Virus record (IMG/VR): IMGVR_UViG_3300021197_001923
Coordinates: 1 to 55,110 of that record
Length of the DNA stretch: 55,110 nucleotides
Reading direction: 5' to 3' (one strand)
From: a virus
Lineage: Duplodnaviria; Caudoviricetes
Below, piece by piece: positions 1 through 55,110 of the stretch (within the stretch, counting starts at the first letter, position 1; each line of letters starts with the position of its first letter). Position numbers and translations under genes: made by a program. The notes below the pieces were generated by a model that was given only the letters and a program-made list of their open reading frames with translations, was not told the origin of the DNA and made no database searches.

Positions 1-1
1 C

Positions 2-1342
2 GGCAAGATGATGTTAAATTTTCACTTTAACTCATCCCCTGCTACAAATAATCTTGTTACTTTTGATCAAGGCGAAACTAATTTTAACGAAAACAGCCAA
101 GACCAAGACTTCCGTGTCGAGAGTGACGGCACCTCGCATATGTTGTTTGTGGATGCGTCTGCCGAAGCTGTAATTATTGGAGATAATAACAAGTCAACCA
201 GTGACTCGGGGCTGTCTGTTGTAGGAACAGCTATAGACAATATTTCAATACAGTACAAAGGCACCGCTGGGGGCCATACTTCTAAACTCAGCTTCGTTGA
301 CAAAAGAGATCAAGTAAATGCTATCGTTCAAAACAATCTTATAAATGATGGTTCTGGAACCGCAGGAGCGCATTTAGAATTTAAGACCGCTGTAGAGGGA
401 ACAGTGTCAAATCGTCTAAGGCTAGGTGGTGGAGCAACACTTGAGGCAGTTTTTAACGATGATGGTTTAAACTACGACTTCCGTGTCGAGAGCGATGCGA
501 ACGCAAACTTTTTACTACTGGATGCCTCTGCGGAAATGCTTCTTGTTGGTGGGGGTTCAAACACAGCAGGTGGTGCTGCATTTAAGGTCACTCAAAGTAA
601 TGACGGTGAACTAACTTTGGATAGCACTTCTTCTGAAAGTAACATTGTAAGCTACGACAGAAATGGAAGTGCTTACCACCCACTAAACATCTATGGCTCT
701 AATGTAAACATTAACCCCACCGCTGGTAACGCAGCTATTTTCAATGAAGCAAGTCTTGACGCAGACTTCCGCATTGAGAGTGACAACAACGCTAATATGT
801 TTCATGTTAATGCTGGTGAGGATGCCATTGGTATTGGAATTGCTGGTCAATCTACTGTTGGGTTGTATGTGGATAAAGGAGCTAGTGCACACGCAGCCGT
901 GTTTAGAGTAGATAGTGCGGGTTTTGCATCTATTATATGTGATAATCAAGCCAACAGTGGTACACGTAATTTTATAAGTTTTAGAATTGATAACAGCTCA
1001 GTAGGGAGCATTACAAGCACAGGTAGTGCAACAGTGTACAACACTTCTAGTGACTACAGATTAAAAGAAAATGTAGATTACACTTGGGATGCAACAACAC
1101 GCCTTAAGCAACTAAAACCCTGTCGTTTTAACTGGATCGCTGATACTGACGTTACAGTTGATGGTTTCCTCGCACATGAGGCGCAAGCAGTCGTACCTGA
1201 AGCTGTTACAGGCACACACAATCAAGTTGATAATAATGGCGATGCCGTAATGCAGGGCATTGACCAAAGCAAACTTGTACCTCTGTTGGTTAAAACAATT
1301 CAAGAACTAGAGGCCCGTATTACGGCTCTAGAAAACGCCTAA
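2..1342 (+). CDS. Tail fibre C-terminal part with intramolecular chaperone (peptidase S74) domain, 5' partial
   Basis: SSDYRLKENV...GFLAHEAQAVVPEAV...LVKTIQELEARITALE; three DFRVESD modules; frame open from base 2. Confidence 0.9.
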   Translation, partial: GKMMLNFHFNSSPATNNLVTFDQGETNFNENSQDQDFRVESDGTSHMLFVDASAEAVIIGDNNKSTSDSGLSVVGTAIDNISIQYKGTAGGHTSKLSFVDKRDQVNAIVQNNLINDGSGTAGAHLEFKTAVEGTVSNRLRLGGGATLEAVFNDDGLNYDFRVESDANANFLLLDASAEMLLVGGGSNTAGGAAFKVTQSNDGELTLDSTSSESNIVSYDRNGSAYHPLNIYGSNVNINPTAGNAAIFNEASLDADFRIESDNNANMFHVNAGEDAIGIGIAGQSTVGLYVDKGASAHAAVFRVDSAGFASIICDNQANSGTRNFISFRIDNSSVGSITSTGSATVYNTSSDYRLKENVDYTWDATTRLKQLKPCRFNWIADTDVTVDGFLAHEAQAVVPEAVTGTHNQVDNNGDAVMQGIDQSKLVPLLVKTIQELEARITALENA

Positions 1343-3560
1343 CCCCTATCCATGAATTTATCCGCCCAGCTGCGTGAAATTCACGAAACCATAAGGATTC
1401 CGAAATGACAAAAGCACGGACACTAGCCGATTTTATATCTGACGGTAGCGAGTTCGCTGACGGTACGATCTCTGTGTCGGAGGTGTCAGGTGCTGCCCCT
1501 ACAGCAAGTCCAACTTTTACTGGTACGACAACGCACAGCGGTGTTCTGCTAATGAACACGAACCACATCCAATTCACGGGCAATTTATCTAAGCCAAATG
1601 TTGGAGCGGCAATTTATCGTCCAGCCGCCGATAGTGTTGCGGTTGTTACAAATAACCAAGACAGACTGGTCATCAGCAACACTGAAGTAAATTTCAATGA
1701 AGACAGTCAGGATACTGACTTCCGCATTGAAAGTGACGATGACGCAAACATGTTTTTCTTAGATGCGAACAACAACAAGATCGGCATTCGCTACAATAAT
1801 CCATCAAGCACCCTCCACATTCGTCCATCTGGCGAAGCAAGTTTAACTGTTGGTTCGTCTAATGCAGGAGGCGCACTTCTTGTTCTAGATGGTGATGCTA
1901 ATGGTGACGCAAGTGGTGGTGACTACGCTTACTTGAAGCACACCACCAGTGGAAATCTTATCATTGAAAATCTTGCTCCGTCTGGCACAGAAATTGTTGT
2001 CAATGAAACTGGCGTAAATATGGATTTTCGTGTCGAAAGTGATAATGAAAGCAATATGCTTTTCGTTGATGCGGGAAACAATCGCCTCGGTATTCGCACA
2101 AATGCCCCAGCCTCAACCCTCCACATAGATAGCGACAACGCATCTGGCACAACTTACGGCATTGTGCAAAACGATGGCACAGCCAACACTAATACCATTG
2201 CGGGTTGGGTTATTCGTGATGGTACAACTGTTATGAGTGGCATTAGACGAAGAAGGGATGGATCAGGTTCGCCAGTTGAGCTTGGGAACTTTAGCAACGA
2301 TGAAACTGTTGATCTAGTTCAAAACAATGAACGCAGAATAACTTTGAACACCAGCAGCCATATCATTGTTAATGAACCAGGACTTGCTTCTGACTTTAGG
2401 GTTGAGAGTGACAGCAACACTCATATGCTATTTGTAGATGGGGCTAATAATCGGATTGGTATCAACGCTTCATCACCTCAAAAGACGCTTGAAGTTGTTG
2501 GTGACATACAGCTTGATGCTACGAATGCTTCCCTTTTTCTTAAATCTGGGGCCACTGGTACTTCGGGATTTGTAAACTGGACCTTTAACACGGATGACAG
2601 TGTATTTGCTAAGGCAGGTATAGACTATGATAGCAGAAGTACCGTGGGTTTTCATTTAGATAGCGGCTATCCTATTTCACTTGATGCCTCTATGACTTCT
2701 TCTAGGGGGTTAGACATTCTTAACGGTGGTAGTCTTATTCACCGCATAAACACAGTTGAAAGTGCTTTTAACGAGAATAGCCTTAACCACGACTTCCGTG
2801 TCGAGAGTGACAGCAACACCCATGCGCTGTTTGTGGATGCTGGAAATAATGTTATCGGCACAGGAACATCAACACCAGCATCATACGTTAATTCAGGAGG
2901 TTTTGCTATAAAAGGAGCAACGGCCTCTGACCTATCTTTGGTTGCAAGTAGCGTTTCGGCTGGAAGTAATTCGCATCAAATGCGCTATTTTAATGAAGCT
3001 GGGGCTTCTTACGAAATTGCTAGGACACGGGTAAATGTAGGTGCAGGACAGGTCAATAGAGGTGAGTATCAGTTTGCCGTAAATAATGGCGCTGGATTAC
3101 GAAGATGGCTGGATGTTAATTACACTGGAGATGTTGTATTTAACGCTGACGCTCATGACAGCGACTTTCGGGTTTCGAGTGACGCCCAAAACTATATGCT
3201 GTTTGTGGATGCGGGTGCAGACGCTGTTTGTATAGGCACTAATTCACCAGACCCTAATGGTGGTGTAATGATGGTGCAAACTTTAAACACCCACGCATCA
3301 GGGCCAACTTTTCAAAGCAACGGAACAACTCAGCTTTGGTTGAAAGACAGTGACGCAACAAGCAACACAAGGCTTTGGGGTTTCCAAAATTCTGGCGGCG
3401 CACTTAACTTTCTTTATGCGGATGATGATAAAACAAATAATTTCCGCACACCCATGACAATGTATCGGGGTTCAGATGGAATTGTTATAAACGAAGATAG
3501 CCACGACCAAGACTTCCGTGTCGAGAGTGACGGCAACGCTAATATGTTTAAAGTCGATGC
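101..3560 (+). repeat. Dispersed DFR(V/I)ESD module repeats in the fibre genes (9 here plus 1 near 54984)
   Basis: 31 bp identical at 101-131 and 3505-3535; related copies near 476, 2791 and 54984. Confidence 0.9.
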
Positions 3561-3933
3561 TGGCGAAGACAAAGTTTTGATTGGTACATCAGGCGTTTTA
3601 GCGAAATTTACAAGTGCGCCCCTACAAGTTGGGGGCTTTGCCATAAGAACTATGGGCGTTAGCAGTTCGGCTACTGATACAGGCATAAGTGTAAATGCTG
3701 GGAGTACGGGCATGGGTATGCTTGTGTTTACATCTCGTAACACTTCAAGCGGAACGGCAACTGCTTCAAGTTTGTATTTGCTCAACTTTTATCACGATGG
3801 AAACCATACCCCTGCGGTGTCACACATTTCTGGAAGCAACTATTTAACTTTTTCAAAAAGCGGCAGCAATACCTTAACCATTCAAAATGCATCTGGCGGT
3901 AACTGTACTTGCACGATGATGATGAGTGGATAA
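1405..3933 (+). CDS. Second modular tail fibre / receptor-binding protein
   Basis: MTKARTLAD start typical of secondary fibres; six NExxxDxDFRVESDxxxxMLFVDA modules. Confidence 0.85.
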   Translation: MTKARTLADFISDGSEFADGTISVSEVSGAAPTASPTFTGTTTHSGVLLMNTNHIQFTGNLSKPNVGAAIYRPAADSVAVVTNNQDRLVISNTEVNFNEDSQDTDFRIESDDDANMFFLDANNNKIGIRYNNPSSTLHIRPSGEASLTVGSSNAGGALLVLDGDANGDASGGDYAYLKHTTSGNLIIENLAPSGTEIVVNETGVNMDFRVESDNESNMLFVDAGNNRLGIRTNAPASTLHIDSDNASGTTYGIVQNDGTANTNTIAGWVIRDGTTVMSGIRRRRDGSGSPVELGNFSNDETVDLVQNNERRITLNTSSHIIVNEPGLASDFRVESDSNTHMLFVDGANNRIGINASSPQKTLEVVGDIQLDATNASLFLKSGATGTSGFVNWTFNTDDSVFAKAGIDYDSRSTVGFHLDSGYPISLDASMTSSRGLDILNGGSLIHRINTVESAFNENSLNHDFRVESDSNTHALFVDAGNNVIGTGTSTPASYVNSGGFAIKGATASDLSLVASSVSAGSNSHQMRYFNEAGASYEIARTRVNVGAGQVNRGEYQFAVNNGAGLRRWLDVNYTGDVVFNADAHDSDFRVSSDAQNYMLFVDAGADAVCIGTNSPDPNGGVMMVQTLNTHASGPTFQSNGTTQLWLKDSDATSNTRLWGFQNSGGALNFLYADDDKTNNFRTPMTMYRGSDGIVINEDSHDQDFRVESDGNANMFKVDAGEDKVLIGTSGVLAKFTSAPLQVGGFAIRTMGVSSSATDTGISVNAGSTGMGMLVFTSRNTSSGTATASSLYLLNFYHDGNHTPAVSHISGSNYLTFSKSGSNTLTIQNASGGNCTCTMMMSG

Positions 3934-3960
3934 CCCCCAGCCATAAAGGAGAAACAAACA

Positions 3961-4311
3961 ATGGCTCAAACCACTACTTGGAAAATAAACGACATGGTTC
4001 GTGACGATGCCACGGGCGGCGTAAAAACCGTCTATTGGGAATGTCGTGTGACCGATAATGATCACTCAGATTGCTCTGCAGTCGAAGGTGGTAAATTGCG
4101 CTTGGAGCCTGATGCCACGGCAGCAGACTTTATTGCGTATGCTGATCTAACCGAAGCCACAGTTTTAGGCTGGGTTTATGACAGCTTAATTGAAGGCGAT
4201 GAGACTGCAGCAGAAGCAAAGCAGCGCATCGAGAACAATCGCCAGGGTAAAGTCACTGCACAGGTTGCTCGTAAGACAGCCGAAGCAAACGGTATCCCTT
4301 GGGCTGCTTGA
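3961..4311 (+). CDS. Conserved tail-fibre-associated protein (DUF7936-like)
   Basis: TWKI..M...GGV..VYW and FIAYADLTEATVLGWV motifs; AAGGAG RBS. Confidence 0.75.
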   Translation: MAQTTTWKINDMVRDDATGGVKTVYWECRVTDNDHSDCSAVEGGKLRLEPDATAADFIAYADLTEATVLGWVYDSLIEGDETAAEAKQRIENNRQGKVTAQVARKTAEANGIPWAA

Positions 4312-4329
4312 AAATAGAGGATGAAAACA

Positions 4330-4551
4330 ATGGCAGAAAACAAAAAAACCATTGTCATTAATGACAACGAATACTCCGAAGATCAGCTTACTAATCAGCA
4401 AAAAATGATGGTTAATCATTTAGCTGATTTGGATCGTAAAATTGGCACTACTCAGTTTAACTTAGACCAACTTAATGTTGGCCGTGCGGCGTTTATGGAG
4501 CACCTTACCATTTCACTCGCAAACCCAGAAACAACTGACGAAGCGGCATAA
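4330..4551 (+). CDS. Small conserved phage protein with coiled coil
   Basis: IVINDNEY..DQLT..QK motif seen after fibre genes; GAGG RBS. Confidence 0.75.
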   Translation: MAENKKTIVINDNEYSEDQLTNQQKMMVNHLADLDRKIGTTQFNLDQLNVGRAAFMEHLTISLANPETTDEAA

Positions 4552-4556
4552 ACCGC

Positions 4557-4613
4557 TTGTGCTTAAGCCACTAAATGTGGTATTATAGGCGTTATAAAAT
4601 CAACATGTAGATT
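4557..4613 (+). promoter_or_regulatory. Sigma70-like promoter with tandem NrdR-like boxes
   Basis: TTGTGC-18-TATTAT with TGn extension; CTAAATGTGG (4571) and CAACATGTAG (4601) 30 bp apart. Confidence 0.45.
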
Positions 4614-5039
4614 ATGTCAACGCCTGAAAAAGCTGTATTAGACAGTTTATTCCTTTTCAACCAATCTCCCGATCATCGGCTTTATACACTGGTTGAATTT
4701 TCCCACTATTGCCTCTTCCCAATCATGCACAGAAAAGCCCGTTTGTTTTATGACGGCGCTAAACCTGTAGGATTTGTATCCTGGGTCTGGCTGACCGAGG
4801 AAGAGGCAAGCGAATTTTTGTCAGAGCGCTGGATGCCGCAGGAACGGCATTGGAAGCGTCCTGATACAATTGATGATCGTTATCAGCTTTGGGGTATCGA
4901 TTTTATTGCACCCTACGGTCATTCAATACCCATCATGAAAAGCATGATGAAACATTCCCAAACCAGACTTGGCAGAAGAATACCAGCCCGCTGGCGGCGG
5001 TTTAAACAGCCAGACAAAGTGCACCAAAAGGAGTTTTAA
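4614..5039 (+). CDS. HlyC-family (RTX toxin-activating) acyltransferase
   Basis: SPDHR, PVGFVSW and LWGIDFIAPYG motifs retain the Ser/His/Asp catalytic residues. Confidence 0.88.
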   Translation: MSTPEKAVLDSLFLFNQSPDHRLYTLVEFSHYCLFPIMHRKARLFYDGAKPVGFVSWVWLTEEEASEFLSERWMPQERHWKRPDTIDDRYQLWGIDFIAPYGHSIPIMKSMMKHSQTRLGRRIPARWRRFKQPDKVHQKEF

Positions 5040-5041
5040 AC

Positions 5042-7429
5042 ATGGGCGGCGGCGGCGGCGGTGGAGACACAATAACAAACACAGGTTTGGGTGACGATCA
5101 GTACCAAACCCTTGCTGATAATCAGGCTGGAATCTCAGGGCAAATAACGACTGCCCGTGATGATGCTGATGCGGCGTATGGTAATATATACGATAGATTT
5201 GACCAATCCAGAGATCGACAGAATGCGATGTCTGACGCTATTGGGTCAAAGGGTCAGACGTTTGATTTTTCTGGCTTTGCTGATGGCGTAACACTTAACG
5301 ATAGCCTTTCTGCTTTAAAACAATCTGTAGGTCTTCAAGATCAAGATTTAAAGTACGATGTTAATGGCGATGGTGTAGTAGACCGCCGTGATGGTGAAGG
5401 CATGATGAGTAACCTCGTTGGCCTTGATCCCAGCAGTGTTGATACGGGCTTATACAAAGAGTTTGCGGATCAAAATAAAAACCTCACAGACCAGTTTGGT
5501 AATGTCACTACTCAGTTTGGTGATCTAACCCGTGATTTAGGTAATCAATCCATTAACATTCAGAGCAATCTTGGTAGCCAATTAGATAATCTCGGCACAA
5601 CTATGGGTGGGCGGTTTGATACTGTCGATACAAATGTAGGTGCCAACCTTGATGCAATCGGTGGCGTAAGTGATCAGGTCACAGACGTACAGTCCACCGC
5701 CGATACAATTGACGATAATACGCAGGACCTTGGCGGAGACATATCTGACTTAGCAGACTCACAAGGAAATCGTTTTGACGATGTTGATGATGCAGTCGAT
5801 ACTGGGTTTGATGAGGCTCAAACTAGCCGTGAAAACATAGGGGATGCCGCCGATGAAGGCCGTGGTGAAATCATCGACGACATTGATACTTTATCTGGAA
5901 ATCAAGCCGATTATTACGATGATCTTGCCGGCACTTTAGGTGATGTCCAAGAAACAACCGATCAATATTCCTCAGACTTTGATGATTACATCGACAGATA
6001 TGCAGACGATGTCAGTGATGCTACCGGCGAGCGATCAGATATTTTGTCGGGCACGGAAGATGAATTAGGCCGATTGCGCACTGACCTCGGTGAATACACG
6101 CAAGCTGTATCTGGTTACGCCAGCGATACTGATGATACTATTCGTGAAGAGTCAGACTTACTCGGTGACACCGTCGTCGGAGGCTTCACCGATATGGAAG
6201 AAAGCCTTGGCACTGGCTTTGCTGACACGCAGGACGTTGTTGGTGAAGAGGTAGAGGGGCTGGACCTACAAAGCCGGCTAGACAACGTTATTGATAGCTT
6301 GGGAGGGGATTTGAGCCAGCTGGACGCTGATATGGCTGAACAGTTTGGTGAAGTAGCTGACGCCTTCGACGATCAAGGCGATTTAATTACAGATGAAATC
6401 GCAGATAATGGCGACATCATAACTCGTGCGCTTGATGATCAAGGCAATTTAGTGGAGCAACGCTTTGATGCGCAGGGCGAGCTAATAGGCGAAACTGAGA
6501 CTAACCTAAGTGATGCCTTATCAGCAGTTGAAAACAGCCTTGGTATTGGCCTTGAAGGCGTCAGTGGCGACATGTCGAATTTATTTGATGCTCAAAACGC
6601 TACGCTGTCACAGCAAGGCTCACAATTGCTTGGCTTAGGCATGGGTATGGATGGACTGTCTGATCAGCAAAAGGCAGACTTCCAGTCAATTTCTGGCGCA
6701 TTCGATGCACAAGGTAATCTTATCCGCACCGGCCAAGACGCTATGGGCAATTTGGTTGAACGTGAGATGGACGCCAGCGGTAACATGATCGAACGAAAGT
6801 TTGATGATCAAGGCAACATGCTGGACGAAACTAGCCTAAACGTTAACGATGTTATGTCAGGCTTGAGCCAACTAGACACAATTCAAGGTAGCATTCAGCA
6901 AGGCTTTGAAGGCGTACAGGACAGTTTTGGCGAGCAAGAGGGCCTAATGACTGAAATGGGCCAAGAACAAACTGCACAGTTTGAGCAAACCCAAGACCGA
7001 ATTATTTCAGGCTTCGACAACACAGCGGGAACTATGGATACGCAAATCCGTGACATCGCAAACGTCGCCTCGCAAATGTCTGACTTAGACACAGGAATGC
7101 GCCAAGAGTTCTATCAGCTTGGTGGCGCCTTCGATGATCAGGGTGAACTGGTCAAAGAAAGCGTTGATGACAATGGTAACATGATCCAGCGATCGATCGA
7201 CACTAATGGAAACATTTTACTACGAGCGTTCGATCAAACAGGTGAATCCATTGGTCAAAATGTAATTAATATTAATAGAGCCTTGGGAAATTTGGCTGAT
7301 GTAAACACGCTCCCTGGCTCCAATATTTCAATGGGGAATCTTACCCCTGCTATGCAAGCAGATCCCCGTGCAAGTCAGCCGAACGTGCCAACTTCAGGAT
7401 TTATGGCACCCTACACGGAAACACGATAA
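5042..7429 (+). CDS. Large acidic protein with Gly7 N-terminus, dockerin/EF-hand-like segment and internal repeats; putative virion/ejection protein
   Basis: MGGGGGGGD; DVNGDGVVDRRD; three AFD(D/A)QG.L...D..GN.I.R repeats. Confidence 0.7.
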   Translation: MGGGGGGGDTITNTGLGDDQYQTLADNQAGISGQITTARDDADAAYGNIYDRFDQSRDRQNAMSDAIGSKGQTFDFSGFADGVTLNDSLSALKQSVGLQDQDLKYDVNGDGVVDRRDGEGMMSNLVGLDPSSVDTGLYKEFADQNKNLTDQFGNVTTQFGDLTRDLGNQSINIQSNLGSQLDNLGTTMGGRFDTVDTNVGANLDAIGGVSDQVTDVQSTADTIDDNTQDLGGDISDLADSQGNRFDDVDDAVDTGFDEAQTSRENIGDAADEGRGEIIDDIDTLSGNQADYYDDLAGTLGDVQETTDQYSSDFDDYIDRYADDVSDATGERSDILSGTEDELGRLRTDLGEYTQAVSGYASDTDDTIREESDLLGDTVVGGFTDMEESLGTGFADTQDVVGEEVEGLDLQSRLDNVIDSLGGDLSQLDADMAEQFGEVADAFDDQGDLITDEIADNGDIITRALDDQGNLVEQRFDAQGELIGETETNLSDALSAVENSLGIGLEGVSGDMSNLFDAQNATLSQQGSQLLGLGMGMDGLSDQQKADFQSISGAFDAQGNLIRTGQDAMGNLVEREMDASGNMIERKFDDQGNMLDETSLNVNDVMSGLSQLDTIQGSIQQGFEGVQDSFGEQEGLMTEMGQEQTAQFEQTQDRIISGFDNTAGTMDTQIRDIANVASQMSDLDTGMRQEFYQLGGAFDDQGELVKESVDDNGNMIQRSIDTNGNILLRAFDQTGESIGQNVININRALGNLADVNTLPGSNISMGNLTPAMQADPRASQPNVPTSGFMAPYTETR

Positions 7430-8160
7430 TGCACCCAACTACAATTTCAGACGACGGTATCGAGCTTATTAAACGTTTCGAGGGCCTTCACAAAGTCGGC
7501 AACGATGGGATGATCCACAGTTACCGTTGTATAGCTAACCGTTGGACCATAGGATTTGGCTCTTGTAAGGGCGTGAGGTCCGGTATGAAGATTACTCGTG
7601 AGGAAGCTGAAAAGCGTCTTCGTGACGATTTGCAGGACGCTGAAAGCGAAGTAAAACGCAGCGTTCATGTCCCGCTTACACAAGGTCAATACGATGCACT
7701 GGTATCGTTTGTCTTTAATCTGGGCTCTGGTAATTTTCGTTCATCAACTCTGCTGAAAAAGCTCAATCAAGGTTTGTATGGCGAAGTGCCAGAGCAGCTT
7801 TGCCGATGGAATAAAGCAAGGGTTTCGGGCAAATTACAGGTGGTTAATGGCCTCACTCGTAGACGATCTGCAGAGGCTGCAATATTCGCTATAGACGCCA
7901 AACTGCCTGCCGATGAAGGCGGACCCATCGGTCCCCAAAAAGTTACCGCAGCAGCTACTAAACCCCTTACTAAATCAAAAACGATGGCAGGGGCTGGTAT
8001 AGCCGGCGCCGCCACTGCGATGGGCGAGATTGCGCCACAAATTGAAGCCTTGGTGCCGTATTCTGACAGCATGAAAACCATCTTTTTGCTGTGCGCTTTA
8101 GGCGGCATTGCATTGGCAGCTTACGCACGGTTTTCTGACCACAAGCAAGGCATTCACTGA
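7429..8160 (+). CDS. Endolysin, GH24 lysozyme with C-terminal transmembrane tail
   Basis: IKRFEG, WTIGFG, YDALVSFVFNLG and GLTRRRSAEA motifs; two hydrophobic C-terminal segments. Confidence 0.92.
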   Translation: MHPTTISDDGIELIKRFEGLHKVGNDGMIHSYRCIANRWTIGFGSCKGVRSGMKITREEAEKRLRDDLQDAESEVKRSVHVPLTQGQYDALVSFVFNLGSGNFRSSTLLKKLNQGLYGEVPEQLCRWNKARVSGKLQVVNGLTRRRSAEAAIFAIDAKLPADEGGPIGPQKVTAAATKPLTKSKTMAGAGIAGAATAMGEIAPQIEALVPYSDSMKTIFLLCALGGIALAAYARFSDHKQGIH

Positions 8161-8402
8161 TGTTTGGATTGGTGGGTAAAATCAAACTTTACATTATCAT
8201 CGCACTTTCTGTGTTGATGCCCATCATACATCTACTGGGGCGCCGCAAAGGCAGAGCCGCAGAGCAAAACAAAATCATTCGTGATGAATTAGACGCACAG
8301 ACAAAAGCGTCGGACTTTTACAAATCGATGGCAGAGCATGAAGACATTCCTACTACTGATCGTAGCAGTCTTACTGATAGGCTGCGGGGAAACGGTTTAT
8401 AG
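8160..8402 (+). CDS. Putative i-spanin (Rz-like)
   Basis: N-terminal TM plus coiled coil, follows the endolysin. Confidence 0.65.
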   Translation: MFGLVGKIKLYIIIALSVLMPIIHLLGRRKGRAAEQNKIIRDELDAQTKASDFYKSMAEHEDIPTTDRSSLTDRLRGNGL

Positions 8403-8583
8403 AACCAACCTCGAAGTTTACTGCCCCCCGATCAAGCAATACGGCAACAACTTCAACACCAAATTAGCAGACGAAATAGAAAGCCTACCTTCGGAGTTCG
8501 ATGCAATTCCTGAAGCCCTTTCAAACTACACCAATCTGCGTGACCGCATCCGTCGATGTGAAACCGAGAGGGACAAATTGTAA
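8338..8583 (+). CDS. Putative o-spanin lipoprotein (Rz1-like)
   Basis: Lipobox-like LLIGC; CPP; overlaps the i-spanin. Confidence 0.65.
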   Translation: MKTFLLLIVAVLLIGCGETVYRTNLEVYCPPIKQYGNNFNTKLADEIESLPSEFDAIPEALSNYTNLRDRIRRCETERDKL

Positions 8584-11063
8584 TGGCCAAACAAAACACG
8601 GCGCCACGCTACACGTCGATTATGGGCCAGCCTCACATGTTGGCTTACATCAATTCCGATGAAGAAAAGTTGCTGCGATCCCGTGGCGGTATGGGCATTG
8701 CTGGTCCTGCTGGAATTAAAGCCTATCCACCTGGTTCCTCTGGCTATGGAAGCGGTGAAGGCACTGGTTACAGCGGCACAACTAATGACACCTCTGATAA
8801 CGATGATGGCTGGGGTGGCGGTTGGTCAAATAGCGGTGGATCGGTTGGCGGTACTTCTTATCCAGACTATGGCCCACCAGGGACTGGTTCGGGAGGCTCA
8901 GGTGGACCAGGAGGCGGTGGTGATGGCGTAGGCCAGCCTTACGTCCCGCCAAGTTCAGACAACGACGGCGGATCTGGTTCATCAGGATCTGGCAATACCA
9001 ATAATGATGACAATATTGTTGATAACAATAACGATGGCATCGATGACAATTCAATCTGGGGCAACGAAACGCCCTTTATTGACCCGTATGAATACAACGA
9101 CCTCATCATGGAAAAAAACCCAGATGGGACTTGGAAATATTCAGATACAGCTGCCTATGATTTATCAAGCATTGATCCCAATGAGGTTTCAGACTCCGAT
9201 TACCAGCGCTACGAGGCGCTAGAAAATCAGTACTACGTGGCGAACCCCACCAGCAACATCAGTGATACGCAATACACACAACAAAAAAAGGTCGCCCGCA
9301 TTTTAGGCGCATTTGTGGGGCCTTTAGGCTTAGGTTTTAACATCGTTACAGAAATGCAGCGTAAAGGCATTCTACCTGGCCCTATGGCTGGTGTGGAGTT
9401 TCTTCCACGTGAAGATGTGCCCGCTGTTACGAACTCTGATCGTGAAAATCGCATTAATGAAGTTTTAAATGACGAAAACCTAACAGATGAAGAGCAGCAG
9501 GACGCAGTTCAGGATATTTTAACTGAAGACGCCATCGCTGCCGGTGCCGAGAAATTAGCCGCAGAAATCAAAATTCTGCGTGATGGTGCTTATGGGGCGA
9601 ACGAAACCCTTAGCCCAGATGATGTTATAGAAGACCCGTCCGCAATCGTAGGTACAAACACGCTAGCTGATCAGGTGCCTACCATAGACGCCGATACCGA
9701 GGGCACAAACCTTGATGCCGACGCCTTTACGCAACCCGATGATGACATAGAGGCAAATGTAAGTACCGTTGGAGATAGTGATATTACCACGGCTTCTAGC
9801 GTCACAGATGGGACTGCAACTGGCTACACTGCCAATGAAGTTTCAGATAAACTTGATAGTGATTTTTATACCGCCGAGGGCGCCACGGGCGAAGTTAGCG
9901 ACGAGGCGGTGGTCGATGCAGAGCAGATAGACGTTGAGAAAACGGAGAAGGGCCTCAACGCCGTGGGTCGTGCTCTGAATGACTTTGCCCGTATTGATAT
10001 ATCTCGTGTGATTGACACCACTACCGTACAAGGAAAACTTCTTGCCGATAAGCTTGGTGAAGGCGGATATGTTGATAGTAAGGCTACGATCCTCGGCCAG
10101 ATGAAAATCATCTCTGATGAATTTAAGGACAGCAACGGTAATCCAAAAATACCTGCATGGGCTCAAGGTTTATCCCGCAACGTCAGCAAGACGATTGCGT
10201 TCAAAGGCATGTCTGGGACTGCTGCAACAGCTGCAGTTACAAATGCAATGATGGAAGCGTCGTTAGGTGTTGCTGAAAAAGAAGCAGCCTTTTTCCAGAC
10301 GTTAACTACGACAAATTTAAACAACCGGCAGGAAGCGGTAATCAATAAGGCAAACGTACTTGCCAACTTTGAAATGAAAAATCTTGATGCCCGTATGGAA
10401 GCGGCGGTGACGAATGCTCAATCATTTTTGAAAATGGATTTGGCAAATTTAGACCACAAGCAACAGGCTGAAATTGTAAACACGCAGGTCCGAGTGGATG
10501 CTTTGCTGGAAGATAGTAAGGCAGTAAATGCCGCACGTTTGTTTAGAGCCGAAGCTGAAAATGATTTTACAAAATACTACGACAACCTGAACGCTCAGAT
10601 TGAAATGCATACTGCAGAGCAAAAGAACGCAATGGAGCGGTTTAATACAGGTGAATTAAATGACAATGCAGAGTTCAATGCTACGCTGGAGCAAAGGCGT
10701 GAAGAGTTCTACAAGGACATGCAGTATAACGTTGAACTGGCTAATGCTCGCTGGCGTCAAGACGTTACTCTTAAAGAGACAGAAATGGCTTTTGAGGCTG
10801 CAAAGACAGACCTTGATAACTTAATCAGCATCAAAAAAGAGGCGCTTACCCAACTTTGGGACAGGGAAGACGCCTTGCTTGATTACACATGGAAAGCTGC
10901 TGAAAGCGAACTTAACCGTGACGTCGAACGGTACAAAGCTGACCGCAATTACGACGTGAACATGTCCAAAATTAACATGGAAAAAGACCAAGCCACGGGC
11001 GCTGCATGGTTCGAGGGCCTTAAATGGGTCTGGGATGTTGGCGACGGGCTGGACTGGTGGTGA
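8583..11063 (+). CDS. Internal virion (ejection) protein
   Basis: PHMLAYINSDEEKLLRSRGG N-terminal motif, Gly-rich linker, helical Q/N/A-rich C-terminus. Confidence 0.7.
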   Translation: MAKQNTAPRYTSIMGQPHMLAYINSDEEKLLRSRGGMGIAGPAGIKAYPPGSSGYGSGEGTGYSGTTNDTSDNDDGWGGGWSNSGGSVGGTSYPDYGPPGTGSGGSGGPGGGGDGVGQPYVPPSSDNDGGSGSSGSGNTNNDDNIVDNNNDGIDDNSIWGNETPFIDPYEYNDLIMEKNPDGTWKYSDTAAYDLSSIDPNEVSDSDYQRYEALENQYYVANPTSNISDTQYTQQKKVARILGAFVGPLGLGFNIVTEMQRKGILPGPMAGVEFLPREDVPAVTNSDRENRINEVLNDENLTDEEQQDAVQDILTEDAIAAGAEKLAAEIKILRDGAYGANETLSPDDVIEDPSAIVGTNTLADQVPTIDADTEGTNLDADAFTQPDDDIEANVSTVGDSDITTASSVTDGTATGYTANEVSDKLDSDFYTAEGATGEVSDEAVVDAEQIDVEKTEKGLNAVGRALNDFARIDISRVIDTTTVQGKLLADKLGEGGYVDSKATILGQMKIISDEFKDSNGNPKIPAWAQGLSRNVSKTIAFKGMSGTAATAAVTNAMMEASLGVAEKEAAFFQTLTTTNLNNRQEAVINKANVLANFEMKNLDARMEAAVTNAQSFLKMDLANLDHKQQAEIVNTQVRVDALLEDSKAVNAARLFRAEAENDFTKYYDNLNAQIEMHTAEQKNAMERFNTGELNDNAEFNATLEQRREEFYKDMQYNVELANARWRQDVTLKETEMAFEAAKTDLDNLISIKKEALTQLWDREDALLDYTWKAAESELNRDVERYKADRNYDVNMSKINMEKDQATGAAWFEGLKWVWDVGDGLDWW

Positions 11064-11067
11064 TCAA

Positions 11068-11244
11068 ATGAAATTACGCTCCGCAATCGAAAGATCAATT
11101 CGACAATTTTATAACGGTAACTTGCCTGATGAGGCCATCGATGCCTCTGAGGACGAATATATCTACACGCTCGAATACCTAGAAAACATTTTTAAAGAGC
11201 AAGACGAAGACAAAGCTGAGGAGGAAGACGACGATGAAGTTTGA
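11068..11244 (+). CDS. Small acidic hypothetical protein
   Basis: ATG just after the upstream stop; coupled to the next gene. Confidence 0.6.
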   Translation: MKLRSAIERSIRQFYNGNLPDEAIDASEDEYIYTLEYLENIFKEQDEDKAEEEDDDEV

Positions 11245-11761
11245 TGGTCCAATTCCTGGCGAGAACTTTACCTCTGAGGTTAAAAATTATCCTTGGCATC
11301 GCCCCGCCGATGAAACTGATTTTGTTCGTATAGTCGATAAATCTATTAAGAAAATGGCAACCAAGGAGCGCACTGGATTAATCCTGTCAGCGCTTGAAAG
11401 TGGTGAAACTATTCTGGATTTTGTAGCCGGCACAGCCCGTGTTTCAGTCGGTAACGGACGATTACCCATCGACATGGCGATATTAGCCGCTGGGCCCATT
11501 GCCAGATACATTGAGAGCCTCGCTGAAGGGGCTGGAATAGAATTTGAACGTGGTTGGGAGCAAGACCCACCAATGCTTACGTCAGCAAAGCTACGGGCCT
11601 ACGGAGGCACTGTGGCGGAAGTTGAAGAAAAAGACGCCGAAGAAACTTCTGAAACCGGCGATGATGCCAGCGGCTTGATGTCGTACTCTGATCAAACAGC
11701 GCCAGAGGATGAACAAGCAGCCATGCTGGGCTTTTTAGGCGAAGAGGAAGCTGAAGAATGA
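11234..11761 (+). CDS. Conserved virion-associated protein
   Basis: FDGPIPGENFT...YPWHRP N-terminal motif of podophage internal-protein clusters. Confidence 0.7.
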   Translation: MKFDGPIPGENFTSEVKNYPWHRPADETDFVRIVDKSIKKMATKERTGLILSALESGETILDFVAGTARVSVGNGRLPIDMAILAAGPIARYIESLAEGAGIEFERGWEQDPPMLTSAKLRAYGGTVAEVEEKDAEETSETGDDASGLMSYSDQTAPEDEQAAMLGFLGEEEAEE

Positions 11762-14001
11762 GCATGGTATTTGCCGGCTTTATGGCCGCACGAAAAGAAG
11801 ATCGTCTTCGTCGTGAAAAGGTTGAACTCGAAGAACAACGATTGCAGGACGATCGGGACTGGCAGTTAAAACTAAAAGACCTGACCAAATATGATGAGCA
11901 AAAGAAAAAAGACGACGAGCTCGCTAAAAATGTCGATTTTTTCATGTCGTCCTATAAAATTGAAAGCAAGTATCGCCCTTCTGTAGCGCAGTATATCGAA
12001 AGCGTTGGGCTTACAGACACCATGTCGATGTTTGACGATGGAAAGCTTAAATTTGATCCTGGCCGTAAATACGATGCCAATACCTTCATGCCAGAATTTG
12101 AGGAGCTCACAAGCAAGTATAACCTTCCTGAAGGTTATTTGGTCACCACAGGGATGCTTGAAAGCAAACTTAATCCTTTGGCTAAAAATCCAGATTCATC
12201 GGCATCTGGAATGTTCCAGTTTACGACTGATGTTGCATCGCAATACAAAGTAGATGTTAACGATTGGAAGTCATCAGCAGATGGCGCAGCACGACTAGCT
12301 CGTGATAACTTTAATACTCTGGCTCAGATGCTTGGCAGGGAGCCTACAGCAGCCGAATTGTATCTAGCACACCAGCAAGGTGCCACAGGGGCCGCAAACC
12401 TTCTTAAAAGCCCATCAAAACTCGCAGCTGATATTGTTGGCTCTGATGCCGTAAAATTAAACGGCGGCAAGCTGGATATGACCGCTGAAGAATTTTCCGA
12501 AACTTGGATTGATAAATACCACGGCGAAAGCCAGTCTGGTCTGGCGGCTCTGACAGCCACCCCAGCTAAAGTGACCACCGGTGACGCTGTAGATAAGCCA
12601 AAATCTTACGATGATTATGCCGAGAAAGCAGGCAATTACACCAATGCCCTGCGGCAGGTGAGCATCGCTGAGATGGATCAAGCACCGCAGGAGGTCGTAG
12701 AACGTCTGCAGAAGCTCGCCGATTCAATGTTGAAAAAAGAGATCCGTGAGAAAGAAATCGAAGCCGGTGTTAACGTCAAAGAAGTTATCGAAGCAGTAGT
12801 TACCAATGAAGACGGCAGCAAGCATGTATCAATGGTTACGTTTGATACTGATGGCAAAACTTACGTTGATACCAAAGAGGTGAACGCTCGGCGCATGAGC
12901 GAAACGGAAACTGAACAATATTTCAAGGTGCCCGCTCAGACGCAAAAAACTGCCCGTGATTACAGTAATGGCACAGTTGCTATGGCAGAGGGCCTACGCA
13001 ATGCACAACAACTTATGGACCTCGCTGAACGTCAGCCAGGCGTCATTTCGTTTGAAGGCGATCTGGCTCAATTTATTACTGGTACTGCTCGAAGCGGTGG
13101 CTCCATTCTCAGCGTTACAAACCGTCTGTTTGATAACAAAGACACCACTGAGGCTGAGGTATATTTAACGCAGGACGAGCTAGAAGCCGCACTACGTGAA
13201 GAAGGCGTATATACGGGCGAAAAGTCATTTTCTGAAATGAACCCTGAAGAGTTCGTGGACAGTTTGATTTCTTCCAACGTTCAATCGCTATCGCAAGACA
13301 CTACTGTGTTCGAGGCACAGATGATTGCATTAGCATTCCGTGTTGGTCGGTTAGAAGGGCAAAGTGGCAACGCTATGTCCAACAAAGACTTTGACCGCAT
13401 CATGGAAATGGTTGGGGATTCAAAAGGAGATGTTGGCGCCTTTAAGCGTATTCTTCACGAATACATGCGCTCTAAAATCAAATCTCATGATGACAGGGTA
13501 CAAACCTTTAATACTGTTGCCAGTGGTTATGGGCAGTTTGAAAAAGTTTATAAATACGTGCCCTATGAAAAGCCTAAAACCTTGGCCGATTATGTACTCG
13601 CCCGTGAGGATGATGAGCTAGCATCAGCGGTGGAACTATTCCGATCGCCATTAGCAAGCAGCGCACCTGTTTCGCAGGATGATACAGATGCTGCAACAGC
13701 AAACGCTGGGCTTTCTGACGATGACATGGGTTTGCCGCAAGAGCCAATAGAAGAAACATCCGCAGAAAATACTGTAGCCATACCTCTAGAAAACAAAGTG
13801 GAATGGGCAAATCAATTTGGCGGCACCGCTGATGAAAAGCGCATGACCGAAAATATGAAGAAGCTGTATGACTCCAATAAAGACGAAAATGTAGGAGAAA
13901 TTATCCTGCAATATCTCACCGATGAAGCAGCATATCTATCAAAACAACATGGCATCGAACTTACCGCCGATGACCTGATTGCATTCGCTGAGGGCAAATG
14001 A
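11758..14001 (+). CDS. Internal virion protein with lytic transglycosylase (SLT-like) domain
   Basis: LESKLNPLAKN...ASGMFQF...LYLAHQQG. Confidence 0.82.
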   Translation: MSMVFAGFMAARKEDRLRREKVELEEQRLQDDRDWQLKLKDLTKYDEQKKKDDELAKNVDFFMSSYKIESKYRPSVAQYIESVGLTDTMSMFDDGKLKFDPGRKYDANTFMPEFEELTSKYNLPEGYLVTTGMLESKLNPLAKNPDSSASGMFQFTTDVASQYKVDVNDWKSSADGAARLARDNFNTLAQMLGREPTAAELYLAHQQGATGAANLLKSPSKLAADIVGSDAVKLNGGKLDMTAEEFSETWIDKYHGESQSGLAALTATPAKVTTGDAVDKPKSYDDYAEKAGNYTNALRQVSIAEMDQAPQEVVERLQKLADSMLKKEIREKEIEAGVNVKEVIEAVVTNEDGSKHVSMVTFDTDGKTYVDTKEVNARRMSETETEQYFKVPAQTQKTARDYSNGTVAMAEGLRNAQQLMDLAERQPGVISFEGDLAQFITGTARSGGSILSVTNRLFDNKDTTEAEVYLTQDELEAALREEGVYTGEKSFSEMNPEEFVDSLISSNVQSLSQDTTVFEAQMIALAFRVGRLEGQSGNAMSNKDFDRIMEMVGDSKGDVGAFKRILHEYMRSKIKSHDDRVQTFNTVASGYGQFEKVYKYVPYEKPKTLADYVLAREDDELASAVELFRSPLASSAPVSQDDTDAATANAGLSDDDMGLPQEPIEETSAENTVAIPLENKVEWANQFGGTADEKRMTENMKKLYDSNKDENVGEIILQYLTDEAAYLSKQHGIELTADDLIAFAEGK

Positions 14002-17000
14002 TGGCTAGCTTTGATTACGAAAAATACGGACTAACACGGCCTGGGGAAGAAGCAACCAAAAGCAGTGAACCTGTAGATACGCAAACTGAAGATACCAGTG
14101 ATGCGTATTACGAGGCGCTAACTGCGGGGCAGAAGATTGCCTTCGATAGTATGGAGCCCGAACTTCAAAACATGTATCGTGAAAACCCTGTACTTACCGT
14201 CAGGGACGAAGGCGATACTAACCCCAGTTCAGCTGGTGAAGATGATGACGTCGTATTTGTAGGCACACGTCGTACCGTTGATGTAACCGACCAAATTAAG
14301 GACGTGGCAGAGGCTGCGGATGATAATACTTACGAAGCGTTATATCCAGATGCAGCGACCATAAAGCCATCTACTACTATCAAAGCAAAAGCATTTGATT
14401 TTATAAACCTATTGTTTCCCGATATGCCTGAGCAGGACGCACAAGCTGAGTTCAAAAAACAGTCCGCAGACAGAAAGAAGTTTCTGGAAGAAGCGCAGAA
14501 AGTTTACGAAGATATTGGCTTTGAGCGTGATGGTGAACGTGTGCTTGAGGAATGGGATGTAGATAAAGATGGAAATCTAACCCTTTTAAATACAACATTA
14601 ATTCCATCCCCCGATAGCACCGAATGGCAAAGGGTAATGACTAACACTGGGCGCAATATACAGGCGCAAGTGGGTGGCTTATTGACCGAAGGCGCTATTG
14701 CTTCTGAAAGTGACTTTGAGCGCAGCATACCAACCTTCGAGCAATCTAGCGGCGAAGACTTTGTGACGGATATATTGACGTTTGGTTTACCTGCCGTGGG
14801 TGCCCAGCGCCTTGTAAAAGGTACTCGTGCTTTAGCGGCAGCGACTATTATACCCCAGCAAGTATTGAATTTATCAAAAGTCACTGCTGCTACCCGCTAC
14901 CTAACAAATACATTGGGCGTTGCGTTTTCTGATGCGGTAATAGCATCCGGAGAAGATCAAGGATTTATTGATCCAAAGGTTATTGAACAGCGGTTTGGTA
15001 TGTCTTCAGAAGACGCTCGTGATGCAGCTTTATTTTTTGAAAGTATGGCATTTTCCGGTGCAATGGACGGAATTGCTTCAGTTGCCGGTATATTTGGCGG
15101 ATTTGGAAAAAGACGTGTAGAGGGTGTTCGAGCTTTTACCAGCAAAGACTTTATTCGCAATAAATCTGCACAAGGTGCAATGATGGGAGTGGTAAATTTA
15201 CTAGACCCATCAATAGCTAAGGCATCGAAGTTTAACCAAAAGCGTAAATTGGCTGCTATGGCAGATATGTTATCAAACAACGCAATGCTCAAGCTGTCAG
15301 CGGGTGATGTAGAGGCGTTAATACCCTCTGACTCAGCAACCGCTGTATTAAACGGCGCCAAAAAATATATCGCCAACACTCGGTCGGACATGCGCCGCAA
15401 GCTATCACAGGATGAGTTTTTTAAATACGTCGATGAAGAAGCTGGCAAGATGGCTTTAACGATGATTGAGATCGCCCGCACACGGGCTGGTGACCCCGCT
15501 ACAGTTGCTGCGCAGGGGCGGACCATGAAAGGGTTTGAGAACTTTTTAAACAAAGTTTCTGTCAGGAAAATCCCCGAAGGCCAATCAATACAGGAAGCAC
15601 TAGAAGGCTCGATTAATGACCTTGTCAGCTTGCGTAATAGCCAAGTAGATGATGCAGCTTCAGATGTCGTTATAACATCTGTAGCCAAGGACCAAGCGCA
15701 GGACGCTGTCGATAACTCCATCATGCAGGTTCCAGAGTTACAGAAACTCATGGAAGGGACACCAGACGTATTTAATTCTCAAGCATTTTATGACCGCCTA
15801 ACTAAGTCTATGACTGGGCTGGAAGGCTCAGGGTCTTTGCTTGAGCAGTACAAAAAGACGTGGGATGAAGTTCAAGCCGCTTATAAGGCTGTGCCAAACG
15901 TACCAATTGATCTGAACCTGTTTAAGTCGGAGCTTGATATAGCTTTAGCATCGGCAGGACCCTTAGACACAAGTGGGCCTGCGATCCGCAAAGTATTAGG
16001 TGACATCGAAAAGATATTTAAACCTAAAAAGATCGGTTCGGAGCAAGTTGTAGATCCGCTTGGAGACCCCCGTTCACCAGCTACTCGTGACATCATGCAA
16101 ACCAAAGAAGACTTGATGGAAGGTTTGTCGGAAATCGGTTTTCAGGATTTGTTAAAGTTTAAGCAAAGCTTAGAGCAGTCGATCAGCAAAATGCCTGACA
16201 GCGAGGCTCGAAGAAGTCTAGAGCAATTTGCAAGGCACATTACTGACAGTGATGCGGGTCAGTTAGCCTTTGTGGCCAACAGCGTTGATAGCGAGGCCGC
16301 AGAAGCAGCACAGACGGCGATCAACAAGTTTATTGATGCCAAAGGTAAGTTTGAAAACTCTACCCCGATGCAGCAATTTTCGCAGGGGGCCAGAGTGGTC
16401 ACAGGTAAGGGTATGAATACAGCAGTATCAGGAGATGGTGCTATGCGTGGGATGCCTGACCTGCAAAAGTTCTCGACCACAGACATGCCTGGATTGCTTG
16501 TTTCGGACAAATCTGGGGCTTGGATGCGTAATTATGTGACGGCGATGGGTGGAGGCGACAATGCTGCACTACAGCCGATGCGTGAACTTGCTGAAGCACA
16601 GGCGCAGTATGAGCTTGTACAGGCTATGCGCAGCGGCAGTAGTGATCAGGTCAATCAGATATTTGATGTGCTTAATGGCAACCGCTCAACGCTCGACGCT
16701 CTTAATTCAACGTTAGTAGATGATTTGCAGAAAGTCGCAAAAGATTTGCGAATAAAGCAAACTGAATTGGGCGACGATCTGGCCGGTGCAGATGATGCTT
16801 TAAGGTCCGCCAAAGAGCGCTTGGCAAAAGCGGAAAACAGCATTCTTGAAAGCTTTATTTCTGATAATTTTCCAGACATGCCGGTATCAAATCCTAAAGA
16901 AGCGTTGACGCTTATGATGACCGACAGCGTTGATGGTGCAAATAAAATTGCCAGTTTGCTTGATGAGGTTAGTAAACTGCCTCCAGAGCAAGCTATGGCT

Positions 17001-17684
17001 GTCAGAGGGGCTATGAAGGGGGCCGTAGTCGATAGCCTCGTCACAGAAGTATTTGGTGCCACACCAATGTCAGTGGTGGGTGATGCGGCCGCATTTAATA
17101 CAAAGATAGGACGTTTAAAAAACGTATTGGATCGCAAGGGTAATGATTTTCTTGGCGGCCTAAGAGTCATGTTCAAGGATGATCCAGAGGCCCTGCAGGG
17201 TGTTGAATTGGCTTTGACGGGCCTTATGCGCCAAAACGTGCCTTCACGCATCAAAATCAATCAGGCGGGATCTGACACAGCCTTCAATCAGCAAATGATC
17301 GATGAAGTTAGTGACAGCGTATCGGCTGGGGTGCTTTTAATATTTGGATACATGACACCGGCGGGTGCCTTGGCTCGCAATGTATCTCGTGGTCGGATCA
17401 AAGAAATGGAAGGATTAGCCAAAACTGTTGGTGATGAAACACTCGCATTGATTATTTCCAACCCAGTAGAATTTGGGCAGATGGTACGAGATGTCTCAAA
17501 AGCACAAAGCAGAGGCGCCAAGGAAGCAATCGCCAGAACATATGTTGAAACTGTAACGCATGGATTGGGCTATCAATTGCGTATCGATGAGACTGGAGAA
17601 AAACCTGTGCCTTTGGATCAGCAAATGATTGACCTTGGCGGACAAGCTCAACAAGTTGTGAATGAGGTTATACCCCAGCAGTAA
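13998..17684 (+). CDS. Large internal virion (ejection) protein
   Basis: 1228 aa helical protein ending the structural operon. Confidence 0.7.
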   Translation: MMASFDYEKYGLTRPGEEATKSSEPVDTQTEDTSDAYYEALTAGQKIAFDSMEPELQNMYRENPVLTVRDEGDTNPSSAGEDDDVVFVGTRRTVDVTDQIKDVAEAADDNTYEALYPDAATIKPSTTIKAKAFDFINLLFPDMPEQDAQAEFKKQSADRKKFLEEAQKVYEDIGFERDGERVLEEWDVDKDGNLTLLNTTLIPSPDSTEWQRVMTNTGRNIQAQVGGLLTEGAIASESDFERSIPTFEQSSGEDFVTDILTFGLPAVGAQRLVKGTRALAAATIIPQQVLNLSKVTAATRYLTNTLGVAFSDAVIASGEDQGFIDPKVIEQRFGMSSEDARDAALFFESMAFSGAMDGIASVAGIFGGFGKRRVEGVRAFTSKDFIRNKSAQGAMMGVVNLLDPSIAKASKFNQKRKLAAMADMLSNNAMLKLSAGDVEALIPSDSATAVLNGAKKYIANTRSDMRRKLSQDEFFKYVDEEAGKMALTMIEIARTRAGDPATVAAQGRTMKGFENFLNKVSVRKIPEGQSIQEALEGSINDLVSLRNSQVDDAASDVVITSVAKDQAQDAVDNSIMQVPELQKLMEGTPDVFNSQAFYDRLTKSMTGLEGSGSLLEQYKKTWDEVQAAYKAVPNVPIDLNLFKSELDIALASAGPLDTSGPAIRKVLGDIEKIFKPKKIGSEQVVDPLGDPRSPATRDIMQTKEDLMEGLSEIGFQDLLKFKQSLEQSISKMPDSEARRSLEQFARHITDSDAGQLAFVANSVDSEAAEAAQTAINKFIDAKGKFENSTPMQQFSQGARVVTGKGMNTAVSGDGAMRGMPDLQKFSTTDMPGLLVSDKSGAWMRNYVTAMGGGDNAALQPMRELAEAQAQYELVQAMRSGSSDQVNQIFDVLNGNRSTLDALNSTLVDDLQKVAKDLRIKQTELGDDLAGADDALRSAKERLAKAENSILESFISDNFPDMPVSNPKEALTLMMTDSVDGANKIASLLDEVSKLPPEQAMAVRGAMKGAVVDSLVTEVFGATPMSVVGDAAAFNTKIGRLKNVLDRKGNDFLGGLRVMFKDDPEALQGVELALTGLMRQNVPSRIKINQAGSDTAFNQQMIDEVSDSVSAGVLLIFGYMTPAGALARNVSRGRIKEMEGLAKTVGDETLALIISNPVEFGQMVRDVSKAQSRGAKEAIARTYVETVTHGLGYQLRIDETGEKPVPLDQQMIDLGGQAQQVVNEVIPQQ

Positions 17685-17758
17685 AGAAAAACCCTCGTAA
17701 CTTTCGCTACGAGGGCCTCATATCTAACTAAACGACAAGGTGACCAAACCCTGTGTCC
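17683..17758 (-). ncRNA. Candidate trans-acting antisense sRNA-A (~75 nt)
   Basis: Own promoter; 5' hairpin with UUUGGUCA loop; terminator CCCUCGUAGC-GAAA-GUUACGAGGG-UUUUU; complementary blocks at 20448-20491 and 26264-26294. Confidence 0.7.
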
Positions 17759-17764
17759 AATGTT

Positions 17765-17800
17765 TATATAGCAATACGCTAGCACTTAATAAAGTTTTAA
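17765..17800 (-). promoter_or_regulatory. sRNA-A promoter overlapped by a CtrA-type box
   Basis: TTTATT-17-TATATA with TGn; TTAA-N7-TTAA at 17786-17800. Confidence 0.5.
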
Positions 17801-17927
17801 ATGCACCAAACTACGCAAAAGTTTACATATTTATATAGCTGTATACACGTTTTTGATTATTGACGATTACAAGTGCACTACAAATTAGTTTAGAAGCATT
17901 TAGGTACATTTTATGTATATTTTACAG

Positions 17928-17962
17928 ACGCTTTTGCTGAACTACAGCAGGAGCGTTTTTTT
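17928..17962 (+). terminator. Intrinsic terminator
   Basis: ACGCTTTTGCTG/CAGCAGGAGCGT stem followed by a T run. Confidence 0.65.
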
Positions 17963-17988
17963 GTGATTTTTCGCTTTTCTGGCTAATT

Positions 17989-18010
17989 TTGTCACATCAC
18001 TGTTACAAAA
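17989..18010. repeat. 22-bp element, exact inverted copy at 33567-33588
   Basis: TTGTCACATCACTGTTACAAAA. Confidence 0.9.
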
Positions 18011-18231
18011 GGCTGGCAAATCGAAGGGAGCATCACAAGTCGTCGGATACAGCAACTAATCCACAAAAACATACAATTTGCCCCACAGCTGTAGATTCGG
18101 ATATTGTGAGAGCACAGTCTCGTAATGAAGAGACTTAATCGTGGAGTGCAGTCTGACCAGCCGCTTATACTCCGCAAATTTGAACTTTTGAAGTCCACAT
18201 GAGGGTTTCATATTTAACTAAAGGGATGTCT

Positions 18232-18459
18232 ATGAAAATGACACCACACATGGCCATTGAAAAGGGCCAGAAACTACTCGAACAGTCAATAAAAATGGAA
18301 GAACAAGGTCAGGCACTTATCGATGCCGGCTTTGCAGATGGTCGAGATCAACTGGTTTACGAAAGTGCCTTCGGCGGCTGGAATGTCGATGACGTTCACA
18401 ACACCGATGATTATCACTACGATCCATCAATCGATTTTTTGATTACAAATGCAGCTTAA
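18232..18459 (+). CDS. Hypothetical protein
   Basis: AAGGGA RBS; followed by a terminator. Confidence 0.55.
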   Translation: MKMTPHMAIEKGQKLLEQSIKMEEQGQALIDAGFADGRDQLVYESAFGGWNVDDVHNTDDYHYDPSIDFLITNAA

Positions 18460-18461
18460 TT

Positions 18462-18486
18462 AAGGCCCCTTCGGGGGCCTTTTTTA
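18462..18486. terminator. Terminator between convergent genes
   Basis: AAGGCCCC-TTCG-GGGGCCTT-TTTT. Confidence 0.85.
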
Positions 18487-19776
18487 TGCCCGTGGATATT
18501 GTAGCTTCAACATTGTTTTCACCGCTACATCCCAATCGATTTTACCTGAATATCCACCGTATGTTTCATCTGGCACTGCATGACCAATAATACGTGCCGC
18601 TAAGTTTTGTTCTACTTGAGCGTTTTCAAAACGATTTGCCATGGTGGCTCGAAAGCTATGGAACGCATGGCGCTTGGTCTCGAAACCGAGTTTAGACTTG
18701 AGCCTATTAAACCGATGGCTAATGCCTTTGGTACGAGTTTTATATTTGTTGTTAGATGACTCTCCTGAAATCAAAAAGCCATCTGTGCTTGTTTGCTTTA
18801 AGCGTTCAACCATTTGTTGAATATCAGGATGGATCGGTATTTCACGCTCGCCATTATAGGTTTTTGAGTCCTCTACCACAAAACGGTCGTCTAAAACCGA
18901 GGTTACCTTCATGTTGCCGATTTCGTTTAAACGCATCCCAGTGTACATGCCCAGCTTAATAATATCGATTAAGTTTTGATCGTCCTTTTCAACAGCAGCC
19001 TCCAGCAGCATGTAGCATTCTGCTACCTCGTAGGGTTTATAAGTGACGTTCGTACTCTTTTTTCTAGCAGCTTTTGTTCGATTGACTGGGGGTAGTATAG
19101 ATGATCCCACCGCTAAATTTGTGGCCTCAGTATATTTCCCCTCACAATACGCCCAAAGTTTATTCACGTACCCAAAGTTTTTGTTCACTGTTCGGCGTGT
19201 CCACTCTGGGTAACCGTTACGACCTTGCAGCATATCATCCACCCAAATTTTGAGCTCTGACTTTTCTATCGTTTCAAAAAACGGAAAGCGCTTGCAGAAA
19301 TTACCCAGCAAAAACGTTACAGCGCCATCTTTGCCTGAAGGCACGTACCCATGCTGCGTCACCCACTCATCCACGTACTTGGTGGTAGGAGTATAGGCTT
19401 TTGTTGCCATCCCAAATGCTCGCACCTTGTCCTTCGTTTTTTCGTCCAATTCTGCGCCAGGTCGCAGGGTGTGCGCCACCGTTTCAAAGGCACTCTCGCC
19501 GCCGCCAAGTTCTTCAAATAGCCTTCTGGATTCTTCAGCAGTTGCGTCGAGGTCAACAATTTCGCCTCGCTCTTTTGCCCGTGCAGCTTTGATTAAACTT
19601 TTCCAGCGATGGACATGCGGCAGCTTTCTAATTTCAGCCTCGGCAAAGTTATGGGTCTCCAGCGTTTGGATGAACTTTCTTTTGCCAAAAGTGGCGTGTA
19701 AATCTTTCGGCACTTGCATCACAGCGTAGTAAGTTTTGAACTGTGTGATGAGATATTGCCCGTTAGCTTTAGTCAT
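18484..19776 (-). CDS. int: Tyrosine integrase with DUF6538-like N-terminal domain
   Basis: YYAVMQVPKDL...LET N-terminus; catalytic TGMR, SKT, HSFR, GH, Y. Confidence 0.92.
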   Translation of the reverse strand: MTKANGQYLITQFKTYYAVMQVPKDLHATFGKRKFIQTLETHNFAEAEIRKLPHVHRWKSLIKAARAKERGEIVDLDATAEESRRLFEELGGGESAFETVAHTLRPGAELDEKTKDKVRAFGMATKAYTPTTKYVDEWVTQHGYVPSGKDGAVTFLLGNFCKRFPFFETIEKSELKIWVDDMLQGRNGYPEWTRRTVNKNFGYVNKLWAYCEGKYTEATNLAVGSSILPPVNRTKAARKKSTNVTYKPYEVAECYMLLEAAVEKDDQNLIDIIKLGMYTGMRLNEIGNMKVTSVLDDRFVVEDSKTYNGEREIPIHPDIQQMVERLKQTSTDGFLISGESSNNKYKTRTKGISHRFNRLKSKLGFETKRHAFHSFRATMANRFENAQVEQNLAARIIGHAVPDETYGGYSGKIDWDVAVKTMLKLQYPRA

Positions 19777-19792
19777 GCATATCCTCAGTTTT

Positions 19793-19991
19793 TATACCTA
19801 GGTTTATACCTAGGTTTTTATACCTATGCAACAAAAAGACCATATTTTATTGGTTTTTTATGGACATTATGAACTTAGGGATAGCTTCCCGCTACCCGCT
19901 CCAAGATATTTTTATCCAATAAAATCAGTTACTTAAACAAACTGACTAGGATAATTATACCTAGGTTTATACCTAGATATTTATACCTAGG
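19793..19991. other. attP: tRNA-Gly-like 3' core TTCCCGCTACCCGCTCCA (19886-19903) flanked by six TATACCTA(GG) arm repeats
   Basis: Repeats start at 19793, 19805, 19819, 19956, 19968 and 19982; adjacent to the integrase start. Confidence 0.85.
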
Positions 19992-20008
19992 TTTTGATCT
20001 ATGCATAC

Positions 20009-20048
20009 AAAAAGGCCCCCAGAATAAACCAGGGGCCCTCTTGTTTTG
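20009..20048. terminator. Terminator, probably bidirectional
   Basis: AAAA-GGCCCC...GGGGCC-CTCTTGTTTT. Confidence 0.6.
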
Positions 20049-20066
20049 CTTCGGAATCGCAGTTTT

Positions 20067-20318
20067 TTACACGTCGAACTTAATTTGATTGCGAGTATAT
20101 GCCGACGAATAGTCGCTGGCATTGTCTGAACTCGAACCAACATAACGATGTTCAATCATTTCGGTGCTGCGAAAATCCCATGATGTAATCCCATAGTCGC
20201 CGCCGATTACGCAATCTATCGGCCCAGTTGCCTTTTTGATTGCGTCGTCTAAAGCGTTTTTAATTCGGATCGCATCTTCGAGGTATATTGTACCTTCAAA
20301 GCGATTGTTTTGAACCAT
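20067..20318 (-). CDS. Hypothetical 83-aa protein with long structured leader
   Basis: GGAAGGA RBS before ATG at 20318; shorter than the ORF-track call. Confidence 0.6.
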   Translation of the reverse strand: MVQNNRFEGTIYLEDAIRIKNALDDAIKKATGPIDCVIGGDYGITSWDFRSTEMIEHRYVGSSSDNASDYSSAYTRNQIKFDV

Positions 20319-20653
20319 ATAGTTCCTTCCATGCCTTGGGTGGGAGCACCCGTTAAAGTTTGTTTTGCGTATTCGTACCGTTTTCCGCTCGCCAGCTCCT
20401 TTTTCATTTGCTGGATGCAACAATGTTTCGCTGCATCCAGCAATCACTTTGGTCACACGTTTATCGCTCGTCAGCATAGATATGAGGCCCTGAAGTAAGC
20501 CATCGCTCTACGAATGGCAGCGGGTATCTCATGCAGCCCGTTATGTTGCGCTGCGTATCAAAACATTAACCTAAAACGTTCGACCAAAAAATAGCTGGAA
20601 GGGATTTATTTTGAAATCTTTTCTCTTGACATCGGTATTCTCAACGGATCAAC

Positions 20654-20668
20654 GTTCGCTTTTCGTTC
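20654..20668. promoter_or_regulatory. Alphaproteobacterial LexA (SOS) box
   Basis: GTTC-GCTTTTC-GTTC, intergenic; TTGACA at 20626. Confidence 0.7.
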
Positions 20669-20849
20669 TAAACCGCTGATTTGCTTGAAAAAAGCTGCTC
20701 CTGACAAGTTAGGACAACATGTAGTGGTGCGTGTCACTAACTGCATATATGCGGTATATGCAAAAGGTGACTCCCAATTGTAAATTTAGAAAGTTTATTT
20801 TTGCCCAAATTGAACCATTTTGCCCCGCATCGCACCGAATCGGCCCGAA

Positions 20850-21284
20850 TCACTCTGGCGGTTTTGCCAGAAGGTTGATGATCTGAATAGCTTGCTTTGA
20901 GACATCATAGAATTTTTCACCGACAGGCACCTTAACGTTTGGTATTACCTCAATGGGAGCGGCCAGCACTGTGTGACGACTAATAATTGCTGCGTGGGTC
21001 ATGCCTTGGTTTAGCACAAAAAAATGGCATGGGCGTTCTGTGAACTTTTTCTTTCGATACGGAATCCGCAGTGTGGGAAAATTGAACTCAGGCCCATGCC
21101 ATCCTAATTTCACTTCAACTTCACAGCCAAAGGATTTGCCCTTGCCTCTCACCAGCAGGTCAACGCCGAAATGGTCAGGGTTTTCGTTGCACTCATAACC
21201 CAACTGTTCCCAAAACTTTTGGGCAGTGAATTTTGCAGCATTATCGTATTGCTCGTAAACATCTCGCTCGAATTGTTTAAGCAC
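20850..21284 (-). CDS. PD-(D/E)XK nuclease-fold protein
   Basis: GVDLLV...EVEVK motif. Confidence 0.7.
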   Translation of the reverse strand: MLKQFERDVYEQYDNAAKFTAQKFWEQLGYECNENPDHFGVDLLVRGKGKSFGCEVEVKLGWHGPEFNFPTLRIPYRKKKFTERPCHFFVLNQGMTHAAIISRHTVLAAPIEVIPNVKVPVGEKFYDVSKQAIQIINLLAKPPE

Positions 21285-21447
21285 GGCGCCGCTCCTGGTT
21301 TTTCAGGTATGCGCAGTTCCAGCCTCGAATCCATTCACGGGCGTAAAATGATTGCGGCCTATATGGGCACCGATCATCGGTTAAAAAAGCGTTCCAGCCA
21401 ACTTGGTAGGGCCGCTCTGCGGGGAAAAAACGTTTCATGTACTGCAT
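21277..21447 (-). CDS. 56-aa Rmf/CrpP-fold-like protein (not in the ORF track)
   Basis: MQYMKRFF...YQVGWNAF...RCPY...REWIRGW; GGAGAG RBS; coupled to the next gene. Confidence 0.7.
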   Translation of the reverse strand: MQYMKRFFPAERPYQVGWNAFLTDDRCPYRPQSFYAREWIRGWNCAYLKNQERRRA

Positions 21448-21477
21448 CCATATTCTCTCCCCCCATCATGGTTTGAG

Positions 21478-23160
21478 CTAGACGCCGCAGCTGCCACCTG
21501 TGCCGCTGATGTCGCAAATATCGTGAGTTTCTATTGCTTCATCAAATTCCTCGCCAAGCTTGGCCACAGCCTCGCTGTATGGGACTGATGTAAGCGGTTG
21601 GCCACCACGGGAACCGTCTGGGTAACAAGTGAAGCCACGAAGCCCGTGAGCATATTTGGCAAGGGTTTCGGCAAACTTTGGCACGGTGTCTTCGTTATTT
21701 AACTTGGTGCCCCACGCCGGCAGATTGATCGTTGAGGAAATCGACATATCAACGTAACTTTGTACATCACTTTGAAATTTCATGCGCCGTTCATAATCGC
21801 TGGCCAAATCCAAAGCGCTCTCAATTGTATCGGGAGAAGCTCCATAGCGATCAATCAGTTGCTGCGCAGCGGAATCGACAACGTATTGGTAAACCCAGCG
21901 ACTATTACCTTTCAGGTAACGCCTTTTATAAGCAACGGCAAAGATAGGCTCAACACCAGTAGAGGTACCAGCCAATATGCCAATCGAACCTGTCGGGGCG
22001 ATGGCTCGATTAGCAACAGGGCGAGTGATGCTAAAGCGATCCGCAGTTTCTTTGCTAACTTTGTCAGAAATACCTTCGTAAACCGAAAGCCAATTATGTA
22101 GTTCAGGGGTAACTTCATAGCGTGATCCTCTTTGTATAAGCCACTCGTGGATGCCCATTAAGCCCAAGCCCAAGCGACGGTTTTTCGCACGGGTCAATTC
22201 AACTTGGGGGTAAGGCAGCTTTGCTTTCATTGTTCCGCAAAGCAAAAATTTTGTGGCCAGTTCTACGACTTCCGCCATTTCGTAGATGTCTTCGATACGG
22301 CCCATGTTAATGCTGCCTAAGTTGCAAACATCACTGTCATCAGCGGACGTAATTTCCGTACAAGCGTTTCTTAACGTTTCGTTTTCTTTGTCGAAGAAAT
22401 TGAAGCTAAAACCAGGTTCGGCGGTCTTCATGGCTTGGTGGACATTCTCCAAAAATACATCGCCAACATCGCCAGTTTTGTAATAATTAAGCAGCCATTC
22501 GGTGTCATAATTCACGCTGATATTGGTCATATCTAGAGGGGCAGGAAAATTGAAATCGTGCTGCTTAATATCCCATAAGCTTTGGCCCGTATTTCCCACC
22601 ATCATAGACTGCCAATCCTTGGCGTGAAGGAAATCCAGTATATCGCCGTGCTTCCAGTTCAAGCTAGCGTAAATGGCCGATCTACGAGAACCGCCTTGCA
22701 TCACCTTCGACCCAATAGAATTGATCATCTGCATCTTTGGGATCGGGCCTGAAGCTGTGCCGCCAGTTTGATGAATTGGAGATCCAGCGGGGCGGTAAAC
22801 TGAATAATCGATGCCGATTCCGCCGCCAGTCATGAGGCAGCTTTCCGCCTTCCAACTAAGGTTTGCCCAGTCTTCACGAGTGTCTTCTTCGGCTTTCAAC
22901 AAAAAACAATTATTGAAAAATTTATTCGAGCGACCAGCGTAATAAAGATACCGGCCCCCAGGGATGAATTTCAAATCCCTTATGAACTCGTACAAGCGCT
23001 GGACATCATCCTTTTGCAAAAACTCGCTACATACATCTTCGACCAGAGTTGATGCCAAAGCATCCCAAGTCTCGGCCCCCTCATGGGCATATTTATGATT
23101 AAAAATGTCTTCAGAAAATTTGCTCCGAAACATTGGGTTGAGGTTGCTTTTAAAACTCAT
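21478..23160 (-). CDS. nrdJ: Ribonucleotide reductase, class II (B12-dependent)
   Basis: GGRY, NNC, NACTE, CNLGSIN, LGLG and APTG motifs; C-terminal Cys pair; no beta subunit gene. Confidence 0.85.
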   Translation of the reverse strand: MSFKSNLNPMFRSKFSEDIFNHKYAHEGAETWDALASTLVEDVCSEFLQKDDVQRLYEFIRDLKFIPGGRYLYYAGRSNKFFNNCFLLKAEEDTREDWANLSWKAESCLMTGGGIGIDYSVYRPAGSPIHQTGGTASGPIPKMQMINSIGSKVMQGGSRRSAIYASLNWKHGDILDFLHAKDWQSMMVGNTGQSLWDIKQHDFNFPAPLDMTNISVNYDTEWLLNYYKTGDVGDVFLENVHQAMKTAEPGFSFNFFDKENETLRNACTEITSADDSDVCNLGSINMGRIEDIYEMAEVVELATKFLLCGTMKAKLPYPQVELTRAKNRRLGLGLMGIHEWLIQRGSRYEVTPELHNWLSVYEGISDKVSKETADRFSITRPVANRAIAPTGSIGILAGTSTGVEPIFAVAYKRRYLKGNSRWVYQYVVDSAAQQLIDRYGASPDTIESALDLASDYERRMKFQSDVQSYVDMSISSTINLPAWGTKLNNEDTVPKFAETLAKYAHGLRGFTCYPDGSRGGQPLTSVPYSEAVAKLGEEFDEAIETHDICDISGTGGSCGV

Positions 23161-23167
23161 GGCAACC

Positions 23168-23593
23168 TCACGCTAAATCAGACAGATCGGGCGCTTCGTA
23201 ATTAGGCCCTTTCATAATTTTGCCGTCCTTCCGAACAATCGGATTTCCGGTATCATCCAGTTTGCTCATGTTACTTGCATGTACACGGCGGAATGCGGCA
23301 TCTAAATCCCAGCCAAATGAAGCAGCGTAGCCATAGGCAACGTAGAGCACGTCACAGAGCTCTTTTACGACCTCCTCAGATGTCTCCGCCGCACAAACTT
23401 CATCAAACTCCTCTTGCAGCAATTTTAAGCGCAATCGGTCCAGATCCGAGTTCTGGATGTAAGGGTGATCTAACGAATGCCCCATCACACGATGAAACTG
23501 TCGTACCATCTCCATTGGTGTTTTCCCGATGTAAGTATCAGGGTTACGCAGGGCGTCATTACCCTCGTCATAATATTCAAATGCCACGTCCAT
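23168..23593 (-). CDS. MazG-like / PRA-PH nucleoside triphosphate pyrophosphohydrolase
   Basis: LLQEEFDE...KELCDVLYV...VHASNMSK...DGKIMKG. Confidence 0.88.
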   Translation of the reverse strand: MDVAFEYYDEGNDALRNPDTYIGKTPMEMVRQFHRVMGHSLDHPYIQNSDLDRLRLKLLQEEFDEVCAAETSEEVVKELCDVLYVAYGYAASFGWDLDAAFRRVHASNMSKLDDTGNPIVRKDGKIMKGPNYEAPDLSDLA

Positions 23594-23879
23594 TTTCGGC
23601 CTCTTCAAGTTTTTCGATTAATCGGTTGATGTACCAAGCAGCCTTTTTCAAATCCTGAACGGGGTTGTGCTTGTAGGGCCAACGCCAAAGATATTTGAGT
23701 GCATTTTGCCAAAGGTACGATTGATGTGCGGGGATCTCTGAACCTTGCACCATGGCTTCCATGGCATCGATGCATTCCAGTTTTCCGTTGCGATAATGTT
23801 GCGGCTTATCTACGGCCGCTTCCGAGCGTAGTTCCGCCAAACTTCTAGTGTCCAGCTTGGACAAATCCCACTTCGCCAT
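23577..23879 (-). CDS. DUF3310 (T7 gp1.7-like nucleotide kinase) protein
   Basis: VDKPQHY...ECIDAM...NALKYLWR...DLKKAAWY. Confidence 0.88.
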   Translation of the reverse strand: MAKWDLSKLDTRSLAELRSEAAVDKPQHYRNGKLECIDAMEAMVQGSEIPAHQSYLWQNALKYLWRWPYKHNPVQDLKKAAWYINRLIEKLEEAENGRGI

Positions 23880-24202
23880 CAGTGAAACTTCTTTTTGATT
23901 GGCACCACTTTTTCATTGTTGGCGAACATCTCTTTAAAGTCATCGTCCCAATCAATTTCGCCCTCTTCATCCAATGCTTGACCAACGGTCATCATTATTC
24001 GATGCATGGCGCCAACAGTGCCCAACACTTCAGGGTGAAACTTCAAAACGAAGTGCAAACCGGCGAGCATATCAATCCAGCCACTGGCCGCTTCTCTATC
24101 AAAATCAGGGTGAAAATTATACGCAGTGGTGACACCCATTTCACCGTCTTCACCACAATCAATTTCAACGGCAATTTGGTTATCTTGTAGTCTGTTATCC
24201 AT
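23879..24202 (-). CDS. Hypothetical protein
   Basis: Coupled ORF; NEKVVPIKKKFH end. Confidence 0.7.
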   Translation of the reverse strand: MDNRLQDNQIAVEIDCGEDGEMGVTTAYNFHPDFDREAASGWIDMLAGLHFVLKFHPEVLGTVGAMHRIMMTVGQALDEEGEIDWDDDFKEMFANNEKVVPIKKKFH

Positions 24203-24554
24203 CAGGGTCTTTCCTGCTAATAAGTTCAAAAAAGTGATCCATATCGATCACAGCTAAAGGTTTGCGGCGGTCAGCTTTTATGATGACCAGCGGCTCGGCA
24301 CCGGAGGGGCAATTTGCAACGCATTGATCCACAAATTTGTAAATGGCGATGTTTTTCAATGCCTTACATTCAATCGAATATGGAAACAGCCGGCGGGCTT
24401 GTGAGGCCATTTGGATGTCTTCACCAGACTGGCCCATTCCCGTAGAGCGCACGTCTTGGTCCGTCAGCATTGGAAACAGAGATAATATTTTGTCTCTGGC
24501 TTGCTGTTGAAGACGACGCCCCTTTGCCTTTGCAGACGAAGGTTTGATAGCCAT
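24195..24554 (-). CDS. Holliday-junction-resolvase-like PD-(D/E)XK endonuclease
   Basis: KAKGRRLQ...GEDI...SIECK...EPLVI. Confidence 0.8.
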   Translation of the reverse strand: MAIKPSSAKAKGRRLQQQARDKILSLFPMLTDQDVRSTGMGQSGEDIQMASQARRLFPYSIECKALKNIAIYKFVDQCVANCPSGAEPLVIIKADRRKPLAVIDMDHFFELISRKDPDG

Positions 24555-25405
24555 TATTCAGGTTCCAAATACCAGTACTGCGGCGGGTTTTTAGCTGCAG
24601 AGTCTGGATGAGCTTTAAACTCAGCTGTAGGCCAACATTGCGCCTTAAAATCACAAAACTCGCAGGTTTTTCCCAAACGCTTACGACCGGTAGGCCGACC
24701 TCGCCATTTATCTTCTACAGGCTCAAAGCAGCGCTGAAACGGTGCATTGGTTGTAATAGATTTGACGTTGGTTTTTATGCGCTCTGAAATCTCTTTGCGC
24801 TCATCCACCGAAGCATCGCACTCGACCACCTTAACAGCACCGGTACTTTTACAAACAACGATCCAGCCACCAGGCTCTTGGCCCTTTGCAGAAGCATATC
24901 CATGCAGCTGTGATACATACCCAAAATCGTCATGGGCCTTTAGGAATTCATACCCTTGGCTCCATTTGTTTGAGAATGACCATGGACTAGCCGACTTTAT
25001 GTCAAAAACTCTATGATCGATGCTGATGTCGTCAGTGCCTTTGATAACAGTATCGTCGACCTGTAATTCCACCGCATCAGAACGGCTGGTCACGTTTACT
25101 TTGGCAATTTTAAGCATCAGATCCGTGATTATTTCGACGCAATCGCCGAGCAGCATGACCATGATAAAATTATACGGCTTGCGGGTGGCTGGAGCGCCTT
25201 TTGCTTGCATTTGCAGCTGACATAGAGGTTTGCCAAAATTGCTCATGCGCAAACTAAAGTTGCCGTCCCGTGGAGACAATTGCTTGCGAAGCACCCCTTT
25301 GAGTGCCTCGCCCGCTTCATCAATCCAACGATCATCGATAGTAACCTTATCGAATTGGTTGTTGGATATGTTGTCCAAAGCCAAGTGGATTTGGGGTTCA
25401 ATCAT
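24554..25405 (-). CDS. Cas4-like PD-(D/E)XK exonuclease
   Basis: LRMSNFGKPLC, GTDD, DIKS, Q..GY and C..CDFK..C motifs. Confidence 0.8.
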   Translation of the reverse strand: MIEPQIHLALDNISNNQFDKVTIDDRWIDEAGEALKGVLRKQLSPRDGNFSLRMSNFGKPLCQLQMQAKGAPATRKPYNFIMVMLLGDCVEIITDLMLKIAKVNVTSRSDAVELQVDDTVIKGTDDISIDHRVFDIKSASPWSFSNKWSQGYEFLKAHDDFGYVSQLHGYASAKGQEPGGWIVVCKSTGAVKVVECDASVDERKEISERIKTNVKSITTNAPFQRCFEPVEDKWRGRPTGRKRLGKTCEFCDFKAQCWPTAEFKAHPDSAAKNPPQYWYLEPE

Positions 25406-26250
25406 CAGGCAGCGTCTACGAAGTCTGATTCAAGGTCGCCCTCAATCGCATTTAAGGCCCGCTGATCCATCTTTTGGTTTGTAAGGGCCGCATTGTAGGC
25501 GGTTGTGATGCCCTTATTTTCCGACTTTATATAATCAGCGATAGCGCCAATGCTATCCACCGTTTCCTGATCAAGCCCAAGCGGGTTACTCAAGTCCGGT
25601 TCAAAGTGAAAAGTATACCATACAACAGAGCCATTTTTGTGACGCTTAGAGGTAATTTTAGCCTGATAATCCCAAATATTACGACCCTTTGGAATTTTAC
25701 GCAAAAACTCCTCATCGAAAGGTTGGAAATTAGTGCCTTTTAGCATCAAAATTACAGGCTTATTTTCGTACAAAATCTTTTCACCAGAGGCCGTTTTGCC
25801 CTCAAAACTCACGAGGCCACGAACTTGGCGAAAGCACGTGATTCCGCTATATTTTTCACGCTTCTCAGGCGACATTTCAGCCAGCTGCGATGACTTAGGC
25901 TTACCGCAGCGTACTGTACCGGCAGTATCAATTGGCTCTTCTCCAAAATGTGAAATGATTTTGGATTTAGAAACCAACTTATTCAGCGTGTTATCATAGT
26001 GCAAATACTGAAAATGATGCGACAACGCTCTAAAAGAGACGTTTTCAGAGTATGCACCTGGGTCTTCACCTTTAATAAAAAAGTGCCCACGGGGTAGAGC
26101 ATTCCCCTGATCATCGTCGGGGGACGCATTGATCTTTAATTCGCTCATACGGCTAGCACTATTGCCACCGCTTGTTTGGCCCACTGTGGCGCCAAGTTCC
26201 TGCGCAAGTTGCGCTATGGATTTTCCATTTGTTGTAACGAGTTCTGTCAT
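25405..26250 (-). CDS. Putative single-stranded DNA-binding protein
   Basis: Position between pol and exonuclease; acidic tail; AAGGA RBS. Confidence 0.65.
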   Translation of the reverse strand: MTELVTTNGKSIAQLAQELGATVGQTSGGNSASRMSELKINASPDDDQGNALPRGHFFIKGEDPGAYSENVSFRALSHHFQYLHYDNTLNKLVSKSKIISHFGEEPIDTAGTVRCGKPKSSQLAEMSPEKREKYSGITCFRQVRGLVSFEGKTASGEKILYENKPVILMLKGTNFQPFDEEFLRKIPKGRNIWDYQAKITSKRHKNGSVVWYTFHFEPDLSNPLGLDQETVDSIGAIADYIKSENKGITTAYNAALTNQKMDQRALNAIEGDLESDFVDAA

Positions 26251-26299
26251 AAAATTTCCTTTGAACAGAGGTTTGGTCATGCTGTTTAGCTAGAGGTTT

Positions 26300-26343
26300 C
26301 GTATATCCGAATCTTGTACCCAAGTCAACTATAGTGCACTATA
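26300..26343 (-). promoter_or_regulatory. Promoter of the ssb-to-RNR operon with palindromic operator
   Basis: TTGACT-17-TATACG; TATAGTGCACTATA abuts the -35; GANTC in the spacer. Confidence 0.75.
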
Positions 26344-26357
26344 TATTGCACAATAAA

Positions 26358-28451
26358 TTAGGTGATGAGCCAGTTTTTTCCAGTCTCAATTTCGATGCCA
26401 AGGGGTAATACAAATTCGTAGTCCCAACGCTCAGAGGCTTCTTCCAGAACACCTGACATCGCCCAAGTAAGCACTTCGGCAACAGTATCAATTTCATCAG
26501 GATGTGTATCCACTACCAAGCTATCGTGTACGGTCAGGATTAGCTTTGAATGCAGTTTTAATTCTTTAAACCGCCGATACGCTCGAACGCATGAAAGTTG
26601 CACCAGATCATTACCAAAACCCTGCACCGGATAATTTTTGACTTGTGTGGCGTTGCTTATGCTTCCGTTGCCATAGCGTTTAGCATTAGGCCAATGATAC
26701 TGGCGCCCAGACGGCGTTTGTATCAAGCCGTTCTTAACTACACCATCCATCAGCTTTTTATGATACTTGGCGAGACCAGGATATATCTTCATAAACTCTT
26801 TAAAATACGCCTGTATGTGAGGTTCTGTGCCCATGCCCTGCCCTCCAAAAAGCGGGCTAAAAGTCCACTTTTTTACGCTACCTCTAAGCTCTTTTGTAAC
26901 CTCTTCAGGTTTGCAGCGGTGTATAATGGTGGCCGTCTGCTTATGGATGTCCTTGCTGTTGCAAATATCATCGATGATTTGTTGATCCCGTGATAATTCT
27001 CCAGCGCAAACCCATTCAAGACTCGCAAAATCCGACTCTGTTATCAGTCCGTTTTCAAATCTGGACACAACGCATTTGCGGATAGGAAATCCACGCTTTG
27101 GCTGGTTTTGGAAGTTCGGGTTAGATGAACTTAGCCGACCTGTGCTAGTTACACATTGGTTAAAATTTGTGTGCAAAAAACCGCTGCTGCGTGTCCAGGT
27201 TTGAATGCCTTTTACGAAGGAATCCAAATAAACAGAGACAGCGTTAAGCCGGCTAATTTTTTCCAAAAACTCTACCGCCAAATCATTACCTTTTAGGCGA
27301 GCTTGGGAGATCAAAATTTGGATCGTATCTTTATCCGATTTAAATCCGTGAATGGCGGCAAACGTGGCATCAATGGGAGTAAGTTTTAACCCTGCCACTT
27401 TGCCGGTGGATTGATACAAGGCACCTTTGCCCTGGCAATCAGGGCACTTGGTTTTGTTTTTGTAAGGATCGCCATTCTTTTTCCATTTCTGGATCAAGCC
27501 ACGGCCATCACAAGTATCACAGCAAATAGCCATAGTCTTGTACGCCACTTCAGTGGTTTTGCGTACAGCTTGTGAAAACTCAGACTTATTCATACGTGGC
27601 GGGCGCAAAGCCTTACCATTTGCACCAACACCTATATTAAAGGTTTCTCGGTGTTTTTGACGATCGGTGACTTCCCGACTGTAAATAATTTTTGTGCGAT
27701 CAATCCCAGAATTTAAATTGCAAATCGTATCGCCCATGACCTCTTCAACAATTTCATTAAGTCGTTTTTCGAGCTCCACTTTTTCTGCTGCAAAAGACAT
27801 CTCAACATCAGCTAAAGCCTTGAGATCAACCTTGATGCCGTTGCGCTCCATATCAACAAGGCAAAGCAACATTTCACGGGAAAGTTTGACAATGTTGCGC
27901 AGCGAACGGTTTTCAGATTGTGCGAAATCATCCAGCTGCCGCAGGTAGACTTCGCCACAAGCAACAACATCTGCTTCGGCGTAAGGAATAACAACGTCAT
28001 GTAAGGGCATTTCTTCAAAGCCAATGCCTTTTTTCCAAAGCTCCGCAGTCAGATCTGATTTTTTTTGTGTAACGCCCCGACGCTCGGCTGTGGCTTTAAG
28101 CGATATTTCTCGCCGTTGCCCTTTGCTTAGTATGTATTCGTGCAACATTGTGCATGATATTAGGGGAGGAAGCTCAAAACCCATTTCCAAAAGCCAAAGC
28201 GCATCAAATTTACTGTTGTGGCAAATAAGCTCATCAGCCTCGGATAAGGCCTTTCTAAGCCGGCTTGGATCATCCGGTTTGTCTTGCTCGACATGATGGA
28301 ATACTAAGCTGCAAACGTCTTCGACACTATCCCAATTCAAAAACCCAAAATGTGCGCTAACGCATTTATTCTGGCGGTTAAATGGACTGTTATCAATTTT
28401 GCCGTCTAAGCGCTCTACGCTGACCTCCAAGTCCAAAACTAGCCGCTTCAA
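26358..28451 (-). CDS. polA: Family A DNA polymerase with 3'-5' exonuclease and DnaJ-like Zn-finger insert
   Basis: DLE, HNSKFD and YAEAD exonuclease motifs; CDTCDGRG/CPDCQGKG; TGRLSS; VHDS. Confidence 0.95.
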   Translation of the reverse strand: MKRLVLDLEVSVERLDGKIDNSPFNRQNKCVSAHFGFLNWDSVEDVCSLVFHHVEQDKPDDPSRLRKALSEADELICHNSKFDALWLLEMGFELPPLISCTMLHEYILSKGQRREISLKATAERRGVTQKKSDLTAELWKKGIGFEEMPLHDVVIPYAEADVVACGEVYLRQLDDFAQSENRSLRNIVKLSREMLLCLVDMERNGIKVDLKALADVEMSFAAEKVELEKRLNEIVEEVMGDTICNLNSGIDRTKIIYSREVTDRQKHRETFNIGVGANGKALRPPRMNKSEFSQAVRKTTEVAYKTMAICCDTCDGRGLIQKWKKNGDPYKNKTKCPDCQGKGALYQSTGKVAGLKLTPIDATFAAIHGFKSDKDTIQILISQARLKGNDLAVEFLEKISRLNAVSVYLDSFVKGIQTWTRSSGFLHTNFNQCVTSTGRLSSSNPNFQNQPKRGFPIRKCVVSRFENGLITESDFASLEWVCAGELSRDQQIIDDICNSKDIHKQTATIIHRCKPEEVTKELRGSVKKWTFSPLFGGQGMGTEPHIQAYFKEFMKIYPGLAKYHKKLMDGVVKNGLIQTPSGRQYHWPNAKRYGNGSISNATQVKNYPVQGFGNDLVQLSCVRAYRRFKELKLHSKLILTVHDSLVVDTHPDEIDTVAEVLTWAMSGVLEEASERWDYEFVLPLGIEIETGKNWLIT

Positions 28452-28627
28452 ACTTTAAACCCAGCAAGTTTTGCTACAATTTTAGTCTGCACATTAATCA
28501 GTGCTTGAATAAGCTCGACCTGCTGCTCAAGCAGAGGCTCCAACTCCGTTGTTTGGCGCTTTGTGTATTCTTGCTGTTTCTTACGCAAAAGCTCGTGATA
28601 TTCTTCCATTTCATCAGGCCCAATCAT
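28448..28627 (-). CDS. 59-aa coiled-coil hypothetical protein (not in the ORF track)
   Basis: MIGPDEMEEY...LAGFKV; 4-bp overlaps with both helicase and pol. Confidence 0.75.
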   Translation of the reverse strand: MIGPDEMEEYHELLRKKQQEYTKRQTTELEPLLEQQVELIQALINVQTKIVAKLAGFKV

Positions 28628-29844
28628 TCGACATACCGCCCGATGTCAGGCTCAATTGAACAGCAAATTGTGCCGTGAAAGCCGCTGATTTTGTTTTTGG
28701 AGATATGAAGAAAGCGGGTGTAATCTACGCTTTCGTCGTCAGCATCACCGTTGTGTTTTCCGATACCCAAAATGATGTCAGCTTCGGCGGCTTTTCCGGT
28801 TTTTGAGCCTTCGGCCATGGAGAAATCTATGCGAGTTTTGCCCTCACCATCCGCCGAGGCTTGGCTTACTCCGATCACTGCACACTGATGGCGCTTGGCC
28901 AATTCTCGCAAACGGCGATACAGTTCCCTTAATCGCTCATGTGTCGCTGTATATTGGCCAGAGATGCCAACCTTGTCAGCTTGATCAATGATCAGCACAT
29001 CCGGTTTCATTTTAGACATGTAGCTGTCAATCTTATCCAGATCCCAATCCACCGTGTCCTGCATATCCAAATTATCTGCGATGCGGTTGAACGCAATCAT
29101 AGCGGTGCTTGGGTCTTCAGCAATTTCGTCACGAGTCATACCCGCAGCTGCTTGTATTGAGCGTAACATTGTTCGGGTAGTTTCTTCTTCGTTACCCAAA
29201 ATTAGAACTTTGGCGCCCTGCTCACAGAACCCTCCAGGCCCAGCGCATAGCGAAACCAAGAATGTTGTCTTTCCGGTTTCAGGACGGGCTAGCACAATTA
29301 GAAATTCGCCGCTGCCAACGCCATATAGATGGCGTGACAGGGTGCGGATATTAAATTCCCAGCGATTGTCATTGGAAGATTTCGCAAGAAGCGTATCCAA
29401 ATCTTTAGTGGTTGGATCGCCAAAATCATCAGGGGAATAATCCTCGGCCACACGATCCAGCAATGCCCTTAGCAAGCCCATGGCGCTGTTATCACCTTCT
29501 GCCATGTTGATGCCGAGGCTGCTGACCTGTCTGCCGATCTCTTTACGCCACAATTTGTCGATCACGTCGTGCGCAATATCTTGCGCAATCTCATTGGACT
29601 TCCGGACGTCATCAAGCAGGTCCATGAAGTCGGCCTTTTCGCTATTTGTAGCGATTGGATGATCCGCCAGCCACAATGACAACAAGTCATCCGTACTTAA
29701 ATCGTGGTTGTAACGATCATGGGCCATCCCCATCAAATCGAATAACTCCGCAGCGTCTTCAGAAAATATTGACCGCTTGAGGCGTGGCCTATTTGTTTTG
29801 AAGGTATCGTTGCAGAGGAGAGTTTTTAACAATTGTGATTCCAT
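28624..29844 (-). CDS. DnaB-like (SF4) replicative helicase
   Basis: ARPETGKT, IIDQAD, VSQA, SKTGKAAEAD and KNK motifs. Confidence 0.93.
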   Translation of the reverse strand: MESQLLKTLLCNDTFKTNRPRLKRSIFSEDAAELFDLMGMAHDRYNHDLSTDDLLSLWLADHPIATNSEKADFMDLLDDVRKSNEIAQDIAHDVIDKLWRKEIGRQVSSLGINMAEGDNSAMGLLRALLDRVAEDYSPDDFGDPTTKDLDTLLAKSSNDNRWEFNIRTLSRHLYGVGSGEFLIVLARPETGKTTFLVSLCAGPGGFCEQGAKVLILGNEEETTRTMLRSIQAAAGMTRDEIAEDPSTAMIAFNRIADNLDMQDTVDWDLDKIDSYMSKMKPDVLIIDQADKVGISGQYTATHERLRELYRRLRELAKRHQCAVIGVSQASADGEGKTRIDFSMAEGSKTGKAAEADIILGIGKHNGDADDESVDYTRFLHISKNKISGFHGTICCSIEPDIGRYVE

Positions 29845-29868
29845 CGTATCTCCAACTTATGTGCAAAT

Positions 29869-29882
29869 TATAGTGCACTATA
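29869..29882. promoter_or_regulatory. Palindromic operator copy
   Basis: TATAGTGCACTATA upstream of the helicase. Confidence 0.7.
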
Positions 29883-29896
29883 GTTTGAGATAGACA

Positions 29897-29931
29897 AAAA
29901 GAAAAGCCCCAATCCTACGACGGGGCTGCTC
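29897..29931 (-). terminator. Intrinsic terminator
   Basis: AGCCCC...GGGGCT-TTTCTTTTT on the minus strand. Confidence 0.7.
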
Positions 29932-29955
29932 TATTTGCGTTATTGAAATGTGGGT

Positions 29956-30741
29956 TTAGGCCGACAGTTCATTGTATGCTGGAATTTCTTCGAGGAGCCG
30001 TTTTTGATCCTCTTCGTCAAGTCCGTTTTCTTTAAGCTCGTTAATAACACTCCGCCACTTTGGTGACTTCTTAACCGTTGTCCAATGAACTTTATCACTC
30101 TTGATGCTTATGTTTTGCAACATTTCCGTCAATCGTTGCAGACGTTCGGGGTCAATCTTTCTAGCCCATTCCGTTTTAGAAAAAGTACGAAGGTCGAGGG
30201 TAAATGTTTTGGTGGTAATGCCACTCCTACTACGGGAGCCAGCAGTCTTACCTTTACCACTAACACCGCCAACTTCGACTGTGGCGTTCTGCACTGCCAA
30301 GCTTGGCTTCATATTTTCTGATGTTAAACTGGGGGCATCTACCATCATACCTTGCTTCTCGGCTTTTTGCCGCAGCATTAAATACCGCTTTCGCTCTTCA
30401 TGAGATAGTCCCATACCAAGCTTAACACGCTTACCCATTTCAGTAAGGCGTTCGATTTGCGCCTTTGATAACTTAGCATTTTCGCCCCTACCACCACGGA
30501 AAGTCATCATATCAATAGGCCCTGTAGGACCACGGCGATCTCTAAAATGTGATTGTGGATTTTCTACGCTTACGTGTTTGGATAACTCGAACTCACCATC
30601 CATTGCACCATCGGCTAATCGTTCTGCAAACAGCGCCATATGCTTTTCAAGTGCTGTCTCCAAAGCACCGAACATCTTGTAATTCTCTTGGTCAACGTCA
30701 AAGTCAAATGCGATCACGCCTCTGAACTGTTTCCTGGCCAT
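29956..30741 (-). CDS. Hypothetical protein (basic, possibly nucleic-acid binding)
   Basis: 261-aa ORF, GGAG RBS. Confidence 0.75.
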   Translation of the reverse strand: MARKQFRGVIAFDFDVDQENYKMFGALETALEKHMALFAERLADGAMDGEFELSKHVSVENPQSHFRDRRGPTGPIDMMTFRGGRGENAKLSKAQIERLTEMGKRVKLGMGLSHEERKRYLMLRQKAEKQGMMVDAPSLTSENMKPSLAVQNATVEVGGVSGKGKTAGSRSRSGITTKTFTLDLRTFSKTEWARKIDPERLQRLTEMLQNISIKSDKVHWTTVKKSPKWRSVINELKENGLDEEDQKRLLEEIPAYNELSA

Positions 30742-30766
30742 TATAGGGTCTCCGCCTGAGTTTTTT

Positions 30767-31600
30767 TTATTTATTATTTATTTGTTTAACTGATAAGTGC
30801 TGCGCATCATTGGTCTCCTCCAAACGCAACACACGCTTAACTTCACATATGCCCAATTCTTTTGGGTCTCTGTCTGTAATTCTCAGAAATACACTGCCTC
30901 TAACTTTTTTTATTAGCTTCACAGCTTTGCTGCTTGCATCGTTGTCTAACAATATAAATATATTTACATATATTTGTAAAGCATTTCTTAGTGCACTAGT
31001 TAAGTTAGTCCCTAGCAGCGCAACACCAGCCAAGTCTGGGATGCGGGATATGGAGCAGGCTGAAGCTGCGTCTTCAACCAAGACTGCGTTTTTACCCTTC
31101 CCCACGTGAATACCTTCACTCGTATCGCCGTAAGTAATCCATTTAGGACCGGCGCCTAATAAATTGCGCCCCACAGCACCAGTCAAAGATTTATTATAAA
31201 ACAGCACCCGCTTTTCACGAGGTGCATATCGCATCCGTATCAATCCCGATTCATATGCATCGATTGAATTTACCGAGCGCAGATATTCCAGAGCGTGGGG
31301 CACATTAGCCAAGCTGGTAGTGATTTCAGGAATTTGTAACTTTGGCTTGCTGCGCACCTTTTCAGGCCCGTGGTCGTGATAACGTTTGGCTGCTGTCAGG
31401 GATCTCTCGCCTTGATAACTGCCCCGCACCTCACAGCTGGCCCTGAAGCAATTCCAAAGCAGTTGGCCTGATGCAAGCCGATCGATGGTAAATTTCTTCT
31501 GCCCGCCACAAAACGGGCAATCCAAGGTTTTGCGCTCGCCCTCTGCAATCTTAATGCGGCGGACCTCGGTCAATTGTTCACGATAGCTATACATTTTCAT
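30767..31600 (-). CDS. DNA primase (Zn finger plus TOPRIM)
   Basis: CPFC...NCFRASC; VEDA; LLGT; LDND. Confidence 0.9.
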   Translation of the reverse strand: MKMYSYREQLTEVRRIKIAEGERKTLDCPFCGGQKKFTIDRLASGQLLWNCFRASCEVRGSYQGERSLTAAKRYHDHGPEKVRSKPKLQIPEITTSLANVPHALEYLRSVNSIDAYESGLIRMRYAPREKRVLFYNKSLTGAVGRNLLGAGPKWITYGDTSEGIHVGKGKNAVLVEDAASACSISRIPDLAGVALLGTNLTSALRNALQIYVNIFILLDNDASSKAVKLIKKVRGSVFLRITDRDPKELGICEVKRVLRLEETNDAQHLSVKQINNK

Positions 31601-31607
31601 ACCTCAT

Positions 31608-31643
31608 AAAAAAACCTCGCCAGAGAAAGCAGCTGGCGAGGTT
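31608..31643 (-). terminator. Terminator/attenuator directly before the primase RBS
   Basis: AACCTCGCCAG/CTGGCGAGGTT plus T run, then ATGAGGTATG. Confidence 0.75.
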
Positions 31644-31706
31644 CTTGGTCATCCCTGCTTGCAAGAAGGCGGAGTCAAAACCTTCGGCTTGCAGGGGCGC
31701 TGGTGA

Positions 31707-31931
31707 TCAGTCAGCGCTTGGCAACTTGTGTACTGGCACACCGTCCCTGAACCAGCCGTGATCTTCGGCAATTTTGGTAACAGCGTTGATGTGAATCTGA
31801 AGGTCATCGATCAATTCATCACAGTGCATCGACATCGTGGTCTGTTCAGAATGCCCGCCGTTTAAAAAGACAGGGCCACCCTTCACGTATTTAACCAGGT
31901 TTTCGTAGTTTTGGATCATATCACGATTCAT
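31707..31931 (-). CDS. Hypothetical protein
   Basis: ATGA overlap with the upstream gene. Confidence 0.7.
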   Translation of the reverse strand: MNRDMIQNYENLVKYVKGGPVFLNGGHSEQTTMSMHCDELIDDLQIHINAVTKIAEDHGWFRDGVPVHKLPSAD

Positions 31932-32200
31932 GCTTTCACCAATTGCAATGCAGCGTTGTGATCCCCCGCAGTGCCCGTGCTGTTAGCCTCGTGCAGCCAT
32001 GTCTGATCTAAAACCAAACCGTGCTCCCGTGCGATTTTCATCATCATATTAGCAGTGTCCGTCATGTGAATTGCACTTTCAAAATGCGCCTCAACAAATT
32101 CCTTTACGAGCACCGCAACCTCATGACGTTGAGATTTAGTCGTGGTGGTTGCACCTAGGGTTTCCAGCAGTCCCTCCACAGATTTCACAGAGTTTTTCAT
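31928..32200 (-). CDS. Hypothetical protein
   Basis: GAGGGG RBS; coupled. Confidence 0.7.
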   Translation of the reverse strand: MKNSVKSVEGLLETLGATTTTKSQRHEVAVLVKEFVEAHFESAIHMTDTANMMMKIAREHGLVLDQTWLHEANSTGTAGDHNAALQLVKA

Positions 32201-32388
32201 ACACAAACCCCCTCTGTTGAAGCCGCACGAGATGGCGCATTACAACCACAGCAGTAAACCGTGCTTTGGTCGTAGGTGGACATAAAGCGCTGATCGTTTT
32301 GGTTCCAACGAGTGCGAAACTTAAAGAACACCCGATTGTTGCCGCAATTGACGCAATTGTGGGCTGCGTAGCCAGCAAATTTCTGCAT
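32197..32388 (-). CDS. Small Zn-ribbon protein
   Basis: CVNC...CCGC; TAATG overlap. Confidence 0.65.
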   Translation of the reverse strand: MQKFAGYAAHNCVNCGNNRVFFKFRTRWNQNDQRFMSTYDQSTVYCCGCNAPSRAASTEGVCV

Positions 32389-33389
32389 TATGACCAATCC
32401 TTCCAAGCTGTGCTCGAAACGATCTTGCGCACGAAATCTTCACGCTGCGACATACCAACCGCTTCATTGTCTTTGTTGGCGCTGTCTTTGACGTAAAAAC
32501 GTTCATTATTGTGCGTACAAAACGCTGTCAGCGCTGAATATGCCGCCAGCTTTGTCTGCCCACGAGTATTCACCTCATCGGAAAATTGCTCAATGATTTT
32601 GGTTTGAAAGTTGTCAGAAATAAGACCGCTCTGATGAAGCAAAACTGTGAAATCCGTTTCGCTTATCGCAGTGCCATTCCATTCTCGCAACTGAGCGATA
32701 CGCAACCCAAAATCCGCAACTTCCTTCCCAATAAACTGCTGTAGGCCATCAGTGCTGAAGCTGTTAGTATGGCCTTTGCTCCAAACCGAGGAGGCATCAA
32801 ACACCATGGCATTATCACAGAAGGTATCACGGGCGCCTACAGCCACTTTAACGCTGTGTGTTGCCTGATTTTCGACACGCACATCCAATTCAACACGGAT
32901 CATTTCTCCAGTCGGGTGCTGTATTGCTGCCCCTAGGCTGGGGAAGCGGTATTCAGCACGGAAAAAATTCATGTTTGAGATTTTCTCAGATAATTTCACC
33001 GAAGCATGAACATGGGGCGGCATCGCCATCCGAGTGGCAGATTCAATCGCCTCGTGCAGTTCTTGCATCTGAACGATACGGTAATCTTTGCCGGCAAAAT
33101 GGATAGCTTCGCCTGTATCTTTGCGAACTATTGCGCTCTGCTGATCCATGGGGATTGGCATCACAATTCCGTCCATAATCTTATTGGGCGTTTCGTCCTC
33201 AATATAGAGCGGGCGCTTTACCAACTCGATATTGAGCAAATCCAATTTGGGCCATGCAGCAGTCTTTGCACCCATCGCAGCTTTAACTGCTTGCGGTGTG
33301 AACAATGTGCGGGGCGCTTCTTTAAGAACAGGGTAAGTCAAGATGGGTACTCCTAATGTTATAATCTTGATTTTGGTCAGGTTGGCCAT
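32388..33389 (-). CDS. DUF932-like protein
   Basis: AIVRKDTG...YRIVQ...FCDNAM...H; G.T..AAYSALT...TH. Confidence 0.7.
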   Translation of the reverse strand: MANLTKIKIITLGVPILTYPVLKEAPRTLFTPQAVKAAMGAKTAAWPKLDLLNIELVKRPLYIEDETPNKIMDGIVMPIPMDQQSAIVRKDTGEAIHFAGKDYRIVQMQELHEAIESATRMAMPPHVHASVKLSEKISNMNFFRAEYRFPSLGAAIQHPTGEMIRVELDVRVENQATHSVKVAVGARDTFCDNAMVFDASSVWSKGHTNSFSTDGLQQFIGKEVADFGLRIAQLREWNGTAISETDFTVLLHQSGLISDNFQTKIIEQFSDEVNTRGQTKLAAYSALTAFCTHNNERFYVKDSANKDNEAVGMSQREDFVRKIVSSTAWKDWS

Positions 33390-33410
33390 TCAGCCGATAT
33401 GAGTGCCTCC

Positions 33411-33453
33411 GTTATACACAAGATTCGGTACGTGTCAATCTATAGTGCACTAG
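33411..33453 (-). promoter_or_regulatory. Promoter with palindromic operator
   Basis: TTGACA-16-TATAAC; TAGTGCACTA just upstream of the -35; GANTC in the spacer. Confidence 0.75.
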
Positions 33454-33566
33454 GTTTAGCAAATTAATGTGCTGGGTATTGTGTTTTACAGCGCCAGACA
33501 GAAATTTCCAATATACATGCGATTTTCCTCGTAAACTTGTTTGAAAGCTCGCAAGTCATGCATGGA

Positions 33567-33588
33567 TTTTGTAACAGTGATGTGACAA
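33567..33588. repeat. 22-bp element, inverted copy of 17989-18010
   Basis: TTTTGTAACAGTGATGTGACAA. Confidence 0.9.
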
Positions 33589-33606
33589 TTTTGTGTGATT
33601 TGAGTG

Positions 33607-33633
33607 AAAAAGAGGCCGCTAGGCCCCTTTTTT
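33607..33633. terminator. Bidirectional terminator
   Basis: AAAAAGAGGCC-GCTA-GGCCCCTTTTTT. Confidence 0.65.
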
Positions 33634-33772
33634 AACTCTTTCCGCCGTATTTCAGGTCGTACTGTTGGCAGAGGTATAACATTTCTTGGTGCAGTTGTTC
33701 AAGAAGCCGGTCCTCTGCCGATTTACGCTTCTGTATGCGGTCCAATGATGCTGGACGTTCGAGTTTACCCAT
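33632..33772 (-). CDS. Small hypothetical protein
   Basis: GAGG RBS; overlaps the recombinase stop. Confidence 0.5.
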   Translation of the reverse strand: MGKLERPASLDRIQKRKSAEDRLLEQLHQEMLYLCQQYDLKYGGKS

Positions 33773-34853
33773 ATGTCGCCTCACGTTTGCTTTGAGCAGC
33801 TTCGGCCTGACGGCGGGTGGTCTGCACATAAGTATTCAGCACTGCACGGGATCGATGGCCAGTGATACTTCTCAGCTGATCTTCGCTACAGCCAGCATCT
33901 CCAAGCTCGGTCGCAGCACTGCGGCGCAAGTCAGATATTTTGAGGTTGTGGTCGAGGCCGGCAAGCTTACGCACCAATTCTGCTTTCTTGCGGTATAACC
34001 TTCCAGAATACCGCTCGCCTGTACCCTCGTATTTAGCAATGGTCTCGTCATGCTTGCAGTTTGATAGCAGCTGTATTTGGCGGATGCGCTCCCGCAACAT
34101 CGCTGTCGCAGGGATGTCCATGTCGGCGCCGGTCTTTTGCTGCTTAAATACGAAAAAACCGTCTTGATAGTTAGACCAAGTCATATTGCGACAATCGCTT
34201 GGACGCTGGCCCAATTCAAATGCCATAGCAGCGATCGTACCGATACTTGTAAGCCCGTTGGAATCTGCAGTTGCGATAAACATATTCAATTCGTCACGAT
34301 GCCAGCGAGTGGTACGGGGCGAAGTTGGTAGCAATGTCAGATCTGTGAATGGGTTGCTCACGTTGAAATCAAAGCTTGGCGCCTTGTTCCAGATCCGCCG
34401 CAAAACCTTTATCACCTGATTGGCCGTGGCCAAGGATTTCTGCTTGCGCAACTCCTTATATATAGCTTCCGCCTGTCGTGGGCGGATATTGGCAACCAGC
34501 TGCTCTGTAAATGGCTTACTGCCAATTAGCGTTGCTTCCAGCACAATACCCAACATCGTGGCGTAATTTCGTTGGCTATTCTCTGCTAAAGCGTCCCAGC
34601 TGCTCGAATTTTGATAGGCTAGAACCAGGGCGCCAACAGTGCTGTGAGTACGATCCTGAAACCGCTCACCTGACTCCTTATATATACCCAGCGCTTTAAT
34701 CGCCTCGTCGATGCGGGCCAAGGCGTCTTCCTTCCGGTCGTATTGCTCGTATTTAAAACCCAGTTTGTCAGACAGGGATTTACTCGGCTTGAAGGCGTGG
34801 GCAATCTTGCCACTCTTCAGATTAATCTCTTTATAGTGCGGAATTTTGGTCAT
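33765..34853 (-). CDS. Tyrosine recombinase (HMO-2011-type core integrase-like)
   Basis: GQRPSD, QQKTG, DLRR, TGH, TY motifs; GGAG RBS. Confidence 0.88.
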   Translation of the reverse strand: MTKIPHYKEINLKSGKIAHAFKPSKSLSDKLGFKYEQYDRKEDALARIDEAIKALGIYKESGERFQDRTHSTVGALVLAYQNSSSWDALAENSQRNYATMLGIVLEATLIGSKPFTEQLVANIRPRQAEAIYKELRKQKSLATANQVIKVLRRIWNKAPSFDFNVSNPFTDLTLLPTSPRTTRWHRDELNMFIATADSNGLTSIGTIAAMAFELGQRPSDCRNMTWSNYQDGFFVFKQQKTGADMDIPATAMLRERIRQIQLLSNCKHDETIAKYEGTGERYSGRLYRKKAELVRKLAGLDHNLKISDLRRSAATELGDAGCSEDQLRSITGHRSRAVLNTYVQTTRRQAEAAQSKREATYG

Positions 34854-34880
34854 TACTGTCTCCAGATAGATATGGCACAA

Positions 34881-34909
34881 AGCATAGGTCCCGCACGTCA
34901 AAACGTCAA
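34881..34909 (-). promoter_or_regulatory. Recombinase promoter
   Basis: TTGACG-17-TATGCT. Confidence 0.7.
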
Positions 34910-34925
34910 TCCGTAAATTTAGCTA

Positions 34926-34954
34926 TTGCATAACATAGTGCACTACAGTAAAAA
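34926..34954 (+). promoter_or_regulatory. sRNA-B promoter with operator in the spacer
   Basis: TTGCAT-17-TAAAAA; TAGTGCACTA at 34936-34945. Confidence 0.55.
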
Positions 34955-34960
34955 TGATTC

Positions 34961-35100
34961 TGTACCCAGCGGATAAGCAATCTCCTCCCATCATGCTGTT
35001 GGGTACAAAGGGCAAATCTTCTACGCTCTTGTCCTTTTTGCTAGTTGGTGCCGTTTCTGACCTTTTTCTCTCAATTCTACTCCAGAAACGGCACCTTTTT
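34961..35100 (+). ncRNA. Candidate sRNA-B: three hairpins with CU-rich (anti-SD) loops
   Basis: 12-bp, 8-bp and 13-bp stems; UCUCCUCCC loop; terminal T5; starts about 7 nt after the -10. Confidence 0.7.
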
Positions 35101-35217
35101 CACTCGCACGTCAAACGCATTTGTATGCTCATATGTATATACAGCCTTCTGACAACTTATCCTGACATAACGCTGAACTTTGCAATTAGTGATTTCACGT
35201 AAAATTTATTTCTTTTT

Positions 35218-35266
35218 CATAGTGCACTATGTTTTGCTTTACAAATTTAGACCTTTTTGGGATTCT
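35218..35266 (+). promoter_or_regulatory. Promoter with operator
   Basis: CATAGTGCACTATG then TTTACA-17-GATTCT. Confidence 0.6.
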
Positions 35267-35337
35267 GATTGCACCGGCCGGCGCCCGACCAGCGCTGCTT
35301 TGGCCGGCTCATATCTAGCAAAAAGGAAAACCCAACC

Positions 35338-36162
35338 ATGGGATACAATTTCAGAAACACGGAAACGGCAACGCCGGCATTGCTCAACGGCAATGTGAAT
35401 TTAACCTTAAAAAGCCGAAACAAGAAAACCGGTGATATACCGGTATCAACCAGCGGAAAGCAAACATGCCCCGACTCTTGCCCACTAAAAGCAAGCGGCG
35501 CTTGTTATGCCATGACGGGCCCGCTTGGCTTATTCTGGCATAAAGTATCGATCGGCAATGCCGGCGCAACATATGACCATTTTGTAAAACAAGTGGCCGC
35601 TTTGCCTGATGGTCAATTGTGGCGCCACAATCAAAGCGGAGACTTGCAACCATCATACACCGATCGGGAAACGATCGACGCACCGAAATTGCTGGCATTG
35701 GTTGAAGCAAATCGGGGCCGCAAGGGTTTTACATTCTCGCATTTCGACCCGATCGCAAACCCGCTCAACAATTATGCGCTGGCCATGGCCAATAATAACG
35801 GCTTCACGATCAATTTAAGCGGAAACGATGTAAACCACGCCGATCGGCTGGCAGATACAAATTGCGGGCCGGTTGTTTCAGTTTTGCCGCTTGAATATGA
35901 GCGCAGAACAGAACGGACGCCGGCCGGCAAGCAATGGGCCGAAACGATCGCCGAATATAAAGACCGGCTGGCAAGCTTGCCCAAAGCAACACCGGGCGGG
36001 CGCCGCTTGGTTGTTTGTCCTGCCACCTATTCGGACGATGTTTCTTGTAAGACTTGCGGGCTTTGCCAAAAGCAACGGGCAACAATCATCGGTTTTCCTG
36101 CACATGGCACAAGCCGGCGCAAAGCCGATGCCGTCGCAAAGGGAGAATTGACCCATGCCTGA
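35338..36162 (+). CDS. Cys-rich DUF7227 / gp88-like protein
   Basis: SRNKKTGDIPVS, TCPDSCP, CYA, WRHNQSGD, CPA...C..C.LC, GFPAHG; AAGGA RBS. Confidence 0.75.
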   Translation: MGYNFRNTETATPALLNGNVNLTLKSRNKKTGDIPVSTSGKQTCPDSCPLKASGACYAMTGPLGLFWHKVSIGNAGATYDHFVKQVAALPDGQLWRHNQSGDLQPSYTDRETIDAPKLLALVEANRGRKGFTFSHFDPIANPLNNYALAMANNNGFTINLSGNDVNHADRLADTNCGPVVSVLPLEYERRTERTPAGKQWAETIAEYKDRLASLPKATPGGRRLVVCPATYSDDVSCKTCGLCQKQRATIIGFPAHGTSRRKADAVAKGELTHA

Positions 36163-36424
36163 TATTTATTGTTCAAAATGTGGCGAGCCATGGGACGCCG
36201 ATGAATTGCACGACGTGCCGGCGATCAATCCCGATCGGGGCGCCGGTGTCTTAACTTACAAGCAAGCGGCCAAAATGTTTCCGGCCTATGGTTGCGGGCT
36301 TTGGGTCGATCGTTTCGACGGTGGCGCTTTTACACCGTGCACGGCGCCGATCGTCGATGATGTCAGGGCAGAACATGCATCCGTCATGCATTCAATAAGC
36401 CCGTTTCCGGATGATTGGTTGTGA
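36155..36424 (+). CDS. Small Cys-containing early protein
   Basis: DIYCSKCGEPWD; GGAG RBS. Confidence 0.75.
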   Translation: MPDIYCSKCGEPWDADELHDVPAINPDRGAGVLTYKQAAKMFPAYGCGLWVDRFDGGAFTPCTAPIVDDVRAEHASVMHSISPFPDDWL

Positions 36425-36426
36425 TA

Positions 36427-36606
36427 ATGTATTTACTCGCATGGACAATTAACCACGGCCAAAACAATCTGATCGACCATCAGATAATAGAGGATGAGCC
36501 GCAAGCTGTTGCGCAATGGGTTGATTCAATCCAGACGCAAGCCGACGTTCATTGTTGGGCCGCTTGCAAGATATTAGAGGCGAGCGAGCCGCATTGGATA
36601 GAATAA
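36427..36606 (+). CDS. Hypothetical protein
   Basis: Coupled ORF; SEPHW end. Confidence 0.6.
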   Translation: MYLLAWTINHGQNNLIDHQIIEDEPQAVAQWVDSIQTQADVHCWAACKILEASEPHWIE

Positions 36607-36607
36607 C

Positions 36608-36679
36608 ATGGCGCCCATATATCAGGCGATCGGCTTTGCTGTGTTTTGGCTGGCCGTGATCGATCTAGCCTATAATTGA
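36608..36679 (+). CDS. 23-aa hydrophobic peptide
   Basis: MAPIYQAIGFAVFWLAVIDLAYN between the previous stop and a terminator. Confidence 0.4.
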   Translation: MAPIYQAIGFAVFWLAVIDLAYN

Positions 36680-36687
36680 AAACAAAT

Positions 36688-36717
36688 AAGCCGGCCTTAA
36701 TTGGCCGGTTTTATTTT
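36688..36717 (+). terminator. Intrinsic terminator
   Basis: GCCGGCC-TTAATT-GGCCGGT-TTTATTTT. Confidence 0.75.
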
Positions 36718-37350
36718 GTCCTAATGTTGACCAGGCGGGCGCCGTGTTCCTGGTAAGCAATGGGCCGATCGCAAGGCCGCTTTAATCAATCCCACGCAAT
36801 GCCCAAAGCCGGCGCCGTTGCACGTTACACGGCCGCATGTGGCGATCGCCGGTTAACTTGTCAGTCCTTGCCCCGATCGGATGCAGGGCCGCCGCTGCTG
36901 TCGTATAGGTGCACCGCTAAGGCCCGCCCGCCGGCTTATGAAAATTGCCAAGCGGCCATTGCCGGCGATTTTTGGGGCCCTGATTTGCGGCGTTATTTTA
37001 TTTGTAGATTGATTTTGTAGATTGATTTTTATCAGGCCCAACAAAACAAGGGCAATTAGCGATCGGGGCCGTTAACTTATGGTAAGCGGCCCTTAGATTC
37101 GGCCTGATTTTCTATAAATTTAAAGCTTTTTCGCTCGCAATCGGCCCCGCATGTGACAGGGCCCCCCATACCGGTAGCGTATACAAACCCAACCTATTTT
37201 TGAAAAATTGGTACTGTAAAATAGGCCCTGCTTTAAAGCACCCCATGCGGACCATTTCGGCGGATCTGTCAAAATGCTTGCGGCGGTGTGCGGGAAATTT
37301 ACAGCAGCGTCTGTAAAGCCAATTTTAGTTCTATTTCGGAGCATATCGGC

Positions 37351-37379
37351 TTGTCCTGAATCCCATAATTTGATACAAT
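37351..37379 (+). promoter_or_regulatory. Sigma70-like promoter
   Basis: TTGTCC-17-TACAAT with TGn; GANTC in the spacer. Confidence 0.6.
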
Positions 37380-37419
37380 AAGGGCACAGGGAAACCTGTT
37401 CATATCAAAGGCTCTAATA

Positions 37420-37743
37420 ATGGGCAATTACGGAACTGATGCATCATTGCAGGTTCCCGTTTCTCTCGAATTTGACGTAGATTTAGACGATGACGGCGTA
37501 AGCTATTTTGTGGCTAACGTTTACATTGCGGATACTGATGATTCACAAGAGATACGGGTCGAAACTGATGAAGTTGTGGAGTCACTAAGTGACTTTTATG
37601 GCGATGTAGAGGGCTATCAGCACCTTTACGTTGTAGCGCACGAACTCAATCGGGTTTCAGAACAATTGAGGGAAAAAGCAGGTTTGATAGAAGACAGCGT
37701 TGTTGCTGTAAATGATCTCTTCGACCTGGACTATGACGACTGA
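37420..37743 (+). CDS. Acidic hypothetical protein
   Basis: 107-aa ORF. Confidence 0.7.
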   Translation: MGNYGTDASLQVPVSLEFDVDLDDDGVSYFVANVYIADTDDSQEIRVETDEVVESLSDFYGDVEGYQHLYVVAHELNRVSEQLREKAGLIEDSVVAVNDLFDLDYDD

Positions 37744-38128
37744 ATCTAAGCGATGTGGGCGTTGTAAAACAATAAAACCGATTGAAGCATTTTACCTCAA
37801 TCGGTCTAAAAGTATGGGCAGGTCGTGCACATGCAAGGAGTGCTTTAATCACCATCAGGCAATTATTCGGCGGTTACATAGCGAGCACCAAGTTTCTGAT
37901 GGTCATTTATGTCCAATATGCTGGCGTTCGGCGGATCAAGTAACCACTCCAAGCAGTCGCACTAAGACCCCGTGGCGTTTAGATCACGATAATGAATCTG
38001 AACTGTTTAGAGGGTTTTTATGCGATGGTTGTAATACGGGCCTAGGTAAATTTGGGGAAAGCCCTGAGCGGCTAATGAATGCGATGGTGTATTTGTTGGA
38101 TAATGCCAGTCACTTTGGAAGGGAGTAG
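37733..38128 (+). CDS. Endonuclease VII-family HNH nuclease
   Basis: CGRC...CKEC; CPIC; LDHD...RGFLCDGCNTGLG. Confidence 0.85.
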   Translation: MTTESKRCGRCKTIKPIEAFYLNRSKSMGRSCTCKECFNHHQAIIRRLHSEHQVSDGHLCPICWRSADQVTTPSSRTKTPWRLDHDNESELFRGFLCDGCNTGLGKFGESPERLMNAMVYLLDNASHFGRE

Positions 38129-38190
38129 TATTACCCCTCTCCAAAAGGCTTCTTATTTTACCATGTTCGCCAGAAAAATCAACCCCTAAA

Positions 38191-38242
38191 ACACAATATG
38201 TTGTTTTCTGTGGTTGTGGAAAACAAAATATTGTGGTATAAT
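38191..38242 (+). promoter_or_regulatory. Late-region promoter with tandem NrdR-like boxes
   Basis: TTGTGG-17-TATAAT with TGn; acaCAATATGTTG and aaaCAAAATATTGtgg 30 bp apart. Confidence 0.6.
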
Positions 38243-38282
38243 ACGATCATATCCCAAAATTTTAATACTTAGGAGTACCACC

Positions 38283-38429
38283 ATGAAAGCTGGTAAAGCT
38301 AAATGTGGTGCGTCCAATCCCCCTGCACAAAAATCTACGCCCAAAATGATGGGTGGAGGTATGGCTTACAAAAACTCTAAGCCCAAAATGATGTATGGCG
38401 GAATGGCGCATAAGAAGAAAAAGGCCTGA
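38283..38429 (+). CDS. Small basic protein with two PKMMxGGMA repeats
   Basis: AGGAG RBS. Confidence 0.75.
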   Translation: MKAGKAKCGASNPPAQKSTPKMMGGGMAYKNSKPKMMYGGMAHKKKKA

Positions 38430-38432
38430 TCG

Positions 38433-38720
38433 ATGCGTAGACCAATGCCTAGACAAAACCGCCCTGCAAACAGATTATCCGGTCGGCCGATGCCAGCTGG
38501 AGGACAGCGTCAGGGAATGGCTCCACAGCCAGCCCCACGTCAAGCTATGGCTGCACAAGCCGGTGGCCGAGCGGCAATGCCAAACCCACCGCAGCCCGCT
38601 AGACGGCGCATGGCTGCGAACCCTGCACCAAGACCTATGAATCGAGGCGCTCGCCAAGAAGTGGCGATGCAGGACAGCAAAAGACGTCCAGCGCCCGCAC
38701 CTAGACGTCCAATGAACTAA
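38433..38720 (+). CDS. Arg/Pro/Met-rich basic disordered protein
   Basis: Coupled ORF, low complexity. Confidence 0.6.
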   Translation: MRRPMPRQNRPANRLSGRPMPAGGQRQGMAPQPAPRQAMAAQAGGRAAMPNPPQPARRRMAANPAPRPMNRGARQEVAMQDSKRRPAPAPRRPMN

Positions 38721-38914
38721 TGTTTTGGGTGGCCTTGGTTTTAGCCTGTAAGGGGCCCATGGCCATACACTGCCAACCAATAGTAAATTCAAACGCATTT
38801 CTTAGCCAAACTGAGTGCATCGCTGATGTGCAAAATGTCGTAAAGCAACTCACCGCCCAAAAACTGATGGCGATGGGGTCCTGCTTCAAAATCAAATCTG
38901 GACTTTCAATCTAG
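38720..38914 (+). CDS. Small secreted/membrane Cys protein
   Basis: MFWVALVLAC, four Cys; TAATG overlap. Confidence 0.65.
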   Translation: MFWVALVLACKGPMAIHCQPIVNSNAFLSQTECIADVQNVVKQLTAQKLMAMGSCFKIKSGLSI

Positions 38915-38935
38915 CAAGCACTTTCGGGGGGAAAG

Positions 38936-39406
38936 ATGTTAGCCGAAACATTAGCCGTGGTCAGTGCGGCCAACGCAGCTATTGGGCAAATCAAAACCTT
39001 AGTCAGCCATGGCAATGACATCAGCAGCATGGGGCGCCAACTTGGCGCAATCCTGACCGCTGAAGAGACATTACAGGCTCAAGGTAATAGCAAAAAGAAA
39101 TCGCTGTTTTCAAAAGCCTTGGGCAAGGACAACGATTCATTTGAAGAATTTATGCACCTCGAAAAAATCCGTGAGGCTCGCAAAGAAATCGAGTCGATGA
39201 TGAAAATCTACGGTCGAGCGGGGCTTTACCAAGATTGGGTCAATTTCCAGCGTGAAGAACGTGTTCGGAAGAAACAGGAAGCGGAAGACCGTGCTAAGGC
39301 TAGAGCTTTTTTCGTTAATCTGGCGCAGTGGTCTATTGCCGGCCTGATTATGTTTGGATCGGCATTCGGATTACTCTATTGGGCATGGCTCACTCGTGGC
39401 TGGTGA
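38936..39406 (+). CDS. Conserved phage membrane protein
   Basis: Coiled coil plus C-terminal TM. Confidence 0.8.
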   Translation: MLAETLAVVSAANAAIGQIKTLVSHGNDISSMGRQLGAILTAEETLQAQGNSKKKSLFSKALGKDNDSFEEFMHLEKIREARKEIESMMKIYGRAGLYQDWVNFQREERVRKKQEAEDRAKARAFFVNLAQWSIAGLIMFGSAFGLLYWAWLTRGW

Positions 39407-39656
39407 AACTTTAATCAGCCACTTTCCCCTACCATCGATGCCGTTTCAAACGCACGTAAACATCGTGTTTCAAAACGGGGTGGGTGAGCCAACGGAGAAA
39501 ATGGCGAGATCCGAAACAGGCGGTACGAAGCAAGAGCTCGATCCCGATACACCGGTTGAAAACCTAAAGATCGTAAATCAGAAATACGCCTATCACCCAG
39601 ATCCAAACAAACTCCGAACACCAGACGGTCAGATCGTGGACTTCGTTGTGGCTTGA
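39396..39656 (+). CDS. Hypothetical protein
   Basis: GTG start overlapping the upstream stop; GQIVDFVVA end. Confidence 0.6.
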   Translation: MAGETLISHFPLPSMPFQTHVNIVFQNGVGEPTEKMARSETGGTKQELDPDTPVENLKIVNQKYAYHPDPNKLRTPDGQIVDFVVA

Positions 39657-39657
39657 T

Positions 39658-39817
39658 AAAAAAAGGCTGGCTACTCAAACCCAGAATAAGCCAGCCAGAA
39701 GGAACATGTCGACCTCGTAATGTCGGGAAGAGCATTACGAAGAGGGTTAGACTGACTTCCCCAACCATTGACGGAAGCCAGCCCGTGAAACATTCACTGG
39801 TAATAAATATTTCACCT
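39658..39817 (-). ncRNA. Candidate sRNA-C: four tandem hairpins ending in a terminator
   Basis: Stems 39785-39815, 39749-39784, 39713-39742 and 39665-39696; G-U pairs and U7 tail on the minus strand; TTGACA at 39843-39848. Confidence 0.6.
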
Positions 39818-39904
39818 CTGATGATTGCCTCACTTATTAAAGTGTCAAAACGTTACCTAACGTCACAATTTTAAATTTTCATTCACTTGCTTAATTTTTG
39901 ATCA

Positions 39905-40174
39905 CTATTCTAAATTTGCATCACCACTTTCTTCACTATCCTGTGCTGTTCTACTGCCTGACATAGCAAATTCAGAATTTCCGACATAAACAATCTGACT
40001 GCCCGCCCGAACTGACGCACCGCATTTCGTACATCTGGTTTTAGTCACAGCCTGATCCGCAGTTATATCAGGCCCAAATTTCTCAATAAAAGCTTTAACG
40101 GGTATTAGTCCAGCGTGGCCACACCAGCATCTGATGCTCAAGTGATTGTTTCTAATTGCTCCGAGTCTGGTCAT
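39905..40174 (-). CDS. 89-aa Zn-binding protein under a LexA box
   Basis: CWCGH...RCTKCG; antisense to the late operon. Confidence 0.7.
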   Translation of the reverse strand: MTRLGAIRNNHLSIRCWCGHAGLIPVKAFIEKFGPDITADQAVTKTRCTKCGASVRAGSQIVYVGNSEFAMSGSRTAQDSEESGDANLE

Positions 40175-40176
40175 AT

Positions 40177-40191
40177 GTTCACATTTTGTTC
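40177..40191 (-). promoter_or_regulatory. Alphaproteobacterial LexA (SOS) box
   Basis: GAAC-AAAATGT-GAAC 2 nt before the ATG. Confidence 0.8.
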
Positions 40192-40208
40192 TCATTGGCA
40201 GAATTGCA

Positions 40209-40451
40209 ATGGCAAAAGTCGATAAATCTAAAATGAAGTGCAACAAACCTCGGCGCACACCCGAGGGGCCAAAGAAGTTCGTGGTCAAAGCGTGTGAGGG
40301 CGGCAAGGAAAAGATCATCCGATATGGCGACAGTTCCATGCGGATCAAGAAGTCCAATCCTGAGCGCCGCAAATCCTTCCGTGCCCGCCACAAGTGCAGC
40401 ACTGCGAAATCAAAACTGACCGCTCGTTATTGGTCGTGCAAAAATTGGTGA
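40209..40451 (+). CDS. Basic phage protein (DUF6321-like)
   Basis: KKFVVKA...IRYGD...RRKSFRARHKC...ARYWSCKNW. Confidence 0.8.
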   Translation: MAKVDKSKMKCNKPRRTPEGPKKFVVKACEGGKEKIIRYGDSSMRIKKSNPERRKSFRARHKCSTAKSKLTARYWSCKNW

Positions 40452-40455
40452 GCCC

Positions 40456-40587
40456 ATGTCCTTAGTCAAAAACATGAATAAGCGTAAGAAGGCTGGCACT
40501 TCTCGCTCCAAAAAAGACAGCACTGTAAGCCCGAAAGCCTACAAGGACATGAAGGCTGGCTGGCCCAAAAAGGGTAAGAAAAAATGA
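40456..40587 (+). CDS. 43-aa Lys-rich protein (not in the ORF track)
   Basis: MSLVKNMNKRKKAGTSRSKK...; ATGA overlap. Confidence 0.7.
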   Translation: MSLVKNMNKRKKAGTSRSKKDSTVSPKAYKDMKAGWPKKGKKK

Positions 40588-40850
40588 GCGAAGACCGGCT
40601 TACACGCATGGAGGATAAACTCGACAAATTGTCAGAAGCTGTCCTCGCCATCGCCCGAATGGAAGAGCGAATGCTCACCGTGTTTAAGCGGTTGGAAAAC
40701 GTGGACGGCAGCATAAAGAAAATGGATGACCGCATCGATGAGATGGAAAAACAAGCCATCGCCAGAGGTCAAAAAATTGCATTTGCCGAACGCATATTCT
40801 GGATGATCTGCACGGGCGCCGTGGGTTTAGCCTTCATATATTTGAGGTAG
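40584..40850 (+). CDS. Coiled-coil protein with C-terminal TM (XhlA/holin-like)
   Basis: RLTRMEDKLDKL...IARMEER; TM at the end. Confidence 0.7.
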   Translation: MSEDRLTRMEDKLDKLSEAVLAIARMEERMLTVFKRLENVDGSIKKMDDRIDEMEKQAIARGQKIAFAERIFWMICTGAVGLAFIYLR

Positions 40851-40877
40851 GCATTAGCGCTTCGAGGCGAGTTATTA

Positions 40878-41225
40878 TTAAAAATTATATCCTTTGGCGA
40901 TACAGAACCGTTTCAATGCGGAAATCAGTATTATCGTAGCGGCAACATTCTCCTGATTTGAATGTTTCCAGTATGATGAATCATACTCTTCGGCGACCAA
41001 TTCGTGTAACTGCAATAAATTAATCTTCGTTTCAGTAAAGCATTCGTAAAGCTTCATTTCTTCAGGGCCTGGATTTATCAACAGACCTTCAAAAGCACCC
41101 AACAAGTGAACCATTTGACCCTGCTGGTCATACCTATCCCAAACCGATTTATTGAAGGCATTAGCCTGAGTTACCAGAGTGATTAGGAAAACTAGCGGAA
41201 GTAATTTTATTTGACGTAAGCGCAT
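40878..41225 (-). CDS. Exported protein, Rap1a/Tai4-like pattern
   Basis: Signal peptide ending ANA; G..E.L...C...AA.II..AL...C. Confidence 0.55.
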   Translation of the reverse strand: MRLRQIKLLPLVFLITLVTQANAFNKSVWDRYDQQGQMVHLLGAFEGLLINPGPEEMKLYECFTETKINLLQLHELVAEEYDSSYWKHSNQENVAATIILISALKRFCIAKGYNF

Positions 41226-41590
41226 CGCATTGGCCTTTGTCCAGCTTGAATTGTACTGCTGTATGCAATTGCTCCCTGAATGTGATGAAAGCAAGCATTC
41301 TGCAGCAGCATTCGTTGAGGGTCGAGGGCGAACATACAAGAACTTTGTTCAGATTTTTCAAACGACGACCATGAAATCATTTTACCTGTCCACGAACCCA
41401 CAGGATATGTGGCATCCGCTTGGTCAGTTTTAAATCTTACGGTTGCTGTAGATTTATCAAAATCCAAAAATATAAGGTAATCAGGCTTTTCAATGTTGCA
41501 GACTAAAGCAACCACGCTGTCAGAGGCAGCAACCTGAGAGGCTACTATTATAGAAAACGCCGTGGCTATATTTCGTAATAGCTTAGTCAT
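41207..41590 (-). CDS. Exported hypothetical protein
   Basis: Signal peptide; several Cys. Confidence 0.6.
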   Translation of the reverse strand: MTKLLRNIATAFSIIVASQVAASDSVVALVCNIEKPDYLIFLDFDKSTATVRFKTDQADATYPVGSWTGKMISWSSFEKSEQSSCMFALDPQRMLLQNACFHHIQGAIAYSSTIQAGQRPMRCAYVK

Positions 41591-41735
41591 TTTTATCTTC
41601 CAACATCACATTGATCTGCTTCACGACTTGATCGTTTTCACCTTCCAGAAGCGTGACTCGTTCTGACAGTTCTTTGATTTTCCGGTTAAGTAAAAACCAC
41701 ATGATTATCACTAAAAGTAACGCTAGTGCTTCCAT
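41583..41735 (-). CDS. 50-aa single-TM protein (not in the ORF track)
   Basis: MEALALLLVIIMWFLLNRK...; GAGGG RBS. Confidence 0.55.
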   Translation of the reverse strand: MEALALLLVIIMWFLLNRKIKELSERVTLLEGENDQVVKQINVMLEDKND

Positions 41736-41775
41736 AATCACCCTCTCAATTTAAGATCAAACTGTACGGAAAAGT

Positions 41776-42162
41776 ATGGATATTGCAACTAAAGAACTGA
41801 CAGACAAACAGGCTGCTTTTCTAGAAGCACTTCTAGGCGAGGCCCGTGGTAACATCCGTCTGGCTATGGACATCGCTGGATATTCCAAAACAACAGCCAC
41901 CACAGAAGTCGTTGGCCCTCTAAAAGAAGAAATCACAGAACGTGCTGGTATGATGCTGGCCATTAATGCGCCTAAAGCTGCATTCGGCATCATAGATGTT
42001 TTAGACGATCCATCGGCACTAGGCGCTCGCAACGCAATCTCTGCTGCCCGTGAAGTTCTAGATCGCACCGGTCTGGTGAAAAAAGAACAAGTTGAGATTA
42101 CCGCAAACGCCGGCGGTATGTTTATATTGCCTCCGAAAACTAGCAATGATGTGGCAGAATAA
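41776..42162 (+). CDS. Putative terminase small subunit
   Basis: LTDKQAAFL...AMDIAGYS HTH; EVLDRTG; precedes TerL. Confidence 0.7.
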   Translation: MDIATKELTDKQAAFLEALLGEARGNIRLAMDIAGYSKTTATTEVVGPLKEEITERAGMMLAINAPKAAFGIIDVLDDPSALGARNAISAAREVLDRTGLVKKEQVEITANAGGMFILPPKTSNDVAE

Positions 42163-44011
42163 ATCTAGACCAAACAAAACCGCCAAAGTACCATACGCCT
42201 ATGTACCTAGCGAAGCCGATACATTGGTTCTTATCCCTGACCCTGAAATGGTTAGGTGGGTGGAAGACGCTCTTGATCATCTTGATCAAGGCCATAGCAG
42301 TCGCAGGGTGGCGGCGTGGTTGGTGGAAAAAACTGGCAAAAAGATTTCTCACCAAGGCATCCTGAATATTTGGCGGGAGCGTCGTGGAGATACATCCAAA
42401 ACAATCAAAAAACTAAATAAAGCCGCTAAACAAAAACGGCCTAAAACAAATCAAGATAAAAAACTAGCAGCAGTAAAACGTAAGAAGTCAGACGCTAAAC
42501 GTGTGCTGACAATGACGGAAAAAAAACTTGCCAAACTTGAAGGTGAGAATGATCATCAAAACCCCGTTTCGGACAATTTAGATTTTAACGTTGTTCAGCA
42601 AAAATTTGCGAACCGAGACATCATTTTCGAGCCGCTCCCTGGCCCGCAAACCGAATTTCTGGCGGCACCGGAGCGGGAAGTCTTATTCGGTGGGGCAGCG
42701 GGGGGCTCAAAAACCTACAGCCTCATCGCAGACCCTCTCCGATATTTCGGAAACGGAAATTTCAATGGTCTGCTTTTGCGGCGAACCGTTGACGAATTGC
42801 GGGAAATCCAGTGGGCCACACAGAAGCTGTATCCGCAAGCGTACCCGAATGCGAAATGGTCGGCGAAGGCGAGCCAGTGGACGTTCCCAAGCGGCGCTAG
42901 AATTTGGCTGACTTACCTAGAACGCCCTGAAGATGTTCTTCGCTATCAGGGACAAGCGTTTAGCTGGATAGGTTGGGACGAATTAACCCAGCATCCAACG
43001 AGTTTTGCATTTGATTACATGCGCTCAAGGCTTCGTACTACCGACCCGACGTTACCGCTATGCGTCCGTGCGACCACGAATCCAGGTTCCAGTGGGCACG
43101 GTTGGGTTAAACGCTTATTTGTAGACCCCGCACCCGCTAACACACCCTTTGCTGCTACAGACATTAATACAGGTGAAACGCTGGTTTACCCAGCTGGGCA
43201 TGAAAAAGCAGGGCAGCCGCTATTTATGCGGCGGTTTATCCCGTCAAAGCTTTCAGACAACCCTTATCTAGCAAAAGACGGCGTTTACGAAGCTAACCTA
43301 TTATCGCTTCCTGAAAACCAACGGCGGCAATTACTGGAAGGCGATTGGACAATTGCGGAAGGGGCTGCGTTTTCTGAGTTCAGACCGGACATTCATACCT
43401 GTGAACCATTTAACATTCCCCCTGAATGGCGAAGGTTTCGTTCATGTGATTTTGGGTATTCAAGTTTTTCAGCTGTTCATTGGTTTGCGATCGACCCTAA
43501 TTACAGCACCCTTTACGTCTATCGAGAATTATATGTTTCAAAGCATACGGGTCGGGACTTAGCTAAAGCAGTTTTAGCCGCTGAAGCTGGTGAAAAAATG
43601 CAATACGGAATATTGGATAGCTCCTGCTGGCACAATCGTGGTCAGATTGGCCCAAGCATAGCTGAAGAGATGATTTCCGAAGGCTGTAGATGGCGCCCAA
43701 GCGACCGATCGGCTGGTTCAAGGATTGCGGGCAAAAACCGCCTCCACGAATTACTTAAAGTCGATGAATATACTGAGCAGCCAGGAATTATTTTCTTTAA
43801 TACCTGCCGCCAAATCATCGCAGATTTACCAGTAATTCCCTCTGACCCAAAAGGTACTGACGACATCGATCCTCGCTACGCCTCTGATCATACTTTCGAC
43901 AGCATTAGATATGGGATTCAAAGCCGCCCACGAGCCCAATCACCCTTTGATTTTGGCACAGGTGTTTCACAACAAGGCTGGCAACCATCAGATTCAATAT
44001 TTGGATATTAA
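42146..44011 (+). CDS. terL: Terminase large subunit with N-terminal DNA-binding-like extension
   Basis: GGAAGGSKT, IGWDE, ATTNPG, DFG and DHTFD motifs. Confidence 0.92.
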   Translation: MMWQNKSRPNKTAKVPYAYVPSEADTLVLIPDPEMVRWVEDALDHLDQGHSSRRVAAWLVEKTGKKISHQGILNIWRERRGDTSKTIKKLNKAAKQKRPKTNQDKKLAAVKRKKSDAKRVLTMTEKKLAKLEGENDHQNPVSDNLDFNVVQQKFANRDIIFEPLPGPQTEFLAAPEREVLFGGAAGGSKTYSLIADPLRYFGNGNFNGLLLRRTVDELREIQWATQKLYPQAYPNAKWSAKASQWTFPSGARIWLTYLERPEDVLRYQGQAFSWIGWDELTQHPTSFAFDYMRSRLRTTDPTLPLCVRATTNPGSSGHGWVKRLFVDPAPANTPFAATDINTGETLVYPAGHEKAGQPLFMRRFIPSKLSDNPYLAKDGVYEANLLSLPENQRRQLLEGDWTIAEGAAFSEFRPDIHTCEPFNIPPEWRRFRSCDFGYSSFSAVHWFAIDPNYSTLYVYRELYVSKHTGRDLAKAVLAAEAGEKMQYGILDSSCWHNRGQIGPSIAEEMISEGCRWRPSDRSAGSRIAGKNRLHELLKVDEYTEQPGIIFFNTCRQIIADLPVIPSDPKGTDDIDPRYASDHTFDSIRYGIQSRPRAQSPFDFGTGVSQQGWQPSDSIFGY

Positions 44012-44014
44012 TTA

Positions 44015-46162
44015 ATGGCACTCATGGACAAACCAGAAGGATTTGACGCTGACGAGGCGACTGAATCTGATACAGTTATGAGGCTGGAAGAAGAAGGTGA
44101 CGTTGAACAGGAAAATATTGACCTGTCTGGTGTTGCTGCCTTCGTACAATCACAATTTCGTCGTTCCAAAGACCGTCGCATGTATGACGAAGATCGCTGG
44201 TTACGGTCATATCGAAATTACCGAGGTTTATATGGGGCTGATGTTCAGTTTACCGATACGGAAAAGTCCAAAGCTTTTGTAAAAATCACCAAAACAAAAG
44301 TTCTAGCGGCTTATGCGCAATTAACCGACGTTATTTTTGCAGGACAACGCTTTCCAATTGGAATTGAACAACGCCGGTTTCCTAACAACGTAGCTGACGC
44401 AGTAAGCTTTGACCCAAAAGGTTTAACCGATGAAAAGGTCAAAGAAAAAACAGGCGTTGACTACAAAGTTCCTAAAAAAGTTATGCGTCCTGATGTGGCA
44501 AAAGATTTAGGAATTTACGAAGATCAGCTTGAGCCTGTTAAGGACGACTTGGAGCTTGGTGACGGTAAAATTCCTGGCTCTATAACTTTTGAACCAGCAG
44601 ACCGTGCTGCGAAAAAGATGGAGCACAAAATCCACGACCAGCTGGAGGAAAGTAACGCCTCAAAGCATCTTCGGTCAGTTGCATTTGAGTGTTCACTCTT
44701 TGGCACAGGCGTCATTAAAGGGCCATTTGCCCATGACAAAGAATATCCAAGGTGGAGTGAGGAAGGCGAGTATGATCCGCTTTTTGAGACCATCCCAAAA
44801 GTCGAATATGTAAGTCTATGGGACCTGTACCCTGATCCTGATGCTCGTAACATGGGTGAAGCAGAATATATCGTCCAAAGACATCGCTTAAATCGTACAC
44901 AAATGCGTCACTTGAAAAATCGACCGCATTTTCGTGAAGATAGCATCGAATTAGCATTAGAATATGGCGCCAGCTACACCCGTGAATACTGGGAAGATAC
45001 GCTGGACGACAACACAAACTCCGAGGGTGTAGATAGGTTTGAAGTGCTCGAATATTGGGGCATTTTGGACGCAGAATTAGCAGATGAAGCTGATTTTGAG
45101 ATACCAGATGAATTAGCCGATCGTGATCAGGTCCAAGTCAATGTTTGGATTTGCAATGGTCAGATTTTACGTCTGGTTCTCAATCCCTTCACACCAGTTC
45201 GCATTCCCTATGCTGCCGTGCCTTACGAGCTAAATCCATACTCATTTTTTGGCATCGGCGTAGCTGAAAATATGGAAGACACTCAGCTGATCATGAATGG
45301 TATGATGCGTATGGCGATAGATAATGCTGCGCTGTCAGGAAACCTCCTAATTGAGATTGATGAAACTAATCTTGTCCCTGGCCAAGACTTATCCGTGTAC
45401 CCTGGCAAGGTGTTTCGCAGACAGGCGGGAAGTCCAGGCCAGAGCATTTTTTCGACCTCATTTAAAAACGTCAGCCAAGAGCTTTTAATGATGTTTGATA
45501 AGGCTCGTCAGTTGTCAGATGAAAGCACTGGTATACCCTCATATAGCCACGGAGTAGGAGGTGTGATGGGTGTGGGACGAACCGCAAGTGGTATGTCCAT
45601 GCTCATGGGTGCCGCAGCGCAAAACATCAAAGCCGTGGTGCGCAATATAGACGACTATTTGCTATCCCCGCTGGGCAAAGCGATGTTCAATTTCAACATG
45701 CAATTCGCCTTCGACAAAGAATACACGAAGGGCGACTTGGAAGTTAAGGCTCGTGGCACTGAAAGCCTGATGCGCAACGAGATCCGTAGCCAACGTTTAA
45801 TTCAATTTATGCAGATGGCTCAAAACCCAGCAATGGCGCCATTTGTAAAGTATGATTACATTTTGCGTGAATTAGCGACATCGATGGACCTTGATGAGGA
45901 TAAAATCCTTAACGACCAACGTGAAGCCGTGATCCAAGCTAAAATGATTGCGGAAATTCAGGCTTTAATGCCCCAGCAAGCACCAACACCTGAACAAGGT
46001 GGAGCTCCTAGTCCCAATGATCCAACCGGCACAGGCGGGGGTAATCCTACTCCTGGCAATGCTCCAGAACCAGGCGCCAAAGGTTTCACCGGAGCCGGCG
46101 GAGGAGACAACGGTGGCGATACGACTGGCGGACAATCTCCGCAGGGCCAGCAGCCACAATAA
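44015..46162 (+). CDS. Portal protein
   Basis: LFGTGVIKG, LYPDP, TASGMSML; follows TerL. Confidence 0.9.
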   Translation: MALMDKPEGFDADEATESDTVMRLEEEGDVEQENIDLSGVAAFVQSQFRRSKDRRMYDEDRWLRSYRNYRGLYGADVQFTDTEKSKAFVKITKTKVLAAYAQLTDVIFAGQRFPIGIEQRRFPNNVADAVSFDPKGLTDEKVKEKTGVDYKVPKKVMRPDVAKDLGIYEDQLEPVKDDLELGDGKIPGSITFEPADRAAKKMEHKIHDQLEESNASKHLRSVAFECSLFGTGVIKGPFAHDKEYPRWSEEGEYDPLFETIPKVEYVSLWDLYPDPDARNMGEAEYIVQRHRLNRTQMRHLKNRPHFREDSIELALEYGASYTREYWEDTLDDNTNSEGVDRFEVLEYWGILDAELADEADFEIPDELADRDQVQVNVWICNGQILRLVLNPFTPVRIPYAAVPYELNPYSFFGIGVAENMEDTQLIMNGMMRMAIDNAALSGNLLIEIDETNLVPGQDLSVYPGKVFRRQAGSPGQSIFSTSFKNVSQELLMMFDKARQLSDESTGIPSYSHGVGGVMGVGRTASGMSMLMGAAAQNIKAVVRNIDDYLLSPLGKAMFNFNMQFAFDKEYTKGDLEVKARGTESLMRNEIRSQRLIQFMQMAQNPAMAPFVKYDYILRELATSMDLDEDKILNDQREAVIQAKMIAEIQALMPQQAPTPEQGGAPSPNDPTGTGGGNPTPGNAPEPGAKGFTGAGGGDNGGDTTGGQSPQGQQPQ

Positions 46163-46171
46163 GGGTAAACT

Positions 46172-46387
46172 TTGAATAAAGACGATTATCGTAATCTCTT
46201 ACCGCTCGTAAATGATCGGTCGAAATTACAACTGCTTCAGGAGTACGCAGCCTCTCGCATTTCATACATGCACGGGTTGTTGGAAACGGCAAAAGACCAA
46301 TCCCGCATATTAGAAATACAGGGCGCAATCGCTGAATTGCGCAGGTTCGATACCTTGAAGGACGAGGTCAAAGAAAGGGCCAAGTAA
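46172..46387 (+). CDS. Small conserved protein after the portal
   Basis: QGAIAELRR motif. Confidence 0.7.
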   Translation: MNKDDYRNLLPLVNDRSKLQLLQEYAASRISYMHGLLETAKDQSRILEIQGAIAELRRFDTLKDEVKERAK

Positions 46388-47172
46388 TGGCATCAAACAA
46401 AGAAGCTAGAAAAGGCATTCGCTCAAAAGCTGGTGCTGACATGGCCAACAAACGTTTTCAGTTAGATGAAGACAAAGCTGATTTAGACAAAGACGGAAAG
46501 CTGTCGAATTACGAACGTGAGCGAGGCAAAGCGGTCCAGAAAGCGATTAAAGATGACGAAATTATCGACGAAGAACGTGTTGGTATGTTTCATGGTGGGA
46601 TGCCTTGCGGGATGGATGATGGGCTTATGGTTGACCCCGAAAGTGGAAACGAAATCCCAATCGGTTCTTCCCCCGAAAACGTGCGTGACAACCTCGAAAT
46701 TATGATCTCTGAGGGTGAATATGTTTTGCCCGCTGACGTAGTTAAGTGGCACGGCCTGAAACACATTATGGATATGCAATCGGAAGCAAAACTGGGGCTA
46801 ATGTCCATGTTTGCAGAAGGCTTAATTCAATATGTTGACGAAGAAAGCGCTGATACCATTCCATGTCCTGAATGCGATGGTGAGGGTTGTGATCATTGTG
46901 ATGGAAAAGGCTATCACTATGCGGACGAAAAAGAACCCGATAGCGAAAGCGGTGCGGACACCGAAGTATCGGATGAGGGTGATCCCGAACAAGAAGAAAC
47001 CACAGAGACAATCGAAACACCGCAAGGCAATGAGATTGAAATGGCAGGAGTAGAAACAACCTACAACGAGCCAATTCTTGAGGAAACCGAAGACTACCTC
47101 GCCAGCGATTATGGCAAAACTTCGGAACCCTACGGCACGATGATGAAGCAGAAGATCGCATTTATCGTGTGA
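46387..47172 (+). CDS. Head-region protein with EF-hand-like loop and Zn finger
   Basis: DLDKDGKLSNYE; SEGEYVLPADVV; CPECDGEGCDHCDGKG. Confidence 0.75.
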   Translation: MASNKEARKGIRSKAGADMANKRFQLDEDKADLDKDGKLSNYERERGKAVQKAIKDDEIIDEERVGMFHGGMPCGMDDGLMVDPESGNEIPIGSSPENVRDNLEIMISEGEYVLPADVVKWHGLKHIMDMQSEAKLGLMSMFAEGLIQYVDEESADTIPCPECDGEGCDHCDGKGYHYADEKEPDSESGADTEVSDEGDPEQEETTETIETPQGNEIEMAGVETTYNEPILEETEDYLASDYGKTSEPYGTMMKQKIAFIV

Positions 47173-47216
47173 ACCAATGGGCCACCCGCAAAGCGGCCCC
47201 CACGGAAATTTTCAAC

Positions 47217-47999
47217 ATGGCAAAATATAGACGACAAGAGGGCATCAGTACCCTTGAAAAAGAAATTGAGTCTGAAATGGCTCGCACCACCCCCACTAAG
47301 GTAGAGGTTCGAGAACCTACAGAAGCAGAGGATGGTTCGTTTAAAAAACGTTACGGTGACCTGCGTCGGCACTCGCAACAATTAATGCAGCAAAAAGATG
47401 GTGAAATAACCCAGCTGAAACAACAGTTGGACGCTGCTGCAAAAGGACAAATTAAGTTTCCCAAAACTGACGAGGAAATCGAAAACTGGTCTAAACGCTA
47501 CCCTGATGTTGCCCAGATCGTTGATAGCATTGCTCAGAAACGAGCCAGTGAAGCACTAGCGGAAGGCGAAAAACGACTAGCGGGATTAAAGCAGCTTGAG
47601 CAAAAGCTAACCCGCAAAGAAGCCGAACAGCAGTTGTTAAAGCAGCACCCAGATTTTATGAAAATCCGTTCTTCACAACACTTCCATGATTGGGTCGCCC
47701 ATCAGCCCGCATACATCCAAGACGCCCTCTATAAAAACAATACCGATGTTCAAGCAGCATCAAGGGCGATCGATTTATACAAGGCTGACAGAGGCAAATC
47801 CAAAAAAAGTAATTCGTCCGCAGCCCAAGCAATCGGCCGAACCACAGGGACGGCTCCTGTTTCACAAGGACGCAAAACGTATTCAGAAAGCCAAGTCGCA
47901 AAAATGAGCACTGCTGAATACGAAAAACACGAAGAAGCAATTATGTCTGCCATGCAAAATGGCAGCTTCAAATACGACCTTTCTGGCGCTGCCAGATAG
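47217..47999 (+). CDS. Capsid scaffolding protein
   Basis: FKKRYGDLRRH coiled coil; precedes the capsid gene. Confidence 0.75.
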   Translation: MAKYRRQEGISTLEKEIESEMARTTPTKVEVREPTEAEDGSFKKRYGDLRRHSQQLMQQKDGEITQLKQQLDAAAKGQIKFPKTDEEIENWSKRYPDVAQIVDSIAQKRASEALAEGEKRLAGLKQLEQKLTRKEAEQQLLKQHPDFMKIRSSQHFHDWVAHQPAYIQDALYKNNTDVQAASRAIDLYKADRGKSKKSNSSAAQAIGRTTGTAPVSQGRKTYSESQVAKMSTAEYEKHEEAIMSAMQNGSFKYDLSGAAR

Positions 48000-48037
48000 A
48001 TCGCTACGACTGACAAATAAACGTCGGTCACCCCGCA

Positions 48038-48163
48038 CAGGGCCACCGCTTAGGTCCACCCCTGTAAATCCCAAAATCAGAAGAAATAGACGTTAGTCCA
48101 CCAGTACGTTCTGGCCCGTGAGCTTGCTAGTTCGCACCACCCAGTGACCCGTACTGCCACTGA
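48038..48163 (+). promoter_or_regulatory. Structured capsid-gene leader with CCAC x CC internal loops
   Basis: Three copies here and one at 47178-47202. Confidence 0.6.
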
Positions 48164-48225
48164 TTTGTCCCCCTTCTGTGCTGTCGGGCGCCCAGCGCCC
48201 CGCCATTCACAAAGGAGTACAATAA

Positions 48226-49299
48226 ATGGCATTCCCAGCAGCCGCAGGTCATGGAAACCTGCCCAATGGAAACTTTTCAAGTGTAATTTACTCGAAAAAG
48301 GTCCAGCTTGCATTTCGTAAGGCAACAGTTGTCGGCGACATCAGCAACTCTGATTATTTCGGAGAAATTGCTGCCCAAGGCGATACTGTAAAAATTATCA
48401 AAGAACCCGAAATTTCTGTGTCAGCCTACCAGCGTGGCACCCAAATATCGGCCCAAGACCTTGATGACGAAGACTTCACTCTCGTGATCGACAAGGCAAA
48501 TTACTATGCCTTCAAGATCGACGATATTGAAGAATCTATGAGCCACGTAAATTTTTTACAGCTTGCAACAGACCGTGCAGCATATCGTTTAGCTGACCAA
48601 TACGACCAAGAAGTTCTTGGCTACATGGCCGGTTACAAACAAACAGCGCTTCACGGAAAAGCCGATACCGTAAACGACCAAGTGAACGGTACAAAAGCTG
48701 TCTCAACAGCCGGTTCAGACGAACTGCTGACGAGCATGAAGCTGAAAAAAGGTGACTTTGGCAACATCACAACAGGCTCTGCAGGTGATCACTCGATCCC
48801 TCTTGCAGCACGTTTGCCAGGCGCAACAGCACTACCAACCGCAACAGCTTCACCAGCAATGGTGGTTGCACGGATGGCCCGTCTGCTTGATCAACAACAA
48901 GTTGATACGCAGGGCCGTTGGTTGGTCGTAGACCCTGTATTCATGGAACTGCTTCGTGACGAGGATTCTCGTTTCTTGAACGCAGATTATGGTGAGTCAG
49001 GTGGACTACGGAATGGTTTGGTTCTGAAGAATTTCCACGGTTTCCGTGTTTATACTTCGAGCAACCTACCAGCAGTCGGTACAGGCCCAGGTACAACTGG
49101 TTCTGCTAACCAAAACACCAACTACGGTGTCATCGTTGCAGGTCACGACAGTGCCGTCGCAACAGCGGAGCAAATCAGCAAAACGGAAACCTACCGTGAC
49201 CCTGATTCATTCGCCGACATCGTTCGTGGCATGAGTCTTTATGGCAGGAAAATACTCCGCCCTGAAGGTCTTGTTTCATGCAAATACAACGCAGCTTGA
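48226..49299 (+). CDS. Major capsid protein
   Basis: YFGEI...GDTVKI; FKIDDIE; FADIVRG...YGRKILRPE. Confidence 0.93.
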   Translation: MAFPAAAGHGNLPNGNFSSVIYSKKVQLAFRKATVVGDISNSDYFGEIAAQGDTVKIIKEPEISVSAYQRGTQISAQDLDDEDFTLVIDKANYYAFKIDDIEESMSHVNFLQLATDRAAYRLADQYDQEVLGYMAGYKQTALHGKADTVNDQVNGTKAVSTAGSDELLTSMKLKKGDFGNITTGSAGDHSIPLAARLPGATALPTATASPAMVVARMARLLDQQQVDTQGRWLVVDPVFMELLRDEDSRFLNADYGESGGLRNGLVLKNFHGFRVYTSSNLPAVGTGPGTTGSANQNTNYGVIVAGHDSAVATAEQISKTETYRDPDSFADIVRGMSLYGRKILRPEGLVSCKYNAA

Positions 49300-49311
49300 G
49301 GAGTATAAAAA

Positions 49312-49803
49312 ATGGCTACAATTACTACACTCGCTAAAGCTGCCGGCGGTAAAGGCAACCCTAGTCGTAAGGCGTATATGGTCGAAAAAGAAATCGACTT
49401 GGCCGCAGCGGCAACCGCAAAGGGTTCTGCCCTAGCAGCTAACGACATTATCCAAGCAATCACAGTTGGGGCAAACACCCTAGTAATTGCAGCTGGAATG
49501 GAAATTACCACGGCGCCAGCTGGTGGTAACTCCTGTACCATTGATCTTGGTATTACCGGTGGCGATGTCGATGCATTTGTTGACGGTATGACCGTTACTG
49601 GTGCCTCTGCTGGTGCTTACGGCACCTTAGCAAATACTGCTTGTCCAATCCTCGTCACAGCATCCGATACAATCGACATGCTCTTGCTTGGAACGACACC
49701 AGACACCTCTGGAAAAATCCGTGTTTACGCTGTCCTGTTGGACGTAGACGGCATGGGTTCAGACAAAGGTGCTGACGAAGTAGATCGTGACTACTTAGCT
49801 TGA
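49312..49803 (+). CDS. Minor capsid / decoration-like structural protein
   Basis: Ala/Thr/Gly-rich beta protein after the major capsid gene; GAGGAG RBS. Confidence 0.7.
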   Translation: MATITTLAKAAGGKGNPSRKAYMVEKEIDLAAAATAKGSALAANDIIQAITVGANTLVIAAGMEITTAPAGGNSCTIDLGITGGDVDAFVDGMTVTGASAGAYGTLANTACPILVTASDTIDMLLLGTTPDTSGKIRVYAVLLDVDGMGSDKGADEVDRDYLA

Positions 49804-49809
49804 TTCTTT

Positions 49810-49831
49810 GGGGCTGGCTTCGGCTGGCCCC
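49810..49831 (+). terminator. Hairpin after the capsid genes
   Basis: GGGGCTGGC-TTCG-GCTGGCCCC; weak T tail. Confidence 0.6.
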
Positions 49832-49857
49832 TCTGACATTTTAATGGATTTTCCCAC

Positions 49858-50547
49858 ATGGCAACTACTTTCCTCGACCTATGTAACTTGGTCCTGCGCC
49901 GCCTTAATGAGGTGGAGATAGCGCAAGATGACTTTGGCAACGCACGAGGCATTCAGGCGCTTGTGAAAGACGCTGTGAAAGCAGCAGTCGCCCGCATAAA
50001 CCAGCAAGAGTTCGAGTGGCCCTTTAATGCGGCAAGTCATACTGCAACTTTGGTAGCAGGGCAGAGCGAATATACTTTTCCTGATTTTTTTAAGGTAGCA
50101 GACTACAACAGCTTCCAGATCCAGAAAGATGATACTCTCGGTACTGGTTTCAAAGCTTTAAAAGTTCTTGATCGTGACGAATGGTATCAGCGGCATCGTG
50201 ATATTGATTATGAGGCCGGCTCTGCGGGTCGAGGAGTGCCTGAATACGTTTTTGCCAGTCACGGAAGTGGCTATGGTGTAAGCCCGTCTCCTGACGCCGC
50301 TTATTCAATTAAATTCAAGTATTATCTGAACTATTCTGATCTAACTGCTTACAACGACATCACCCGTATCCCATCAAGTTTTGACACGGTCCTCATCGAT
50401 GGCGCCCTTTATCACCTCTACATGTTTAAAGATAACGTCGAAAGCGCTCAGGCTGCATATATGGCCTTTGAGCGTGGTCTTAAAAGCCTCCAAACTCTGT
50501 ACATCAATAATTTTGAATACATCCGTGACACACGAGTGAGGTTCTAA
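49858..50547 (+). CDS. Tail tubular protein A / head-tail adaptor
   Basis: TFLDLCNLVLRRLNE; WPF; P.PD..Y. Confidence 0.8.
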   Translation: MATTFLDLCNLVLRRLNEVEIAQDDFGNARGIQALVKDAVKAAVARINQQEFEWPFNAASHTATLVAGQSEYTFPDFFKVADYNSFQIQKDDTLGTGFKALKVLDRDEWYQRHRDIDYEAGSAGRGVPEYVFASHGSGYGVSPSPDAAYSIKFKYYLNYSDLTAYNDITRIPSSFDTVLIDGALYHLYMFKDNVESAQAAYMAFERGLKSLQTLYINNFEYIRDTRVRF

Positions 50548-52187
50548 TGCCTGACCGGATAGAGAACCTGAAAATTATCTCGGCGGGTGGTCTAAACTCT
50601 AATGAAAACCACTTAGATTTATCGGATAATGATCCTGGTGTAGCAACACGCTTAGTGAATTTTGAGCCCAGTCTTTTTGGCGGTTATCGTCGTATTTCAG
50701 GTTATAACCTCTACAAAAGTGATTTTCCTGAAGTAGGTGCAGGATCGGCTGCCGGTAAAATCTTATGCATAGCTATTTTTAAAAACGATGTGCTCGGCAC
50801 AACTCGTATAATTGCTACCCGAAAAAATAGTGGCGCCAACACTTACAGCTTCTATCAATACGTCCCGCTCAATGGCTGGCAGGTAATTTCAGGAGCTCCA
50901 ACGCCTGCTACGACTGACGGCGTAGTTACCGTAGATAAAATCCGTCATGCCCAATTTAATTTTGGATCTGGTAATCAGATCATTTTTGCTGACGGTGTAA
51001 ACAATGCAATCGTCTACACAGGCAACGCTTGGTATACTTTAAGCAGTTCAAATAACGGCGGAACATCCAGTCCAGGCGGTAATCAAATTTTAAACTCACC
51101 ATCGGTAGTTGATGTATTTGAAAACCATATTTTTCTATCCGGTGATGAAGACAACGAAGCCGTAGTTGCCCATTCTGCACCAAATGATCCACTTACTTGG
51201 ACTGTGGCTGCGGGGGGAGGACAGCTTACAGTGGGCACTGAGGTGGTTCAAATTAAGCCATTTCGTGACAATCTTTTTGTCTTTGGTACTAACGCCATCA
51301 AAAAGGTTTCTGTGGACGCTGGCTCTGGCGACTTCGTAACGGAAAATGTTACGTCTAACGTTGGTTGCATTGCTAAAGACAGCGTTTTGGAAATTGGCGG
51401 CGATCTTATGTTTTTGGCACCCGACGGTTTACGTCCGGTGGCTGGTACAAGCCGCATCGGCGATGTTGAGTTGGAAACCATCTCCAAATCAATCCAAGGT
51501 GCGCTAGTTGACCTAATCGAAAATTTTGATCTCAGTACGATGAACGGTGTGGTTATTCGTACTAAATCACAGGTTAGATTTTTCGTCGGTGATGATACAA
51601 ATTTTGCAGCAGACAGCACTGGAATTATTGGCGGTTTATCAAACAATAGTGGTTCAATCGAATGGGAGTTTGGAACTCTACTCGGCATACGGGCATCTTG
51701 TTGTACCTCTGGGTATGTAGGCACCGAAGAATTTGTTCTGCACGGTGATTACGACGGCAAGATATACCGGCAGGAACAGGGAAATAACTTCAATGGCAGC
51801 GATATTGTTTCAATTTATGCCACTCCATATTTGGATTTCGGCGATGCCGGAGTTCGCAAAAACATACGCAAGATAAATACTTTCATTCGGGCTGAAGGGC
51901 CGCTCGAAATGAACCTGGCCCTCAGTTACGACTGGGGTGACTACAATACAGCCAGACCCTCTACCTACACTCAAAATTCAGCTGGTGCGCCAACCACGTA
52001 TGGCGGTCGGAACATCGATTATGGCGCAGCTAACATCGTTTATGGCGGATCTGAAAAACCCATTATGGAGACAGCAGTTCAAGGCTCAGGCTTTGCTTTG
52101 AGAGCCACTTTTGTGACCGTTGGGCAGTACAATCCATTTTCGATCCAAGGGCTAGTAATCGAATATTCCGTCGCAGGGAGAAGATAA
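50547..52187 (+). CDS. Tail tubular protein B / nozzle
   Basis: GGLN...GGYRRI; propeller-like; FLAPDGLR...ISKSI. Confidence 0.8.
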   Translation: MPDRIENLKIISAGGLNSNENHLDLSDNDPGVATRLVNFEPSLFGGYRRISGYNLYKSDFPEVGAGSAAGKILCIAIFKNDVLGTTRIIATRKNSGANTYSFYQYVPLNGWQVISGAPTPATTDGVVTVDKIRHAQFNFGSGNQIIFADGVNNAIVYTGNAWYTLSSSNNGGTSSPGGNQILNSPSVVDVFENHIFLSGDEDNEAVVAHSAPNDPLTWTVAAGGGQLTVGTEVVQIKPFRDNLFVFGTNAIKKVSVDAGSGDFVTENVTSNVGCIAKDSVLEIGGDLMFLAPDGLRPVAGTSRIGDVELETISKSIQGALVDLIENFDLSTMNGVVIRTKSQVRFFVGDDTNFAADSTGIIGGLSNNSGSIEWEFGTLLGIRASCCTSGYVGTEEFVLHGDYDGKIYRQEQGNNFNGSDIVSIYATPYLDFGDAGVRKNIRKINTFIRAEGPLEMNLALSYDWGDYNTARPSTYTQNSAGAPTTYGGRNIDYGAANIVYGGSEKPIMETAVQGSGFALRATFVTVGQYNPFSIQGLVIEYSVAGRR

Positions 52188-52190
52188 CAC

Positions 52191-55110
52191 ATGGCAGGTT
52201 ATATACGCCAATCAGTCGCTGACATTATTAACGGCGCTGACATTACAGCACCGCCAATCAATGCTGAGTTTAACCAACTTGTCTCCGCATTTAATGCGAG
52301 TTCGGGACATGCTCACGACGGCTCTACGGGTAACGCTCCGAAAATTAATCTGACGACTTCAATCTCAGGATATTTACCAGCAGCCCACGGTGGCGTCGGT
52401 GGTAAAAACAAAACTGATGCGACGTCAGCGCCTCTAACAACAAATGACAACACCGAAGGCTATGCACCTGGCTCCATTTGGGAAAACACCTCAAATGGGC
52501 GGGTGTATATTTGTGTTGGAAACACCACAAATGCAGCCGTCTGGCGTGAACTGGTAACCGTAATTTCTGGCAACAAACTTGAACCTGTTGCCCACAACAC
52601 CATCGACATCGGGACGCCCAGCGTAAGGTTTCAAGATTTGTATCTGCAGGGCGGATCAGTAATCGCTGGCAACTCAAGTTTCGGCGGCACTCTCACGGTC
52701 ACAGGCAACGTTACAGGATCAGCAAACCTTGCGATCACGGGTACTTCCACCCTCACAGGCGATGTGTCTGCTGGAGGCGCTCTGACGGTCACTGGCAATA
52801 CAACTCTCAATGGGAATACCACAGTCGGTAACGCTGCTTCAGACACCATTACATTTAACGCAGACGTTGCTTCGCACCTTTTACCATCAGCTGACGACAC
52901 CTATGATTTAGGTGCCTCTGGTGGCCCAGAATGGCGTAATTTGTACATCGATGGCACAGCCCAAATCGATACGCTTGATGTGGACGAGAATGCTAATATT
53001 GATGGCAATCTCACTGTCACTGGAACGGTAGGTGTTACAGGTTTAACAACCGTTGCAAATCTCACTTCCACAGGCACTGCAACGCTTGCAACTGTGGACA
53101 TAAATGCAGGTAATATTGATGGCACCGACATTGGTACGTCCAGCAGAGGTGCAGCCAGCTTTACCACAGTTAATTCAAACGCTGGCATCACAGGCGACCT
53201 CACGGGCAACGTAACTGGTAACGTCACAGGCAATATCACCTCGACAGGAACTTCGACCTTCTCTGCCATCGACGTGAATGGTGGAAACATCGACAATGCA
53301 GTTATTGGTGGCGCCACACCTACCGCAATAACTGGAACGACGATTACAGCCAATTCAGGCTTCACTGGGGCCATTACAGGTAATGTGACGGGCAATGTGA
53401 CAGGTAACGTTACAGGCGACGTCACGGGCGATCTGACAGGTAATGTGACCGCTTCTAGCGGCAGCACCTCGCTCAACAATTTGACCGTCAATGGGACGAT
53501 TGATGTCACCAATGCAACTATAGACAACGTCACCGATCCTACGTCCAATCAACAGGCCGCAACTAAAGCCTATGTTGATACGCAGGTCAGTAATTTGGTG
53601 GATAGCGCACCAGGCGCATTGGACACTTTAAATGAACTTGCAGCTGCCATTGGCGATGACGCAAACTTCAGCACCACGATCACAAATTCAATCGCCACTA
53701 AAGTTCCTTTAGCTGGTGGTACGATGTCGGGCGATCTGAACCTTGGCACGAACAAAGTCACAAACCTTGGTACGCCTTCAGCGTCCACAGACGCCGCTAC
53801 AAAGGGCTATATCGATACGGTATTCGGCAGCACCTCGTCTGCGGCTACCAGCGCTACAAACGCCGCAAATTCGGCCACAGCAGCGGCTTCAAGCGCAACC
53901 AGTGCAGCGACCAGCTATGACAGCTTTGATGATCGTTATTTGGGCGCAAAATCTGATCTGGCTACCAGAACTACGGACAATGACGGTGACGCCCTTGTAA
54001 CTGGCGCACTGGCATTTGATTCAGTCAATAACGTGATGAAAGTGTGGAGCGGTTCAGAGTGGGCAGCAGCCTCATCATCCATCGAAGGTATTAAGTCCAG
54101 TTTCCGTTACGTGGCAACGGCTGGACAAACCACGTTCTCTGGCTCCGATGCTAACAGTAGCACGTTGGTCATCGATCAGGCTGGGCTTACAAATGTATTC
54201 CTAAACGGGGTACGCCTAGTTCAAGGGTCTGGTCAGGATTACACCGTATCAGCTGCCAACAATAGCGTAACCTTGCTATCAGCCGCAGCGGTTAATGACG
54301 TGATGGAGATCGAAGTCTTCGGCAACTTTGCTGGTCAGTCTGGTGCTGCTGTAGCGATTACGGGCGGTAGCATCACTGGTTTGAGTTCGCTTGATGTTAC
54401 AGGTACGCCTACCTTTGACGGATTGACGGTTGATGGAAGTGCTTCAATAGGAACGAACACTGCGGGTATTCTCAGCGTAAAAGGTGGCAGTTCTACTTCT
54501 TCACAAGTTCGTTTCTTTGATGGTGGCACAGCACGGGCAAGAATTGGCGTACCAACAGGCCAGACTTATTTAAGTCTTTCTGGGTCGGACACGCTCACCG
54601 CTGACGTTGCGATTGATGCGACAGGTAATTTCATGGTGGGAACTCTCGACAGCACACCTATCGGGTCTGGTGGTACTGCAATTACCTCTGATGGGCGTAT
54701 AGATATTTCAAGGAATGATGGACTAGCCGCTCAATTTGAAAGACGTACTAATGATGGGAACATTGTTAGCTTTATTAAAGATGGTAATTCTATCGGAACC
54801 CTCGGTAGCAACACAACAGGCGGTCAAAGTTTATTTGATATAGCGTCAAGAAGTAATGCCGCATCAAACATGCGATTTTTAACGCATGATGGTTCCTCTC
54901 TACAAGAAGTTATGCGCCTCAGTAGTAGTGGATTATTAACCAAATACGGTGCTTCTACTTTTAATGAAGGGGGTGCAGACGCAGACTTCCGTGTTGAGAG
55001 TGACAGCAACGCTAATATGCTGTTTGTGGATGCTGGGAATAATCGGATTGGTATTAGAAACACTGGTTACAATACTACAGCAGATTTAAATCTGCTAGGA
55101 AAGGGTCTTA
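52191..55110 (+). CDS. Long tail fibre N-terminal part, 3' partial (absent from the ORF track)
   Basis: MAGYIRQS...GHAHDG; TGNV repeats; AATKAYVD; LDTLNELAAA; in frame with DFRVESD at 54984. Confidence 0.88.
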   Translation, partial: MAGYIRQSVADIINGADITAPPINAEFNQLVSAFNASSGHAHDGSTGNAPKINLTTSISGYLPAAHGGVGGKNKTDATSAPLTTNDNTEGYAPGSIWENTSNGRVYICVGNTTNAAVWRELVTVISGNKLEPVAHNTIDIGTPSVRFQDLYLQGGSVIAGNSSFGGTLTVTGNVTGSANLAITGTSTLTGDVSAGGALTVTGNTTLNGNTTVGNAASDTITFNADVASHLLPSADDTYDLGASGGPEWRNLYIDGTAQIDTLDVDENANIDGNLTVTGTVGVTGLTTVANLTSTGTATLATVDINAGNIDGTDIGTSSRGAASFTTVNSNAGITGDLTGNVTGNVTGNITSTGTSTFSAIDVNGGNIDNAVIGGATPTAITGTTITANSGFTGAITGNVTGNVTGNVTGDVTGDLTGNVTASSGSTSLNNLTVNGTIDVTNATIDNVTDPTSNQQAATKAYVDTQVSNLVDSAPGALDTLNELAAAIGDDANFSTTITNSIATKVPLAGGTMSGDLNLGTNKVTNLGTPSASTDAATKGYIDTVFGSTSSAATSATNAANSATAAASSATSAATSYDSFDDRYLGAKSDLATRTTDNDGDALVTGALAFDSVNNVMKVWSGSEWAAASSSIEGIKSSFRYVATAGQTTFSGSDANSSTLVIDQAGLTNVFLNGVRLVQGSGQDYTVSAANNSVTLLSAAAVNDVMEIEVFGNFAGQSGAAVAITGGSITGLSSLDVTGTPTFDGLTVDGSASIGTNTAGILSVKGGSSTSSQVRFFDGGTARARIGVPTGQTYLSLSGSDTLTADVAIDATGNFMVGTLDSTPIGSGGTAITSDGRIDISRNDGLAAQFERRTNDGNIVSFIKDGNSIGTLGSNTTGGQSLFDIASRSNAASNMRFLTHDGSSLQEVMRLSSSGLLTKYGASTFNEGGADADFRVESDSNANMLFVDAGNNRIGIRNTGYNTTADLNLLGKGL

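Follow-up and report, generated by a model that had tools for sequence, protein, structure and literature searches.

What is the function of a putative small transcription unit located where the early and late gene blocks of a phage converge? The analysed window is a whole 55-kb phage genome (55,110 nucleotides) of the HMO-2011 type, and its nearest relatives are CRP-3-like roseophages. HMO-2011-type phages are described as one of the most abundant marine phage groups (PMC9038755), and host integration is known for CRP-3 (PMC6918029). Repressors and small RNAs go unmentioned in both papers, and the literature searched contains no paper joining 'HMO-2011' with 'sRNA'. The unit, which we call sRNA-A, lies at the point where the early block, on the minus strand, converges with the late block, on the plus strand. 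It is complementary to the first bases of several early (integrase and replication) transcripts of its own phage, and sRNA and targets covary from one related phage to another; sRNA-A is therefore most likely a hitherto undescribed regulatory RNA that acts on phage early gene expression.

The small RNA gene and its family

The original prediction placed here a minus-strand unit of about 75 nt with a promoter, a loop hairpin, and a terminator with a GAAA loop, and all of these elements are present in the sequence. The putative transcript of approximately 76 nt occupies positions 17683-17758 of the minus strand, from a predicted +1 at about 17758 to a 3' end in the U tail; both ends were predicted from the promoter and terminator only. 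The promoter (17765-17793, minus strand), as read from the sequence, consists of the -35 hexamer TTTATT (17793-17788), a 17-nt spacer, a TG dinucleotide (17773-17772), and the -10 hexamer TATATA (17770-17765). The hexamers and TG are retained in the related phage L002, in which the spacer has diverged, and the CRP phages have TTGACC-17/18-TATAAT-like hexamers at this position. We interpret the element as a predicted, conserved promoter of the sigma-70 type with an extended -10 sequence. Folding indicates that the transcript begins with hairpin 1 (17730-17758), whose hexaloop UUGGUC (17747-17742) and flanks form pairing block A. The hairpin is followed by a single-stranded, A/U-rich linker (17720-17729), which is the core of pairing block B, and by an intrinsic terminator (17683-17719) with a GAAA tetraloop and a U tail, for which the scan gave 14 pairs; all three elements are on the minus strand. 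The terminator loop in L002 is GUAA, which is also of the GNRA type. The minimum free energy of the complete fold is -34.6 kcal/mol (z = -5.5), which was not equalled by any of 200 shuffled sequences.

A late-operon terminator (17926-17968, plus strand) lies beyond the sRNA gene, so that late read-through RNA would be fully antisense to the sRNA; a late-strand terminator is located 44-200 nt beyond the sRNA 5' end in 8 of 11 phages. ARAGORN detected no tRNA anywhere in the window. No Rfam family reached its gathering score anywhere in the window, and a search of positions 17500-20900 at E <= 1 returned four weak matches only, none of them within the sRNA. The four sequencing runs examined over positions 17001-37000 were all available as contigs, which usually lose small RNAs, and RNA libraries may contain DNA; none of the contig pieces listed covers 17683-17758, which counts neither for nor against transcription.

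The covariance model of the element, R1, recognized the window sRNA with a score of 81.6 bits (E = 9e-21). The same architecture is present at the same junction in CRP-235, CRP-212, CRP-738, CRP-3, L002, and L007, and also occurs in three of five IMG/VR records searched whole. The family was found in ten phages and in 31 of 80 IMG/VR loci anchored on RNR, where it invariably follows RNR on the same strand. These 31 loci comprise 27 distinct sequences, and three of them are contigs already included in the earlier set. The family was not found in HMO-2011, CRP-1, or L037-L039, and HTVC033P contained just two weak matches of 21-22 bits. Compensatory changes affect 10 of 18 base pairs when seven sequences are compared and 15 of 18 when ten are compared, with 95.4% of cells paired in the latter set, a result reached by none of 500 shuffles; slid controls were 46-58% paired. 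The changes involve both stems (five of six pairs in hairpin 1 and 10 of 12 in the terminator). The hexaloop UUGGUC is invariant in the first ten phages and present in 20 of the 27 further distinct sequences. On this basis, a hairpin with a UUGGUC-type loop, a linker, and a terminator, positioned where the early and late blocks meet in CRP-3-like phages of the HMO-2011 type, would define a new RNA family.

In a search for close relatives at the DNA level, Megablast of positions 14000-30000 against phages gave a single 82-nt match, and exact sRNA words of 22-23 nt retrieved nothing from IMG/VR or GTDB genomes. Int2 has no relatives in IMG/VR and four distant partial matches among GenBank phages (24-27% identity), the 136-aa ORF has no match in phages, and the tail-protein C-terminus has none in IMG/VR. 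No prophage copies were found, since a scan of GTDB genomes with the DNA polymerase gave only unrelated Bacteroidales loci.

Complementary sites in early leaders

Four early leaders of the window, designated T1-T4, each contain two blocks complementary to the loop and linker of sRNA-A. All four sites are on the minus strand, at distances from the sRNA of 8.5 kb (T1), 2.7 kb (T2), 15.6 kb (T3), and 17.1 kb (T4), and T1, T3, and T4 begin where the respective transcript is predicted to start; gene starts, promoters, and +1 positions in the window are predictions throughout. T1 (26265-26294) is in the leader of the gene that follows the DNA polymerase (start codon 26250-26248). Its promoter is composed of TTGACT (26328-26323), a 17-nt spacer, and TATACG (26305-26300), with an inferred +1 at about 26293. 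Block B of T1 (26294-26284; GTTTAGCTAGA at 26284-26294) precedes block A (26280-26265; ACAGAGGTTTGGTCA at 26265-26279), which ends 5 nt before the Shine-Dalgarno (SD) sequence GGAA (26259-26256). T2 (20448-20491) lies upstream of an ORF of about 83 residues and of Int2, approximately 680 nt from the latter. It contains the exact 15-mer TAGATATGAGGCCCT (20477-20491) as block B, the 9-nt TTTGGTCAC (20448-20456) as block A, and the motif CGTTTA (20458-20463). Pairing with T2 would extend block B into positions 17712-17719 of the sRNA gene; 8 nt of the 15-mer fall in the terminator stem, which would need opening.

T3 (33372-33403) opens the transcript of a 333-aa gene that lies after Int1, has a DUF932-like lead, and is followed by a primase. 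It is formed by two 8-nt blocks, CTCATATC (33403-33396) and TGACCAAA (33379-33372), downstream of a promoter with TTGACA (33438-33433), a 16-nt spacer, and TATAAC (33416-33411), and an inferred +1 at about 33404. T4 (34845-34874; promoter 34909-34881) is at the translation start of Int1, where the blocks CATATCTA (34874-34867) and AUGACCAAA (34853-34845) flank the SD sequence GGAGA (34863-34859) and cover the AUG. The 8-nt block pairs of T3 and T4 span 32 and 30 nt, respectively, which equals the span of the matching letters in the sRNA. The leaders of T1, T3, and T4 are unstructured, with minimum free energies of -2 to -6.5 and z about 0. Between T2 or T3 and the start codons most likely to be used lie tens of nucleotides to over 100 nt, and a simple block of the ribosome-binding site is therefore insufficient to explain them.

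The original prediction had named two distant leaders, T1 and T2, in antisense orientation. Both are indeed antisense, on minus-strand transcripts, and the set is larger, since the sites at 33403-33372 and at 34874-34845, the latter at the Int1 start codon, had been missed. All three elements predicted for T2 (the exact 15-mer, the second block, and CGTTTA) were found. Both blocks of T1 are present, with the first at 26265-26279 rather than 26264-26278. The gene behind T1 had been taken for ssb, but it lacks an SSB signature and has no Pfam or PHROG match; the Atlas gave a Pam3_Gp34/DUF5895 lead only. The placement of T2 near attP, also part of that prediction, is conjectural.

Shuffled controls and covariation of the sRNA with its targets, which had been among the checks proposed, both speak for pairing. 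The window contains four two-block sites, whereas 0.10 are expected on average, and none of 300 shuffles, in which the hexaloop was fixed and its flanks were shuffled, reached four. Duplex energies of sRNA-A with the four leaders have z-scores from -4.1 to -7.6 relative to shuffled sRNAs. When nine genomes were combined with nine sRNAs, the two-block sites formed with each phage's own sRNA summed to 13, and 12 of 362,880 permutations reached this number (P = 3.3e-5). In 32 genomes (325,159 nt), there are seven exact complementary blocks of at least 13 nt to the own sRNA, compared with a mean of 0.14 for shuffled sRNAs (at most one in 100 shuffles) and 0.42 for the sRNAs of other phages. We used these exact-block tests in place of duplex scans with long windows (50-60 nt), which were too noisy to set the sites apart. 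The duplex energies of minus-strand windows rank T2 first, T3 third, and T1 fifth, with T4 outside the top 12; GC-rich windows without a seed reach similar energies, so the sites of the window are not unique by energy alone.

Relatives with altered loop flanks and linkers have matching alterations in homologous leaders. G004 carries the loop flank UUUGGUCGC, and its T1-like and T4-like sites read GCGACCAA(A), whereas the loop flank UUUGGUCAC is accompanied by the leader AUGACCAAA in the window. The homologous Int1 start of G004 contains CTGTATCTAG and GCGACCAA. G001 combines the loop AUUGGUCUCC and linker GCUGGAUAAG with the T1-like leader GGAGACCAAT and CTTATCCAGC. The T1-homologous sites of both phages are complementary to their own sRNAs, and duplex energies in this class are -37 to -45 with the own sRNA, as opposed to -16.6 to -32 with swapped ones. 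T2-like sites of L007 and G004 lie as far from Int2 as T2 does, and their changed letters fit the own sRNAs. In the T3 class, the complementarity to the own sRNA amounts to a 19-mer in G004, an 18-mer in G001, a 10-mer and GACCA in G003, and 8+8 nt in the window, with energies of -34 to -42 kcal/mol for own and -17.5 to -33 for swapped sRNAs. L069, which has an unrelated linker, has matches of 13 and 14 nt in two leaders, and L077 has matches of 14 and 18 nt ending just before the SD sequence or AUG.

The signal is uneven across the family. No sites passed the two-block threshold in G003, CRP-738, or CRP-3, and CRP-235 has no complementary block of at least 9 nt. Complementary blocks are present where the helicase or primase gene begins in CRP-3, CRP-212, and CRP-738. 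When annotated starts were scored by energy z-score, the primase or helicase ranked at the top in CRP-212 and CRP-738, and other genes did so in CRP-3 and CRP-235. Of the 24 loci in the wider set, 14 are without a chain of blocks, and the 14 chains in total exceed the 5.5 of shuffled controls and the seven of the opposite strand only modestly.

Proposed mechanism and alternative explanations

We consider it probable that sRNA-A is a trans-acting antisense RNA that pairs in two blocks with at least four early transcripts, most likely blocking their translation. sRNA-A would be transcribed from its own sigma-70-type promoter, and its 5' hairpin would present the conserved hexaloop UUGGUC. Together with the linker rich in A and U and the 3' side of the stem, this loop may then pair, in two blocks separated by about 4-20 nt, with the first 30 nt or so of the transcripts that carry T1-T4. 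As the duplexes cover or abut the SD sequence, the AUG, or the extreme 5' end, sRNA-A most likely hinders ribosome loading and perhaps destabilizes early mRNAs, possibly with the participation of Hfq or RNases. Integrase and replication functions would be held down as a result, and such repression, rather than activation, could serve either immunity of the lysogen or the shut-off of early genes during the lytic cycle.

It is unlikely that the main targets of the sRNA are host mRNAs, or that the phage leaders are activated by it, for example through 5'-end protection. The conservation of the hexaloop is far above the need of a self-contained sRNA-target pair, although a loop with several targets in each phage genome would be constrained for that reason alone. 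Pairing at T2 and T3, which involves the very 5' end or a position well upstream of the starts, fits effects on stability as well as repression. Against activation, the AUG or the spacer between it and the SD sequence is covered by the duplex at T4, at the Int1 start of G004, at the helicase starts of CRP-738 and CRP-212, and at the L077 sites, and such coverage normally causes translational repression.

The position of the element at the end of the early block could mean that it merely provides the early (Int2) operon with its terminator and 3' UTR, or is a hot spot for cassette insertion, and that the leader matches are remnants of duplication. Same-sense partial copies of the sRNA 0.4-2.9 kb upstream in three lineages (G003, G001/L082, and probably the window, at 20598-20565) indicate that pieces of the locus were duplicated by recombination, and some of the similarity between sRNA and leaders could therefore be historical and not selected. 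The suspected copy in the window was recognized by eye and by analogy to G003 and G001, since gapped local alignment of the sRNA region with positions 19780-20900 did not score above shuffles in either orientation. In addition, L002 has a cassette with flanking 37-nt direct repeats directly after the element. Nevertheless, the CRP phages and the window have a separate preceding terminator followed by a promoter with conserved hexamers, and hairpin 1 with its invariant loop is conserved too, across phages whose DNA polymerases are 56-75% identical. Remnants would decay independently, whereas the leaders track each phage's own sRNA. Overall, this explanation is very unlikely.

A separate palindrome, TAGTGCACTA, occurs at the same early promoters and indicates that protein control exists there. 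That the blocks themselves are protein-bound DNA sites, such as operators or recombinase arm sites, with the 75-nt unit as an extra copy and RNA pairing irrelevant, is the least probable explanation: the blocks of T1, T3, and T4 begin at the predicted +1, a frequent position of repressor operators, and the sRNA locus has a history of recombination, but every site faces the same way, on the strand that is transcribed (two-block sites are absent from the other strand in the window and in eight of nine genomes), different targets correspond to different but overlapping segments of the sRNA (nt 26-36, 33-42, 33-47, and 21-39) with variable spacing, bulges, and no single consensus, the unit has the stem covariation, GNRA loop, and U tail of an RNA, and the CRP phages retain the sRNA without the palindrome.

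The antisense RNA reading can be extended to the speculation, which we regard as doubtful, that the lysis/lysogeny decision of CRP-3-like phages is largely run by RNA. In this scenario, a single sRNA, expressed constitutively, would shut down every early transcription unit at its 5' end, those of both integrases and of the replication operons among them, and the convergent late operon would yield a perfectly complementary anti-sRNA; the two together would act as a bistable switch made of RNA. If early leaders do form the regulon of this conserved RNA, it would offer a first handle on the control of early genes, and possibly of lysogeny, in HMO-2011-type phages. sRNA-A would be a rare phage sRNA with several self-targets and natural compensatory changes over many genomes, and it is directly testable in CRP-3, CRP-212, CRP-235, and CRP-738, since these phages and their hosts are all available in culture.

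Comparison with known RNA regulators

The original prediction likened sRNA-A to C4 and CI. The likeness holds for a stand-alone RNA with multi-block antisense pairing as in C4, and it fails in the absence of an Rfam match, the own promoter, and the remote targets; sRNA-A would thus work like P1 C4 or P4 CI and belongs to neither family. C4 is cut out of the c4-icd-ant transcript, and it pairs through two single-stranded blocks, set apart from each other, with a pair of boxes where ribosomes bind the target mRNA. Two blocks at the ribosome-binding region likewise characterize the pairing of sRNA-A with four leaders, most clearly at T4, where they flank the SD sequence and cover the AUG. Like the C4 RNAs of P1 and P7, sRNA-A would be a small RNA repressor of a phage acting alongside a protein repressor, and the likeness is functional only. 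C4 shares the operon c4-icd-ant with its target and is needed for full repression of ant (PMC8198154). Unlike C4, sRNA-A is not encoded in the leader of a target operon; it is served by a promoter of its own, is separated by 2.7-17 kb from its targets in at least four transcription units, and uses a hairpin loop as one of its blocks.

The CI RNA of P4 and CB RNA of N15 hold down replication genes of temperate elements through short repeated boxes in early leaders. They are processed from the leader that they control, and they cause premature termination of transcription. sRNA-A resembles them in that RNA, not protein, is proposed to restrain replication genes via early leaders. It differs in its independent promoter, in sites that overlap the SD sequence or AUG, and in sequence and structure. 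Termination at a downstream terminator probably does not apply to the leaders targeted by sRNA-A, as a pattern scan of positions 17500-37400 detected no minus-strand terminator-like site between the boxes of T1, T3, and T4 and the start codons.

Trans-acting sRNAs of the Hfq type, such as DicF, have their own promoter and a Rho-independent terminator, and form short imperfect pairings with multiple mRNAs near translation starts. An independent promoter, a U-tailed Rho-independent terminator, and seed pairing near several starts are all predicted for sRNA-A, which also has a similar length of about 75 nt and an A/U-rich single-stranded stretch beside the terminator. The differences are that its targets are the phage's own early operons and that the pairing is bipartite, through loop and linker. 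In CopA/CopT, RNA-OUT/RNA-IN, and Sok/hok, pairing starts from a YUNR-type loop, and the antisense RNAs are cis-encoded, fully complementary, and directed at a single target. The loop of sRNA-A starts with U-U-G-G, which fits YUNR, and would meet an unstructured 5' end or translation start before a second stretch lengthens the duplex. In contrast to these antisense RNAs, sRNA-A is trans-encoded, partly complementary, and apparently directed at several targets.

The predicted sRNA-A gene and its setting

The record is a single complete contig of 55,110 bases. Structural genes occupy its plus strand (1-17684 and about 37400-52200), and an early block lies on the opposite, minus strand between about 36 and 17.7 kb. 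The early block is headed by a CRP-type tyrosine integrase, Int1 (34853-33765, minus), and includes a 333-aa gene and genes for a Toprim protein, a DnaB-like helicase, a family-A DNA polymerase with a DnaJ-type insert, a Cas4-like exonuclease, a MazG-like protein, and a class II ribonucleotide reductase (RNR). The polymerase shares 56-60% identity with its counterparts in Roseobacter phages CRP-235, -212, -738, and -3, and 35-37% with those of HMO-2011 and its closer kin. IMG/VR contains 565 viral contigs with an RNR related to that of the window (anchor 21478-23160), the best 80 at 77-86% identity; therefore, the phage lineage is common in public viromes. The phage carries two tyrosine integrases, the second of which, the DUF6538-type Int2 (19776-18484, minus), belongs to a module of about 2.8 kb located between a 144-aa gene and sRNA-A. 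Both integrases are also present in the related phage G004, and Int2 is inverted in another relative, G001.

The sRNA-A locus (17758-17683, minus) is positioned exactly where the early block abuts the end of a tail-region gene of 1228 aa. The RNA folds into a 5' hairpin whose hexaloop reads UUGGUC, followed by a short A/U-rich linker and then a terminator of 14 pairs with a GAAA loop and a U tail. The z-score of the fold is -5.5, and none of 200 shuffled sequences equalled its folding. The predicted minus-strand promoter (TTTATT, 17-nt spacer, TG-n-TATATA) places the start at about 17758. In the metagenome contig L002, whose Int2 is 88% identical to that of the window, the promoter hexamers, TG, loop, and terminator are kept, the spacer and stems are changed, and the terminator loop is GUAA, which retains the GNRA type. 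The contig L007 and four cultured CRP-3-like phages carry the same architecture, in the latter at the same junction, where each copy is preceded by a terminator and a TTGACC-17/18-TATAAT-like promoter.

A covariance model built from seven sequences, in which 10 of 18 pairs exhibit compensatory changes, identified the RNA in three of five complete IMG/VR records related by DNA polymerase and in 31 of the best 80 of the 565 RNR-anchored loci (27 distinct sequences), always on the RNR strand and downstream of RNR. The model found no sRNA in HMO-2011, CRP-1, or three distant IMG/VR loci, and just two weak matches of about 21 bits in HTVC033P. In an alignment of ten sequences, 15 of 18 pairs are compensatory and 95.4% of cells are paired, although fitting the alignment to the model somewhat favours the structure; none of 500 shuffles reached this value, and slid controls were 46-58% paired. 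The hexaloop is unchanged across the first ten phages; of the 27 additional distinct sequences, 20 share it and the remaining ones have UUGGUU-type or AUUAGUCAC loops. A search of Rfam matched sRNA-A to no family. By sequence comparison, 17758-17683 is a predicted RNA gene, conserved and structured.

Predicted two-block target sites and their covariation with the sRNA

The early strand of the window contains four copies of TGACCAAA, the complement of the loop and its flanks (block A), each with a linker-complementary block B positioned 4-20 nt upstream. T4 (34874-34845, minus; block B CATATCTA, block A AUGACCAAA) has the SD GGAGA flanked by both blocks and the Int1 AUG under block A. T3 (33403-33372, minus; block B CTCATATC, block A TGACCAAA) is the predicted transcript 5' end of the gene after Int1. 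The blocks span 32 nt in T3 and 30 nt in T4, exactly as in sRNA-A. T1 (26294-26265, minus) combines an 11-nt block B containing one G:U with a 16-nt block A containing one bulge, and stops 5 nt short of the SD that belongs to the gene following the DNA polymerase. T2 (20491-20448, minus) consists of an exact 15-mer as block B and a 9-mer as block A, about 680 nt upstream of Int2; half of the 15-mer falls within the sRNA-A terminator stem, which counts against the case. Judging from sigma-70-like hexamers, the upstream blocks of T1, T3, and T4 probably start at +1, and these three leaders are essentially without structure. The original prediction named two distant leader targets; all the sRNA and target elements that it listed are present in the sequence, with the T1 block displaced by one base to 26265-26279, and the set now comprises four sites.

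When the flanks of sRNA-A were shuffled and the loop was kept, the mean number of two-block sites was 0.10, and none of 300 shuffles reached the observed four; the opposite strand of the window contained none. Duplex energies at the targets have z-scores of -4.1 to -7.6 relative to shuffled sRNA. Raw energy does not set the four sites apart within the genome: T2 ranks first, T3 third, T1 fifth, and T4 outside the top 12.

The strongest evidence for pairing, drawn from sequence comparison, is the covariation of sRNA and targets among phages. The loop flank of G004 is UUUGGUCGC where the window has UUUGGUCAC, and both the Int1 start and the post-polymerase leader of G004 contain GCGACCAA(A) in place of AUGACCAAA; CTGTATCTAG and CTAGCT in its leaders match its own linker. 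In G001, the sRNA carries AUUGGUCUCC and its linker differs strongly; the post-polymerase leader of this phage contains GGAGACCAAT and CTTATCCAGC. Synteny located the leader of the gene that follows Int1; its complementarity to the phage's own sRNA extends over 19 nt in G004, 18 nt in G001, 10 nt plus GACCA in G003, and 8+8 nt in the window. In a four-by-four swap, own-sRNA duplexes at this leader reached -34 to -42 kcal/mol, whereas foreign ones reached -17.5 to -33. The corresponding values at the post-polymerase leader, where G003 has no site, were -37 to -45 and -16.6 to -32 kcal/mol. A T2-like site is retained at equal distance from Int2 in L007 and G004; it reads TGTATCTA or GCTGTATCTA, in agreement with the TAGATACA(GC) linkers of these two. 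The contig L069, with an unrelated linker, has 13- and 14-nt matches in two leaders, and L077 has matches of 14 and 18 nt with ends just before SD/AUG. The CRP isolates have complementary blocks at helicase and primase starts: 11 nt at -24 of the helicase in CRP-3; 10 nt covering the helicase AUG, plus 9 nt at primase -17, in CRP-738; and 9 nt each at primase +16 and helicase -16 in CRP-212.

Two-block sites counted for nine genomes by nine sRNAs gave a diagonal sum of 13, with one G004 site entered twice through two overlapping loop words; 12 of 362,880 permutations reach this sum (P = 3.3e-5). Several results weaken the case. G003, CRP-738, and CRP-3 have no two-block site above threshold, and CRP-235 has no complementary block of at least 9 nt. 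In a wider set, 14 of 24 loci have no chain, and the 14 chains in total only modestly exceed the 5.5 of the shuffles and the 7 of the opposite strand. Exact complementary blocks of at least 13 nt in 32 genomes (325 kb) numbered seven with the own sRNA, against a mean of 0.14 for shuffled sRNAs and a value of 0.42 for those of other phages.

Partial copies and other elements of the early region

The two opposite-strand matches of at least 13 nt come from incomplete, same-sense copies of the sRNA in G003 and G001/L082, 0.4-1.2 kb upstream of the sRNA gene. Therefore, recombination duplicated parts of the locus, a further point that weakens the case. A possible weaker copy lies at 20565-20598 (minus) of the window, with an alignment that is not significant; including it, partial copies of the loop or linker occur in three lineages, 0.4-2.9 kb upstream of the real gene (in G003 at early-strand 16587 and 17292, in G001 at 22682, and in L082 at 6218). 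They would fit the insertion of cassettes, the Int2 module among them, within or next to the sRNA gene. In L002, the sRNA terminator is directly followed by a cassette of about 240 bp that contains a small ORF on the reverse strand and lies between near-identical 37-nt direct repeats (1807-1843 and 2084-2120).

The palindrome TAGTGCACTA (often TATAGTGCACTATA) occurs seven times in the window, a number reached by none of 100 shuffles: six exact copies (26332-26341, 29871-29880, 30989-30998, 33443-33452, 34936-34945, and 35220-35229) and one with a mismatch (17871-17880). It is located directly upstream of the -35 in the T1, T3, and T4 promoters and over a -10-like TATAAT ahead of the helicase gene. 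It is present in G004, and the early regions of the CRP isolates contain no GTGCAC. The palindrome is probably the operator of a putative DNA-binding regulator.

In three RNA-library runs, which belong to two studies, contigs span 18044-18199, 18052-18254, and 18171-18348; the runs were retrieved using that same stretch and may contain DNA. The stretch holds the first half of an acidic ORF of 86 aa (18199-18459, plus), convergent with Int2, together with the sequence upstream of that ORF. A 32-nt piece of the stretch, 18055-18086, is embedded in two runs in an unrelated contig of 1718 nt, and is a candidate attP core for Int2. The early strands of L024 (about 2935-2962), L073 (about 1258-1308), and L074 (about 1208-1258) carry, upstream of the primase region, a tRNA T-arm-like stretch (…GGGATCGAACC…), which fits an attP core derived from a tRNA 3' end; CRP-3 is reported to integrate into tRNA-Met (PMC6918029).

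Proposed mechanism and comparison with known antisense RNAs

We commit to the reading that sRNA-A is a putative trans-acting antisense repressor. YUNR is the loop motif of fast-pairing antisense RNAs, and the first four letters of the sRNA-A loop fit it. The exposed loop would first contact GACCAA in the open leader, after which the linker and 3' stem half would pair with the first bases of the transcript. Ribosome loading should be blocked at T4, the Int1 start of G004, the helicase starts of CRP-738 and CRP-212, and the L077 sites, because there the duplex would cover the AUG or the SD-AUG spacer. For T1, T2, and T3, altered stability or standby binding is the likelier outcome. The RNA may thereby maintain lysogeny or time early shut-off.

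A late-strand terminator is located 44-200 nt past the sRNA 5' end in eight of 11 phages, at 17926-17968 (plus) in the window and at homologous places in seven others; its form in the CRP phages is a hairpin with the -35 TTGACC of the sRNA in the loop. Since the late operon ends beyond the sRNA gene, the tail-gene mRNA should carry the complete antisense of the sRNA at its end. Such late transcripts could neutralise sRNA-A.

A literature search pairing HMO-2011 with sRNA found no paper, and neither a small RNA nor a repressor is mentioned in the passages found in two papers describing these phages (PMC9038755, PMC6918029). A pattern scan listed no terminator-like site after the target boxes, which argues against P4-type attenuation. 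In its mode of action, sRNA-A would resemble P4 CI. It would also act like P1 C4, which pairs through two boxes at the ribosome-binding region. C4 is reported to be required for complete repression of ant (PMC8198154). The original prediction, a trans-acting antisense RNA that pairs in several blocks with early leaders, holds in kind, and its details (SSB, attP, lysogen) are conjectural; membership in the C4/CI family fails, because sRNA-A differs from both RNAs in its lack of an Rfam match, its own promoter, its distant and multiple targets, and the missing attenuator. On these features, sRNA-A is best filed as a putative new family of phage-encoded trans-acting sRNA.

Follow-up and report, generated by a model that had tools for sequence, protein, structure and literature searches.

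Results

The window, i.e., the whole stretch of DNA that was analysed (55,110 nt), is a complete 55-kb virus record of the HMO-2011 type. Its DNA polymerase shares 56-60% identity with those of the roseophages CRP-235, CRP-212, CRP-738 and CRP-3 and includes the DnaJ-type motif, and its gene order agrees with CRP-235 and CRP-3. The source phage is a marine HMO-2011-type podovirus, whose host is a marine alphaproteobacterium, probably of the Rhodobacteraceae, and the stretch under study is the early half of its genome. The main genes and elements of this region are:

18484-19776, minus strand: Int1, a tyrosine integrase of 430 aa with an N-terminal DUF6538 domain (PF00589, E 1.2e-13; PF20172, E 2.3e-9)
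19791-20001, plus strand: attP of Int1, with arm-type repeats TATACCTAG in two groups of three flanking the core
19887-19903: attP core TCCCGCTACCCGCTCCA, 17 nt, equal to the 3′ end of tRNA-Gly
20067-33389, minus strand: replication and nucleotide module (Pfam, PHROGs), in the order of CRP-235 and CRP-3
32197-32388, minus strand: o69, a zinc-ribbon ORF (CxxC...CxxC) of 63 aa, which overlaps the o333 stop with its start
33632-33772, minus strand: o65, a conserved ORF of 46 aa that overlaps the Int2 3′ end (tblastn matches in six relatives)
33765-34901, minus strand: Int2, the integrase canonical for the HMO-2011 type, which heads the leftward early region (PF00589, E 1.2e-11)
39905-40174, minus strand: o165s, an 89-aa zinc-finger-like ORF inside the rightward region, with homologue clusters and a box upstream

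The replication and nucleotide module comprises o136, o144, an RMF-like ORF, RNR, a MazG-like gene, DUF3310, PDDEXK_15 and a Cas4-type exonuclease, followed by o291, DNA polymerase A (with the DnaJ-type zinc motif), the helicase, o261, the primase, o74, o92, o69 and o333. Int2, the replication genes and a second integrase cassette (attP and Int1) form a single leftward block, and the rightward late genes begin 370 nt from Int2. Three ORFs at 40878-41741 on the minus strand read as carrying a signal peptide or a membrane segment, with one weak match to a PHROG membrane protein.

The initial annotation had described an integrase with an attP, which could be confirmed and extended: the window encodes two tyrosine integrases, both with PF00589, and the attP of Int1 has a tRNA-Gly core. 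Int1 is situated at the tail of the leftward early region, and homologues with 41-56% identity come after RNR and o144 in the relatives L006, L007 and L011, while among 50,697 phage records only four weak matches (24-27% identity) were obtained. Upstream of Int1, five exact copies of TATACCTAG were counted, with 0.17 expected and a count of five reached in none of 100 shuffles. A sixth, overlapping copy was seen in the 9-mer count, which results in 3+3 groups around approximately 130 nt, and the repeat families D1 and D7 support these attP arms. The 17-nt core has an exact match in 13 of 401 sampled Alphaproteobacteria genomes, and in five of the six loci retrieved it forms the 3′ terminus of a tRNA-Gly gene. 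In L007 the attP exhibits the same 3+3 arrangement with a different repeat, and a 19-nt core is common to L007 and the window.

Int2 shares 37-39% identity with the integrases of CRP-212, CRP-235 and CRP-3. As alignments to relatives start at residues 13-22, its true start is probably the ATG at 34853. For Int2, no attP was found. CRP-3 is reported to integrate into tRNA-Met (PMC6918029). Its attP consists of the 3′ half of a tRNA-Met and precedes the primase, and no such piece was found for Int2. The ORF o65 matched no Pfam family at E ≤ 1 and no PHROG, and is possibly a recombination directionality factor.

A shared operator had been proposed in the initial annotation, and it could be recovered as TAGTGCACTA, a perfect 10-bp palindrome with six exact copies and one further copy with one mismatch. 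These seven sites at up to one mismatch compare with 1.39 expected, and seven were reached in none of 100 shuffles. The palindrome, listed without strand, is associated with six early units, namely Int2, o333, o261, the helicase, o291 and the rightward DUF7227 operon:

17871-17880: AAGTGCACTA, the one-mismatch copy, in the spacer between structural genes and o86
26332-26341: ahead of o291, 3 nt upstream of TTGACT-17-TATACG
29871-29880: flanked by a terminator-like hairpin and the ribosome-binding site, with the helicase ATG 27 nt downstream
30989-30998: upstream of o261 and still within the primase gene (its 3′ part), with promoter-like TTTACA-18-TATATT at 30980-30951
33443-33452: ahead of o333, 4 nt upstream of TTGACA-16-TATAAC
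34936-34945: upstream of Int2, also within the spacer of a rightward promoter-like TTGCAT-17-TAAAAT (34926-34954) that was assigned by eye, not by promoter scan
35220-35229: upstream of the rightward DUF7227 and late genes

The sites at 35220 and 30989 have TAGTGCACTA-N8-TTTACAAAT in common (repeat I1). At the helicase site, -35 and -10 hexamers do not fit downstream of the palindrome, so that a mere promoter tag does not describe every site. TAGTGCACTA recurs at the same relative places in L007 (six copies) and L013 (four copies), and is absent from the 15 other relative loci compared. In L007 it lies 4 nt from TTGACG upstream of Int2 and at the place in the 3′ part of the primase gene that corresponds to site 30989, and at the site ahead of o333 a 20-nt block is common to L007 and the window. 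Upstream of the o291 homologues, eight relatives contain a lineage-specific element at a fixed distance from TTGAC. Since a perfect palindrome adjoins -35 hexamers at two sites, the arrangement speaks for a dimeric DNA-binding protein and not for an RNA, and we infer that TAGTGCACTA is the site of one such protein, of phage or host origin, which would coordinate early transcription.

Three motif matches to host regulators were also evaluated:

17786-17800, plus strand: CtrA-type half-consensus TTAAN7TTAA, TTAATAAAGTTTTAA, a chance match
20654-20668, plus strand: LexA-like box a, GTTCGCTTTTCGTTC, with o144 located 182 nt upstream of it and o136 177 nt further downstream
40177-40191, plus strand: LexA-like box b, GTTCACATTTTGTTC, 2 nt from the o165s ATG

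Of the two LexA boxes noted initially, the presence stands, although by count they are at chance level (2 versus 1.47 expected; at least two in 41 of 100 shuffles), and it is the comparative evidence that lifts them above chance. Both lie between genes, and boxes at corresponding positions are present in relatives. In L007, L011 and L014, too, boxes follow the o144 homologue at a distance of 24-209 nt. Box b overlaps the -10-like CAAAAT of o165s, and L014 has the same o165s gene with a box in the same position, as well as TTGACG-17-CAAAAT. For o165s, 49 clusters were found, with the full-length ones (cover ≥ 87%) at 68-95% identity and two of the shorter 49-aa clusters named from Rhodobacteraceae. 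Weak homologues occur in 12 of 401 Alphaproteobacteria genomes, with the box 60-140 nt upstream in five of the 12 loci. The o165s family looks SOS-regulated, and as it is also present in bacterial genomes with the same box, the phage may merely be carrying o165s as an SOS gene. It is plausible that the boxes link accessory genes (o165s, possibly o136) to host LexA and do not serve a lysis-lysogeny switch.

The CtrA-type box of the initial annotation, by contrast, did not hold up. TTAAN7TTAA has two matches versus 1.56 expected (at least two in 46 of 100 shuffles), the full TTAAN7TTAAC is absent, and no relative has such a box at the matching place. CtrA-regulated phages of Alphaproteobacteria (PMC9437464) embody the idea of phage genes under a host cell-cycle regulator; the window's single half-consensus box differs in being at chance level and not conserved.

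No repressor, HTH, RHH or S24 family was matched in 180 ORFs by Pfam, nor by PHROGs. The Pfam scan covered 40 main ORFs and 140 further ORFs of at least 44 aa (E ≤ 0.05 for the latter), i.e., 180 of the 203 ORFs of at least 40 aa overlapping 17600-42200, the remainder being 22 ORFs of 40-43 aa and a 1228-aa structural ORF; the PHROGs scan covered 30 main ORFs and the same 140. At the profile level this agrees with the earlier statement that an HTH-S24 repressor is lacking. A repressor of novel fold would be compatible with this result, structure prediction having covered one small ORF.

Three sRNA candidates had been listed in the initial annotation, without coordinates. Candidate RNA features of the present analysis comprise:

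17989-18010, plus strand: arm 1, TTGTCACATCACTGTTACAAAA, of a perfect, long-range 22-nt inverted repeat (I4)
33567-33588, minus strand: arm 2, flanked by the terminator that follows Int2-o65 and by the o333 promoter
34958-35104, plus strand: a structured element of 147 nt that comprises three hairpins; the last of these is a 13-bp stem, with five U after it

By our own arithmetic, about 1e-4 perfect inverted repeats of 22 nt are expected by chance. L007 contains an analogous perfect 19-nt pair of different sequence in matching places. One arm follows a promoter-like site and precedes the o333 ATG by 13 nt, while the other is 4 nt ahead of an intrinsic terminator that lies downstream of Int1. 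The 147-nt element (MFE -47.3 kcal/mol, z -6.29; none of 200 shuffles folds as well; sliding-window z -5.04) may represent an sRNA or, alternatively, a terminated leader belonging to the rightward operon. Rfam gave nothing at gathering score and nothing credible at E ≤ 1.

Discussion

A phage-encoded ligand of the palindrome would offer a purely lytic account of the circuit. Ogr/Delta activators of P2 and P4 are reportedly small zinc-finger proteins which bind a dyad upstream of the -35, and o69, a weak candidate for the palindrome-binding factor, could act likewise in a temporal cascade. Homologues of the o69 type were confined to the three bearers of the palindrome (the window, L007 and L013). 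In L008/L009 and L010/L014 the same position is taken by other zinc-ribbon types, accompanied by other motif types, and L005/L006 have neither zinc ribbon nor motif. The palindrome centre is also at about -43 at two promoters, according to our own reading. Yet L019 includes seven sites within one mismatch of TAGTGTATTAG (four exact) without a zinc-ribbon ORF, and a zinc-ribbon profile search of its bin remained without match (best E 0.27). Moreover, the Pfam family Ogr_Delta was not matched, the AF2 model of o69 reached a moderate pLDDT of 68.8, and its fold search gave no significant hit (best E 0.59). Shared ancestry could explain the co-occurrence of o69 and palindrome as well. We consider this account unlikely.

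The circuit proposed in the initial annotation, in which spacer sRNAs hold lysogeny by pairing with early mRNAs until host LexA cleavage releases the prophage, found no support as a whole and appears quite improbable. It would accommodate the 22-nt repeat, all the more as the L007 pair was kept through change on both sides and resembles an sRNA seed together with a target in a 5′ UTR, and it would also accommodate the strongly folding 147-nt element and the LexA-like boxes, which are credible. RNA-library contigs do touch 33419-33572 and 36860-37179, but these come without strand or end information, cover genes as much as spacers and reveal no transcript, and Rfam matches are missing. Arm 2 lies upstream of the predicted o333 promoter and hence maybe outside the o333 mRNA, and no inverted repeat of at least 15 nt was found at matching places in L006, L011, L014, CRP-3, CRP-235, L018 or L019. 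The element common to all early units is a DNA palindrome, implying a protein, the boxes are at the accessory genes o136 and o165s, away from the early promoters, and no lysogens are known. The same repeats might instead be DNA sites at which Int1 or Int2 inverts the 15.5-kb replication module, as a switch or a replication aid. The 22-mer reads 7-6-7 (TTGTCAC-ATCACT-GTTACAA) like a recombinase core site, with dyad symmetry at six of seven positions as read from the sequence, two recombinases are encoded, and in the window as in L007 identical inverted arms enclose the segment from o333 to Int1. However, no strand-changing joints occurred at either arm in four runs over 17600-37599, and the contigs of run X1 pass straight through both arms, although rare forms are lost from contigs. 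In L007 the arm lacks a clear dyad. The arm at o333 is also placed differently, before the o333 promoter in the window and after it in L007. Inversion is the least probable of these explanations and appears very improbable.

Several known systems share single traits with the window. The satellite phage P4 is said to gain immunity through a small RNA, CI RNA, pairing with repeated targets in the operon it controls. Such a mechanism, coupled to LexA-controlled induction, is what the circuit of the initial annotation would resemble. The complementarity in the window covers one, perhaps two, targets, and the small RNA is a candidate. Mycobacteriophage L5 reportedly repeats one operator sequence, the stoperator, at many transcription units genome-wide, which resembles TAGTGCACTA, but its sites are said to be asymmetric and bound by a known HTH repressor, of which none was found in the window. 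Coliphage 186 Tum and the Gifsy antirepressors are LexA-controlled phage genes that trigger induction. They resemble o165s in having a host LexA box on the promoter of a small phage gene while the phage repressor itself is not cleaved, and differ in that no repressor is known in the window for o165s to act on.

The HMO-2011-type roseophages CRP-3, CRP-235, CRP-212 and CRP-738 (PMC6918029; PMC9038755) resemble the window in the zinc motif of DNA polymerase A and in gene order. The window adds to this plan a second integrase cassette with its own tRNA-Gly attP, the TAGTGCACTA palindrome, which is absent from the parts of CRP-3 and CRP-235 compared, and the 22-nt long-range inverted repeat as its own difference. 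In the available text of PMC6918029 and PMC9038755 the word "repressor" occurs 0 times, and none is described there for these roseophages. That integrase-bearing marine podoviruses without repressor homologues integrate without forming stable lysogens is already published for T7-like cyanophages (PMC8776855). S-TIP37 and P-SSP7 are, like the window, lytic-type podoviruses with an integrase, an attP and no homologue of a known repressor (PMC8776855). These cyanophages belong to a different family with its own RNA polymerase and were studied experimentally, whereas the window is known from its sequence, and the window differs further by its two integrases and the shared palindromic operator.

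Integrated relatives were not found in a genome-contig scan with one genome for each of 185,579 species, a design (two peptide patterns) by which rare lysogens would be missed. The DNA polymerase profile retrieved only two close relatives from genome contigs, on a 54-kb, phage-sized contig and on a 24-kb contig. Some observations sit less well with an integrating phage that lacks CI-type lysogeny: the ORFs at 40878-41741 and the two integrases look like an investment in the prophage state, the covariation of zinc ribbon and palindrome fails in L019, and the conserved long-range complementarity has no place in it.

The best explanation overall, to which we give about an even chance, is nevertheless an integrating HMO-2011-type phage with a protein-bound early palindrome, no CI-type lysogeny and LexA boxes at accessory genes. 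Given the attP anatomy observed, Int1 would insert the phage DNA at a tRNA-Gly gene, into its 3′ end. One dimeric protein, not of a recognisable CI, Cro or S24 type, would coordinate the six early units via TAGTGCACTA, and host DNA damage would switch on o165s, possibly also o136, via the LexA-like boxes. As no repressor was found and the T7-like cyanophages provide a precedent, integration in this phage would most likely be transient or rare and uncoupled from CI-type immunity.

Identity and layout of the phage

The record (55,110 bases, linear, completeness rating of 100% in IMG/VR) encodes a family A DNA polymerase in which PF00476, PF01612 and PF00684 are found in one ORF (Pfam), the last of them (E 1.4e-4, residues 308-347) marking a DnaJ-type CXXCXGXG insert. 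According to the available text of PMC9038755, the exonuclease and polymerase domains of this enzyme are separated in the HMO-2011-type phages by a partial DnaJ domain (CXXCXGXG) in the centre; the group is there counted among the most abundant known marine viruses, and by this feature the window belongs to it. Its polymerase shares 56-60% identity with those of the roseophages CRP-235, CRP-212, CRP-738 and CRP-3 and 37% with that of HMO-2011, and the gene order is that of CRP-235 and CRP-3. A megablast search with the stretch as query yielded no close relative at the DNA level among 50,697 phage records (only an 82-nt match). In a viral contig collection, a scan with the polymerase led to 14 loci, and single-protein scans with either integrase, Int1 or Int2, found no relatives. 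No tRNA genes are present in the window, the main parts of which are as follows.

26358-28451, minus strand: family A DNA polymerase
34901 down to 18484, minus strand: leftward early block
34902-35337: divergent region
plus strand, terminase start at 42092: first rightward genes (DUF7227, endonuclease VII, small ORFs)

Several further observations concern the coding sequences. The polymerase match is split over two frames in four relative loci (L008, L009, L010 and L011), where the best single tblastn segment covers 569-573 residues and the translation of L008:8640-10741 contains 29 stops; an insertion, intron, intein or frameshift could be the cause. Direct repeats of 15-31 nt at 101-3540 and 54993-55055, among structural genes at both record ends, probably reflect repeat domains that are paralogous. 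At 38329-38412, small Lys/Met/Gly-rich ORFs contain a tandem pair of 42-nt copies (79% alike). The ORFs o74 and o92 (31707-32206, minus strand) have, by eye, a KIA-x-E/D-HG motif in common and may, judging from this motif, be paralogues; neither had a homologue in any relative or a family match in Pfam or PHROGs.

A palindrome shared by the early units

A shared operator had been listed by the initial annotation among the parts of a regulatory switch, and its presence is borne out by the counts. The perfect palindrome TAGTGCACTA occurs in six exact copies and one copy with a single mismatch, thus at 7 sites with at most one mismatch vs 1.39 expected, a number reached in none of 100 shuffles. 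Exact sites lie upstream of Int2, o333, o261 (here inside the 3′ part of the primase gene), the helicase gene, o291 and the rightward DUF7227 gene. Among the relatives, the palindrome was found six times in L007 and four times in L013, at matching relative places, and in none of the 15 other relative loci compared. Upstream of the o291 homologues a lineage-specific element stands at a fixed distance of 3-4 nt from a TTGAC -35 hexamer.

window and L007: TAGTGCACTA upstream of o291
L008, L009 and L012: TAGTGTAATAG upstream of o291
L010, L014, L019 and L004: TAGTGTATTAG-type element upstream of o291

By our reading, promoters accompany the sites at o291 (TAGTGCACTA-tag-TTGACT-17-TATACG) and at o333 (TAGTGCACTA-taga-TTGACA-16-TATAAC). 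A general promoter scan reported fewer sigma-70-like sites than were found in shuffled sequences (21 vs 29.4; 9 vs 14.2), and the promoters beside the palindrome are missing from it because their -10 element lacks the required T6 or their -35 element has only 3 of 6 matches. The helicase palindrome has a terminator-like hairpin on one side and the ribosome-binding site on the other, with too little space downstream for a promoter; at 34936, the palindrome forms part of the spacer that separates the two elements of a rightward TTGCAT-17-TAAAAT. One dimeric DNA-binding protein best accounts for a perfect dyad that recurs at every early unit. The palindrome thus appears to be the site of such a protein, which may activate or repress, and the factor binding it would be a master regulator of the early units.

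One candidate for this factor is encoded next to o333.

32197-32388: o69, 63-aa CxxC...CxxC ORF, its start overlapping the o333 stop

ORFs of the o69 type were found only in the window, L007 and L013, the three loci which carry the palindrome. At the o69 position, different zinc-ribbon types are found in the pairs L008/L009 and L010/L014, whose motif types differ too, and L005/L006 have neither. This covariation of zinc ribbon and motif is broken by L019, which carries seven sites with at most one mismatch of TAGTGTATTAG (four exact) and has no zinc-ribbon ORF, nor any match to the o69 profile in its whole bin. The o69 family is small: five clusters among 1.84 billion representatives in a profile search, the query itself alone in a word-based protein search, and two contigs, both already known, in a profile scan of the viral contig collection. 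Its predicted structure is all-beta at moderate confidence (pLDDT 68.8), with no fold match better than E 0.59 (Foldseek against PDB). Ogr_Delta, the Pfam family of the zinc-finger late activators Ogr and Delta, was not matched by o69 at E<=0.05 or at E<=1. That o69 binds the palindrome appears rather unlikely; the binder may just as well be a host factor or a different protein of the phage.

Search for a repressor

The Pfam search covered 40 main ORFs and 140 further ORFs of at least 44 aa, which amounts to 180 of the 203 ORFs of at least 40 aa at 17600-42200, and none of the 180 matched an HTH, RHH or S24 family at profile level. Likewise, PHROGs placed none of 30 main and 140 further ORFs in a repressor category. 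A lambda-type CI/LexA-like repressor (HTH plus S24, or a CI/Cro-type HTH) was hence not found, at profile level only, which agrees with the initial statement that an HTH-S24 repressor is missing. Of the HMM or structure search for HTH and RHH folds that had been proposed along with this statement, the profile part was run on these ORFs, and structure prediction covered one small ORF. The word 'repressor' is absent from the available text of two papers on HMO-2011-type phages (PMC6918029 and PMC9038755), and for T7-like cyanophages the authors looked for repressor homologues and found none (PMC8776855, available text). The result for the window agrees with both bodies of literature.

Some small ORFs encountered in these searches are worth recording. 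The sole unexpected Pfam match among the 180 ORFs was that of a 56-aa ORF (21277-21447, minus strand), between RNR and o144, to RMF, the ribosome modulation factor (E 3.9e-4); the match is weak (20.9 bits, below the 27.9-bit cut-off), and a hibernation-factor-like gene on a phage would be unusual. Three minus-strand ORFs (153, 127 and 52 aa) at 40878-41741, within the rightward late region, contain signal-peptide-like or membrane segments as read from their sequences, one of them with weak YebO-like and weak PHROG membrane-protein matches, and look like moron or exclusion genes. The ORF o86 (18199-18459, plus strand) resembles by eye gp01 of CRP-3 and CRP-235 (start pattern M-K-L/M-x-P...A-x-E-x-G...LL), which in both phages lies upstream of the integrase. 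A homologue of o86 in L014 is 35% identical, and L008 and L009 have a gp01-like ORF with a LexA-like box about 40 nt upstream.

Boxes for host regulators

The direct repeat GTTCN7GTTC is the SOS box given for Caulobacter in Table 1 of PMC9578287 (available text). It has two matches in the window, box a (20654-20668) and box b (40177-40191), a number at chance level (1.47 expected; 41 of 100 shuffles have at least two), and the E. coli-type box CTGTN8ACAG has none. Both boxes are intergenic. By our classification, spacers contain 7 of the 9 non-redundant matches counted over the window and its relatives, vs about 18% spacer sequence in the stretch (p of about 1e-4 by our rough estimate). Downstream of o144, box a follows at a distance of 182 nt, and boxes are found 24-209 nt downstream of the o144 homologues in L007, L011 and L014; with the window, this makes four of the seven genomes in which that region is present. 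Box b is separated by 2 nt from the start codon (ATG) of o165s.

39905-40174, minus strand: o165s, 89-aa zinc-finger-like ORF with LexA-like box b at its start

L014 has an o165s gene with a box in the same place, under TTGACG-17-CAAAAT. The sequence GTTCnnnTTTTGTTCTCA is common to box b, both boxes of L011 and the box of L014, and in three of these four it extends further, to CAT ahead of the box or TT behind it. In marine data the o165s family comprises 49 clusters, of which the full-length ones (cover of at least 87%) are 68-95% identical and two shorter ones, of 49 aa, are named from Rhodobacteraceae. Weak homologues occur in 12 of 401 Alphaproteobacteria genomes (one, G242, unpublished), and GAACN7GAAC or its complement was found 60-140 nt upstream of the homologue in 5 of 12 fetched bacterial loci. 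An ESM Atlas match of o165s (score 0.89, 103 features in common) was in the chance range and was discarded. Conservation close to a promoter, as expected of LexA operators, is seen for the boxes downstream of o144, for the o165s box of L014 and in the bacterial loci.

Boxes a and b are, on these positional grounds, credible as predicted LexA operators of accessory genes which would not control the early promoters. The initial annotation had assigned two LexA boxes a role in releasing lysogeny; the two boxes are present and probably real, and their role would be peripheral. In L007, about 430 nt (15390-15820) separate a LexA-like box from the next ORF; this piece has a G+C-rich look, is possibly structured and had no Rfam match at E<=1.

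The CtrA-type box that had also been listed was not confirmed. The CtrA half consensus has two matches vs 1.56 expected, the full TTAAN7TTAAC is absent from the window, and no positional conservation was found in 182,487 nt of relatives. The match is due to chance.

RNA candidates and a long-range inverted repeat

No Rfam 15 match in the window reached the gathering score, and the sole Rfam match at 17000-41000 was terminator-like (E 0.57). The sRNAs listed by the initial annotation stay putative. One structured candidate is found at 34958-35104 (plus strand), where three hairpins, the last a 13-bp stem followed by five U, fold with a z of -6.29 (none of 200 shuffles folds as well). Spacers were overall no more structured than coding sequence (mean z of -0.91 in 112 spacer windows vs -0.67 in 40 coding windows), the minimum z of the coding windows being -4.34. 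Together with a weak rightward promoter at 34926-34954 this element would, as far as can be judged from sequence, give an RNA of about 140 nt. Such an RNA could be a trans-acting sRNA, and it could equally be the terminated leader of the late operon. The model of a terminated late leader is found in lambda, with its late promoter PR′, terminator tR′ and short 6S RNA.

A perfect 22-nt inverted repeat joins 17989-18010 with 33567-33588, and the second of these arms precedes the predicted o333 promoter. A perfect pair is present at matching places in L007 too, 19 nt long and unrelated in sequence. One of its arms, near o333, lies 13 nt before the ATG and downstream of a promoter-like site; the other is found past Int1 and precedes an intrinsic terminator by 4 nt. 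This terminator resembles the minus-strand terminator of the window at 17688-17719. That the complementarity was retained though both arms changed argues for a function, which could be RNA-RNA pairing or that of a recombinase-site pair. No comparable repeat was found at matching places in L006, L011, L014, CRP-3, CRP-235, L018 and L019, and this counts against a general role. A 15-nt inverted repeat (17712-17726 and 20477-20491), the second arm of which lies at the o136 start, is a lead only: long-range inverted pairs with a length of exactly 15 nt number four in all, this one included, vs about 1.4 expected by our arithmetic.

All or part of 30500-40400 is present in 20 of 23 sequencing runs; two of the 20, recorded as metatranscriptomes, contain small shares. 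The RNA-library contigs of these two runs (17600-37599; depth 2-5; without strand or end information) cover genes as well as spacers, and no joint was seen in them at attP or at either repeat arm, the absence of joints and the uncovered parts being uninformative either way. One RNA-library run (X17) has two contigs of 151 nt, at 36860-37010 and 37029-37179, on an 813-nt G+C-rich spacer (36607-37419). This spacer carries a repeated CGTTAACTT-type element as well as a bidirectional terminator at 36688-36711, and may serve as an origin or a packaging site or encode a structured RNA.

Two integrases and one defined attP

PF00589 was found in two integrases, Int1 (E 1.2e-13) and Int2 (E 1.2e-11). 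In the available text of PMC9038755 the integrase of HMO-2011-type phages is placed upstream of the replication genes. This is the position of Int2, which shares 37-39% identity with the integrases of CRP-3, CRP-212 and CRP-235. CRP-3 integrates into tRNA-Met (PMC6918029, available text), and its tRNA-like half was located in this analysis upstream of the CRP-3 primase gene; for Int2, no tRNA 3′-like piece was found in the window.

The far end of the early block is occupied by Int1, an integrase of the DUF6538 type, which has only weak matches among cultured phages; three relatives of metagenomic origin (L006, L007 and L011) carry homologues of 41-56% identity in the same position. The classical attP of Int1 is located directly upstream, and in it the repeat TATACCTAG (five exact copies vs 0.17 expected; six in the 9-mer count) forms two groups of three that flank a core region of about 130 nt. 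The attP of L007 has the 3+3 layout too, with a different repeat, and otherwise has a 19-nt core block alone in common with the window. A 17-nt part of this block is matched exactly in 13 of 401 sampled Alphaproteobacteria genomes (reversed control: 1) and in five of six fetched loci it makes up the final 17 bases of a gene for tRNA-Gly. Arm sites on both sides of an attB-identical core, as in an attP of the lambda-Int kind, were found for Int1 only. The integrase with attP of the initial annotation was thus right for Int1, and the integrases number two.

A polymerase-profile scan of one genome per species (185,579 species by the collection's stated size; two peptide patterns) returned two close relatives only, a 54-kb and a 24-kb contig that come from metagenome bins and are not evidently prophages. 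The larger one, L019, is a 54,065-base contig in a Rhodospirillales metagenome genome (G001) with an HMO-2011-type polymerase of 50% identity, and the smaller one, L018, belongs to a bin labelled Legionellales; both are probably binned phage DNA. In T7-like cyanophages integration was shown and stable lysogens were not obtained (PMC8776855, available text), and this is the nearest precedent from experiments for marine podoviruses with an integrase and no repressor, namely one of integration without lysogeny.

Implications for the lysogeny of HMO-2011-type phages

That immunity is held by sRNAs and released through LexA, as had been proposed, is unsupported as stated, the common control element being an operator of the protein type. 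[quoted passage not shown] The sRNA would then pair with the leader of the replication operon over 19-22 nt, perfectly, in a match kept although the sequences have turned over completely from the window to L007. The compensated long-range complementarity could be that of an sRNA and its target, and the LexA operators on accessory genes are credible. We consider this reading improbable. [quoted passage not shown] S2 of PMC6918029 (CRP-3 att core) and the metagenomic-genome tables of PMC9038755 possibly bear on what is said here of attP and of the subgroup.

Whether the integrases of HMO-2011-type phages mean true lysogeny is a question which the testable parts of the window address, among them the defined attP and attB (tRNA-Gly) of the second integrase. 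If the RNA-based reading were true, immunity of the P4 CI RNA kind would exist within one of the most abundant marine phage groups, and if immunity were indeed repressor-free and RNA-based or host-wired, integrase counts in viromes would have to be read differently as a sign of 'temperate' phages. If there is no such immunity, the window phage would be a further case of integration without lysogeny.

Follow-up and report, generated by a model that had tools for sequence, protein, structure and literature searches.

A predicted small RNA gene beside the integrase of a marine HMO-2011-type phage and its candidate pairing site at an Rmf-like reading frame

What does a marine phage encode in the gap ahead of its integrase gene, and on what might the product act? 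The window analyzed here, a stretch of 55,110 nucleotides, corresponds to a complete record (55 kb) of an HMO-2011-type marine phage; published work describes such phages as a dominant group among marine viruses. An earlier note, made from the letters alone, had placed at 34961-35100 a small RNA called sRNA-B that would silence a distant, Rmf-like gene by pairing across its ribosome-binding site. To our knowledge, phage-encoded regulatory RNAs are few, and the known ones come from enteric model phages. Taken as a whole, the interpretation offered in that note is partly supported by the analyses that follow.

sRNA-B is predicted to fold into three hairpins

Folding of positions 34961-35105 of the + strand with RNAfold returned three hairpins with a free energy of -47.1 kcal/mol (z -6.48), and none of 200 shuffled sequences folded as well (Table 1), in agreement with the three-hairpin RNA of the earlier note. 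The opposite strand gave a z of -3.52, and a T run is found on the + strand only. Our terminator scan does not list the predicted terminator because it permits loops of 3-8 nt only. A G>A difference was present at 35025, in the loop of hairpin 2, in one DNA run.

Table 1. Predicted features of the sRNA-B locus and of its candidate pairing sites
Feature	Position	Strand	Basis
Start-region hairpin in cis: G-run arm (21464-21454) paired with codons R-F-F-P (~21431-21421), both ATGs in the loop	21421..21464	-	RNAfold
Rmf-like ORF, 56 aa from ATG 21447	21277..21447	-	Pfam RMF, E 3.9e-4
Proposed target (mRNA sequence CAUGAUGGGGGGAGA), 8 nt past the RNR stop codon	21456..21470	-	sequence, duplex scans
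Tyrosine integrase, divergent neighbor marking the position of the RNA family	33765..34853	-	Pfam PF00589, E 1.1e-11; phrog_1
Promoter-like site of the integrase: boxes TTGACG and TATGCT with a 17-nt spacer; placed back to back with the sRNA-B promoter	34881..34909	-	promoter scan
Putative sRNA-B promoter: TTGCAT (34926-34931), 17-nt spacer, TAAAAA(T) (34949-34955)	34926..34955	+	read from sequence
Palindrome TAGTGCACTA inside the promoter spacer	34936..34945	+	sequence
Hairpin 1: 12-bp stem (34961-34972 with 34996-35007), 23-nt loop (34973-34995)	34961..35007	+	RNAfold
Seed UCUCCUCCCAUCAUG (DNA TCTCCTCCCATCATG), fully unpaired in the hairpin 1 loop	34981..34995	+	sequence, RNAfold
Hairpin 2: 8-bp stem, 13-nt loop	35008..35036	+	RNAfold
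UCCUUUUUGCUAG, holding the conserved (U)UGCUAG linker motif of the family	35032..35044	+	sequence
Intrinsic terminator: 13-bp stem (35047-35095), 23-nt loop, TTTTT (35096-35100)	35047..35100	+	RNAfold
CTCTCAATT within the terminator loop (loop 3)	35068..35076	+	sequence
CUAGCAAAAAGGA in the DUF7227 leader (ATG 35338), covering the AAGGA ribosome site	35315..35327	+	sequence

The earlier note also had the RNA start where a promoter predicts it. The putative promoter consists of -35/-10-like boxes that were read by eye and share their layout with relatives, where a TTG[ACT]NN box lies 18-26 nt past an anchor sequence in 33 of 51 family regions. These boxes and their layout favor the proposed start, but the sigma-70 promoter scan called no promoter on the + strand at sRNA-B. 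The anchor of the relatives, "GTCAA(T)", is the -35 box of the integrase promoter-like site, and its spacing from the integrase start is similar across the 51 kept regions. Operator-like palindromes and repeated boxes were also observed in the gap upstream of the integrase.

The neighbors of sRNA-B are the integrase and a DUF7227 gene. A DNA similarity search with positions 34000-36200 found no match among deposited phages. When an alignment of the integrase was compared with MAG contigs, only four distant relatives were recovered (26-34% identity; Legionellales, Alphaproteobacteria, and Beijerinckiaceae), which does not settle the phage host. Among 22 sequencing runs listed for this stretch, 20 contain part of it and two are recorded as RNA (0.09 of the words each); near-identical marine contigs with this stretch occur in 17 DNA runs. 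Considered as assembled contigs only, one RNA library covers 34662-34946 and, in four further short pieces, 35536-36648, and the other covers 34174-34556; none of these contigs, which could be DNA carry-over, lies over 34961-35100. Small RNAs are usually lost from such RNA libraries, and a gap between contigs does not speak for absence of the RNA.

RNAs of the same layout lie beside the integrase in related phages

A search of viral contigs with the integrase as a single query gave 17 pattern matches, none of which was confirmed, and an exact 22-mer of the loop had no match in the viral contigs. With an integrase alignment as the query, 136 relatives were recovered, from which 80 loci were kept. 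An automatic rule combining the anchor and a terminator extracted 56 distinct upstream regions, including that of the window; five were mis-anchored and set aside, leaving 51, while ten loci gave no region because they were too short or carried a TTTCTTT tail. In nearly all integrase relatives, the predicted RNA is encoded upstream of the integrase but on the opposite strand, with back-to-back promoters. Its parts are a short hairpin whose loop is of the CCUCCC type, a CUAG linker, and a terminator rich in GC. All 51 kept regions contain a C-rich 5-mer, which is unpaired at four or more of its five positions in the MFE fold in 47 of them. On the opposite strand, only 4 of 51 regions contain such a motif. 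The density of the motif is 3.33 per 100 nt, versus 0.23 in the 13 records.

The locus in the window follows this plan. Its anchor is located 43-51 nt from the integrase start (similar to most of the other 50 kept regions, in which 42-124 nt is usual and distances reach ~270 nt if the match starts within the integrase), loop 1 contains an unpaired CCUCC/CUCCC stretch, and the linker TTTGCTAGTT (35037-35046), of the CUAG type ((U)UGCUAG(U)), precedes a terminator that is less GC rich and has a much larger loop than in most family members. Conservation does not extend to the sequence of the RNA, even among phages whose DUF7227 is 95% identical. In the cultured roseophages CRP-212 and CRP-3, the RNA falls in an unannotated gap.

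The stems of the family covary. RNAalifold reported compensatory changes in 6 of 12 pairs among 18 members, and in 47 model-aligned matches (44 distinct) 88.7% of the cells pair, versus 47-54% when the partners are slid. Double-change cells number 57, compared to 14.8 in shuffles, a value that none of 500 shuffles reached, and many G:U pairs fit the RNA strand only. A covariance model built from 18 simple members (R1) was run on 100 loci and gave 40 matches at E<=0.01, each with the same position and direction with respect to the integrase; they include the nearest DUF7227 relatives of the window (L086-L088; E 1.4e-5), L006, and the cultured CRP-3. In L006, the integrase is on the - strand. 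R1 misses the window's own RNA (34961-35100) at E<=10 with filters off, so that membership of sRNA-B in the family is read from synteny (its position) and motifs only. The best R1 match in the window has an E value of 0.27 and lies inside an ORF.

Could the region instead be a set of DNA signals (divergent promoters, operators, and an attP site) followed by an ordinary terminator, or else the leader of the rightward operon or a small protein gene? The operator-like palindromes and repeated boxes would suit such a reading, and so would an attP site, as integrases usually have one nearby; an 82-aa ORF (34954-35202) also spans the region. Stems that covary around a loop motif that stays, with G:U pairs that fit one strand only, argue against this explanation. 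Moreover, the next gene is convergent in many relatives, and the RNA therefore cannot be its leader. The small-protein reading was rejected, the ORF being without a ribosome site and running through the terminator. An attP site at the RNA was likewise rejected for CRP-3: its phage-side primers for checking integration, as described in the accessible portion of PMC6918029, lie at 2829 and 3642, far from the RNA at 258-330, which would place attP elsewhere in that phage. We disfavor these alternatives and judge them very improbable. Given its positional counterparts with covarying stems in related phages, the first proposal of a small RNA gene that stands alone on the + strand and presents a C-rich, anti-Shine-Dalgarno loop holds up. 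On the evidence of sequence comparison, the marine phage very probably has in sRNA-B a genuine gene for a small regulatory RNA, very probably one of a widespread and undescribed set of RNA genes beside the integrase. In the literature searched on HMO-2011-type phages, roseophages, and phage anti-Shine-Dalgarno small RNAs, we found no description of an integrase-side RNA, nor any regulatory RNA from the abundant marine podoviruses, and the words sRNA, non-coding, and attP are absent from the main text, as available, of a survey of the HMO-2011 group in ISME J (PMC9038755).

sRNA-B differs from described small RNAs

The comparison with Rfam, suggested in the earlier note, which also pointed to the cuckoo RNAs of alphaproteobacteria, produced no match at the gathering score in the whole window, none at E<=10 in 34800-35400, and none at the gathering score in 20 related loci. 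According to the available parts of the two sources, cuckoo RNAs have two to four adjacent hairpins with CCUCCUCCC in every loop (PMC4615179), and the Rhodobacter RNAs CcsR1-4 are processed from the 3′ untranslated region of a DUF1127 gene with an RpoHI/HII promoter (PMC8034643). In sRNA-B, only loop 1 has a related sequence, UCUCCUCCC (8 of 9 letters), loop 2 (the CAAATCTTCTACGCTCTT region) and loop 3 are without the motif, and the neighbors are the integrase and DUF7227 genes instead of a DUF1127 gene with a stress-sigma promoter. sRNA-B is therefore not a cuckoo RNA by the definition given in those parts, and no Rfam model matches it. What sRNA-B shares with cuckoo/CcsR1-4 RNAs (RSs0680, ar14-type) is an unpaired C-rich anti-Shine-Dalgarno motif in a hairpin loop that is kept while the stems vary. 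In addition, the Rhodobacteraceae, which are the cultured hosts of related phages, are reported in the same portions of these papers to carry two-hairpin cuckoo RNAs (PMC4615179; PMC8034643). In contrast to cuckoo/CcsR RNAs, sRNA-B has the motif in one of three loops, has its own (putative) promoter and terminator, and is encoded by a phage beside the integrase.

sRNA-B can also be compared with the small RNAs of temperate phages (c4 of P1/P7, the CI RNA of P4, sar of P22, and OOP of lambda) and with the prophage RNA DicF, which are cis-antisense or processed from the operon that they control. Like them, sRNA-B is short, lies near an immunity/integration region, and has a proposed pairing at or near a phage ribosome-binding site; unlike them, it lies 13.5 kb from its proposed target and has a generic anti-Shine-Dalgarno core, and it is not known to be related to them in sequence. 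Among the Firmicutes, RsaE is another RNA with C-rich loops. In the available part of PMC4615179, the C-rich UCCC loops of RNAIII are proposed to start pairing with ribosome-binding sites. The likeness of sRNA-B to these Firmicutes RNAs lies in C-rich loops proposed for pairing with ribosome sites; phylum and architecture differ, and any relationship would be at most one of convergence.

The loop of hairpin 1 is complementary to the start region of an Rmf-like ORF

The loop sequence TCTCCTCCCATCATG (34981-34995) and TCTCCCCCCATCATG (21456-21470), both read on the + strand, are alike in 14 of 15 letters, and the sole mismatch (T versus C) becomes a G:U pair when RNA from the + strand meets mRNA from the - strand. 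Coordinates and letters are thus as the earlier note gave them. The target lies between the stop codon of a class II RNR gene (21478-21480) and the Rmf-like ORF, and the predicted duplex ends upstream of both in-frame starts of this ORF, at 9 nt from ATG 21447 and 18 nt from ATG 21438, the second of which is homologous to the start used in relatives. Homologues of the Rmf-like ORF were found in 12 related records. The ORF scores 20.9 bits against Pfam RMF (PF04957), below the gathering score of 27.9 bits, and five of nine phage homologues match RMF at E<=0.1 (best, 21.4 bits), none reaching the cut-off; judged by these scores, "Rmf-like" is a lead and not a family membership. The description of the target as a possibly toxic gene found no support, the RMF match being below threshold only. 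The features of a type I toxin-antitoxin pair are missing as well, as the RNA is 13.5 kb away and the target protein is basic and without a hydrophobic stretch.

To rank candidate sites, RNAduplex runs with the whole RNA body over 12 genomes gave long, loop-ridden duplexes and were replaced by loop-only scans and scans in 14-nt windows. Against the 74 start regions of our own calling, the loop ranked the Rmf-like region first at -28.4 kcal/mol, with the next at -18.9 (a gap of 9.5), and the Rmf-like site was the best trans site on both genome strands (-27.8). An energy of -28.4 was reached by 2 of 1,000 shuffles of the full loop and by 26 of 1,000 shuffles of the flanks in which the TCTCCTCCC core was kept; for the whole RNA body in 14-nt windows, none of 117 shuffles reached the observed -26.2. 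By a cruder measure, the count of unbroken pairs with free G:U, the match was not exceptional (21 of 300 shuffles reached 15). Cofolding that included intramolecular structure left a net gain of only -6.1 kcal/mol, with at least eight other genes faring better. sRNA-B has an accessible seed whose complementarity to a translation start region exceeds chance, with the structure on the target side as a caveat. The 15-nt match itself had been spotted after the fact.

In G004, a partial genome and the nearest relative with both parts, only an 8-bp core is kept and the Rmf-like start region ranks 2 of 24. Rank 1 in G004 is an artefact ORF antisense to the RNA itself. The pairing is not conserved in ten other genomes with both RNA and gene, where the Rmf-like start region ranks from 5 to 49 (37/74, 27/58, 16/57, 13/67, 35/57, 11/64, 5/73, 49/79, 6/59, and 7/70). 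In several of the relatives, the G-rich sites of the Rmf-like genes are weak or absent. The complementarity singled out earlier is thus the best phage site and statistically unusual but lacks conservation in relatives, and, as far as the letters go, the 15-base target is real but special to the lineage of this phage.

The match to the Rmf-like gene might then be fortuitous or secondary, the RNA being real and acting through its C-rich loop on host mRNAs with strong ribosome sites, its real and conserved targets, or on many G-rich phage sites at once. The host targets would possibly be the mRNAs that CCUCCUCCC (CcsR/cuckoo) RNAs of the host regulate, which the reports from the Rhodobacteraceae, infected by the cultured relatives, would favor. 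The family conserves the C-rich motif only and not the extended seed, no phage gene family is consistently the top target in 12 genomes, and the 26 flank shuffles that equal the match with the core kept point in the same direction. Against this explanation, the top sites in the other 11 genomes reach only -13 to -19, the Rmf-like site stands 9.5 kcal/mol clear of the next one, and no whole-body shuffle attained the observed energy. We consider a fortuitous match possible, if doubtful.

We favor, with a probability of roughly 0.55, the reading in which sRNA-B is an independently transcribed RNA of ~140 nt, the local version of the integrase-side family, with the Rmf-like ORF as its main phage target and repression as the effect. 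It would be transcribed away from the integrase from the back-to-back promoter and would end at the intrinsic terminator. The family would be fast evolving, its constant part being a C-rich, 16S-like (anti-Shine-Dalgarno) stretch left unpaired in a loop or linker, which makes base pairing with G-rich ribosome-binding regions of mRNAs its most likely mode of action. In the phage of the window, a loop grown to 23 nt would form a 15-nt duplex with the G-run that shortly precedes the Rmf-like ORF. The GGGGGGAGAG site for ATG 21447 would thereby be occluded, and repression of this main phage target would be the most likely outcome. The analysis establishes the sequences, the fold, the family, its covariation, and the match statistics, and from these we infer transcription, pairing in vivo, the sign of the regulation, and any role in lysis-lysogeny or host take-over.

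Silencing, as proposed in the earlier note, would follow from occlusion of the start region, but the G-run doubles as the 5′ arm of a predicted hairpin around the start codon, so that the regulation could have either sign. RNAfold predicts this hairpin for G004 and G013 too, with modest z-scores across the three genomes (-0.8, -2.7, and -1.4). In the predicted mRNA fold, the site begins with 5 unpaired nt, which could thus serve as a toehold. Pairing might activate: an RNA bound to the G-run would displace the 3′ arm (codons F-F-P) and free the Rmf-like start region, following the anti-antisense logic of DsrA on rpoS, a model for activation by hairpin opening. Such an effect would fit the prediction of the hairpin in all three genomes, among which the sequences of its arms differ, as well as the working ribosome site (GAGG) and start of G004 and G013, which are in the loop 16-17 nt past the G-run; the homologous start of the window, ATG 21438, is 18 nt past the duplex. 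However, the G-run of the window is itself a strong ribosome site, at an ideal 7 nt from ATG 21447, and would be covered by the duplex, and the modest hairpin z-scores also speak against activation, which we regard as unlikely.

On a broader and rather speculative view, which we rate as improbable as a whole, the RNAs of HMO-2011-type phages, each displaying a copy of the ribosomal anti-Shine-Dalgarno sequence, would mimic host CCUCCUCCC (CcsR/cuckoo) stress RNAs or compete with ribosomes at strong start sites, and so reprogram host translation or set the choice between lysis and lysogeny; some lineages would extend the loop to control phage genes, such as the Rmf homologue. If expressed, the family is open to direct tests, as both CRP-3 and CRP-212 are cultured together with their host, Rhodobacteraceae FZCC0040. 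It would then reveal the way in which translation or lysogeny is steered by these phages, and the anti-Shine-Dalgarno small RNAs of Alphaproteobacteria would gain a phage branch; the RNA-target pair of the window would connect a phage RNA with a phage-encoded homologue of a ribosome-hibernation factor.

Other candidate pairing sites

Loop 3 had been noted to match next to a second ribosome-binding site. Its CTCTCAATT has a 9-letter match with 41743-41751, located 8-16 nt upstream of ATG 41735 of a small - strand ORF. The match is present beside a start, but by our own estimate a 9-mer match is expected by chance, and the gene at 41743 is outside the four best sites of loop 3. Among the other ATGATGGG sites in G000, G004, and G013, a start region is involved only at the Rmf-like gene and at the G004 ORF antisense to the RNA.

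A site at 38335-38370, with a nearly equal raw energy (-27.5), is inside a conserved 48-aa coding sequence at codons MMGGG and is probably fortuitous. It was rejected as a target, as the homologue in L002 encodes MMSGG and the loops of the L002 small RNA are without the CAUCAU stretch, which gives no sign of covariation.

In a comparative ranking of 322 protein clusters over the 12 genomes, no phage gene family was consistently at the top. The best mean rank fractions (0.17-0.19) belong to an 826-aa protein, a phrog_32327 protein, and the integrase, and by eye these ranks appear to follow the G-richness of the start regions. The second-best predicted phage target is the DUF7227 leader, where 35315-35327 is a perfect 13-nt complement of the linker at 35032-35044; this leader is kept in L002, L003, and L005.

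A predicted small RNA beside the integrase gene

The window (55,110 bases, the entire IMG/VR virus record) has a completeness rating of 100%, with genes running leftward from 18 to 35 kb and rightward from 1 to 18 kb and from 35 to 55 kb. By tblastn, its integrase is nearest to those of the Roseobacter phages CRP-212, CRP-235, and CRP-3 (37 to 39% identity; hosts Rhodobacteraceae), with a more distant match in Puniceispirillum phage HMO-2011, and we therefore regard the phage as an HMO-2011-type marine podovirus. Runs containing this stretch are labeled as seawater or marine metagenomes; as the host, one may reasonably guess a marine alphaproteobacterium. Two tyrosine recombinase genes flank the leftward block, one at each end.

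Features of the window, in order of position
Feature	Coordinates	Direction or strand	Remark
Second integrase	18484-19776	leftward block	DUF6538 N-terminal domain
Rmf-like ORF	21277-21447	leftward block	small
Predicted Rmf-like mRNA hairpin	21421-21464	-	
Rmf-like site (near-copy of the seed)	21456-21470	-	
Class II ribonucleotide reductase (RNR)	21478-23160	leftward block	
Primase, helicase-size ORF, polymerase-size ORF		leftward block	
Tyrosine integrase	33765-34853	leftward block	first gene of the block
sRNA-B	34961-35100	+	three hairpins
sRNA-B linker	35032-35044	+	UGCUAG motif
DUF7227 ribosome site	35315-35327		
DUF7227 gene	35338-36162		485-base gap to integrase
Lys/Met/Gly-rich protein gene	38283-38429		48 aa
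Two ORFs in the rightward late block	41207-41741	-	127 aa and ~50 aa
Loop 3 match	41743-41751		
TAGTGCACTA palindromes	26332, 29871, 30989, 33443, 34936, 35220		10 bp, six copies
GCACGTCAA boxes	34893-34901, 35106-35114		

On the + strand of the gap between the integrase and DUF7227 genes, a TTGCAT box, separated by a 17-nt spacer from TAAAAA(T), precedes three hairpins starting at 34961 and a five-T run. The sequence features described in the earlier note (promoter-like boxes, hairpins, the 15-mer, and its near-copy) are all present in the window. The predicted sRNA-B fold has an energy of -47.1 kcal/mol (z score of -6.48), which none of 200 shuffles equaled; the opposite strand gives a weaker fold (z score of -3.52) and is without a T run. 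The 15-mer seed lies entirely inside the 23-nt loop of hairpin 1. A sigma-70 scan made no call for the putative + strand promoter because its -35 box is TTGCAT. Assembled contigs from two RNA libraries covered parts of the integrase gene and the promoter region, with sRNA-B in neither, and those of run X18 included further short pieces within 35536-36648. A 3,768-base contig from the seawater DNA run X1 differs from the window at a single position over 33800-35290, a G>A change at 35025 in the loop of hairpin 2.

The palindrome TAGTGCACTA has an estimated chance expectation of about 0.05 in the window. According to the ORF lists, five of its six copies are in gaps closely upstream of genes, including one in the sRNA-B promoter spacer and one ahead of the DUF7227 gene, and the copy at 30989 is within the primase ORF. 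Related phages have TATAGTGCA-like boxes at the equivalent promoter position, and the palindrome resembles an operator site for a dimeric phage regulator or, alternatively, a promoter element that is shared. A second box, GCACGTCAA (longer form ACT(C/G)GCACGTCAA), also occurs in the related loci L002 (~2414 and ~2765) and L006 (~2495 and ~2783). In most relatives, it comes after the sRNA terminator, and it also borders inserted small genes; read from the complementary strand as TTGACGTGC, it resembles a -35 box, and one window copy is that of the integrase promoter.

A family of integrase-adjacent RNAs with C-rich loops

The larger result of this analysis is an undescribed RNA family located beside the integrase gene in an abundant marine phage group, two cultured members of which permit testing. 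The sequence of sRNA-B is not conserved even where the DUF7227 protein is 95% identical, alignment being limited to the 75 nt before DUF7227, and the same position is taken in those relatives by another hairpin RNA, one that has C-rich loops and a terminator. Four aligned integrases, used as the query, yielded 136 relatives, from which 80 loci were kept. A recurrent layout was found on the strand opposite the integrase, i.e., a GTCAA(T) box, a TTGCNN box, a short hairpin, a linker, a GC-rich hairpin, and a T run. The GTCAA(T) box is the TTGAC -35 box of the integrase promoter read from the other strand. The short-hairpin loop is CCUCCC, CUCCC, or similar, and the linker is often (U)UGCUAG(U) or CACUAG.

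By the GTCAA(T) anchor and a terminator, an automatic rule recognized 56 distinct regions, including that of the window, and 51 remained after removal of five mis-anchored ones; the 10 loci that yielded no region were too short or had a TTTCTTT-type tail missed by the rule. The TTGCNN box lies about 15 nt past the anchor in 33 of the 51 regions, mainly at offset 20. All 51 contain a C-rich 5-mer, at least four-fifths unpaired in 47 of them, and only four have such motifs on the opposite strand. The kept regions contain 3.33 of these motifs per 100 nt versus 0.23 in 13 phage records. Compensatory changes were seen in 6 of 12 consensus pairs among 18 sequences. When 47 matches (44 distinct) were aligned to the covariance model R1, 88.7% of cells paired versus 47 to 54% with slid partners, and 57 cells had changes on both sides versus 14.8 in shuffles (0/500); this alignment was fitted to the model and so favors the structure, but the slid controls have this bias as well. 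Frequent G:U pairs are compatible with the sRNA strand only.

R1, built from 18 simple members, produced 40 matches at an E value of ≤0.01 in 100 loci, uniform in position and orientation relative to the integrase. Among them are cultured phage CRP-3 and loci L086 to L088, the closest relatives of the window by DUF7227. In the deposited Roseobacter phages, the small RNA occupies a gap that separates gp01 from the integrase and has no annotation, on the - strand in both CRP-212 (L170, ~240-336) and CRP-3 (L171, 258-330). The comparison with Rfam proposed in the earlier note returned no matching family in Rfam 15 for the window or for 20 related loci, and literature searches found no description of such an integrase-adjacent RNA family. 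R1 did not recover sRNA-B itself, an outlier whose first stem has 12 bp and whose loop has 23 nt, with one additional hairpin and a terminator richer in AU; its placement in the family is based on where it lies, on the promoter layout, and on the C-rich loop, the CUAG linker, and the terminator rather than on model score.

Relatives have a small acidic gene (64 to 87 aa), absent from the window, that is convergent with the sRNA and lies between it and the next rightward gene, for instance, L002 2516-2710, L004 2502-2711, L006 2139-2402, and gp01 of CRP-212 and CRP-3. L006 has an additional Xre-type HTH gene at that place (2572-2772).

Other identities were considered for sRNA-B. A leader of the next gene is rejected, since in many relatives that gene faces the RNA, as is a protein gene, the 82-aa ORF being without a ribosome site and extending through the terminator. 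According to an mSystems paper (PMC6918029), which gives primers, CRP-3 integrates at a tRNA-Met gene; the two phage-side primers map to 2829 and 3642 of the CRP-3 record, distant from the RNA at 258-330, and attP is rejected on this basis. As defined in two papers (PMC4615179 and PMC8034643), cuckoo RNAs consist of two to four adjacent hairpins with CCUCCUCCC in every loop, whereas sRNA-B has eight of these nine letters in one loop of three. By that definition, the cuckoo label suggested earlier is wrong: sRNA-B resembles cuckoo RNAs in its would-be mode of action but is not a member.

The Rmf-like leader as a candidate target

The near-copy of the seed begins 8 nt past the RNR stop codon on the mRNA strand, directly ahead of the Rmf-like ORF. 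When loop 1 was scanned against both strands, this site was the best of the trans sites (-27.8 kcal/mol), and among 74 start regions from simple gene calls made in this analysis, the Rmf-like region ranked first at -28.4 kcal/mol, the next being at -18.9. Its value was reached by 2 of 1,000 full loop shuffles and by 26 of 1,000 with the anti-SD core held in place; no whole-body shuffle (0/117; mean of -19.3, SD of 1.7) reached -26.2. These controls make a chance match unlikely (roughly 0.002 to 0.03), for a match that was found after the fact.

In related record G004, the Rmf-like start region ranked 2 of 24 with an 8-bp core; its ranks in ten other genomes were 37/74, 27/58, 16/57, 13/67, 35/57, 11/64, 5/73, 49/79, 6/59, and 7/70. 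The pairing is thus not conserved, and its extended form is a trait of the window's lineage. The Rmf-like genes of several relatives have almost no ribosome site, and comparative ranking revealed no consistent top target among other phage gene families.

The predicted mRNA fold bears on the direction of regulation. The G-run of the site pairs with UUUUUUCCCC, the F-F-P codons shortly after the ORF start, so the sRNA-B loop would compete with the 3' arm of a hairpin whose loop holds both candidate start codons. Records G004 and G013 have the same predicted hairpin with other arm sequences, the hairpin being kept in three lineages, and a separate GAGG site within their loop serves the start; the z scores are modest (-0.8, -2.7, and -1.4). 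When folding of both molecules is counted, a net gain of -6.1 kcal/mol is left, below that of at least eight other genes; five bases at the start of the site are unpaired and could act as a toehold. By covering GGGGGGAGAG, 7 nt ahead of the ATG at 21447, sRNA-B would repress translation; by opening the hairpin for the ATG at 21438, it might instead activate it. We favor repression because the strong ribosome site is ideally spaced.

Each of the 12 related records yielding a match, G and W records counted (L082, L083, and L173 to L182), carries the Rmf-like gene, with the conserved protein pattern ...Y..F....C.YR......EW.RG(F/W)..., and Pfam RMF gave a subthreshold match in five of nine homologues. 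A phage homologue of a ribosome-hibernation factor, if such it is, merits its own study. The earlier interpretation of sRNA-B as a trans-encoded anti-Shine-Dalgarno RNA was right in kind; silencing and the Rmf-like gene as its conserved purpose are uncertain, as is toxicity of the gene, for which our analysis offers no support.

The second-best raw duplex of loop 1 (-27.5 kcal/mol) is with codons ATGATGGGTGGAGG of the Lys/Met/Gly-rich protein gene and is probably fortuitous. This conserved protein has a repeated KMMGGGMA-like motif and relatives in records G006, G008, G009, and G012 and loci L002 and L005.

Other candidate pairings of sRNA-B

Over 13 nt, the linker is perfectly complementary to the DUF7227 ribosome site, which ranks second among 73 start regions. 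The AU-rich duplex is equaled in energy by 14 of 117 shuffles, and at least 12 unbroken Watson-Crick pairs arose in 6 of 300 shuffles. The L002 leader is identical over these 13 letters and the L002 linker has two changes, with 12 of 13 positions still pairing when matched manually. As a lead, the DUF7227 leader is a better second target candidate than the loop 3 site put forward earlier. The latter match does exist, exact over nine letters and covering the ribosome site of a small ORF on the - strand, but falls outside the four best loop 3 sites; by our estimate, nine-letter matches are expected by chance. The two - strand ORFs at 41207-41741 directly precede the terminase-region genes, and by eye, the shorter one has a hydrophobic N-terminal stretch.
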